A stretch of DNA of 63,495 nucleotides, filler included, from Octopus bimaculoides (GCF_001194135.2; 5 parts of 5 records of this genome joined end to end with filler, not necessarily neighbours in it); one strand, 5' to 3'. Shown: positions 1 through 63,495, counted from the whole stretch's first letter. Program-made: numbers and translations. The notes: generated from the letters alone by a model not told the origin.

Positions 1-14064: not shown

Positions 14065-14293
14065 ACAATCTTGCTTTATTGGACAGCGTTATGCTGCAAG
14101 TGGATGCGTCATCCGACTTGACAAGACGACAGCCATGTCTCACAGCTTTCCCCGCTTGGATCCACCGAACAACAAAATGGGTCGGACATCTGACGTCATC
14201 TGGAAGTGAAGCTCTCCACACACAACGCTGTATCGATTACTGTCTGTTCGGCAAGCGAATTCCATCAGACACGCAGTTATCATCGGCAAATAA
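14065..14293 (-). other. Candidate terminal exon of an unidentified gene
   Basis: Pyrimidine tract + TTTCAG acceptor (14295-14294), LFADDNCVSDGIRLPNRQ-stop, AATAAA about 150 nt downstream (14090-14085). Confidence 0.25.
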
Positions 14294-14565
14294 CTGAAAG
14301 CAGAGGAAGAGAAGGAAGAAGAAGGAAGCAACGGCTGCCTCTGTGTACGTCTGTGTATGCGTGTCTGCCGACGTGTGTTTCTGTGCCCCCGCCCTCTCGG
14401 CCTGTGTTTGCGTGGATATGGCCGTACTTGTTTTCAGACATCTCTCTTGCTTCTCGTTTTCTTTATTTTCAACCCCCACCCCTTCCTATTCTGATTCCTT
14501 CTTTTATCTTTCTTTCTGTCCTTTCACCCCCAACTACAAATTACTCACATACAAAATAGACGTAG

Positions 14566-14601
<36 letters not shown>

Positions 14602-14837
14602 TGTGAGTGTGTGTGTGAGTGTGTGTGCGTGTGCATTTGTGTGTGTGTGTGTAGAAGAATTTGGCAATACACTTTTGTGGTTTTCACATCGGTAGCGTTT
14701 ACGCCATACCTCTTTTGTTACTGTTCTGTCTGTTTGTTTCTCTCTCTCTATCTTTCTGTCTATCTCTCTCTTTATATATATATATATATATATATGTACA
14801 CACACACACATATACTCACACACAGATTGCACATTTT

Positions 14838-14872
<35 letters not shown>

Positions 14873-15318
14873 GTCTATATATATATATATATAAAGAGAG
14901 AGATAGACAAACACACATATACANNNNNNNNNNNNNNNNNNNNNNNNNTATATATATATATATATATATTACGATGTACTTGCATAGCAAGTGACTTGAT
15001 CTGAGATAGGGTACTAAAACAAGATCAATTGCAGCGTGGAAGATATTTGTAAGCCATACAAGAACACAAAATAACCGTTAGTTTCACTTCAACATTTTCT
15101 TTGCTTTGGAACCGCCACCTGTTCACTGACAAAACTTGGTGCTGCATCTGGGAGAGTAACACTTAGTTCATGATATGTATGTATGTATGTATTTATGTAT
15201 GTATTTATGTATGTATGTATATGTGAATGTATGTGTATTTACTGATATGTATTTCTGTTCATGTTGTATATATACAACTGTCACTCCGTCAAAAGTTTTA
15301 TACATGTGTGCTAACGGT

Positions 15319-15520
15319 TCTTTTTTACTCTAGTCACAAGGGGGAGAGGGTCACTCGATTAAATCGACCCCAGTTCGCAACTGGTACTTAATTTATCGAT
15401 CCCGAAAGATGAAAGGCAAAGTCGACCTCGGCGGAATTTGAGCTCAGAACATAAGATAGACGAAATACCGCTAAGAATTTTATCCGGTGTGCTAATGATT
15501 CTGCCAGCTCGCCACCTTAA
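15319..15520 (-). mobile_element. SINE family A
   Basis: Reverse complement of the consensus. Confidence 0.85.
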
Positions 15521-15911
15521 TAACTTGATACATTGTTCTGCATTCAACAATATCTTTGATGCACTGACGTCAATGTTAAACTCGTTGAAGTGTGAACAGA
15601 GTTAAAATTTCCCCGAGACATTAGAAAGGCTATCATTGAGCAACGATGCAAACAGATTCGATTACAGAAATAACAAAAGAGATCAGGGTTTTTTTTCTTT
15701 TTCTATTTATTGATGTCACACTAGAAATATAACAGTTGAAAATATATTTCATTTATTTGCTTATTTTATATCTCAAGTGGTGACATCTAGCGTCGTTGAA
15801 GGAACAAACAATCACTGATTGAGTGGAATCTTTGACAATCATAGCGATCAGGAAATGTCTAATTCGATACACATTTTCAGTCTTGTTTGCTGATTTTTTT
15901 ATCTTCTACTG

Positions 15912-15947
<36 letters not shown>

Positions 15948-16460
15948 CAAGCTTCCGCAGAACTTCTGTCGACCAAATTCTACTGCCAAGATATTCGGGT
16001 TCAACTCTCGGCTATGACAGAAGACACTCAAACTGCCGTGCAGTGGGATCGAACCTAAATCGCATAATTGCCGCGTATGCTCCTTAATCTCTTCTGTTCG
16101 CCTATATTTAATAATCAATAAACATGGGATTCCGGCGGGGGTGATGTTATGTATCATGCAAGCCATACGCCTCAACAGTGATTATCTCCCTTGACGATCT
16201 TGTATTAATAACAGCGTTCTTTCTACAAACCTCAAGTGAGATCCACCTCTCCCATTAAGATGCTAATCTGGGTTGGAAATGTGCTTCAACTGCTGTTGCT
16301 GGTGCAAGACCGTATCCATAAACCAGTCCTTCAGTCTGATTGCCAATGATTTACTCCCATTTTAGTCTGTAATTCACAGATATACCTGCACATCAGAACC
16401 CCTTCCACCCACGTTCACCCACCACACCTATCTCTCTTCTTGTCCCCATCCACATTATAT

Positions 16461-16627
16461 ATTATTTACATTATTTACAATTGACAGATATTTGACCTCA
16501 TCTTGCTTGTTGTTAACACAATGTTTCGGCTGATATACCCTCCAGCCTTCATCAGGAGTCTTGGGGAAATTTCGAACCTGGGTTCTCATTGCTAAGGTAT
16601 TCTTCGATGCTGTTCTTGTTGTTGTTG

Positions 16628-16666
<39 letters not shown>

Positions 16667-16737
16667 TCACTGCCTGGAATCGAACTTGGAATCTTTGGGT
16701 TAGTAGCCTGCGCTCTTAACTACTATGCCATATGCCC
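16461..16737 (-). mobile_element. tRNA-derived SINE (family C) with internal (AAT)n tract and 3' hammerhead module
   Basis: A box TGGCATAGTAG (16730-16720), B box GTTCGATTCC (16685-16676), (AAT)n tract, then CTGATGAAGGCTG..CAGCCGAAAC and an AT-rich tail. The tail is shared with copies at 16738-16909, 40533-40690 and 42953-43072. Confidence 0.8.
16515..16560 (-). ncRNA. Type I hammerhead motif in family C SINE, decayed
   Basis: CUGAUGA-A-GGCUG/CAGCC-GAAA intact; stem III ACAU instead of ACGU; stem I GACUC/GUGUU has one mismatch. Confidence 0.6.
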
Positions 16738-16751
16738 GAATAATAATAATG

Positions 16752-16796
<45 letters not shown>

Positions 16797-16909
16797 GCAA
16801 TAATAATAATAATAATAATAGCAACAATAACAACGATGAGAACCCAGGTTCGAAATGCCCCTCCCCCACAAGACACCTGATGAAGGCTAGAGGGTATATC
16901 AACCGAAAC
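16738..16909 (+). mobile_element. Headless inverted partner copy of family C
   Basis: (AAT)n + gatgagaacccaggttcgaaat..gacacCTGATGAaggctagagggtatatcaaccGAAAC; truncated by the LINE RT fragment. Confidence 0.75.
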
Positions 16910-17350
16910 TCATGTCGATACCCAGGTCCCGCACTGAGTTAGGTTCTGGGATTGTAATCCCTTGTGGACCAGTGTACCCTGTAAGTTTTACGTTCAGCTT
17001 AGGGTGCTGGTAGCGCAGGGCTTGGAATTTTCCAGCATTAAACTGCATATTATTGTCCTCGGCCCATCTGTAAATTGAGTCCAACTCCTGCTGCAGGTGT
17101 ACAACACCGTTAGGGTTTTGAATTTTCTGCGAGACTTCCGTATCGTCTGCGTAGCTAGCAAGGGTGGCTATCCGGGCAACTGAGGGCATATCTGAGTGGG
17201 CCACTATGAAAAGCAGTGGTCCCAAGACAGTGCCCTGAGGAACCCCACTCACTATTTGTGTTTTCTTTGATGTGGCTCCATTGGCCACGACTGCCTGACT
17301 TCTATCTTTCAGAAAGTCATGTCACCACTCTCTAAGTTTTCCAGCTACTT
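16910..17350 (-). mobile_element. LINE reverse transcriptase fragment (CR1/L2/Jockey-group style)
   Basis: FLKDRSQAVVANG..SGVPQGTVLGPLLF..YADDT..QQELDSIYRWAEDNNMQFN..K..VRDLGI (ORF 16899-17288 plus upstream sequence). Confidence 0.85.
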
Positions 17351-17936
17351 AAATAAAAGGGGTCCTTGGTAGTGGAAAAGTTGGGAACCACTGGTCTAAA
17401 AGGTGGAGATGTTCTCCGATGACGGAGAACTAAAGTAACCAGCAAATTCACGTTCGAATCTGGCCGAGAGTATTAAGAATGAAATAAATACATTCTTTCG
17501 GCATTTGAGAGAAACCTGTCTTCTCAATGGTTTCTCTTTAACGACACTAAATAACAATCTGGCAACATATCGACTGCACCGACCGGTTGCAGGGCAGTTG
17601 AGTAGAATAGTGCGTGGGTTTGAAGTAGGAAGTCAATTTAGATGGAGAAGTATCTGAAGACGAAGGATATAGTGTAGAGGTGAGACAAGTCAAACCTAAA
17701 TCTAAAGACAGCTTTATAAAACTTTATCGGTGAGATTATATGTCAACAGATATTATATTTCCTCTAAGCAGTGTGTGTTTGGGCGAGAGTAATATCACCG
17801 ATATATTTAGAGAGGTGCACAGTTACAAAAGGGGAGGGGCTGAGAGTAAATGTATTTGTAGATGAATCGGTTTGAAATATATATTATATATCTCCCAACC
17901 TCTGTGTGTGTATGTATGTATGAATATGTACACGCG

Positions 17937-17973
<37 letters not shown>

Positions 17974-18475
17974 ACACACACACACACATATATATAAGAA
18001 TGCATGTATATATTATGTATATATGTGTGTGGCGAGGGTGGGGAGAAGAGAGAGAGAGAGAGTGCGTGGAAAGTAAGCAGTTATTAAATTTCATTGTCAA
18101 AGCTATATACATGCGAAAGTATATTTCTTTGAAGCAAACGCGCGCACGTACACATACATGCATATATATATATATANNNNNNNNNNNNNNNNNNNNNNNN
18201 NNNNNNNNNNNNNNNNNNNNNNNNNNNNNNNNNNNNNNNNNNNNNNNNNNNNNNNNNNNNNNNNNNNNNNNNNNNNNNNNNNNNNNNNNNNNNNNNNNNN
18301 NNNNNNNNNNNNNNNNNNNNNNNNNNNNNNNNNNNNNNNNNNNNNNNNNNNNNNNNNNNNNNNNNNNNNNNNNNNNNNNNNNNNNNNNNNNNNNNNNNNN
18401 NNNNNNNNNNNNNNNNNNNNNNNNNNNNNNNNNNNNNNNNNNNNNNNNNNNNNNNNNNNNNNNNNNNNNNNNNNN

Positions 18476-18526
<51 letters not shown>

Positions 18527-18916
18527 TTACACATACACACATGTATATATATATATATGATATATATTCCAGTGCCGTGTCTGATGTGGGGGTCCATCAG
18601 AAATATGACACGCAAGAAAAACGAACTAAAATTGAATGTTCATGTTTCATGATTTATATTAATTGTAATCGATTTTTATTTTGTTTCTCTCCAAAAGTGA
18701 TTGAAGCTCGTACGATCAGTCCATGAAGACATAGGTGCGCATACACACACATTGTGTGTATGTATGCATATACGTACGTCTCTCTCTCTCTCTCCCCTTC
18801 TCTCTCTGTATATATATATTACATATGTACATATACACACACACAATTATACGTGCACCCATTCATACATATATGTGTGCATAAATGTTTACATACATAT
18901 ACACACCTACACACAC

Positions 18917-19007
<91 letters not shown>

Positions 19008-19362
19008 TTAATATTAAAACAGTTTCTAACCAGCTCCATGATGTAATCAAGCAATAAAATTCCATTGCTACAACCATTAGTGTTGAGAACAATCGTTTTT
19101 GAAATTATTAATTCTGATTAAAATGAAAGCCAATGACCACCCCGAATGTTTTTTTTATTAAATTAAGTTAATTGAATATAGAAAGCAGTGGGATATGTGT
19201 TCTTTTGCAGTGTGAGGGCCTGACTCCAAGCATGTTTCAGTCTTATTTAGCTTCTACAGCGAAGCAGAGTCTAACTGTTGTTGTAGATCTTTGAACGACA
19301 GAAGAAACATTTGAGATTTTAGACAATGTCTGTCTGTCTATCTATCTATCTATATCTATAAA

Positions 19363-19397
<35 letters not shown>

Positions 19398-19656
19398 TGC
19401 ATGAGGAACCTCTTAATGTATTAGTCACGTCAATTTTAGAAGATACATTCATAGGAAACCTAGCAATTATTCAAAGAACCGATCTGTCCAGAAAGATTTA
19501 CAGTTGATATTGATTTTTTCGCCATCCGTTTTGCTGTGGAATACAATCATCCTTTACTCTTTTGGTTCTGAAGTAGGAATTATCTCACACGATCAGGTGA
19601 CGGAACAACAATCAGCCGTTTTGGGTTTGTTTTCTTTTTTTTTTGTTATGCGACAG

Positions 19657-19690
19657 ACATTGAGTTTTTGTCTCTGATTGCTCCCGAATG
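19657..19690 (+). other. Candidate 34-nt exon
   Basis: T-rich tract + GACAG acceptor, ATG|GTGAGT donor; only one open frame (IEFLSLIAPE). Confidence 0.42.
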
Positions 19691-20768
19691 GTGAGTGTGA
19701 ATGAGATGATAGAATGGTTAGATACGCGGAAAAGGTGCCGCCGTTCCTCCATTGATTTTATTGTTTATAAACAGTTTTCTTCATTTCGTTTATAGATAAA
19801 ACTGATCCCCCAATGCTCACCGACTCCATAGAGTTGACATATTCTAAGTATTGCACAGCTCGATAGCTTCAAATTTGATAGTCTGGTGTATGTCACGGTC
19901 TAATAATGTGGGATATCAGTTTGGCTAGTTAATTGATACCTAGCGGTGAACCAGACCATAACATCTTACAGATGAGAATCATTGGGTACAAGTTCAATGG
20001 AATTAGTGACGTTAACTATTTTACATTATCTAGTGTTTCGTGGTTTATCCTTATAAGTTTAGAATCGATCAAAATGGGGTCACTGCTTCTGGGTCGAGAA
20101 TTATTAACACTTCAGATAATAACACAGCTCACTTGAAAACTATTTACTTCTTTTGTGAAAAGAATCTTCTCCCGGAAAAATAAGGTTTATTGTTTTTCAA
20201 TCCTTGACAATTTTCTGGTTATCTTCATCAAAATACTGCCTCCACACCGCCATTTTCACTACCTCAAGCACAGTATTATTAATACAAACTTACTTCCATC
20301 CACGACCACCACTACTACTACCACCACCAAGATCACTATTATCACTTCCATGACCCAAAACCGCCGTCACCGCCACCATCGTCACCACCACCACCACCGC
20401 CGTCACCACTGTCACCGCATCATCAACTGTTATTACCTCTACACCTCCTCAATTTCCACTTGATAGATTTATTTATTTATTTCGTTACATATTTCACTTC
20501 TTCACATTTTTGTTTTATTTTTCAAAAGAAACACTTTTACCAAATTCCATTAATGGAAATGACTTTCTTTAATGAATTACTTTTCTTCTCAAGAATTACT
20601 TTCTACAAATAAAAAAAAAAATCTTAAAAATAATGTCAAACAAATCTTAAAATGGAAACAGATTCTGGTTCAGCCAACCAGAAATTCTAAAGATTCTTCA
20701 TCAAAAAGTTTTCAGTTTTGATAGAAAATATCTCAGAGTTATTTTAATGATTGATATTATTAAATATA

Positions 20769-21182
20769 GCAAGCGGGCGAAATGCTTAGCGGCATTTCGT
20801 TTGTCTGTACGTTCTGAGTTCGCATTCCGCCGAGGTCGACTTTGTCCTTCATCCTTTCCAGGTCGATGAAATAAGTACCAGTTACGCACTGGGGTCGATG
20901 AAATCGACTATCCTCTTCCACCAAATTGCAGACCTTGTGCCCATAGTAGAAAGGATTATTAAATATAGCAGCGAGCTGGCAGAATCGTTAGCACGCCGGA
21001 CAAAATGTTTAACGACATCCCGTCCGTTTTTACGTTCTAAATCGAACTCCGTAGCGGTCGACTTTGCCTTTCATCCTTTTTGAGATTGATAAAATAAGTA
21101 CCAGTCATATACTAGGTTTGATGTACTCGACTTACTTCTTTCCCCGAACTTGCATGCCTGGCATCAAAATTTGGCACCAATA
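20769..21182 (+). mobile_element. Two tandem SINE family A copies (20769-20958, 20968-21182)
   Basis: Both carry gtcgactttg(t/c)c(c/t)ttcatccttt..ataagtaccag. Confidence 0.82.
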
Positions 21183-21865
21183 TTTAGATTATTAATTAGA
21201 ATCTATACTATTTTCAGTTGTATTTGTCTAATTAATCGATGTCAAGTAGTCGTGAGTAGGACACGGTTTAAAACACCCTTCAATTTATAGGTTCTGAGTT
21301 CGAATCCCATAAAAATCAACCCCTTCTTTCATTCTTCCAGGACGTCAATGAAATTCCCCACTCCCCTTTTTGGCACATAAGAAGTTAGAAACAAAGGAAT
21401 TATTGGAGTTGACAGAAACAAAAAAATGACCTCTTCTCACACACCGTACTCCGCTTCAACACCACACAAGATCTTTAGGATCAATAGCTGTAATCTGCCT
21501 CAGAAGCACATCCTGTAATTCCTTTTAGAACCACACACTTAGCTGTTCTTGAAGATCCCACACTGTACTGTACATCCAGATCACACACTCTACTTTACAT
21601 TTAGCCCACGTATTGTACTGTATTTCATGCAATGTAGTGTACTTGCGAACCTTTACTCTTTTCCCTCTTCATCCCTTGGTCTCCAAAATCAATCCCTAAT
21701 ATTATGAATGTTACCTTTCAAATGTTTCGAAATTTTAAAATAAGATTCAGTCAATTGAATCTTTCCTTAAAGCGAATCATTAAATTGCTGTAATTCAATC
21801 AATAAACATAATTTAGTTTGTAATTCTCCTCATTACTTAACAGTAATATCTGTTTGTCCCTGACT

Positions 21866-22478
21866 ACAACAGTATTTCTCAACACAACACCAGTCATATC
21901 TTCCAATACGCCGAGAACACAACTACAGCATCATAACCCGTTATCTCACGAGAGACGTAAACGTTTAAAACACAAGATTATATCAAGGCAGTTTGCACAA
22001 ATTTCAATTTTAAAAATCAAACAAGATGATATTCCCTGGAATGATAAGGGACGTGTTTCAAGGCAAAGTGACTTGATACAATTAATTTTAAATGGATTTT
22101 AATTAAATACCTATTTAAGAGACGATATATTATTCATTCTCCGATGTAATTTGAACTTATGAACATTTGTTAAAACTTGTTAGAAAAACGGTGTTTTTGT
22201 TTATCTTCATTGTAAAACGTTGCAATTGAAGTGGCAAAACATGCTCCTGTTGTCTTTGTGCGATATTAATTCAGGGTAAACTCAATCAGGAATTATTCGT
22301 AAACCACTGTGCTACAACAAAACTATAGAATATATCTGATACAGCACAATATACAAACAGCAAATCGCAACACAACGAAAATACTTCACAACAGTATTTC
22401 TCAACACAACACCAGTTATATCTTCCAACACGCTGAGAACAAAACTACAACACCATAACATGATATCTCAAAAGAGAC
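21866..22478 (+). repeat. 91-bp imperfect direct repeat pair (21866-21956, 22388-22478)
   Basis: Both begin acaacagtatttctcaacacaacaccag and end gagac, with scattered substitutions. Confidence 0.8.
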
Positions 22479-23183
22479 ACATTACAACGCTGCAGAAATA
22501 TATCATTATTCTAGAATACTTTAATACTTCGTGGTTATAAAAATAAATGAATGAATAAATAAATAATTAAATAAATATATAAATAAAAACATCAATATTC
22601 CGATACCGAAATATGATCGATAAGAAAAGCTGAAAATGTTGAAGTGTTACATAAATAGTTTTAGAAACAAAAAGAAACATTTTTTTTCTCCAAGATGGCT
22701 GAAGGTAGATAACGTTTGATATATTTGCAGATGATTGATAACAATACTTGTACGTTATGCTAAGTCTAAAACACAAGTTGTGAATAAATATACTTTGTGT
22801 CAGAAACAAACACTCACACACACACTCACACAGGCATACACACTTACACATACATACACACTCACAGAGAAACGTATACTCACACACATATTCATTCTAC
22901 TAAAATCAATTCGATTTACTTGAGTCGACGATATTTTATGAATACTCAAACCTGATGAAACAAATGTATGGCGAAATACCATCCACCCACCGCTATCCCT
23001 GCTATCATACAGGCGTAGTCCATCAATGGCTACATTATCTAATATATCCTTGCTGTTTTAATACAATAGCGTGTGATCTGATAAACATGTGGCTACCTTT
23101 TCTAGCAGGTCGAATGACCACATACAGTCTCCCTCGTTTGCATGTAAAATGTATCCATATCTGTTTCAATATTTTTGAGTTCC

Positions 23184-23401
23184 AAGGCGGCGAGGTGCCA
23201 GAATCGTTAGCACGCCGGGCGAAATGCTTAGCGGTATTTCGTCTGTCGCTACGTTCTGAGTTCAAATTCCGCCGAGGTCGACTTTGCCTTTCATCCTTTC
23301 GGGGTGGATAAATTAAGTACCAGTTGCGTACTGGGGTCGATCTAATCGACTGGCTCCATCCCCCAAAAATTTCGGGTCTTGTGCCTAGAGTAGAAAAGAA
23401 T
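23184..23401 (+). mobile_element. SINE family A, best-preserved copy
   Basis: Full head, central block and tail. Confidence 0.88.
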
Positions 23402-23560
23402 ATTTATGAGTTCCTTCACCACACCTACTAAATCTAAACGAATAATAAATTAATGCAAAAAAAAATCACAGAAGCTTTAGGAACTAAAGAAAGAAACTCT
23501 ATTAAAAACTAGAAAATTCAAATACAAAAGGGTGTTACTTCTGCCGCAATCTCTATAGTG

Positions 23561-23704
23561 GTTTCAAATTTTGACCCACGGTCTTCACCAGAATGAAAAG
23601 CAAAGTGGACCGCGGCAGATTTTGAACGCGGAACGTAAAGATGGACGAAATGCAGTTGAGAATTTATGCCCAGCGTGCTAACCATGCTGCCAGCTCACCG
23701 CCTT
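23561..23704 (-). mobile_element. SINE family A, diverged
   Basis: ccagctcaccgcctt head and gcaaagtggaccgcggcagattttgaac. Confidence 0.7.
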
Positions 23705-24269
23705 ATACAGAACATTTACAGCAATGAAATATATGAGCAAGTAAAGAGATTTTTATTGACTGAGAAGCGACCAGACAGATATTAAATCATAATATTTCTG
23801 TATTTAATTAAAAGTATTGCGTGGCTCGTATTCCGTAGTTTTATGCCCCACGTCGTTCTACACGGGATATAGAAGTGGAGTGTGGAACCCACTACTGAGC
23901 CCGAAAGTTTGGCTACGTGTTGTACTTCACAATACATACATATGCATGCATATTCTACACACACACACACACACCTAATTACTGACTGAAATCTCAAATA
24001 TACACTAAGTCCTTCAGTTAACAGGAAACCACAAAGTTGTTTTTAAAACTTTTGTTACTTGTGGTTTTGATTTAACAGGGTGCGCACCCGATTTTCGTTA
24101 TTATATCACAGTCATGCTGGAACACTGCCTTCAGGTGTTTAATATGTCATGTCAACCTAGTTCTTATTTCCCGCTCTTATTCATATTTATCGGTTTCTAT
24201 TTTTTCAACGGCTAAGTAACAGGATATAGAAATGCACAGCAGAAGCAGTAACGGTTTTTAGAGTGGGGT

Positions 24270-24446
24270 GACTATGTGGTAAGTAGCTTGCTTACTAACC
24301 ACATGGTTCCGGGTTCAGTCTCACTGCATGGCACCTTGGGCCCGTGTCTTCTATAGACTCGGGCCGACCAAAGACTTGTGAGTGGATTTGGCAGACGGAA
24401 ACTGAAGGAATCCCGTCGTGTATATATATATATATATATATATATA
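24270..24446 (+). mobile_element. SINE family B, 5' half
   Basis: tgtggtaagtagcttgc..ggttccgggttcagtc head plus body up to the (TA)n. Confidence 0.8.
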
Positions 24447-25890
24447 TGTGGCTTGTGTGTTTTCTCGTCTCTGTTTTGTTTGCAATGTCCTGTACCCAGA
24501 TATGCACCTATACATACAGGTGGATGTCGGTATGCACATACCTGTACGTATATATGCATATACTCATTTACTATTTGTTTTTACATGATTGAACGCAGCG
24601 TCTCCAACTGTAAGTAGTTTTCGTAAACTTATATATTTTCCGACGCTACTCTATCTCTTTCTCTTTCTCTATCTNNNNNNNNNNNNNNNNNNNNNNNNNN
24701 NNNNNNNNNNNNNNNNNNTTAATTAATTAANNNNNNNNNNNNNNNNNNNNNNNNNNNNNNNNNNNNNNNNNNNNCATGTACATTTTTTTATTTTAAAAGC
24801 AAAATATATTTATCTTAGCTTCAATGATAAAAAGATGGATGAAGAATTTCATAGTTTTGATCCCATGTAACAAAAAATTTGTGAGGTAAAATATCCTGAA
24901 ATATCCTGGATTCGAGTATAATTAACTTTTTTTTTATTTTAAAAACAAACTATATTTTAATTATGCTTAAATAATGGAGCTCAATTCGAGGAATTTTAAG
25001 GCATCAATCTCATGCAACGATGTTTTAAAAGAAAAAAGTTATGAGTGTTTGTTTTTCAAATTTGAGGGTGATAATATAGTTCTATACTTTTTTTAGGAAT
25101 ATAGTTCTATAAGGGACTTTTAATATGTGTTACCGGCATCATTGAGGTACGGAAAAAAACTGTCAACGACACCGATAATTTTCAATTAGTTTAATTACGT
25201 CATCTGTATTAATCCAATTTTATCATAAAAATGAAAATAATTAAAACATCATTTAGAAATTTTGGTAATTTTTCGTTTTAACTCGAAGGCGTATGAGTGG
25301 ATATGTACATTATGTTTAAAGTCAGCATAAAGTGAAAGAAAAAAGAAATGGACATGGATGTGCGTATGTGTTGATGGGAAAGAGACAGAAAGTGTGCGTT
25401 GTGTGTGTATGTGAGACAGACAGNNNNNNNNNNGAGGGATAACTTCCCTTGGAAGAAAATTTGCTTCATAGAAATCTGTTGTTCATATAAAAAAAAACAA
25501 CTCTCAGCTACAATAGTCCCTTATTGAGACGGAGGGTTGTAGATTTTTTTCTTATCGAAATACGATAAATAGGAAAAAAGTTCTCTTTATATTTCACAGT
25601 AAGCAACCAGGGTATGCGAATATGTATACAAGGGTATGAATTAGATAAAATCCGGCCTAGATATGTTTCATAGCGAGCGGAACCTCTACATTTATATTCT
25701 CCACTCCTCCTGTGCTCTCTACACATTCTGATTGAATCTTCCATGTGTTAACATGTACCTCCTTGCGACATTGTGAACTTTCCTTTAATCAAGATATCCT
25801 TGGTCTGAAGAGTAACCTATCCAAGCGCGAGGTGTATACCTTGCTTGGGTATTCACCATTTTCGAGTTTTCGCCCGCTATGAAACATATG

Positions 25891-26233
25891 CAGTCCCACT
25901 GCGTGGCATCTTGGGCAGGTATCTTCTACGATAACCTCGGACCGATGAACGGGAACGTGATACTCAGAGTAACAGTTTTTTGTTATATTTCTGCTGCTTT
26001 TAAATAAAGTATATATATATATATATTCATATGTTTGTGTGTCTGTGTTTGCCCCTCCATCATCGCTTGACAATCAATGTTGGAGTGTTTACGTTCGCAT
26101 AACTTAGCGGTTCGGCAAGGGAGACCGATAAAATAAGTACTAGGATTACAGAAGGGGTTGATTTTTTCGACTAAAGGCGGTGCTTCAGCATGGCTGCAAT
26201 CAAATGACTGAGACAAATAAAAGAATAAAAGAA
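25891..26233 (+). mobile_element. SINE family B
   Basis: cagtcccactgcgtggc..aaggcggtgcttcagcatgg..aataaaagaataaaagaa. Confidence 0.8.
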
Positions 26234-26301
26234 TATATATGTATGTACGTATATATATAACATATGAAAGAAAAAAAATGGAATTCACAAGATTATTTAT
26301 C

Positions 26302-26384
26302 AATCACTACGATCGTTTCGATACATCGTACATCGGTCCCTTGCGGGTGTGTCATTCGGTGCAGATGTGCCTCGTCAGGTGACT
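26302..26384 (-). ncRNA. Type I hammerhead ribozyme, near-intact
   Basis: Stem I AGUCAC/GUGAUU (6 bp), CUGACGA, stem II GGCACAUC/GAUGUAUC (7/8), GAAA, palindromic stem III ACGAUCGU, GUA site. Confidence 0.8.
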
Positions 26385-26451
26385 TGTCAAAAGCACCTCA
26401 CTCTTTAATCTCCGTTTCGCTTATTTTGATTAGAATGCATCTCGTTATATG

Positions 26452-26506
26452 CCTATAACTGATGACATATAGGAGAGAGCATGAGTTAGAAACGATCGTA
26501 GTCATT
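26452..26506 (+). ncRNA. Degenerate hammerhead motif, inverted partner of 26302-26384
   Basis: CUGAUGA (26459-26465), GAA-ACGAUCGU-A (26489-26500); stems I and II are eroded. Confidence 0.45.
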
Positions 26507-27992
26507 AATAAAGAATCTCGTGAATTCTATTTTCTCTTTCTTTCATACATATAGACTTGACGGACACAAAGAAATTCCAGTGGAACTCATACCCCTACTA
26601 CTGATGAAACCAGGTAGCCGAACACAGTGAACGTGCTTTAAACAGTATACTACCAGGTGTATATCCAAATTTAAAATGATTATTTATATATCATTCAACT
26701 ACGGTACTCACACGCAGTATCTTCAAAGTTTTGTCGCTAATTCAGTTCTTAACCAAATTGAAAACTATTAACATTTTTGAAGAGGACTGGTCCCTGGCTA
26801 CATTTTGGCATAAAAACGTTGAGATTTGGTCCGGCAGAAAAAAAGTTTACATCAAAATTTGTAGCAACGTTATAGGAGAGTAAGTAACGCCTCCAATCAA
26901 GTTTACATGTACATTTTTTTATTTTAAAAGCAAAATATATTTATCTTAGCTTCAATGATAAAAAGATGGATGAAGAATTTCATAGTTTTGATCCCATGTA
27001 ACAAAAAATTTGTGAGGTAAAATATCCTGAAATATCCTGGATTCGAGTATAATTAACTTTTTTTTTATTTTAAAAACAAACTATATTTTAATTATGCTTA
27101 AATAATGGAGCTCAATTCGAGGAATTTTAAGGCATCAATCTCATGCAACGATGTTTTAAAAGAAAAAAGTTATGAGTGTTTGTTTTTCAAATTTGAGGNN
27201 NNNNNNNNNNNNNNNNNNNNNNNNNNNNNNNNNNNNNNNNNNNNNNNNNNNNNNNNNNNNNNNNNNNNNNNNNNNNNNNNNNNNNNNNNNNNNNNNNNNN
27301 NNNNNNNNNNNNNNNNNNNNNNNNNNNNNNNNNNNNNNNNNNNNNNNNNNNNNNNNNNNNNNNNNNNNNNNNNNNNNNNNNNNNNNNNNNNNNNNNNNNN
27401 NNNNNNNNNNNNNNNNNNNNNNNNNNNNNNNNNNNNNNNNNNNNNNNNNNNNNNNNNNNNNNNNNNNNNNNNNNNNNNNNNNNNNNNNNNNNNNNNNNNN
27501 NNNNNNNNNNNNNNNNNNNNNNNNNNNNNNNNNNNNNNNNNNNNNNNNNNNNNNNNNNNNNNNNNNNNNNNNNNNNNNNNNNNNNNNNNNNNNNNNNNNN
27601 NNNNNNNNNNNNNNNNNNNNNNNNNNNNNNNNNNNNNNNNNNNNNNNNNNNNNNNNNNNNNNNNNNNNNNNNNNNNNNNNNNNNNNNNNNNNNNNNNNNN
27701 NNNNNNNNNNNNNNNNNNNNNNNNNNNNNNNNNNNNNNNNNNNNNNNNNNNNNNNNNNCGTGTGTGTGTGTGTGTGACAGAGAGAGAGAGAGAGTGTTAG
27801 CGTAAATTTTACTTAGCTACTTATACATGAGAACACACACTTTCACTCAGTGACTGACTCACACGCACACATATAAAAAACATGTATGCATATGTATTTA
27901 TGCATGTACGTGTATAAGACAGATAATGGGTGTGCGTATGTATTTGTGTGCATGTGTGACTAACCCTACCCATTTTACAAATACATGGCAAC

Positions 27993-28028
<36 letters not shown>

Positions 28029-28336
28029 CAATCATTCACACACTCACTAAAAAGAAGATGCGAGAAAAACTAAATAAATTAAAAAATTATGCTATCACTC
28101 TCTCCCTTTCTCTCTCTCTCACACAGAGCAAGATACACCTTCTCTTTCTCTCTCTGTCTCTCTCTTTCTCTCTCCCTGACAACACCTCTCTCTCCTCTCT
28201 CTCTCTCTCTCTCACACACACATACACACACAACACACGCTTTAAATTTATAATTCACTTTTCAATAAGGTAAAATCTTAATTTATTAATTGACACATTA
28301 TTAATTAGCATAATAGCATAGACTGGAAAAACATGG

Positions 28337-29135
28337 ATTACATGGAAAATTCGAACAAGAGAAATAATACTCAACATTATAAACCAGGAAAAGTACTGGA
28401 CAAGTTATTGCACTTGGAAATGTTCAGAACAAGTTATTACATCTGGTAAAGTACAGAACAAGAAAAGTTTTACTTAAAATATTGCATCTAAGGATAAAAT
28501 TTGAATGTCAAAAATTATTTGATTTTAATTTACAAAATAACATTATAATTAAAAAAGGTGCCATCATTTTGTTAAAATATTGACACACTAGAATACTTTA
28601 AAAAATGAGAGCCAGAAGTATATATGGTAGGCAAATTCATTATGTAAAAAGTAGGCATTGGGTCAAGACCAAAACAGTGAAGACTTGCCAATAACTTAGG
28701 CAATAACTCAAGCAAATTTTACTGTGAATTTATAGATAGATTTTTACTGTAATATATAACTGACTTTTGTATTATTATTTATTGTACTAATTATGCACTA
28801 CTATTGTTTTTATAGCCTATTTTCAAATTTCTAATTATTGATTACTAATAAAAAATGAATTTTTTTTAAGTGTAAAAAATTTTTTGAGTTATGTTTTATC
28901 TTCAATAGAAGTAACAAGTAATAACAAATAGAATAACTTGTAATAAAAGATTTAGCTTTTATTAAAATAAAAGCTAATATTTTCTAAATCTAAACATTTT
29001 AATTGAAATTTTATCCTTAGTAAAAATTGTATCTTAAGTAAAACTTTTCTTGTTCTGTACTTTACCAGGTGTAATAACTTGTCCTGTACTTAAGCTTAAG
29101 AATATTATTTCTCTTGCTCACATTTTCCATGTAAT
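28337..29135. mobile_element. Foldback-like non-autonomous element with long sub-repeated TIRs
   Basis: Arms 28337-28477 and 29034-29135 are reverse complements (attacatggaaaat..acaagttattacacctggtaaagtacagaacaagaaaagttttacttaa); AT-rich non-coding interior. Confidence 0.75.
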
Positions 29136-29145
29136 ACATATATAT

Positions 29146-31160
29146 ACAAACCTCACCCACCCCATATATACTTAAGGGACCATAAAGAAAATTTTGTTGC
29201 GAACCCTTCCATTCACCTTATATGCTCCTCCAGTTCTGATGTAGGTAGGATTAGCAAAGTTATCTTTGATAAATTTCTACCCCACCTTCGTACCAAGATT
29301 ATATGAAACCTCTGGACTAACACCACTGAAGTTAGCCAATGGTTTAAGTCCTTAACCCACAAAAGTAAATATAGATTCATTCAAGTAGATATAGACCAAT
29401 ATTATTCCAATGTATCTCTTATCCTACTTAACAAAGCCCTCATATTCGCACTAAAATATTATGACCTAACTAGAAACGATATTGGTATTATCCTGACAGC
29501 CCGTCGAACTGTTATAAAATTCAACGGTAAACTTTGGGCCAGCAAGGACACTCCCAACTACCTTGACATCCCAATGGCGGTGAGCGACTCGACCCAAATT
29601 ACTGACCTTGTAGGATGCTACCTGCTCCACTGCCTCCGAGACCAATTCCTTAATATTTCCAGTGGTCTATATAAGAACGACACTCTGTTTTGCGGTCCCC
29701 AACTTTAGTAACCGGAAAATCGAACAGCTACGTAAGAAAGGTAGGTTCTTCTGTTAAAACGTGAGCCTTAGCGTATCTTTCTCTTACAGCTTTAAAACCG
29801 CAAATTTCCTAGATGTCATTCTGGATTTACAAACCGACGCCTTCTACATACACCATAGACCTGGGGAAGACTAAATTAAGATAACTTTTCTTTTAATCAT
29901 CACCTTATGTCCTAAAATATATCATAGATACTGTGTCCTATAGAATCACATCCTATCCGCTAATAGGGAAATATTCGAGCAATACGCAGAATATTACAAC
30001 AGCGTCTTACACCGCACTGGATATAAAATTTCGGTTGGATACCCCCTACATGGAGCGAGCTCTTACACCATCCCATGAACCGCAGATAAACCCTTAGGTA
30101 AAAACCCGAGACATACCCCGTATTCCACCCTTCCCTCATCTCCAGAATTTAAACTTAGTAGCAAATCCTATATACACTCTTCCCACCTGGGGTTCGGGAT
30201 ACCGGAATAAACGGAATAAACGGAATAAACGGATCAGGACACGCGACGTTGTCTGGTTTCACTCCACTCCGCCCTCAATGTTCAGACCCGACTATCTAAG
30301 ATTTTCTTTTTACTCTACTTGAAAAACATTTCCCTTGATCCAATACGCTTAGGAAAATCTTTAACCCTCAATCTATTAAATTTACCAACTCCACCACTAC
30401 CTTCTATGCCGGTATAATCCGGAGGCAATAAGAAATTATGCAACCAACAACCTTTATGGTACAAATACAACACCCTATAACCTCCAGTCCCTCAACAATG
30501 TCATCATTAAACCTTCTTAACAACGCCGGCCCCCCACCCAACCAGCCCCAATTCTAACACCCCTCCCCCCACGCCTAATTCACTTAACCAACCAAATGAT
30601 CCGGTTAAACCGACTACTGAAGGAGAGAATAATAGGAATAATATGGAGAACTACTATAAGTTACACCTCCCGAATGGCTCCTTCACCATCACAGCCAATA
30701 CCAATCCTAACGCCGAGGTCAATACTAAATATAACACCCAGTAATCATAACCCCATAAACTCCACCTTAGCACCCTCTGGAAGTCTATGTAGCTGTAGAC
30801 GCCCCGCATCCTGTCCATTGGAAAATAAATGCCTCACGAAAAATATAGTGTATATATAGTCTCCACGGAAGATTCCAAGTATGTATGTATCGGTTCGTGC
30901 AGCGTCAACTTCAAAGTAAGAATTACTAACCATTATTCTAGCTTTAGATTCCAAGTAAAAACTAATAAAACCTCTTTATCTAGGGTCATTCATAACGTAA
31001 AAAATATCTCAATTGTACACAGTTTAAAATGCTTTATTGTAACCTATACCAAACCGTATATCCATTATAACAAATGCAGTCTCTTCGTAACAGAAGTTTT
31101 TCTATTATGCAATGCAGCAACTGATTTAATGCGCGAAGCCACCTTATTCTTAATTGTCGA
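29146..31160 (+). mobile_element. Decayed Penelope-like retroelement (RT + GIY-YIG endonuclease)
   Basis: Manual translation: LRDHKENF..SDVGRISKVIFD..WTNTTEVSQWF..FIQVDIDQYY..DLVGCYLL..SGLYKNDTL (degenerate YRDD), then RDVVWFH and LLEKHFP. GIY-YIG region CSCRRPASCPLENKCLTKNIVY..YVCIGS..FKVRITNHYSSF (ORFs 30596-30859 and 30829-31185). Stops and frameshifts present. Confidence 0.88.
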
Positions 31161-32074
31161 CAGAAATTATGTAACACTTTCTTAAGGTACAGATAATAAT
31201 ACTTTCCCCGATAATCCCCTCGTTAATCCTATCACATTCACCCACTTGAACTTCTTTAACAGATACTTGTTTAAGCTGTCTTTACATGTTTTCTTAACCT
31301 TGTGATCCCTTTAGGACTTCCTTTTTGCATTTCTTCTATATATTTATGACATACTTTTTTAAGCTATCTTTATATATTTTCTTAATTTTGTGATCTCTTT
31401 ATACCTTCCTTTTTGCCTATAGAAATATGCATGCGCATACGCGCGCGTGTATACATATGCTGATACTTTGGGCACACAGTGGGTATGCGCATGCGCGCGC
31501 AGGTACGCGAATATGATGTATATGAGGTAGTAAGCGACCAACTTTAACTGTAACTACTATGTTCCCCCTTAGAATGCATCCTTTGAAACCTATCTTCTCC
31601 TCTCCTTTCTTAACTACCCAAATCAACTCACACTCCGAAATTTTAACCTCTCCCTTTTCTTCTTTCTTATCCTTAACCATTTCATCTCTTCTAAACTCTT
31701 TCGTGTGTAAATGTTTACGCATGAGCGCACCCAAGTACCGATTATTGCAAACACAGTAAAGTGGCTCCACCTTAATATTCACTAAAACACTTCCCTTAAA
31801 GTCAGTATCCATCTACCCTATACCACCTCTTCCCTCCCTTCTCATTTTTTTTCTCTTAACAAATTTAGACAAATTCCCCACTCTCAAATTGTTGACCTCT
31901 TCCTTTATTTTCTTGCAGACATTCTTATTTCTTCGACTATTTGTTTTATCTTTTTTCTATTTTGACTTTCTTTACTCTGATCTTTTGGCTTCGCTACTCA
32001 TTTTAAATCATATCTTTGGCGAGTTAACTTGGGATTCCTTAACGACAATATAATCTTCCTATAATTAAAGTATC

Positions 32075-32162
32075 TTCGGCTTGATGAGTAGCTAGCTGAG
32101 TACTCCTCGTTGAGTTATTATTATCAGAGGATCCACTAGCTAGAAGACACAGGTAACCTGAA
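32075..32162 (+). ncRNA. Degenerate hammerhead motif downstream of the Penelope-like ORF
   Basis: UUGAUGA (C3 to U), perfect stem II UAGCUAG/CUAGCUA, GAAG (A to G), GUA site, partial stem I. Confidence 0.45.
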
Positions 32163-32371
32163 CTTTACTTGATCCACTCCTTCAATTTAGATCTTTATTT
32201 CGCATTCATCGCGACTCGAGTTGCTAACCGTGGGCTATAGAAAAAGATTTTTTCAGCTTATGAGTTTCCATAGAGGAAAAGGTTGCGACAAATTATTCCT
32301 GAACGTTCTTTTCTAATACCTACCATGGCTCGAAGCTTACAAGCTTCCTGCACTTAGATCCAGAGAGAGAA

Positions 32372-32410
<39 letters not shown>

Positions 32411-33450
32411 TGTGTGTGTGTGTGTGTGTGTAATGTTTCCTTAAAAACCAAGGAAAAATATTGTTAAAAACGTAACAGCGGATTCAAATTATTCTTTAAG
32501 TTTTTATTTGAGTGTTTTGAAATATGTGAAGTTTCTCTTTTCTTTTTCTGAGATAGAGAATGTAATATGTTGATCAATTTCTCAGCTGCACCCAGATTAT
32601 TACCGAGGTTATAGTTTTAATTTCTCTTTATTTAATGTGCAATGTAATTTCAAGAGCGCCGTATTGGTTTCCTAATGTCTTTGTGTTTAGTCAAATGATT
32701 TTTGAATGTTCTATTATGTGTTCTGTAAATTAGAACAAGGTATTTACTTGGGCAACATCAACTCAGTATACAAAGTATTAATCCGTGTATTCAGGTATTT
32801 GGTTATAGAAACCTAGAATTAGATTTATAATTGAATAACTGTATGTATTGTGAAAATGCATTACGTTTAGACTTGAAACTCATACTTAAAAATGCTTTGG
32901 CTGAACAAAGGAAATTTGATGTATCAGGAAGTGTTTTCTTAAAATGGAAGGAGAGCTACCCATTTCCCTTTGATGATAAATGAAACTCAATGTAATGCAT
33001 ATATTCCTTTTGTCTTGTTTTATTTATTAATGAGGGTTATAAATGATGAAGCAATATTCAGTTTCCAGAAGAATTTGAGTGATTTTGAGCAAAATTAAGT
33101 ATTACTTTCCAATATCTGAATTTATTGAATGTTTCAAAAACTTCTTTGACTGTACATCTGATCGTGCTATTCTTAATCATAGTCCATCAACTTTAAACGG
33201 ATCACATTGTTACCTTAAACTTACTATGTAAGAATAGACCAATTACTTCACAAATTTTGGTGCCGAGGAACATAACCATGAGCAAATCAAAATTTCCTTC
33301 CGTTTTTTTCAAAGAGAACACTTATTCTCGCTTAAAAAAAGGGTATTCAATTGATCTTAGGTGTTATTTTGGCCTTTTTGCCTCATTTTCCTTGATTGGT
33401 CAGTGGTATCAAGTTGAATAACTATTTATCTTTGAATTTTAAGTTTTAAA

Positions 33451-33523
33451 TTATTTTACAGCCATGATGCATTATTATTTTACAGCCATGATGCATTATT
33501 ATTTTACAGCTTTATGATGCATT
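33451..33523. repeat. 24-bp unit repeated 3 times
   Basis: ttattttacagccatgatgcatta twice plus one variant copy. Confidence 0.85.
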
Positions 33524-33883
33524 CCAACCCACAGACCATTTAATGAATGTCTATGTTAAGATTGCATTAGGTACATTATCAAAGTAATTTGCTGTTTGGT
33601 TTGCATATTTGGATTAGTTTCTTTAGTACACTGGAGTCATTTTATAACTGTAGTTGTGTTTTATGTCTTAGCGTCGATTTCTTTTAAAATATTTTAAAAT
33701 ATTTTAAAATGTTTTAAAATCTAAGTTTTTATATGAAGGTATTCTTATTAATTTGTAATAAATATATTGTTGCAGTATCTTTGTTTTTCTAATTAAGCGT
33801 CACTATATACGAGAGTAAAATATATTCTTTTTACGCTGTTACTGTTGGATTCTGCGTTTGTATACTTCTTTCTTCACTTTAGA

Positions 33884-35924
33884 TTAATTGCTTTTGAGAC
33901 AATAACAAAAAGGTCGTAATTTAGGTATCGCAATACAGTTTCCATGGCTGCCGTATTTATTGGTCCGACTAATGCCACCAACAAGTGTACATGATTTATC
34001 TTTGATTTGATAACGGACAGTCGCATCAAACAGCCCTTTACCCGGCAATGTGGAAATAGTTATCTGATAATCTATATAACTTTGTTCTGCTAAATCACCG
34101 TAGGCCACATATCTGTCAATAACATCATGATGACTATATTCAAAACGCATCATCTCGGCGTTGGCTTTGATCATTGAAGCTTCTAATATTTCACTCAACC
34201 GAACTTTCGAGCATACGTTTCTATATTCTAATGTTAAATTGTTAATTATCTTTACTAATTGCTCAGCAATATCAATAACTGTATCATCACTAGTACTCAC
34301 TGCTGTAGTCTGATGACAGGCACACCAATGAGGTAAAATAGTTGCACTTTTACAAGACCTTTCTTCCGGAACTCTAGAGAACAAACTAATGCTTTTCATT
34401 TTTTCGGGAGAATATCTTTGCACTGTAGAATATTTCAAATTGGCTTTCTCTATATGGAGGGCATCTATCAACGTTTCATGAATGTCAAATGGTGTTGTGA
34501 GACGGTGAGAATTAATTTTTATGTTATTCAAAAGGTTTGGGTAGCGATGTTTGAAGAAAGGAGGTGGAATGATAAACATGAAAGGTAATCTTTCTTCGAG
34601 TCGACCTACGTATGTCTTGCGAAATGATCCGAATCGGATGCCGTGATCAGAAAAAAATACAACAAGGGTGTTATTAAGAAGTTGTTCATCATTTAACGTT
34701 TTGAAAAACTTATAATATTCAGCGTCACAGCGACCAGCTTTGTTGATGTCGTCATGAGTGAGACGCCCAATAAAAGATAAACTAAAATATGGGATGTCCT
34801 TGTAGACTCTCGCAAAGTCATAAATATATTGGAGAATTATAGCTGTTTCTGTTCGATCTCGAACGCAGTCTTTCGTCCAGATTGATTTCTCTTCCTCCAT
34901 TGCGAGAGCAAATGGTCTATAATAATGGTCCGTAGGTTGTTGTTTGAAACCAAATTTTAAATAATTAAACGTCCCTATAGGAGGGTCGTCCTCTGCAAAC
35001 AAAGTAGTAAATCCATGATTCTTATATCGCTTCCACAGGAAATTGTATTTATCTAATGGTAATCCACTCAGCGTTTCGTTCCATGGAAGCTCTTCTAGAT
35101 ACTTACCAGTAAGTAAAGGAACCAAGTTCACAAATGTATTATCCGCAACTTTATTGTAGCCGAGCATACCAATGGCACCCAATTTTAATATATAACGATG
35201 TGTCATTTGCATTTGTCGCAAAAAGTTTAAGCGTGACATGGAATCAATACCAACTAGAAGAATATTAATGGGGTTCTTTACAAACGAAGTGGTCGCTGTT
35301 GCCTTCATAGTAGTTTTTAAACTGGAGACAGTTGTTTTTCTATAATTTTTGTTAATATTTGTTAACATTGTTTCAATTCTTGTGGTCAGAACATTTTCTT
35401 TGGGCTTGATGTTTTTTTTATGAATAAAAGCATGAAAATTTGTATAGATCACGTCATTTTTTAGCCCATAACATTGAACTTTAATAAATTCGTCTTTTAT
35501 CTTTATGTCATTATTAAAGTGTGTAAATGCAGGAAGATATTCAAACGAGTGGTCATCTTTATCCAATCTACGAATAGGAAAGACTTTACAAATATTGAAG
35601 TTTCCTCTGTGCTTGTACTTTATTAACGAATGGTTTAGTCTTAAGATTGAACCATCTTGATGAGTAAGAGAATGAGGTTCGGCACACGGTTTCCAGAAGC
35701 TAACACTAAAGTACGTTTTCACTGATGATTCAAACGGGTCTATATCTGGAATGTGGCAAAATTTGGTGCTTACTAGAAGTCCGACTGCCGTAAAATTCGA
35801 CTGCACCTTCGGAGTGCTTGGCCATCGGAAGTTATACATCAACAACAATAAACCGCAAGGCAGAACGCAGAAAAGTACGTAACGACGAATGAAGCATCGA
35901 CACGACAATTTGTTTAAGAGAACT
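33884..35924 (-). CDS. DUF229-family protein (alkaline phosphatase/sulfatase-like superfamily), type II membrane protein; large final coding exon, start codon probably in an upstream exon
   Basis: Uninterrupted 674-codon ORF. Motifs INILLVGIDSMSRLNFLR, GYNKVADNTFVNLVPLLTG, QPTDHYYRPF, HDD, FFSDHGIRFG, LEERLP, RLTTPFDIHETL and C-terminal LRPFCYC match my recollection of DUF229. N-terminal RRYVLFCVLPCGLLLLMY looks like a signal anchor. The ORF-track start at 35908 is TTG, not ATG; the frame stays open to a T-rich tract + TTGCAG acceptor (AG at 35926-35925). Confidence 0.92.
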
Positions 35925-37677
35925 CTGCAAAAAAAAATAATAAAAAATAAATAAATAAATGAAATAACATTGCTTTAAATGAGGCTAGTGAAGAATCGAC
36001 ACGGATACATACAATTTGAAATCAACAAATTACAATTCATTTGTGTAAGTTCAGACCATTGTATTTCAACATCAGCTATCATCTGAAAAATGCGGTTTGT
36101 TTTCTGTTCCGTATGTTTTCCTTATTTCCATTAATTGAGGTAGAGACTCTAATTAATTTTACTATTTTGACTTCAAACATCAACATTAAAATTTCTCTGA
36201 AGTTATCTAGCCATTTTAGCCTCATGAGTAACAAATGCCAAATAGTTACGTACTGGGATAGTTTCGGTCAGCACTTAGTCTCTCCTACCAAACTGTCGGC
36301 TTTTCTCTATCATATATAAAACAGGGTTCGCATAATTAAATTAGAAGGGCCTATTATTAATTCACAACTGAGAATAGATAATGATTACATTTTGCATATA
36401 TTCAATGTCTCATTATATTTGGGTGAACAAAAAATGAGGCATTATGTTAGAGGTGACATCAGTCAGCTATATAAGAAGGGAACAGATTTCTATTCATAAG
36501 GAAAATTTTATTAAAAACTACATTGATTTTGTACATTGATGCAAGAACACCTACGTTACCTGTTTAGTATTATGTTTCATGCTATTATGAAAGGCTCTAC
36601 TCAAAACGTTAGGTCTTTCATTCAATTCTCGACACAAGCAAATCGCATATATTAGCCTGTAGCTTTACACTATTAAGCTTTAGTTCTGAAATGGTGTTGT
36701 ATTCAGGACTGATTACTTAGTGTAAAAAAAAAATGTAATAGAAAAAATTCAATGGAATGATAGTTTCCACTGCTTTTTCTACAGCCGAACATCTCGACTC
36801 GGATATCCACAATTTTATGACTATAACTAGTATCTTTGAAAGATACTGATTATCACTGGAGACAAAATTTAAAAAAAAAAATTCTTTTGATACCTTAGAT
36901 CTGATCCTATGTATATTCACGCCACCGAATCAAAATATGACCTTCAGCTCTTGTTTTTGAGATAATGCACTTAAGCAAAAGGATGTAGTATTGCAATAGA
37001 GAAATGGACTGATTTTTTTTTTTTTTGCAACGATGTTCAAGGCTTGGTTTTGGAAGTGGGTATCTCAAAATATGTACCGCGTGAATGGCGGTTATTCATA
37101 GATAGTATTGAGTAGAACTTGAAATTTGTGTTTTTACACGATAGCAATAAATATGTATCGATCTCACTTGGTCACTTAGCTAAGATGAATGGTCTTACCA
37201 CAATCACCAATAATTAATCTGTGGATAATAGCCAGTAGCTAATTTGTGTGGATCTCTTGCATCAGCAGAGTAAATACACCACGTATCTCTGCTTTATCTG
37301 TCTCTGAGATTGTAAATCTAAAGATGAGCACTGGGCGAGACAAGAAGTCTTTTAAATGCCGTTTTCGTGAGACGTCTCAGTAAATGAACAAGGTATCATT
37401 GATAACTTTCTATGCTTGTTTCATTGTGATATGATTCTATGGGTATACTTTACTTATAATTAAACATATTCTACTTATATGAAGCTATTCTTTTTATCCA
37501 TAAACAACAATAATATAATATAAGAATTTGTAGTCTTCAACCCCTGCACCCGATCGGCTGTGTGCATCTCGATAACCAGAGATGATGGAGAAAAACTAAA
37601 GAATCTTCCATAGATTTATATGGTGAATACATATGTACTGACAAAGAATTAAGTCCGGAATCAGCCGAATCGAGCTG

Positions 37678-37730
37678 TCCCGTCTGATGAGGCTAAGGAA
37701 TTAGCTGAAACTGACCGATCAGTATTGGGA
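37678..37730 (+). ncRNA. Type I hammerhead ribozyme with full hairpin stem III
   Basis: UCCCGU-CUGAUGA-GGCUAA(GGAA)UUAGCU-GAA-ACUGA(CCGA)UCAGU-A-UUGGGA. Intact core; the first pair of stem I is a U-U mismatch. Confidence 0.8.
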
Positions 37731-37845
37731 ATTTCTTGACCGGTGTTTTAGGGCGATTACATATGTATACAATGATGTGCTTTAACTACAGCATTAGAGC
37801 TTTTTAGCTCTTATTTCTAGCAATGTAGGTGTTCTAACACCCTAG

Positions 37846-37890
<45 letters not shown>

Positions 37891-39017
37891 NNNNNNNNNN
37901 NNNNNNNNNNNNNNNNNNNNNNNNNNNNNNNNNNNNNNNNNNNNNNNNNNNNNNNNNNNNNNNNNNNNNNNNNNNNNNNNNNNNNNNNNNNNNNNNNNNN
38001 NNNNNNNNNNNNNNNNNNNNNNNNNNNNNNNNNNNNNNNNNNNNNNNNNNNNNNNNNNNNNNNNNNNNNNNNNNNNNNNNNNNNNNNNNNNNNNNNNNNN
38101 NNNNNNNNNNNNNNNNNNNNNNNNNNNNNNNNNNNNNNNNNNNNNNNNNNNNNNNNNNNNNNNNNNNNNNNNNNNNNNNNNNNNNNNNNNNNNNNNNNNN
38201 NNNNNNNNNNNNNNNNNNNNNNNNNNNNNNNNNNNNNNNNNNNNNNNNNNNNNNNNNNNNNNNNNNNNNNNNNNNNNNNNNNNNNNNNNNNNNNNNNNNN
38301 NNNNNNNNNNNNNNNNNNNNNNNNNNNNNNNNNNNNNNNNNNNNNNNNNNNNNNNNNNNNNNNNNNNNNNNNNNNNNNNNNNNNNNNNNNNNNNNNNNNN
38401 NNNNNNNNNNNNNNNNNNNNNNNNNNNNNNNNNNNNNNNNNNNNNNNNNNNNNNNNNNNNNNNNNNNNNNNNNNNNNNNNNNNNNNNNNNNNNNNNNNNN
38501 NNNNNNNNNNNNNNNNNNNNNNNNNNNNNNNNNNNNNNNNNNNNNNNNNNNNNNNNNNNNNNNNNNNNNNNNNNNNNNNNNNNNNNNNNNNNNNNNNNNN
38601 NNNNNNNNNNNNNNNNNNNNNNNNNNNNNNNNNNNNNNNNNNNNNNNNNNNNNNNNNNNNNNNNNNNNNNNNNNNNNNNNNNNNNNNNNNNNNNNNNNNN
38701 NNNNNNNNNNNNNNNNNNNNNNNNNNNNNNNNNNNNNNNNNNNNNNNNNNNNNNNNNNNNNNNNNNNNNNNNNNNNNNNNNNNNNNNNNNNNNNNNNNNN
38801 NNNNATATATCGGTATTGTATTTTTAGGTGTTTAATTTTATTAATCTTTATTAGTTTGTTAATTTTTAAATTTAATTTAAAATTTTGAAAAATATATTTA
38901 TAAGTAATATATTTTTTTATTGTATCTTTATTTATATTCTTATTTTTCTATTTAATATGTATTAGAATATGTAGTTTTAGCTTTGATCCGTTAATAATTA
39001 TGACAACAATAAGATAA

Positions 39018-39095
39018 ATAGCCTGAGGACGCACTGGTTGACTTATGTATTAGATATAGCCTGGACACCACCAGCGCAGAAACACGTGTAGCAAT
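39018..39095 (+). ncRNA. Type I hammerhead ribozyme, palindromic stem III
   Basis: AUAGC-CUGAGGA-CGCACUGGU..ACCAGCGCA-GAA-ACACGUGU-A-GCAAU; stem II 7/9, stem I 4/5. Confidence 0.7.
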
Positions 39096-39615
39096 GATTA
39101 AAAATATCTTATTTCCCCACAAACTAATAACAGGTAAGGTATATATATTTGTTCAAATATTTTTCTTAAATAAGTTTTAAATAATTTTATTGTACTTTAG
39201 GGTAGGTTTTAAAATGCTTATATTATTTTATTATTATATAAGATATAACTTTTTATGTGTATTCTAGACAACAAGGTTGTCCTGAAATAGGGGTTGCGGT
39301 CCTATTGGTAAAATCCCAAATTTGTAATTTTATAAATGATACTGTCTACATTGCAGTAGTAAAGTGTAAAATAATAAATGTCCTGATAACATGGAATACT
39401 TATTATTCCTTAAGTTTTTAATATATATATATATATATATATTATTATCATTATTATTATTATTATTATATGTATTTATTTTCTGTAAGTTAATAATTAA
39501 CTCGGACAAAATAAATTGGTTAATACATACCAGGGTAGCAAAGATCACAAAATGACTGTGGTGTAACTCCTGTTTATGAGGTAGAAGCTCTTTGTTATTT
39601 TGGGTACTTGAGTAA

Positions 39616-40004
39616 ATATATAAATCTAGTAAATGGAGTAAAACGCATATGTTAAATGAATTCTTTTATTTCCAACATGTTTCTAAGATTACAAATTATA
39701 CCTTCCATAGGAATAGGTGATGTTGATAAGGATGTAATCTTCTCTTCAGGGAAATACATAGGAACCAGCTTAACGGTAAGACATTTTAACCAAATATGAT
39801 AACTGTAGTTAGAGAAGATTGCTACGTAACTTATTTGAAAAAGCCGTTGGAGGTTCCTATGTATTTCCCGGAAGAGAAGATTACATCCTTATCAACATCA
39901 CCTATTCCTATGGAAGGTATAATTTTTAATCTTCAAAACATATGTTGGAAATAAAAGAATTCATTTAACATATGAGTTTTACTTCATTTACTAAATTTAT
40001 ATAT
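39616..40004. mobile_element. Hairpin MITE with about 150-bp inverted arms
   Basis: 39616-39766 and 39852-40004 are near-perfect reverse complements around an 85-bp spacer; TA-rich ends. Confidence 0.8.
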
Positions 40005-40312
40005 NNNNNNNNNNNNNNNNNNNNNNNNNNNNNNNNNNNNNNNNNNNNNNNNNNNNNNNNNNNNNNNNNNNNNNNNNNNNNNNNNNNNNNNNNNNNNNNN
40101 NNNNNNNNNNNNNNNNNNNNNNNNNNNNNNNNNNNNNNNNNNNNNNNNNNNNNNNNNNNNNNNNNNNNNNNNNNNNNNNNNNNNNNNNNNNNNNNNNNNN
40201 NNNNNNNNNNNNNNNNNNNNNNNNNNNNNNNNNNNNNNNNNNNNNNNNNNNNNNNNNNNNNNNNNNNNNNNNNNNNNNNNNNNNNNNNNNNNNNNNNNNN
40301 NNNNNNNNNNNN

Positions 40313-40378
<66 letters not shown>

Positions 40379-40532
40379 TATCAATTTTCTGTATCTATAT
40401 ACATACATATACAGGGTGCGTAAGTTATTTGAGGACAGATTTATGTCTATAAAAAAAAACATATATAATAATAGATAATAACTTTATTTATCAAAAAATG
40501 CTATCAGGATATAAATGAACCTTTTCTGTAAT

Positions 40533-40690
40533 CATTATTTACATTATTTACATTTGATGGATATTTGTCCTCATCTTGTTTGTTGTTAACACAACGTTTC
40601 GGCTAATATACCCTCCAGCCTTCATCAGGTTTCTTGGGGAAATTTCGAACCTGAGTTCTCATTCCTAAGGGTCCTCATTCCTAAGATACC
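40533..40690 (-). mobile_element. Family C 3' module (left arm of composite insertion)
   Basis: Near-identical to the 16461-16610 tail. Confidence 0.8.
40588..40633 (-). ncRNA. Type I minimal hammerhead ribozyme in family C module
   Basis: GAAAC-CUGAUGA-A-GGCUG(GAGGGUAUAU)UAGCC-GAA-ACGU-U-GUGUU. Intact core, 5-bp stem II, palindromic ACGU stem III, GUU site, stem I 4/5 paired. Confidence 0.72.
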
Positions 40691-40860
40691 CACCACGAAA
40701 AATGAACAAGCTCAGTAACAATCTATTAAGCAACAACTACTCCCAAAACATACTATCCACTCCAATTATGAATAAAAGAGGGGATGAAACCAATAGACTG
40801 TTCACAGTCGGTCTACCCTGTCTAGAAGAAGAAGAAGAAGAAGAAGAAGAAGAAGAAGAA

Positions 40861-42832
40861 GGTAAAGATGATAAGATACGGCCAAAGAATAAAGGGTTAC
40901 CACCAGAATAGGTTATTCAGAGTAAATCAGAAGAGATTCTATAATGAAATAAATGGAGAGTGTACAGATGAAAATTTGATACCAGATAACATTGAAAGTC
41001 AAAGGTATTGGAGTGACACCTAGAGCAAAGATAAGGAGCACAAGAAGGATGCTGAATGGTTGCAAGAACTGACCAAAACATTTCAGTTAGGGAAATGAAA
41101 GAAATTAGCAAAAAAAATTAGCAATTGGAAAGCCTCGGGAGCAAATGGGGATCAAGGCGACTGGATCAAAAGATTTAGTGTATGTCATGCACGAATAGCT
41201 GCGCAACTCAACACCTTGTTAAATGCCAACCAAGTAACACCAGAGTGATTGACATTGGGTAGGACAGTGTTGTGTCTGAAAAACATCGAAAAAGGCAATA
41301 CGGTAGACAATTATAGGCCGATATCCTGTTTGCCACTTATGTGGAAGTTATTAACTGGAATATTCGTAGAGTCAATGTACGAACATCTGGGGAAAATGGA
41401 TTCCTGCCACATGAGCATAAGGGTTGCAAAAGTAAGTGCAGAGTTACCAGGGATCAACTCCTAATAGACAAAACTGTACTTAGAAACTGCAAGAGGAGGA
41501 AAGGTAACTTAGCCATGTCATGGATTGATTATCGTAAGGCGTACGATATGATCCCACATTGTTAGATTATGGAGTGTAACGATACCGTCGGGGGAAGTTA
41601 TGAAGCAGCTAGAAGAGATGGGCTATAAGTACTTAAGGATTTGGAAAATGGATAAATTGATGGAGAAAGAAATGACAGAAACATTTAAGGTGGAGTATTT
41701 GCGCAAACTGAGACTAATCCTTAAATCGAAATTAAATGGACGGAATAAGATCGAAGATATCAACACCTGGGTGGTTTCACTCCTTAGATATGGAGCAGGG
41801 GTAATCGCATGGACAGCAGACGAACTAAACAGCTTAGACAGAAAGACAAGGAATTTGCTAAATAGATATGGATCACTCCACCCAAAACGTAACACAGACA
41901 GACTGTATGTACCAAGAAAAAGATGGGGAAGAAGACTTATTGGATGCGAACACAGCATTAGAGCAGAAGAAAACAACATAGCATGGTATGTAAAAAAAAT
42001 GTCACAGAACCGCTATTATTACAAGTAGGATGTGTAGGATGAAAGATTGCAAAGATAAAGCACTATACAAGAAATTGAAAACGAATGAAATTGAAAATAG
42101 GCGGGTAAAGAAAAGAATGCATGGTCAATTTCATAGGGATGATGAAGATAAGACAGAGAAAAAAGATGGCTGCGGATGACTAAAAGTGGTTTGAAACCGG
42201 AAACGAAGGTTCTAATCTGTGCTGCCCAAGAGCAAGCACTAAGAACAAACTACATAAAATACAGAATAGACAACACAGCAGAAAGTGATAAGTGCAGAAT
42301 CTGTGGACACAACGGTGAAACCCTATGGCATATTACCAGCCAATGTACGCCATTAGCTCAGAAGGAATATAAGAGACGCCACAGCAATATAGCCAGGCTT
42401 GGCCATTGGGCACTCTGCAACAAGTATGGACTTGACAAATTAAAAAATTGGTACGACCACAAACCTGAATGCATTGTCGAAAATGATAATGCAAAGATCC
42501 TATGGGATTTTATGATTCTGTGCGACCATGGAATTGAGAATAGGAAGCCGGACATAGTCTTAATTGAAAAAGAAAACAAACTATGCTGAATCATAGATAT
42601 AGCATGCCCAGCTGATAACAAGGTATGCGATAAGGAAGAAAGAAAAGTCGAGAGATATGACAGGTTGGCTTGGGAAGGAAAGCAGTTGTGGTCGATGAAA
42701 AAGGTAGCAGTAGTACCAATAATTGTCGGAGCCCTGGGAGCAGTGAGTAAAAATCTCGAGAAGTACGTGGAACAAATAGGGGCTGCAATAAGGGTGGAGC
42801 ACTTGCAGAAAACAGCACTGCTTGGAACCGCT
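40861..42832 (+). mobile_element. Non-LTR retrotransposon fragment with restriction-like endonuclease (R4/Dong-like), internally deleted
   Basis: [66 protein letters not shown]; CCHC finger CRICGHNGETLWHITSQC; KILWDF, RKPDIV..IIDIACP, VVPIIVGALG, LQKTALLGTA. The central RT core is absent after about 41575. Confidence 0.88.
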
Positions 42833-42952
42833 NNNNNNNNNNNNNNNNNNNNNNNNNNNNNNNNNNNNNNNNNNNNNNNNNNNNNNNNNNNNNNNNNNNN
42901 NNNNNNNNNNNNNNNNNNNNNNNNNNNNNNNNNNNNNNNNNNNNNNNNNNNN

Positions 42953-43072
42953 CTGGAGGGGATATCAGCCGAAACGTTGTGTTAACAACAAACAAGATGA
43001 GGACAAATATCCGTGAAATGTAAATAATTTAAATAATGTACATAATTCCTCATCTCTTAAATATAGAACTGT
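42953..43072 (+). mobile_element. Family C 3' module (right arm of composite insertion; 5' part in gap)
   Basis: ctggaggggatatcagccgaaacgttgtgttaacaacaaacaagatgaggacaaatat... Confidence 0.8.
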
Positions 43073-44470
43073 CTTTTCTATAATGTTATTCAATAAAACC
43101 ACCTTCAGCTTCAACAACTGCTTCTGGACGAGATCTAAATCATTTACATGCTCGAATCAAGTGGTCCTGGTTCATTTTGGACATTACTCTGACTATGGCA
43201 GCTTTCAAAAAATCTTTGGTGAAATGGGCATGTTGATTGACCTCTCTCTCAACAACGCTCCACATGTAATAGTCCCAAGGATTGAGAACTGGGAAATTAG
43301 GAAGCCAAATGTTGGAGGTTATGTGATCATGAAAATTTTCAACCATCCATATGTGCAGACCCTTCTGAAGTTCTAACTGTTATGCATAGAAATGTGATAG
43401 TGCAGAGTCTTGCTGAAAAATATGGCCTTCCATTGCATACACTGTCTATCCAAGGCTTAACAATTATTTCCAGGACCTCAATGTAGGCAGCAGAGTTAAC
43501 ACTAAGACCTTGTGGAAAGAGGTAAGGAGGCGTCGCATATCCTTCATTGCTGTCAACCCCTAAAACCAAGACAGTTGCAGGAAATTTTGTATGCATAACA
43601 GTTAGAACTTCAGAAGGGTCTGCACATAATCATCTGTCATTTCTTCCGTTAACTTTTTGATCTTGGTCGAAGTTTTTCTCGTTTGGGAAAAAACCAAATC
43701 AAATCTGCTGGATTTTTCAGTTTGTTTAAAGGCCTTTTATATCTGATGTAGTGATTTTCTTTTGCTTCTTCTGGCAAATTGATCTTTCCTCATCATGTAA
43801 GAATTATATCTGATGTCTTCGTGGACAACATTTCTGACTGTTCCTTCTGACACATGAAGATCTTTTGCAATTGACCTCATGAACTTTCTGGGATTGTAAA
43901 CAATGGTCTGTTGAACTTTCTGGATAAATTCAGGTGTTCTGATGGTTTCAGAGCGTTTAGAAGGCTTTTTATGCTTTGATACTGGTGATACGTTCCCATC
44001 TTCAGTCATTAGCTCCTTACAAACATTGTAAGCGAAAGATCTGGTAACTTTTATAAATTGAGATATTTCTAAATCGCTATGCTCAGCCTTTATAACCACA
44101 ATAACACATGCCTCTTCATTCCTTGAGGAAGCTGAGGGTGTGCCATTATTATTTTCTAAAACAAAAATTATACAGAGTTAGAAAAAAATGCAGCAATGAC
44201 CCTAAAAAGGTATGTCCTCAAATACCTTATGCACCCTTATATATATATTTTAATAATAACTCTAAGGTGGATAGTTAAACCATAGGAATTCGTACGAGTC
44301 TCTTTCCTGTGCGGGACTATTTCTGATACACACTGAATTGAAATTCATTAGGGCGAGGGATTTTGAACTTACTGGCCGATAAATTTCTTAACGTCTTCCT
44401 CACGTGGTATTGATGTTCACATGGTCAAAATTAACGTGAGTTATTTAGACATTAACAAATTTATTAGAAT

Positions 44471-44529
44471 ATTTAGCTGAAGATCAGAATAGAGTATTTA
44501 CTCTTAACTGTGAAACAATTGTACTAAAT
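44471..44529 (+). ncRNA. Type I hammerhead ribozyme, palindromic stem III
   Basis: AUUUAG-CUGAAGA-UCAGAAUAGAGU(AUUU)ACUCUUAACUGU-GAA-ACAAUUGU-A-CUAAAU. Perfect 6-bp stem I; stem II partly eroded. Confidence 0.75.
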
Positions 44530-45589
44530 TAACTAAAGGCAAGTGTTTTTTTACTCTTCTCTACTGTTTTTTGTTCTGTGTGTACCAAAAATATCGCTAT
44601 CAATCTGGAGTAATAATTTGTAGTTTTGAAATCAGTAGTTCTTTGACTGCTATTTCTGAATTCTCAGTNNNNNNNNNNNNNNNNNNNNNNNNNNNNNNNN
44701 NNNNNNNNNNNNNNNNNNNNNNNNNNNNNNNNNNNNNNNNNNNNNNNNNNNNNNNNNNNNNNNNNNNNNNNNNNNNNNNNNNNNNNNNNNNNNNNNNNNN
44801 NNNNNNNNNNNNNNNNNNNNNNNNNNNNNNNNNNNNNNNNNNNNNNNNNNNNNNNNNNNNNNNNNNNNNNNNNNNNNNNNNNNNNNNNNNNNNNNNNNNN
44901 NNNNNNNNNNNNNNNNNNNNNNNNNNNNNNNNNNNNNNNNNNNNNNNNNNNNNNNNNNNNNNNNNNNNNNNNNNNNNNNNNNNNNNNNNNNNNNNNNNNN
45001 NNNNNNNNNNNNNNNNNNNNNNNNNNNNNNNNNNNNNNNNNNNNNNNNNNNNNNNNNNNNNNNNNNNNNNNNNNNNNNNNNNNNNNNNNNNNNNNNNNNN
45101 NNNNNNNNNNNNNNNNNNNNNNNNNNNNNNNNNNNNNNNNNNNNNNNNNNNNNNNNNNNNNNNNNNNNNNNNNNNNNNNNNNNNNNNNNNNNNNNNNNNN
45201 NNNNNNNNNNNNNNNNNNNNNNNNNNNNNNNNNNNNNNNNNNNNNNNNNNNNNNNNNNNNNNNNNNNNNNNNNNNNNNNNNNNNNNNNNNNNNNNNNNNN
45301 NNNNNNNNNNNNNNNNNNNNNNNNNNNNNNNNNNNNNNNNNNNNNNNNNNNNNNNNNNNNNNNNNNNNNNNNNNNNNNNNNNNNNNNNNNNNNNNNNNNN
45401 NNNNNNNNNNNNNNNNNNNNNNNNNNNNNNNNNNNNNNNNNNNNNNNNNNNNNNNNNNNNNNNNNNNNNNNNNNNNNNNNNNNNNNNNNNNNNNNNNNNN
45501 NNNNNNNNNNNNNNNNNNNNNNNNNNNNNNNNNNNNNNNNNNNNNNNNNNNNNNNNNNNNNNNNNNNNNNNNNNNNNNNNNNNNNNNNN

Positions 45590-45622
<33 letters not shown>

Positions 45623-45876
45623 TATCAGTTAGAGGAGTTTAAAACCTCTAAGGGATAATTATATCCAAAGGCACTCCTGGTGATTACCTGACTAGGTACA
45701 GTCCTTTGTAAAGTTGTACGGTAGCAGGTAGTTTAGGTTATATACACACACAATTATATATAAATATATATGTAGACCCACATCTATATTTAAATGTACA
45801 TTTAAATATATACAACACAGATATGTATATCCATAACGCAGGTATATTCACATAAGTGTGTATATCTATAGATATA

Positions 45877-46075
45877 CAGTCATTTGACTGCGGCCATGCT
45901 GGAGCACCGCCTTTAGTCGAACAAATCGACCCCAGGACTTAGTCTTTGTAAGCCTAGTGCTTATTCTATCAGTTTCCTTTTGCCGAACCGCTAAGTTACG
46001 GGGGCGTAAACACACCAACATCGGTTGTCAAGCGATGGTGGGGTGGGGGGACAAACATAGACACACACAAATATA
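45877..46075 (-). mobile_element. SINE family B, 3' half
   Basis: cagtcatttgactgcggccatgctggagcaccgccttt... Confidence 0.82.
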
Positions 46076-47293
46076 TACATATATATTCGTTCAAATAACT
46101 TTTTTATTTTATTGTTATCTCTTTTATAAATATTCATATATCTTCAATTTTACCCAAATTTTAATTTTCTTATTACTTTTATATCTTAATGCATCTCTTT
46201 TTGTTATAATTTGAAGTACCTTTTAATTATTTACCTATAATTTTTAATTTTTCTTATCGCTATATTATCAACTCTGCTAAGTTGTAGTAGGTTCTTTTCA
46301 TTCTCATGCAATGATTCCAGTCATGATTTAGAGCTTTATCCCCATAACCCTTATTCCATTATCCATCAAACTCTTCCTCTATTAATATTAAGATAATTAG
46401 TAACAGTTGGGTCAGCTTTCTTTTTCTCCTTATCCCTATCCTTCACTTCCTTATCACTACCCTCTACCTTTTCGACTTCTGGAGATAAAGCTTGTGTATT
46501 GGTTCCATCACAAACGTCCTTGATAATTTAATAGGTTGACCTGATCACAAATCATTTTCTGACCAGTAGACATTAAACAACTCCTTAATAGATAAACCGA
46601 GACTAATGGGGATGCACCATCCTCTCTTGTTAGAAGTAAAGATAATTGGGTCACTGGAGTCAATTATTCTTTCCCCTCCTAAAATCTCTACTAACCTCTA
46701 ATTTTCTCCGTTCTGATCAAATATACTCTATTCTAGTAAATCCATTCTGTCAACTGAAATAGTAGCAGAATCACTGTAAATGTTTTTGCTCCGTGGATTT
46801 TAAACTATGTTAAATCATTTTAGATGTCCTTTATTTTGAAGTTCATGAATTCATCTGACAAAAATGGTTTCTTTACAATGATATGTTTTCATTAATCAAC
46901 TGAAGCAGTCGTTAGAAACGGCCATAATGGATTGACACCTGTACCTCTACTGTTACTCATATTTTATTCACTTGTCCCGGAATCTGCCCTTTATAAATAT
47001 ATCTTAATATATAAAGCTGAAGATGTGTGTCTGTGTGAAGCCTTTTTAAAAGTTTATAGAAATCCACATTTTCCACTTTTTCATAAAATTTTTTACATCA
47101 ATGGAATTTTCTCGATGTGAACTTTCCAGTGCAGTAATTAGATTTTTGAAAATTCCGTTTACTTCGTGTGATTTAAGGGAGATTTGGCTGTTGTTTCTAG
47201 CAACTTTATATTTCTTCCCTTCTACCTGTACCGGCGTTCTTACACATCGATCCCGCGTTCAATATAAAATATGGAGAGTAAGAGTAAAAGAGG

Positions 47294-47339
<46 letters not shown>

Positions 47340-47882
47340 AATGATACATACAAAGTCATAGATTAACTTGCTTTGAGACTATTCTTTCGTTCTATCTACC
47401 TTTTCACTCTTACTTCGTTCTTCTTTCTCTCTCCCTTTTAATAGCTTTCTTCTATCCCTCTACCTCTAACATATTTTTCATAACATAGAAACGTAAAAAC
47501 ACACACAACCACACATACGTGATCTGTGACAACAACATACACATAAACACATACACACATCAACATTATAGATATAAGATTTAGTTTGTGTGTTTCTTAT
47601 ATAAACACGCGCACGCAATGCTATTTTATAACTGTCTTCCATTCTCCCTTCCTCTCTTTCTCTGTCTTCATTGCTCCCGTTCTCTATTCCTTTCTCCCCC
47701 CTCTCTCACTCTCTTCCTCTCCCTCTTCTCTCTCGCTCTCTCAAACGCATACGTGCGCACGTGCACACAAGCATTCACTACAATATAACTCATGTTCGTC
47801 AATGTTTTGTAAATATACAAACTACGGAGCTTATGTAGACAAGACAACACATTGTAAATCAGTGAACCTCATTAGAAATGTG

Positions 47883-48161
47883 GGTAATTTTTCAGATTAA
47901 CACCCGCACGGTTTTCACTAGGGTGTTAGGGTTGGGGTTTTAGGGTCAGGGTTAGGGTTTTAGGGTTAGGGTTAGGGTTAGGGTTAGGGTTAGTATTAGG
48001 GTTACGGTTACGGTTTTAGGGTCAGGGTTATGGTTTTAGGGTTAGGGTTTAAGGTTAGGGTTAGGGTTTAGGGTTAGGGTTTAGGGTTAGGGTTTAGGGT
48101 TAGGGTTTAGGGTTAGGGTTAAGGTTAGGTAATCGTGCGAGTGTTAATCTGAAAAATTACC
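47883..48161. mobile_element. Non-autonomous DNA transposon (Merlin- or hAT-like) filled with TTAGGG-type repeats
   Basis: 28-bp TIRs with 1 mismatch (47883-47910, 48134-48161) starting GGTAA; perfect 8-bp TSD gaaatgtg (47875-47882, 48162-48169); interior TTAGGG/TTTAGGG variants. Confidence 0.85.
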
Positions 48162-49472
48162 GAAATGTGAAAACTATCGACCCTGCCATCTATTATAACT
48201 TTTGTTTTTCTGTTTAATACGTACATAGATTATGCCTCCAAAAAGAGAGCTTGCTGGGGAAAGAAAGCAACCGGTTTAAAAAGACAGCAACAGACTGCAG
48301 CAATTCACCTCATTCANNNNNNNNNNNNNNNNNNTAGGGTTTAAGGTTAGGGTTAGGGTTTAGGGTTAGGGTTTAGGGTTAGGGTTTAGGGTTAGGGTTT
48401 AGGGTTAGGGTTAAGGTTAGGTAATCGTGCGAGTGTTAATCTGAAAAATTACCGAAATGTGAAAACTATCGACCCTGCCATCTATTATAACTTTTGTTTT
48501 TCTGTTTAATACGTACATAGATTATGCCTCCAAAAAGAGAGCTTGCTGGGGAAAGAAAGCAACCGGTTTAAAAAGACAGCAACAGACTGCAGCAATTCAC
48601 CTCATTCAAGAAACTACTTTGAACATAATGCAAACTGGTGCATCAACATCTGCCCAATCTGATAGAATTCTGGCAGAACTGTGTATCAACAGATCGCCAG
48701 CAATTGCTTCATCAATAATTGCCGTCCTAGTTGCTTCGAAAAGGGATTACCCTGCTATATATAATCAGAACAGCGCAAAAAGTTGTTTTGCACAAGCATT
48801 TGTATAGCAAATTAGACGGATGAAATTTACGTACACTTAATAATGTTACGCAAAACAGCCTTCAGACTTTCCCTATTAATTTCATCGTCTTTTGAATTAT
48901 GAACATATTTACATCATAAGGGTTTTTCCGTTGTAAGGCTTTCTTTTTTAGTTGATTTTCACCTAGCAAGACTTATCGTAGATGGCGTTATAAGTCATAC
49001 TCGGACAACGTCGGGTTATACTGCTAGTATTTAATATAATGTACATGTCTGAATAGCTCAAAAGCGGATTTCTTGACTCTAGTTGCCAATATACACTGCA
49101 TGAATATCATTCGACCGGTACTTATGTACCAAGTTTGATATTTACATAATATTGTTGTATGTGTATATCATTCCGACCTAACGAGGTGCTTCAATTTAAG
49201 CACCTAATTCGACTGAATCTTACTTTTTTCATATTTTCCTTTATTAGAGCAAATTTGACTTACAGCGAGTTTTTGGAACTTCAAGCTTCGCCTCTCGGCC
49301 TATTCAACCAGGTCAGCCGAATAAGTAGACTGGCGAAACTTAAACTGCAGTCGACTCAGTATTGAGTCAGGACATCAAATGTTCCATTGTTATTCTGGAA
49401 CTAGTTTAAAAATAACCTTATTTTAACATTTACACACCTATACATATGTTTATCTGCCTACAAATATATATA

Positions 49473-49703
49473 TCTTTTATCTCTTATTCGTTTCAGTCAC
49501 TTTTGACTACAGCCATGCTTCAGCACCGTCTTCAAGGGTTTTAGTCGAACATATAGACCCCAGAACTTACTTTTTAAAGCCTAGTACTTATTCTATCGGT
49601 CTGTTTTGTCGAACCGCGAAATTACGGGGACGTAAACACACTAGCACCAGTTGTTGCGCGCTGGTGGGGGACAAATACAAACACACACATACAGATATAT
49701 ACA

Positions 49704-49790
<87 letters not shown>

Positions 49791-49832
49791 ACGGGCTTTT
49801 TTCAGTTTCCGTCAACCAAATCCACTCACAAG
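49473..49832 (-). mobile_element. SINE family B
   Basis: Tail, (TA)n and body in reverse complement. Confidence 0.82.
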
Positions 49833-50627
49833 GTATCAGGTAATGGGACTGAACCCGAGACCATGTGCGACCATATATATATATTTACACACATTTTTTT
49901 CATATATGCACTCATACAGGTTTCATTTTTATGTCAATTTCAATGATAGAAAATTTCATGGTTATACTTTGATTGGATTGTCACAAGAACTATGATACAT
50001 TGGCCATACTTCTACTAACTTTTACATTACACTGATCTCGCGCAATAATCTTACCTTTTTCTCCTTTTTTTTTTCTTTTTCCCTTTATTTCATTTTCTTT
50101 TACACCTTTTCCTTCCCCCTTTCTTCTCTTGTCCCCTTATCCCTGTTTTCCTTACCATTGTCATTATTCATTCCATTCTTTCACTCAGATTTTCCCTCTT
50201 CCTTGTCTCGTCTCTTTTCCACTATTTTATGCCATAATCTTTCCCTCACCTTTTTCCTTATCTTCTGCCTAACGCCTTGCTACTATTCCGTTTGTCTCTC
50301 TCCTCCAAAAATCGCTACTTCAGCTATATAAACTCCCTCAGCCGTTTCCCACACCTTGATCATATGGCATTTAAAAGAAAGTTTCTGTATTTGATTACTA
50401 ACTAGTAACTTATTTGGGGGACTTTTGAGGATGGATTTCGGAAATTCTTTCAATCTTTGTCTTTATTTCATGTTTTAATGAAAGTTTGACTGCTTCTGTT
50501 GTTTCTTCCGATGTTTTAGCTGTATTTGTTTTGTGCTTCCTTGTTGCTCACGGTGGTCGAGTGGTTGAAAATTTGGCTGTTGTTATTGTGATTAGGGATT
50601 TTGTTACTTCCTTGTTTTGATAGTTGT

Positions 50628-50876
50628 TGTTATATGTTCATATCTATGTGCATGCATAGGTATACGTATATATGAATACATCTTCACTAGTAGTACTATT
50701 TCGTTAAGCGCATCTACTAAGCAGTATGAACTGTGTTTAAGGCAGATACGCACAGCGTGTATCACTCCGCTATAGACACTGTTTGAAAACATGTCAAATA
50801 AAGTAAACACGTAGAAACATAACACGCCTTCGGTGAGTTGTTTACTATCCCACAAAGAACAAAAGAATACATAACA
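50628..50876 (+). repeat. 5' LTR of the Gypsy element
   Basis: Ends TGTTAT...ATAACA, contains AATAAA, and is immediately followed by the PBS. The left boundary is inferred because the second LTR is not visible. Confidence 0.7.
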
Positions 50877-50887
50877 TGGTGGCAGCG
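50877..50887 (+). promoter_or_regulatory. Primer binding site TGGTGGCAGCG
   Basis: Directly follows the LTR terminal CA; complementary to a tRNA 3' end (CGCUGCCACCA, tRNA-Leu type from recollection). Confidence 0.75.
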
Positions 50888-53800
50888 ATAAATACTAATC
50901 GAAAACAGTGCCTTTACAACAAAACACGAAAACAACAAACCTAAAATTAAAGAAACTGAATTTCGCTTCGTCTTCGGACACACACACACGACGATCAAAA
51001 AAAATGGCGTCCCCCGTCGCCGTACAGATGAATCTACATCCAACCATGAACTGGGAAGTGGATGATATCGTGGAAGCATTCAAGAAATTCAAACGGAAAA
51101 CCCAACTAGCTTTCAAAAGTTTCCTGAAAGGTGCAACTGCCGATGAAAAGGTAAGCTACATCCTTTTATGGACGGGAGAGAAGGGCCTAGACCTATTCAA
51201 TAGTTGGGACNNNNNNNNNNNNNNNNNNNNNNNNNNNNNNNNNNNNNNNNNNNNNNNNNNNNNNNNNNNNNNNNNNNNNNNNNNNNNNNNNNNNNNNNNN
51301 NNNNNNNNNNNNNNNNNNNNNNNNNNNNNNNNNNNNNNNNNNNNNNNNNNNNNNNNNNNNNNNNNNNNNNNNNNNNNNNNNNNNNNNNNNNNNNNNNNNN
51401 NNNNNNNNNNNNNNNNNNNNNNNNNNNNNNNNNNNNNNNNNNNNNNNNNNNNNNNNNNNNNNNNNNNNNNNNNNNNNNNNNNNNNNNNNNNNNNNNNNNN
51501 NNNNNNNNNNNNNNNNNNNNNNNNNNNNNNNNNNNNNNNNNNNGCATACACAACTATAGAAATTCAGAAGAAGTCAGGCAGGAAACGAACATACATTGAC
51601 CTGAAGCTGAAGATTGACACTGGAGCCCAGAGTAATATCTTACCTGTCAACCTCTACAAAAAGATGTTCCCAGAACACATGATACATGAGCATAAAGTCA
51701 AAGAAGGAATCCTCACACCAAGTGATGTAATCCTCACTGCATATGGAGGTACCAGGATTCCACAACTGGGCAAAACAACCATCATAGGGACACACAGAGG
51801 AAAAATAATTAAGTGTTCTTTTTATGTCACAAAAACAGATGGACCTGCAATTCTCGGACTTGATACCTGTCAAAAGCTGAATATTGTGTCAATCAACGTT
51901 GAAGTGAAGGTAGCTCCAAGCAGGATTGACAGAGATATGCCTATCAAGAACCGACCATCAATCACAAATAAAGAAGAACTGATAAGCATGTACCCAGAAT
52001 GCTTTGACGGCACTGTCGGGTGCTTTGAGAAATATCGATACCACATAACAGTCGACCCCAATGCCAAACCAATTGTCCACCCACCTCGCCGAGTTCCACT
52101 AGAACTAAAAGAGAAGCCGAAGGCAGAGTTGGACAGAATGGAAAAAAAAGAAATAATCACCAAAGTAACACGGCCAACTGACTGGGTGAACTCTATCGTA
52201 ATCAAAGAAAAACCCAATGGTGCCCTACGAATATGCCTCGACCCAAGAGATCTGAACAAAGCATTAAAACGGGAGTACTACCCAATTCCAACACTTGAAG
52301 AAATCACACCATCATTAGCTGGATCCAAGATATTCAGCAAACTGGATGCCAGTAATGGGTACTGGAATGTGAGGATAGACAAAGAATCATCGATGCTAAC
52401 TACTTTCAACACACCATTTGGCAGATACCGATTCAACCGACTCCCATTCGGATTAAAGGTGAGCCAAGATGTTTTCCAGCGCCAAATAGATGNNNNNNNN
52501 NNNNNNNNNNNNNNNNNNNNNNNNNNNNNNNNNNNNTTAATTAATTAANNNNNNNNNNNNNNNNNNNNNNNNNNNNNNNNNNNNNNNNNNNNAAAAATCT
52601 TTTTATTCCTTCTTCATTATCATTAGCGTTTTCGTTCGATTCTCGAACTTGTCAAATAGAGTTTTGTGAATGTACAAACAATTTGTTCATTTATATCGAA
52701 CAGATGTTTTTTTTTGTGGGGGGGGGGAGAAGAAGAGAACGTTGTTTTTATTTTTTGGGTCAAGTTCCATGAAAATGGAGATAGACAGACGGATAGAAAT
52801 ACAGTTAGGTAGATAGATAGGTAGATAGATAATAAGACAGATTGACGGGTAGAGAGAGCAGGAGGATCCTCCTTCCTATTCAGGATTCATTTATATTATT
52901 TATTCATTTACCACTGTAGTGGAATGGGTTTAAGAATGGTGACCTCTTCAAAAAGAAAAACAACAAAAAAATAATAGAACAGGTGCGGTGTAGTCATCAC
53001 TGAAAGACATTTGCTTTCTTTCTCTCTTCCCTCTTTTTTCCACTTTCCTTCTTCTTTCTTATTTCTTTCTTTTTCTCCTCTGAGTTATATTTAGAATACA
53101 AAATTTACTGTCTCCCCTCTTCTTTCAAACATTCAACTTTGGAGAGAATTTTTTAATGAAATGTTGGTCTGCATGAAAAAACATTAGCATGATATTTACA
53201 AATGTACTTATTTATTTACATCACACCTAACACCACTGAAGAGAAACAAAAGCTTATTGGTTAAATCATGTGATAGGGTCTTGTGAAATTACTTCATTCT
53301 GTGAGTTTTATCTCGCTGGAGATAGATGTGGCTTACCATTCACAGTCCCTTGAACATCTCATGATGTTTGTGATATTGTGTGGCTACTTGATTTATATTT
53401 TTTAGCACTTGTTTCTAGCAATTGTAGGTGTTATTTGCACCCTTACTTATGTATTCTACATTTTTGGTTTTTAATTGATATAGCCACCTATATTATGATG
53501 TATTTAATACATCGTAATATATTAAGTTATTGTCATATCTTGTATTTATATATATATACATACATACATANNNNNNNNNNNNNNNNNNNNNNNNNNNNNN
53601 NNNNNNNNNNNNNNNNNNNNNNNNNNNNNNNNNNNNNNNNNNNNNNNNNNNNNNNNNNNNNNNNNNNNNNNNNNNNNNNNNNNNNNNNNNNNNNNNNNNN
53701 NNNNNNNNNNNNNNNNNNNNNNNNNNNNNNNNNNNNNNNNNNNNNNNNNNNNNNNNNNNNNNNNNNNNNNNNNNNNNNNNNNNNNTATATATATATATAT

Positions 53801-55139
53801 ATATAAAAGCATACATACATAATAGCATAATACTGACATAAACACATCACACATCCATATGTGTATCACAAACTATCATAATCTACATTAATCATTGTGG
53901 AATAGTACAATACAGTTTGGGAAAGTATGTTTTGAAATTATTAAGAAACAATAGCAAATATATAAAAAAAATGCTTTACATTTATCTTTTTCTTTTTCGC
54001 TGATAAATTTAAAGCACAGCTGACTCCATCTGTTTTAATCAAAATGATTAATCGTTTACTTTCAAAGACTAACATATTGTAGATAGGTCGCCAAGCATTT
54101 CTAATGCTTTCTTTTAATCCACCATCGAGTGTCGTACTAGATATGAAATTTTCTAGATAAAATATCGCGTTTTATCCTTCCATTCGTCTTGTGGTGACTG
54201 TAACCATTATCTCATAATTAGGCAAACGTTCTTACCAATGCTAGATCTGCTATACATAGATTGCAAATTATAAAATGCACTATGTATATTTGTAAATATG
54301 CTTTCACATTATTTTCACATTGTTTTTCACATTTCACATTATTTGACTCAGTAATCTAACTTACTAACGTTGTTCTTGTACATAATACTTCTCCAATGCA
54401 GATATTTTAAGGAAAATACGACATACCGAATCTATAATCTATTTTGTCATTTTGTTTAGCATGACGGATTCAAGCAGTTATTCTGTTGCATTATGCTGAA
54501 AATCTGTGTGGAGGTGTTCTAGTTGGAGTTGTAAATCTTGCTTGTGTCACATTATGATGCGGACTTTTAATTAAAGATATTGAATAACCGTTTTCTTTTC
54601 CTATCCATTCAAATGTCTCTATCGTTAGCGGTGTTACATAGATGCCCTTGTTTGTGCAAGTGTACTATTTGCTTTCGTGCACAGGCAGCCTAGGTTATTT
54701 TAGGAGAAATGTTCTGTACGGTACATATAATGATCTGCAGGCTAGCTTTATTTATGAGTCTGTATGAAACAAATCTATCACCTTTACTTGATACACGTGT
54801 ACTTCAGGTAGAGTTTGTATTTCACGACTGCAATTCTGCGTTTAATACTCGGGGTATATGCATGATTATAAGGGATTCTGCAACAACGCCTAGAAACACA
54901 CAGACTTTGAAATGAACGATACAAATGATTCATTTATTGTCCTTTGTCTGCTCAACTTTTGAGGCAAAATCATATAGATTTGGGTATTTCTCTTTGAAAG
55001 GCATATTACTATCGTGAAAATAAAAGAACCCACTGCAATGGAATGAAATATTCGGCTTCAATACTAGAACAGATGCCTTAAAATAGCAGACAGATTTTAT
55101 GACGTCCTCTTACATACACAAAAGCAATGTAACCACACA

Positions 55140-55185
<46 letters not shown>

Positions 55186-55329
55186 TGTGTGCGTGTATAT
55201 GTGTGTGCGTGTCGCGCCCGCGTGTGCGTGTGTGCATGTATTTATATAACTAACGCTCGCACAGATATATGTCCTGGAATAAATATAGTGAATACATATA
55301 ATTTTGAAGATATACAGAAACATCAACAC

Positions 55330-55720
55330 AAGGAATGCTGGTGGTAAACTCCCATGAAAACAACTATCACGCTAAAACACTACAGGCCAGGCATTGTTAT
55401 TTGGAACAGATAAGAAATATTGTGTGCCGTCACCGATGTCAGATGTGCTGCTGATGTAAATAACTATTTGAAAAGCAAAGAGAAAGGGGGTAACTATGAA
55501 CAACTGCTTCGAAACCTTCAGCTCCTATATCCAGATTATAAATTCACATGTATACCAATAAAATTGATGCATTTGGCTTTATGAGTAAATACTTAAGGGA
55601 CGATCTGGATAAGCCAGGGTTTTCAGAAAACGAAATAATCCACTTAACTACTTAACTCACACATTACAAATTAAACATGTAAATGTAACAGTAAAAATGG
55701 GAGATCTTTCTGAAGTTTAA
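55330..55720 (+). mobile_element. Old fragment of an RLE-type LINE C-terminus
   Basis: Manual translation across frameshifts: KECWW..KHYRPGIVIW (cf. HNRPDIVIW)..LLRNLQLLYPDYKFTCIPI..GFSENEI. Confidence 0.55.
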
Positions 55721-57495
55721 AAGTCGACATTCTTTTTGTTATTTACATTCCAACGATGGAGCTCTGTACCTTAATTGGAAAATAGTTTCTTCCTCAGAAG
55801 AAGAATTTAAATAGTTAAAATCATAGGAAAACATACAACCATGCACAAATATATATACAGATTGCTCGTTGTGGTTATATATGATTTAGAGAAGGAAAAT
55901 CTGTTATAGTATCTTGAAAATATCTACACAGACACAAACATGGAGATGCAGATAGTCATGTAAACTTTTGCAGAACAGAATATTCAAAGGCAGTGTGCAT
56001 AATCAGGAACACAGGAAAGAAGGCAGTATATCGCAAAAGAAAATCACGTCTGTGCAATATGTGTACAATATATTTGACGCCGACAACAGATCTGAAAAGT
56101 AAACGAATATGCAGAACGATATATTGATCCAAACACATAGTCTGGTTAACCCTTTGTAATCTCAATGCAATCAATTTTCTCTGCTCTTCATTAAATTTTC
56201 AACTATTTCCGACTAATTGCCTAATTTGGTATTGACTAGTCTCAGTAGACTGTCTTATCTTGTCGGATGATCTTTGACTTTCAGATCTGTGTAGTCGATC
56301 AAATATGGCAATTATGTACTCAGAGTGTTTCATTAAAATACAACACTCACGTATTACGATTTTCATTGCGTGTCTTCGAAAGAAATCGATATTATACACT
56401 TAGAAATTGCAGCGTGACTTAATGTTCTGTTATTTGAAAACTGACGAGCGATTTCAATCCTACAAAGTACTTTCAGTTGCGCACTTTGATAATACTTTTA
56501 CGCACACACAGAATAAATGTAACGAATAAACATAATAATCCCTCAGGTCGATATTTCCTTACGTGTAAGGGCCATTGTAAAACCGTGTATACCGTCGGTC
56601 AACACGCATAAAGTAATAGCCTAGTCTTTCACATCATATTCAAGCCTATGAAGCAACAGAACATTACACAAAATTGGCAAGTATACGATATGTTTGAAAA
56701 GGGTCAAGATTTCACAACTAAGATGTGTTTTGTCATAACACTGAACATTCAGAGATGCCTTGTGACAAAAACAGCAAAACCAAACGACATATATAGCATA
56801 TGTTCCTTGTTAACCTATTCTGAAATGAGACCTAATGGTTTGAATTCGGTGAGTGGTGATATACATTTATTTTTATTGTATTTCATATACATTAAACTAT
56901 TGCAAACTTTAAGCATATATGTTCCTACTTCTCATATATCATTATGCTCTTACTAAAGATTAATACTCTACATTAAGAGAAAGGAGCAGCAGTTTAGAGA
57001 AAGAATTTTAGTGACGCAAAATCTCTATTCTATTTATGTTTTAAATTTCCGATAACAGAATTAATGTAGCTTTAAATTTCCAATGACTGAAACACTTTAT
57101 TACGTATTTTGCGCAATTTATTTACGTGAAAGTGGGCTACTGTAGAGGAAGATAGAATTCGTATATAATTCTTGTAAGATTGCTGGTCATAGTAAGTCCA
57201 TTTTAATTTGAAAGTTGGTGATTATTTTCAAAACCTGTGTATTGTAACAAGGACGAACGGACATTGCATGTTGCCATCCATCAGTCATACTTTTCATTTA
57301 TTCTGAAAGTAACACGAAAAGCTTCATCATTACTTGTCAATATTAAAGGTAGAACATATTACGTAACTATTACGTACATTGTTCAATAGTACATAACTCG
57401 TACCATAAATATTAGAAACGATATCAATATAATTCGAGCTATAACAACAGATTACAAATTCCTACGATACATGCATACATATGTATGCATTTATG

Positions 57496-57526
<31 letters not shown>

Positions 57527-59126
57527 NNNNNNNNNNNNNNNNNNNNNNNNNNNNNNNNNNNNNNNNNNNNNNNNNNNNNNNNNNNNNNNNNNNNNNNNNN
57601 NNNNNNNNNNNNNNNNNNNNNNNNNNNNNNNNNNNNNNNNNNNNNNNNNNNNNNNNNNNNNNNNNNNNNNNNNNNNNNNNNNNNNNNNNNNNNNNNNNNN
57701 NNNNNNNNNNNNNNNNNNNNNNNNNNNNNNNNNNNNNNNNNNNNNNNNNNNNNNNNNNNNNNNNNNNNNNNNNNNNNNNNNNNNNNNNNNNNNNNNNNNN
57801 NNNNNNNNNNNNNNNNNNNNNNNNNNNNNNNNNNNNNNNNNNNNNNNNNNNNNNNNNNNNNNNNNNNNNNNNNNNNNNNNNNNNNNNNNNNNNNNNNNNN
57901 NNNNNNNNNNNNNNNNNNNNNNNNNNNNNNNNNNNNNNNNNNNNNNNNNNNNNNNNNNNNNNNNNNNNNNNNNNNNNNNNNNNNNNNNNNNNNNNNNNNN
58001 NNNNNNNNNNNNNNNNNNNNNNNNNNNNNNNNNNNNNNNNNNNNNNNNNNNNNNNNNNNNNNNNNNNNNNNNNNNNNNNNNNNNNNNNNNNNNNNNNNNN
58101 NNNNNNNNNNNNNNNNNNNNNNNNNNNNNNNNGATATTCCACTCGTTAATCTCAGTCATATAATGCGAAAGTAACTGGTATATGTTAGCGATTATTAATA
58201 TTATATATTATCAATATTAAAGAAAAAAGAAAATGGAGAAAAACATGGATATATGAATAATTTATGTTATAAAATGCTGAAAATTTCTTTTTAAAAACAT
58301 AACAGTACAAATAAATCGATTACAAGTTGTAAATCTCGAAAATATAGAATAAAGGAACCTACATATATGTTTCAGTCCTATCATCTAGTTGATCAGATGT
58401 TTTAAGCATTTGGTTAAGTCCTAAGAAAGGTATCATATCCGAACTAAATGGGGTAGGACTACTTCAGGGTTAGTTCTGAGCTTATGGAACTTAGGTTATG
58501 ATTTTTCTTTTGAAGGATGCATACAGAGTATCTGTGAGTTTAAGAAGTTAAAAGCTATATATAGTAAGTGTATCTATGTGATGGGTTACATATATTCATG
58601 AATATAACATATATTAGAAAACAAATCAATAAAATACGCATAAAAAATAAAATCAAAAAGATAAGATATAAACAATTTTAAAATAAAAATATAAAATGTA
58701 ATAAACTAAATAATAATCACCTATACATTTTTCTTACTGGTTTGGTAAAAGATACAGTTGTGGAAAGGTATAGAGGAGTAGTAAAATGTGACATAATCAG
58801 AATCGAGGATAGAAGAAAGTTTGAAAATTAACCGTTATAATGTGTATCTAGTAACATTAACTTATAAATCGTATTTCAGTAGGATATGTAAATGCATATT
58901 TAAGTGCATATTTAAGATTAATCCATTTGGGCGTTGGGACATGAACATCAAATACATAGTTACTCGTACGTATTTTATTGAGCATACGTATACATATATA
59001 TACACACACACACATAAACAAAACATNNNNNNNNNNNNNNNNNNNNNNNNNNNNNNNNNNNNNNNNNNNNTTAATTAATTAANNNNNNNNNNNNNNNNNN
59101 NNNNNNNNNNNNNNNNNNNNNNNNNN

Positions 59127-59184
<58 letters not shown>

Positions 59185-59914
59185 GACAAGGAAGAATAAG
59201 AGAAGTAGAAGAAGAAGAGAAGATGGAGAAGAAAGAGAGGAAAAGGAAGAGAAGAAAAAGAAGACACATTTATATATACATATACATGTACATACACACA
59301 TTGAAATACAAAGAGAGTGACGGAACTAGATAAATAGATAGATGAACAGACAGATAGATAGAGGAGGAGTAAAGATGTGAATGCTATAAAAATACATTTG
59401 GAGAAAGAAGTTAAGGAGGAAAGGAGACTGGATTGAGTAATAAGGCAGAACAAGGTACTAAGAATCACCATTGTTTTACATCCTTCTTGAATTTCCATAT
59501 CTCCAGATAAACAATGCTTGAACTTTACGCATTAACATACATACATGCCGACACGTAGACTTAACAATCATGCACGATTGCACCACACGCAACACTGATC
59601 AGGTATTAAAAGTATTGCTTACTTATCTCCAAATCTCTGATGATCCTGGAAGCAGCGTTGCTGCTACTTGACGAAACATCTTGCAAGTTGCAAGACGAAA
59701 TACGAAATAACACATTCACCGAACGCATTGCGTTCTTCTGGTTTTCTTTTTAATTCACAGATACCTTAGCTCTGTGACTAAGAATCAATCAATCAAGCCA
59801 TACATACACAAACACACACACGTGCGTATATACTTCACGGCAACAATACTATACAATTCTATACAATTTTTGAAGGCGTGAAACTTATAGTAGCTCGTAT
59901 TTAAATCTTACATA

Positions 59915-60028
59915 TATTGATTTCAAATTCTGGCGTAATATTGGCAGTCTCAGAAGAGGGGACAAGGCAATTACATGCCGCTTAGCATTTTACTCGATAT
60001 GCTAACGATTCTGCCAGCTCACCGCCTT
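59915..60028 (-). mobile_element. SINE family A, internally deleted
   Basis: gctaacgattctgccagctcaccgcctt head. Confidence 0.6.
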
Positions 60029-60487
60029 GAATTCTATGTATATCGAAAGATATTTATCTTTCACTGAATGGAGTGCTACTTTTGTACTTTTTCTGATCCT
60101 ACCAATAACGGAACAGTATATTATTTCACTGTATGTGTGTGATGTTTGCACGTGTGTGTACTTAAGTGTGTTTGTGCGTATATACATACATACATACATA
60201 CATACATACATACATANNNNNNNNNNNNNNNNNNNNNNNNNNNNNNNNNNNNNNNNNNNNNNNNNNNNNNNNNNNNNNNNNNNNNNNNNNNNNNNNNNNN
60301 NNNNNNNNNNNNNNNNNNNNNNNNNNNNNNNNNNNNNNNNNNNNNNNNNNNNNNNNNNNNNNNNNNNNNNNNNNNNNNNNNNNNNNNNNNNNNNNNNNNN
60401 NNNNNNNNNNNNNNNNNNNNNNNNNNNNNNNNNNNNNNATTCATTCTCGATTCGTTTACTGCTGTTCTTATTTGGACTCATGTTTAT

Positions 60488-60532
60488 TGTCTGGAAATCT
60501 TTCGTCACACACCTGTAACCTCTTCAGCGACA
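60488..60532 (-). ncRNA. Probable decayed hammerhead motif
   Basis: UGUCG-CUGAAGA-G-GUUAC(AGGUGU)GUGAC-GAA-AGAUUU-C-CAGACA; stem III is one base from the palindrome AGAUCU; AATAAA follows. Confidence 0.45.
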
Positions 60533-60602
60533 CTTTCCTTCCTCGTATGTGCTCCTATTCTGCTTAGTCCATTCTGTTCTAAACGTGTATGTATGTGCGT
60601 GC

Positions 60603-60639
<37 letters not shown>

Positions 60640-60659
60640 AGCACAGATCCAGGAGTTTT

Positions 60660-60841
60660 TGAGAGTGGTAGGAAGTCGATTACATCGATCCCAGTGCGCA
60701 ACTGGTACTTGTTTTATCGATCTCACAAGGTTGAAACGCAAAGTCGATCTCGGCGGAATTTGAGCTCAGAACGTAAAGACGGACAAAATGCCACTAAGCA
60801 CAGAGTCTGATGTGCTAACGATTTTACGAATTCGCCACCTT
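60660..60841 (-). mobile_element. SINE family A
   Basis: Reverse complement of the consensus. Confidence 0.8.
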
Positions 60842-61673
60842 CAATGATGACGATGATGACGATGATGATGATGATGATGACGATGATGATGATGGCGGCG
60901 TAGAAGTTATGCGGTTATAAATGCCACTTTAAATGAGTTGATCTGCACTGAATTATCCCGTGGCCATTAATGAAGAGTGTGTGATGAGCACCAACAAATA
61001 CCAAACCTTCAACTAATGTGACGAGTTCATTCCTTTCCAGCGGTTTAACGACGACAGGAAATTGGAAGTAAATGGCGTCAATGAAGCGAAATTGATCAAA
61101 AAGGAGAATATAATTTACCGACACTGATCTCTGCTCATGGCGTCGTGAAGGATCGGATTAAGTTAAGGTTAAACTTATATATAAAATTAGTCGTTTGAAT
61201 ATGTTTAAATTACTATGAGTATGTATATAAATCACTCGTAATATAATTATTAATTGCTCGGGGGAAATGTATTATATACATGCATACAAGCACACACACA
61301 CACACACGCTTATATATATATATATATATATATACGCAAGCAGACGTACATATACGTATATATGCATATTTAAATACATACATGTGTGTGTGTCTGTGTG
61401 TCTGTGTGTCTGTGTATCAACAGCGTGCAAAATGGTTGTGTATCCCAGGTACATGTATCCCGTCAACGTAATTATCCAGCAGACAGCGTAATGAAGTGGG
61501 ACCTTAGATATACAGACATCCCATCCGATGGGCTTGGCAAGACGAACTACTAGCGTTCTACCTCAGATTTGCGTTTGGCCGTACGGCTTTTGAATGTTGT
61601 TTTCACTGTCCATTTTTTCCTGTCTTGGTTTGTGTTTGCCACCTTGGAATCCTCTGTGTAGTGGGTTGATCCA

Positions 61674-61844
61674 CTACTCAGGAAGAGACTATTCTAGAGT
61701 ACGTTCTGTCTTGTCTTCGAAACGTCTAGATAGAATAGAGACAGCTGACGTTAGAACAATAAACTACAGACAACGGAACGAACACATAGGAAAACGGAAA
61801 GCCACTTGGAATATCCCTTCATCAGCTGTCTCTATTCTATCTAG
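61674..61844. repeat. Degenerate hammerhead followed by a 23-bp perfect inverted repeat carrying a second core half
   Basis: CUCAGGA..GAA-ACGU-C (61677-61726); IR ctagatagaatagagacagctga at 61726-61748 and 61822-61844; minus-strand CTGATGA at 61825-61819. Confidence 0.6.
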
Positions 61845-62556
61845 NNNNNNNNNNNNNNNNNNNNNNNNNNNNNNNNNNNNNNNNNNNNTTAATTAATTAA
61901 NNNNNNNNNNNNNNNNNNNNNNNNNNNNNNNNNNNNNNNNNNNNATATATATATATATATATATATAGATAGATAGATAGATACACACATATATATCTTA
62001 TCAAATGTATATGTATGTGTGTTTGTGTCTCTTTAGATAGTGAGCAGATAGAAAAACTTCAATGTTATGAATCATGTTGTTGTGACAATAATGGAAGTTT
62101 TATATATGTGTGAGTATATATAGGGAGCGGTTCCATGCACGCGTTCGTGTTGGTGTATGTTCTGAACTATTATTTTAATAGAGGTGAAAGGTAATATATG
62201 ATACAAAATGTGTTCGCGTCTGATAGTCTCGGTGCATCTTTTCCTTTTCTAGTAAACAGTCGAGCTTAGATAGCTAAAAATAAATTCACATATTTTGTTT
62301 GCTCCAGCATAACCGCACTTGAAAGACGGAAACATTTGAAATGTAAGGGATGTATATGTATGTATTCATATCTATATACCTATGCACATACACACGCAAA
62401 CATACCCATACGTAGGCATATATTCATATATGTACGTATATGTGTATATTTGTAAGTTTGCATTTATATATATATGCATATACATGTACACCTGTACGCA
62501 GGTAAAAGTACAGAAACAGAGAGAGAGGGAGGAGAGAGAGAGAGGGAGATAGAGAG

Positions 62557-62643
<87 letters not shown>

Positions 62644-63495
62644 CGTATATCAGTCTGTAGCAGTGGCATAACTGTTTGTATATATACACAGTATATGTTT
62701 ATATAAGTTTATATTTCGGAAATTTTTGTTGATAAAGATGAGCAGGTTTTTTATATAAAAATCTGATGAATGCATGCAGCCTCACCTAAGAAGAATGTTG
62801 TTTTCATATATATTCTGTTACAATAAGTATAGGAGCCTCAAATGTCATACAATTGGTTGACAAAGATGGTTGACATTCCATTCGAAATGAATATAATATA
62901 TACTCACTGAACACTACGCAGGTCTTTTCATGAATTTATTCAATTATATTCTTTATGTGAACATTAATCCACATACTTTTCAAGCCAGTGAACATTCAGT
63001 GGCTACATAATAGATTCCATCACTGAAAGAGGTTCAAATTGGATAAAGAATAAATGGCTTCTTACATTCATAGAATCCCCTCAGATTTTCTTCTCTATGA
63101 ATGTGATTCCCAAGGCTGTGCTATTCCTAGCGTTATCAGTGATGTTTGGCAGGGATTACCCTACCATTATTACTATAAATACGTTGTTATGTTGACTCTG
63201 TATAAGAATAATACTTTAAAAAATGAATTTGATGCTAATCGATTCATCTACTTGCTTTTATCCATCGGGAATCATGTTCCAGGTATTTATAGTTTTGTAT
63301 TTTTATTTGAGACAGGGATTTTTAATTGTATTTTTTTATGTATTACTGGAAAACCAGTGTAGATTTAGAAAGACGGCACATTCTATCCTTTCATCGTCGA
63401 TATCAGAGACATAAGGAACTGCATGATCATTATTATCGTCTTCTTTTACTATATTGGACAACATCCATCTCTCTCTCTCTCTCTCTCTCTTCATA

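Follow-up and report, generated by a model that had tools for sequence, protein, structure and literature searches.

The window analysed here, 63,495 nucleotides of Octopus bimaculoides DNA, was described in a first-pass annotation as carrying a dense repertoire of hammerhead motifs, in which unrelated loci would each preserve a different self-complementary stem III and through which host pre-mRNAs could be cleaved. This raises the question of the origin of these motifs and of their possible activity. The available evidence makes it probable that they are decayed minimal type I hammerheads derived from the 3' pseudo-LTRs (pLTRs) of several Penelope-like families and from non-autonomous derivatives of these elements, and that the present copies are likely inactive.

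Local dinucleotide shuffles (500 of them), the control that the first-pass annotation had proposed, place the motif class above chance. Sites combining the core, a palindrome and the H nucleotide number 7 in the window, for a mean of 1.0 in the shuffles, none of which reaches 7. With at least four of the six stem I pairs added, 5 sites remain against a mean of 0.14, a count again reached in 0 of 500. Palindromes of at least 8 nt occur four times (0.09 in shuffles), and a run of at least three stem II pairs adjoining the core occurs once (0.11; reached by 56 of the 500 shuffles). When the palindrome is not required, sites with at least five contiguous stem I pairs are palindromic in 3 of 3 cases (9 of 197 in shuffles), and those with looser stems in 3 of 6 (25 of 760) and 4 of 10 (21 of 884). 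The idea that AT-rich repeat DNA produced the motifs by chance finds some echo in the bare CUGANGA box, which is not enriched (30 in the window, 27 in shuffles), in the one or so core-plus-palindrome match that shuffles yield per window, in the unremarkable folding z-scores of eight whole motifs (-1.4 to +1.0) and in true chance matches such as 55797 and the box at 26459, but its probability is negligible, since the counts with stem I, the three palindromes among three strong stem I matches and the repair of both stems in the majority sequence of family A refute it for the motif set overall and confine it to single weak loci. The scan match at 55797, with stem I 0/6, was discarded as a chance match, and CUGAUGA at 26459, as well as 47017, 4854 and 1465, as chance or non-ribozyme; 60527, 59637, 26603 and 22952 were excluded from the locus count.

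Rfam gives no hammerhead match in the window at the gathering score; below it, the matches are to miRNAs and are driven by microsatellites, besides a weak Hammerhead_3 match at 37648-37716 (23.5 bits for the hammerhead at 37684, gathering score 48.5). At family A, no hammerhead appears even at E values up to 10. Exact-motif scans of metagenome contigs and of viral contigs gave no match.

Counting broken and half copies, 13 loci in 8 lineages can be listed (Table 1), and it is only on this count that the "about 12 motifs" initially proposed stand: five loci have both boxes, a palindrome and at least 4/6 stem I pairs, a further one (37684) possesses a complete stem III and seven are broken or partial. 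All five in the first group, which also have the H nucleotide, carry at least one stem defect each. The palindromes do lie where the first-pass annotation placed them. Four of the seven loci bear out its claim that each keeps CUGANGA, GAAA and a stem I of its own; 42974, 26492 and 61722 are devoid of a usable core, the CUGANGA position of 42974(+) falling in an N gap and 26492(+) pairing 1/6 in stem I and 2/6 in stem II. Nor are the loci unrelated. Comparison of repeat copies within the window by BLAST shows that 40594 and 42974 are 94% identical and belong to the same family as 16555 and 16877, and that 26492 corresponds, in inverted orientation, to the 3' half of the 26309 element (86% over 59 nt). 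No second copy of D, E, 37684 or 61722 was found by BLAST within the window. The family C hammerhead at 39616..39766 was absent from the first-pass annotation.

Table 1. Hammerhead motifs and neighbouring features of the window.
Feature	Position	Strand	Remarks
Family A copy, decayed	16461..16613	-	C3 16555; palindrome ACAU; stem I mismatch; tail absent
(TAA)n/(CAA)n linker 5' of family A body	16614..16662	-	from sequence
tRNA-like head, A box (16730) and B box	16660..16740	-	boxes 33 nt apart
Family A inverted copy (AAT run and body)	16739..16909	+	abuts tRNA-like head
Family B hammerhead	26302..26384	-	C3 26378; palindrome ACGAUCGU 26316-26309; stem I 6/6, stem II 5/6
Family B inverted 5'-truncated half copy	26489..26547	+	starts at GAAAC; not a ribozyme
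Broken retroelement ORF	29136..31095	+	from HMMER relatives
DUF229 host gene, main coding exon	33884..35924	-	first coding exon not found in window
Type I hammerhead (37684), full 5-bp stem III and tetraloop	37670..37739	+	6-bp stem II; stem I 5/6; not palindromic
Lineage D, decayed	39017..39096	+	palindrome ACACGUGU 39082-39089; stems I and II each 4/6
Family C hammerhead	39616..39766	-	C3 39749; palindrome ACAUGU; stem I 7 bp
Family C inverted partner	39852..40000	+	94% identity; both core boxes broken
Family A copy, minimal type I hammerhead	40534..40670	-	C3 40628; palindrome ACGU 40597-40594; H17=U 40593
Family A copy, inverted partner of 40534-40670	42953..43072	+	5' half in N gap
Lineage E	44471..44529	+	palindrome ACAAUUGU 44515-44522; stem I 6/6; stem II 3/6, U.U at base
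Probable decayed hammerhead (58467)	58356..58471	-	relaxed scan, without shuffle control
Dead remnant (61722)	61703..61736	+	9-bp stem-I-like helix around GAAACGUC; CUGANGA box absent

The build of the core varies from one lineage to the next. Family A has both an extra base between positions 9 and 10.1 and the G10.1-C11.1 pair; family B keeps the pair without the extra base, family C retains C11.1 solely in its broken partner, and lineages D and E have neither. In the family C copy with C3 at 39749, the 9 bp of stem II stand above a G.A mismatch at 10.1-11.1. The family A copy at 40534..40670(-) forms 4/6 pairs in stem I and 6/6 in stem II, with an extra A before stem II; one stem I mismatch sets it apart from the family majority. 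In that majority, as seen in sequencing runs, a 5-bp stem I is restored (96-98% of DNA depth at 40631), as is stem II (99% at 40605), with the extra A and G10.1-C11.1. The hammerhead at 37684 has a U.U adjoining the core in stem I. The probable hammerhead at 58356..58471 combines a first box one base off, a long stem II (z -2.2), a 10-nt palindrome and a stem I of 4 bp.

Five families carry five distinct palindromes. All start with AC and end with GU, ends that the hammerhead core already favours, so that variation between families is limited to the inner one or two pairs. Predicted energies (-1.7 to -10.3 kcal/mol for palindrome duplexes, +2.4 to +6.0 for monomer hairpins) indicate that the palindromes would be stable only as two-copy duplexes; the stem III of 37684 is predicted to be stable as a monomer. 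For minimal hammerheads of Penelope type, dimeric cleavage via a palindromic stem III is the model already published (PMC4209133). The selection on dimeric cleavage put forward in the first-pass annotation is plausible in the source elements, and is not a new proposal.

By analogy with this published class, two same-strand copies in the source elements would pair their palindromes into a single extended stem III, and the paired copies would cleave the tandem precursor RNA on the 3' side of H17. An inverted partner truncated at its 5' end would often arise during insertion. Copies would then mutate, the founder's palindrome staying in each family. The window has four inverted pairs whose 5' ends face each other (16555/16877, 26378/26489, 39749/39868 and 40628/42974). 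Minimal hammerheads are described as mostly solo, with pairs on opposite strands at distances of 100-700 bp and numerous consensus families in a genome (PMC4209133), and Penelope-like elements as leaving an inverted 5'-truncated copy and a 30-40 bp tail, with microsatellites as reportedly preferred targets (PMC8557442). A 34-bp 3' tail is present at 43039-43072 in the 42953..43072 copy, is absent from its partner at 40534-40670, and recurs across family A in the loose ends of sequencing-run alignments. No head-to-tail or direct partial tandem of the hammerhead unit was detected by BLAST in the window, which lowers the claim of full elements and leaves that of remnants unaffected. Likewise, no motif is linked to a Penelope ORF or its 3' pLTR within the window. 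The "high density" of motifs initially noted becomes unremarkable because Penelope-like elements make up 6.83% of the genome of the congener O. vulgaris, in 190 families (PMC13282606 supplement).

The window contains one retroelement coding remnant (29136..31095). A word-seeded protein search with its RT remnant gave no match and a HMMER search found relatives, the best full-length of which show an RT with a short GIY-YIG-like region on its C-terminal side (Pfam GIY-YIG in 1 of 12 relatives, E 0.0023). This suggests, at the sequence level, that the ORF is Penelope-like; its motifs make it probably of Hydra type. A Naiad-like identity, also considered from motifs, is opposed by the order of RT and C-terminal nuclease-like region in the relatives. 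A hammerhead box sought at 31080-31480, the 3' end of the ORF, was not found, and no RT or GIY-YIG Pfam match appeared in the 60 ORFs scanned of 104 candidates around the motifs.

Could these motifs act on host transcripts? An active repertoire cleaving intron-containing pre-mRNAs in cis or in trans, or domesticated like the intronic hammerheads of amniotes (PMC6155905), is highly improbable. Family A is indeed found in RNA, at about 440-530 reads per million records, and 95-96% of these reads continue into unlike sequence, so that same-family dimers could meet in trans; moreover, 6-7 bp of stem I are kept in three copies, and the monomer-stable stem III predicted for 37684 would suit such a role. 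However, every copy examined is defective either in the core or in a core-proximal pair, and published minimal hammerheads are reported as uncleaved when monomeric and poorly cleaved as dimers (PMC4209133). As neighbouring copies are inverted, only one of each pair is sense, and predicted folds bind 73 of 76 core nucleotides of the C pair, and 31-33 of 33-36 of the A pair, to the inverted partner; the B pair, with 12 of 71, is less sequestered. Since all copies examined are imperfect and long duplexes over the core are predicted for two inverted pairs, the proposed cleavage of host pre-mRNAs is unsupported. Decay of core CpGs points the same way: it equals background, reaching 8.6-17.2% at C15.2, G12 and C11.1 of family A and 12.9-17.2% at three positions outside the ribozyme (depth-weighted contigs). 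Core variants reach 21-28% in RNA reads, above the 9-17% of DNA contigs, an excess that fits the cutting of intact copies, but frequencies outside the core are raised as well (18-26%). Read ends do not pile up in two RNA runs, which is a weak test. As to the DUF229 gene, three loci above its exon are sense and six antisense, its upstream exons were not found, and 37684 lies on the opposite strand. Altogether, it is unlikely that these motifs cut host messenger RNAs.

The type I topology and the short non-coding units also recall non-LTR retrozymes, which consist of 150-400 bp units in tandem, produce circular RNAs, are known in molluscs (PMC7229834) and have been proposed to descend from Penelope pLTRs (bioRxiv 10.64898/2026.07.22.740005); the more canonical build of 37684 would agree with this. 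The absence of any head-to-tail tandem of the hammerhead unit from the window, where partners are inverted, makes this reading improbable. Moreover, the search for circular RNAs suggested in the first-pass annotation revealed no RNA go-back joint in the rows listed, from a library with no recorded circle enrichment. A go-back joint of 117 nt was seen in one contig in each of two DNA runs.

Family A may have had a more particular history. It could be a polymerase III SINE in which a (TAA)n linker connects a tRNA-like head to a hammerhead tail of Penelope type, and which a Penelope-like RT/endonuclease acting in trans would have brought to very high copy number, a reading that is possible without being the favoured one. 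Its 5' boundary is fixed behind a (TAA)n run and, together with an A/B-box head joined to the body via (TAA)n in one copy, makes family A more SINE-like than a randomly truncated pLTR. This boundary recurs in hundreds of contigs, and a linker like that at 16614..16662 is found in 256 and 185 contigs and in 1118 and 775 RNA reads (about 1,900). The family is abundant (23,665 and 21,337 contigs in two DNA runs) and found in runs of four organism labels, the alignments coming from one organism's runs; its inverted partner and optional tail are of Penelope type. However, only one of the four window copies has the head (the 5' part of one being in a gap), and, as the loose ends span 30 letters, the family-wide evidence covers the (TAA)n linker only. 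The A and B boxes each depart by one mismatch from the consensus. Their pair is unique within the window, a score obtained without shuffle control, and neither ARAGORN nor Rfam calls the head. The latter could also be a separate SINE inserted in a microsatellite between two inverted copies, the more so as Penelope-like elements are reported to favour such targets (PMC8557442), and a translated read-through search for head plus body found none. The inverted copy at 16739..16909(+) stops within the palindrome, at GAAAC, and a LINE RT fragment comes next. More doubtful still is the full proposal of a very high-copy Penelope-dependent SINE, spread by Penelope-like rather than LINE machinery and whose ribozyme would trim its own transcript; no such cephalopod SINE was found in a literature search by title and abstract. 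A SINE origin of family A is compatible with the explanation of the other families as Penelope remnants.

Penelope-type hammerheads are already known from animal genomes, where they are common, and the present analysis extends this ribozyme class to octopus. Because Rfam misses the octopus motifs, cephalopod ribozyme counts are too low. The five palindromes form a natural set with which to ask whether palindrome identity blocks cross-pairing between families, a question that bears on what Penelope hammerheads do. If family A were mobilised by Penelope-like elements, this would add a new class of SINE partner and would explain part of the octopus SINE expansion.

The closest known system is provided by the minimal hammerheads of Penelope-like elements (Cervera and De la Peña, 2014, PMC4209133). 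As described there, they share with the octopus motifs the type I topology, a short stem I, a long stem II, palindromic 15.2-16.2 and loop 3, divergent families, solo motifs and opposite-strand pairs, and family A has the same extra base A9/10.1 and G10.1-C11.1. The octopus palindromes differ in reaching 8-10 nt, and a full Penelope ORF flanked by motifs is absent from the window. The sections of PMC4209133 consulted do not name Octopus; its supplement and those of PMC7229834 and PMC8557442 may list octopus hammerheads. With the insertions of Penelope-like elements, including the Hydra clade (Craig et al., 2021, PMC8557442), the window has in common the inverted 5'-truncated copy, the 30-40 bp tail at one end and the microsatellites. 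It differs from the elements described in that paper by the absence of a direct partial tandem (pLTR) and by a sole coding remnant that has lost, or never showed, a hammerhead. Non-LTR retrozymes, as presented in PMC7229834 and bioRxiv 10.64898/2026.07.22.740005, are likewise non-autonomous repeats with type I hammerheads and a link to Penelope pLTRs, but their definition rests on head-to-tail tandems and on circular RNA, and the octopus motifs show neither. Finally, the Schistosoma Sm-alpha and Sj-alpha elements, in the descriptions given by PMC6765202 and PMC6155905, would share with family A a promoter-bearing head and, behind it, a type I hammerhead within a short non-coding repeat, if the head indeed belongs to the family; their hammerheads are canonical and often in tandem, whereas family A has a minimal Penelope-type motif, a microsatellite linker and inverted partners.

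Hammerhead motifs in the window were sought with a strict pattern (CUGANGA, then 6-90 nt, GAAA, a palindrome of 4-12 nt starting at A15.1, and H, the cleavage-site base) and compared with 500 local dinucleotide shuffles. Seven sites matched, versus 1.0 in the shuffles (max 6; n = 500), and five also had at least 4 of 6 stem I pairs, versus 0.14 (max 2; n = 500). In the window, the bare CUGANGA box showed no enrichment over shuffles, and a contiguous core-proximal stem II was not significant (1 versus 0.11; 56 of 500 shuffles). To avoid circularity, a second test dropped the palindrome requirement. Sites with at least 5 contiguous stem I pairs were then palindromic in 3 of 3 cases, versus 9 of 197 in shuffled sequence; under looser stem I criteria, the fractions were 3/6 and 4/10. 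Given the excess over shuffles and the palindromes at strong stem I sites, the motif class is therefore real. The first-pass annotation is thus borne out for the class, but only four of its seven named loci (26309, 39082, 40594 and 44515) pass, and 42974, 26492 and 61722 do not.

At 42974, the first box falls in an N gap. The 26492 locus duplicates half of 26309 in inverted orientation, starting at GAAAC, and the CUGAUGA upstream of it lacks matching stems. Locus 61722 has a 9-bp flanking helix and GAAACGUC, without CUGANGA. This dead motif is adjoined by a perfect inverted repeat of 23 bp enclosing 73 nt (61726-61844), probably another truncated, inverted repeat end, whose minus arm runs into CUGAUGA and a short hairpin without GAAA. 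Loci absent from the named seven were added: 39749(-), whose partner 39868(+) is broken, 37684(+), a hammerhead with a full 5-bp stem III, and 58467(-), a probable remnant. The tally reaches 13 loci in 8 lineages, with no perfect copy among those examined; weaker hammerhead-like remnants at 60527(-), 59637(+), 26603(+) and 22952(+) were left uncounted. The motif at 37684, on the strand opposite the DUF229 gene, has a full stem III, an uncommon feature in motifs from animals; its stem I consists of two parts with an internal loop, and the core-proximal pair is U.U.

The loci had been taken as unrelated, which does not hold. Those at 16555, 16877, 40628 (the 40594 element) and 42974 form one family, A (identity 81-94%), and families B (26378/26489, the 26309 and 26492 elements) and C (39749/39868) are pairs. 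In each of the four pairs, the copies lie inverted with their 5' ends facing each other. One family A copy (42974) carries a 3' tail of 34 bp, which is absent from its partner. In two cases, the inverted partners at 16909 and 26489, the break falls at GAAAC, no more than a few bases from the centre of the palindrome or from the cleavage site.

Two DNA and two RNA runs were mapped to 40420-40800, around a family A copy, at 85% likeness. The DNA runs gave 23,665 and 21,337 matching contigs and the RNA runs, of which about 6% each was sampled, 6,810 and 5,311 reads; these counts take in flanks and a short LINE end, with depth concentrated on 40534-40670. In the majority sequence, stem I is restored to 5 bp and stem II to 5-6 bp, an extra A follows A9, and G10.1-C11.1 is present. 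Among the positions listed (G16.2 lies outside these), CpG decay affects 8.6-17.2% of contig depth at C15.2, G12 and C11.1, with G12 near the lower bound; for CpGs beyond the ribozyme, the range is 12.9-17.2%. This likeness suggests that genomic family A copies are free of selection for the ribozyme, contig depth not being equivalent to copy number. RNA reads run equally in both directions, although the library may be unstranded, and 95-96% of them continue into other loci. No pile-up of read ends was seen anywhere on 40420-40800 in the two RNA runs. Variants are more frequent in RNA than in DNA, both inside and outside the core. Loose ends share a 5' boundary that is fixed and follows a (TAA)n run, as well as the 3' tail of 42974. 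An opposite-strand joint at 40555-40584 (66 and 45 RNA reads in runs X22 and X23), absent among the DNA contigs listed, may reflect an inverted copy that is expressed, or template switching at a hairpin.

Predicted monomer hairpins of the palindromes are unstable (+2.4 to +6.0 kcal/mol), and two-copy duplexes are predicted to be favourable (-1.7 to -10.3 kcal/mol). In predicted folds of the C pair and of the A pair at 16.5-16.9 kb, the inverted partner pairs with nearly all core bases; in the B pair, 12 of 71 core bases are so paired. In parent elements that are active, a double hammerhead formed by two copies on the same strand would process tandem transcripts, and inserted copies would decay. 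The proposed selection on the palindrome fits such parents and is already the published model. Cleavage of host pre-mRNAs by the window copies, as had been suggested, is unsupported; cleavage in trans could come from rare intact copies of family A at other sites.

At the start of the copy at 16740-16461 is a tRNA-like head. By the usual consensus, no other A-box/B-box pair occurs in the window; neither ARAGORN nor Rfam called this head. A (TAA)n linker joins it to the family A body, and family-wide occurrence was shown for the linker only. The head may be a separate insertion. If head and body belonged together throughout family A, the family would be a SINE with a Penelope-type tail. The full reading, in which a SINE with tRNA-like head, (TAA)n linker and Penelope-type hammerhead tail spreads in a Penelope-like manner, its ribozyme trimming its own transcript, seems to us rather unlikely. 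Hammerhead-bearing SINE-like elements are described in schistosomes in the available text of PMC6765202.

The window, which includes 6,361 N, is animal DNA rich in AT and in microsatellites. It contains a single long host exon, coding for a DUF229 protein; named members of the 90% cluster of this protein come from Octopus sinensis, O. vulgaris and O. bimaculoides.

Features located in the window (feature, position, strand, remarks)
Hammerhead with full 5-bp stem III (37684)	37670-37739	+	type I
LINE fragment, presumably RLE-type by its motifs	40700-42832	+	between the 40628 and 42974 copies; Pfam zf-RVT, E 0.0017
LINE RT fragment	16902-17321	-	Pfam RVT_1, E 8e-11
Abundant 200-230 bp interspersed repeat, probably a SINE	6295-6519, 10156-10645, 15318-15519, 20753-21154, 23181-23409, 23585-23705, 60656-60841		about 10 copies; without hammerhead
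Second abundant interspersed repeat family	12522-12840, 24334-24447, 26010-26266, 45877-46086, 49443-49833		
Interstitial TTAGGG-type arrays	47883-48608		exact duplication of 274 bp on either side of a small gap; possibly an assembly artefact
LTR retrotransposon remnant, presumably Ty3/gypsy-like by its motifs	50899-52548	+	gap-broken
Tc1/mariner-like transposase fragment	43740-44177	-	weak HTH matches
Local inverted repeats	28333-28525 / 28986-29139 and 43350-43392 / 43586-43628		possibly DNA transposon ends

The window includes a broken Penelope-like ORF (29136-31095). The 400 bp that follow it showed no hammerhead box, and no other coding link of the motifs to a Penelope ORF was found among 60 of 104 ORFs scanned and 7 more; the case for Penelope membership therefore relies on the anatomy of the ribozymes and of the insertions. 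We found no description of octopus Penelope hammerheads in the literature searched, which included PMC10886601, PMC4758252, PMC8967140, PMC7229834, PMC6155905 and bioRxiv 10.64898/2026.07.22.740005, although repeat databases, further key papers or paper supplements may hold one; the motifs are a known ribozyme kind in a host for which we found no explicit report. Giant squid has 235 Rfam hammerhead-1 matches (PMC6962438, in part), and the available text of PMC13282606 gives Penelope-like elements as 6.83% of the O. vulgaris genome, in 190 families. A dozen remnants per 57 kb of called bases would therefore be unsurprising. An inverted 5'-truncated partner, a 30-40 bp tail and microsatellite targeting appear for Penelope-like elements in the accessible portion of Craig et al. 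(2021; PMC8557442). The window motifs share traits of the minimal hammerheads which, in the sections available of Cervera and De la Pena (2014; PMC4209133), sit in Penelope pLTRs, form many families per genome, mostly as solo motifs, occur in opposite-strand pairs spaced by 100-700 bp, carry an extra base before stem II, as family A does here, and a palindromic 15.2-16.2, and are inactive as monomers, with low activity as dimers.
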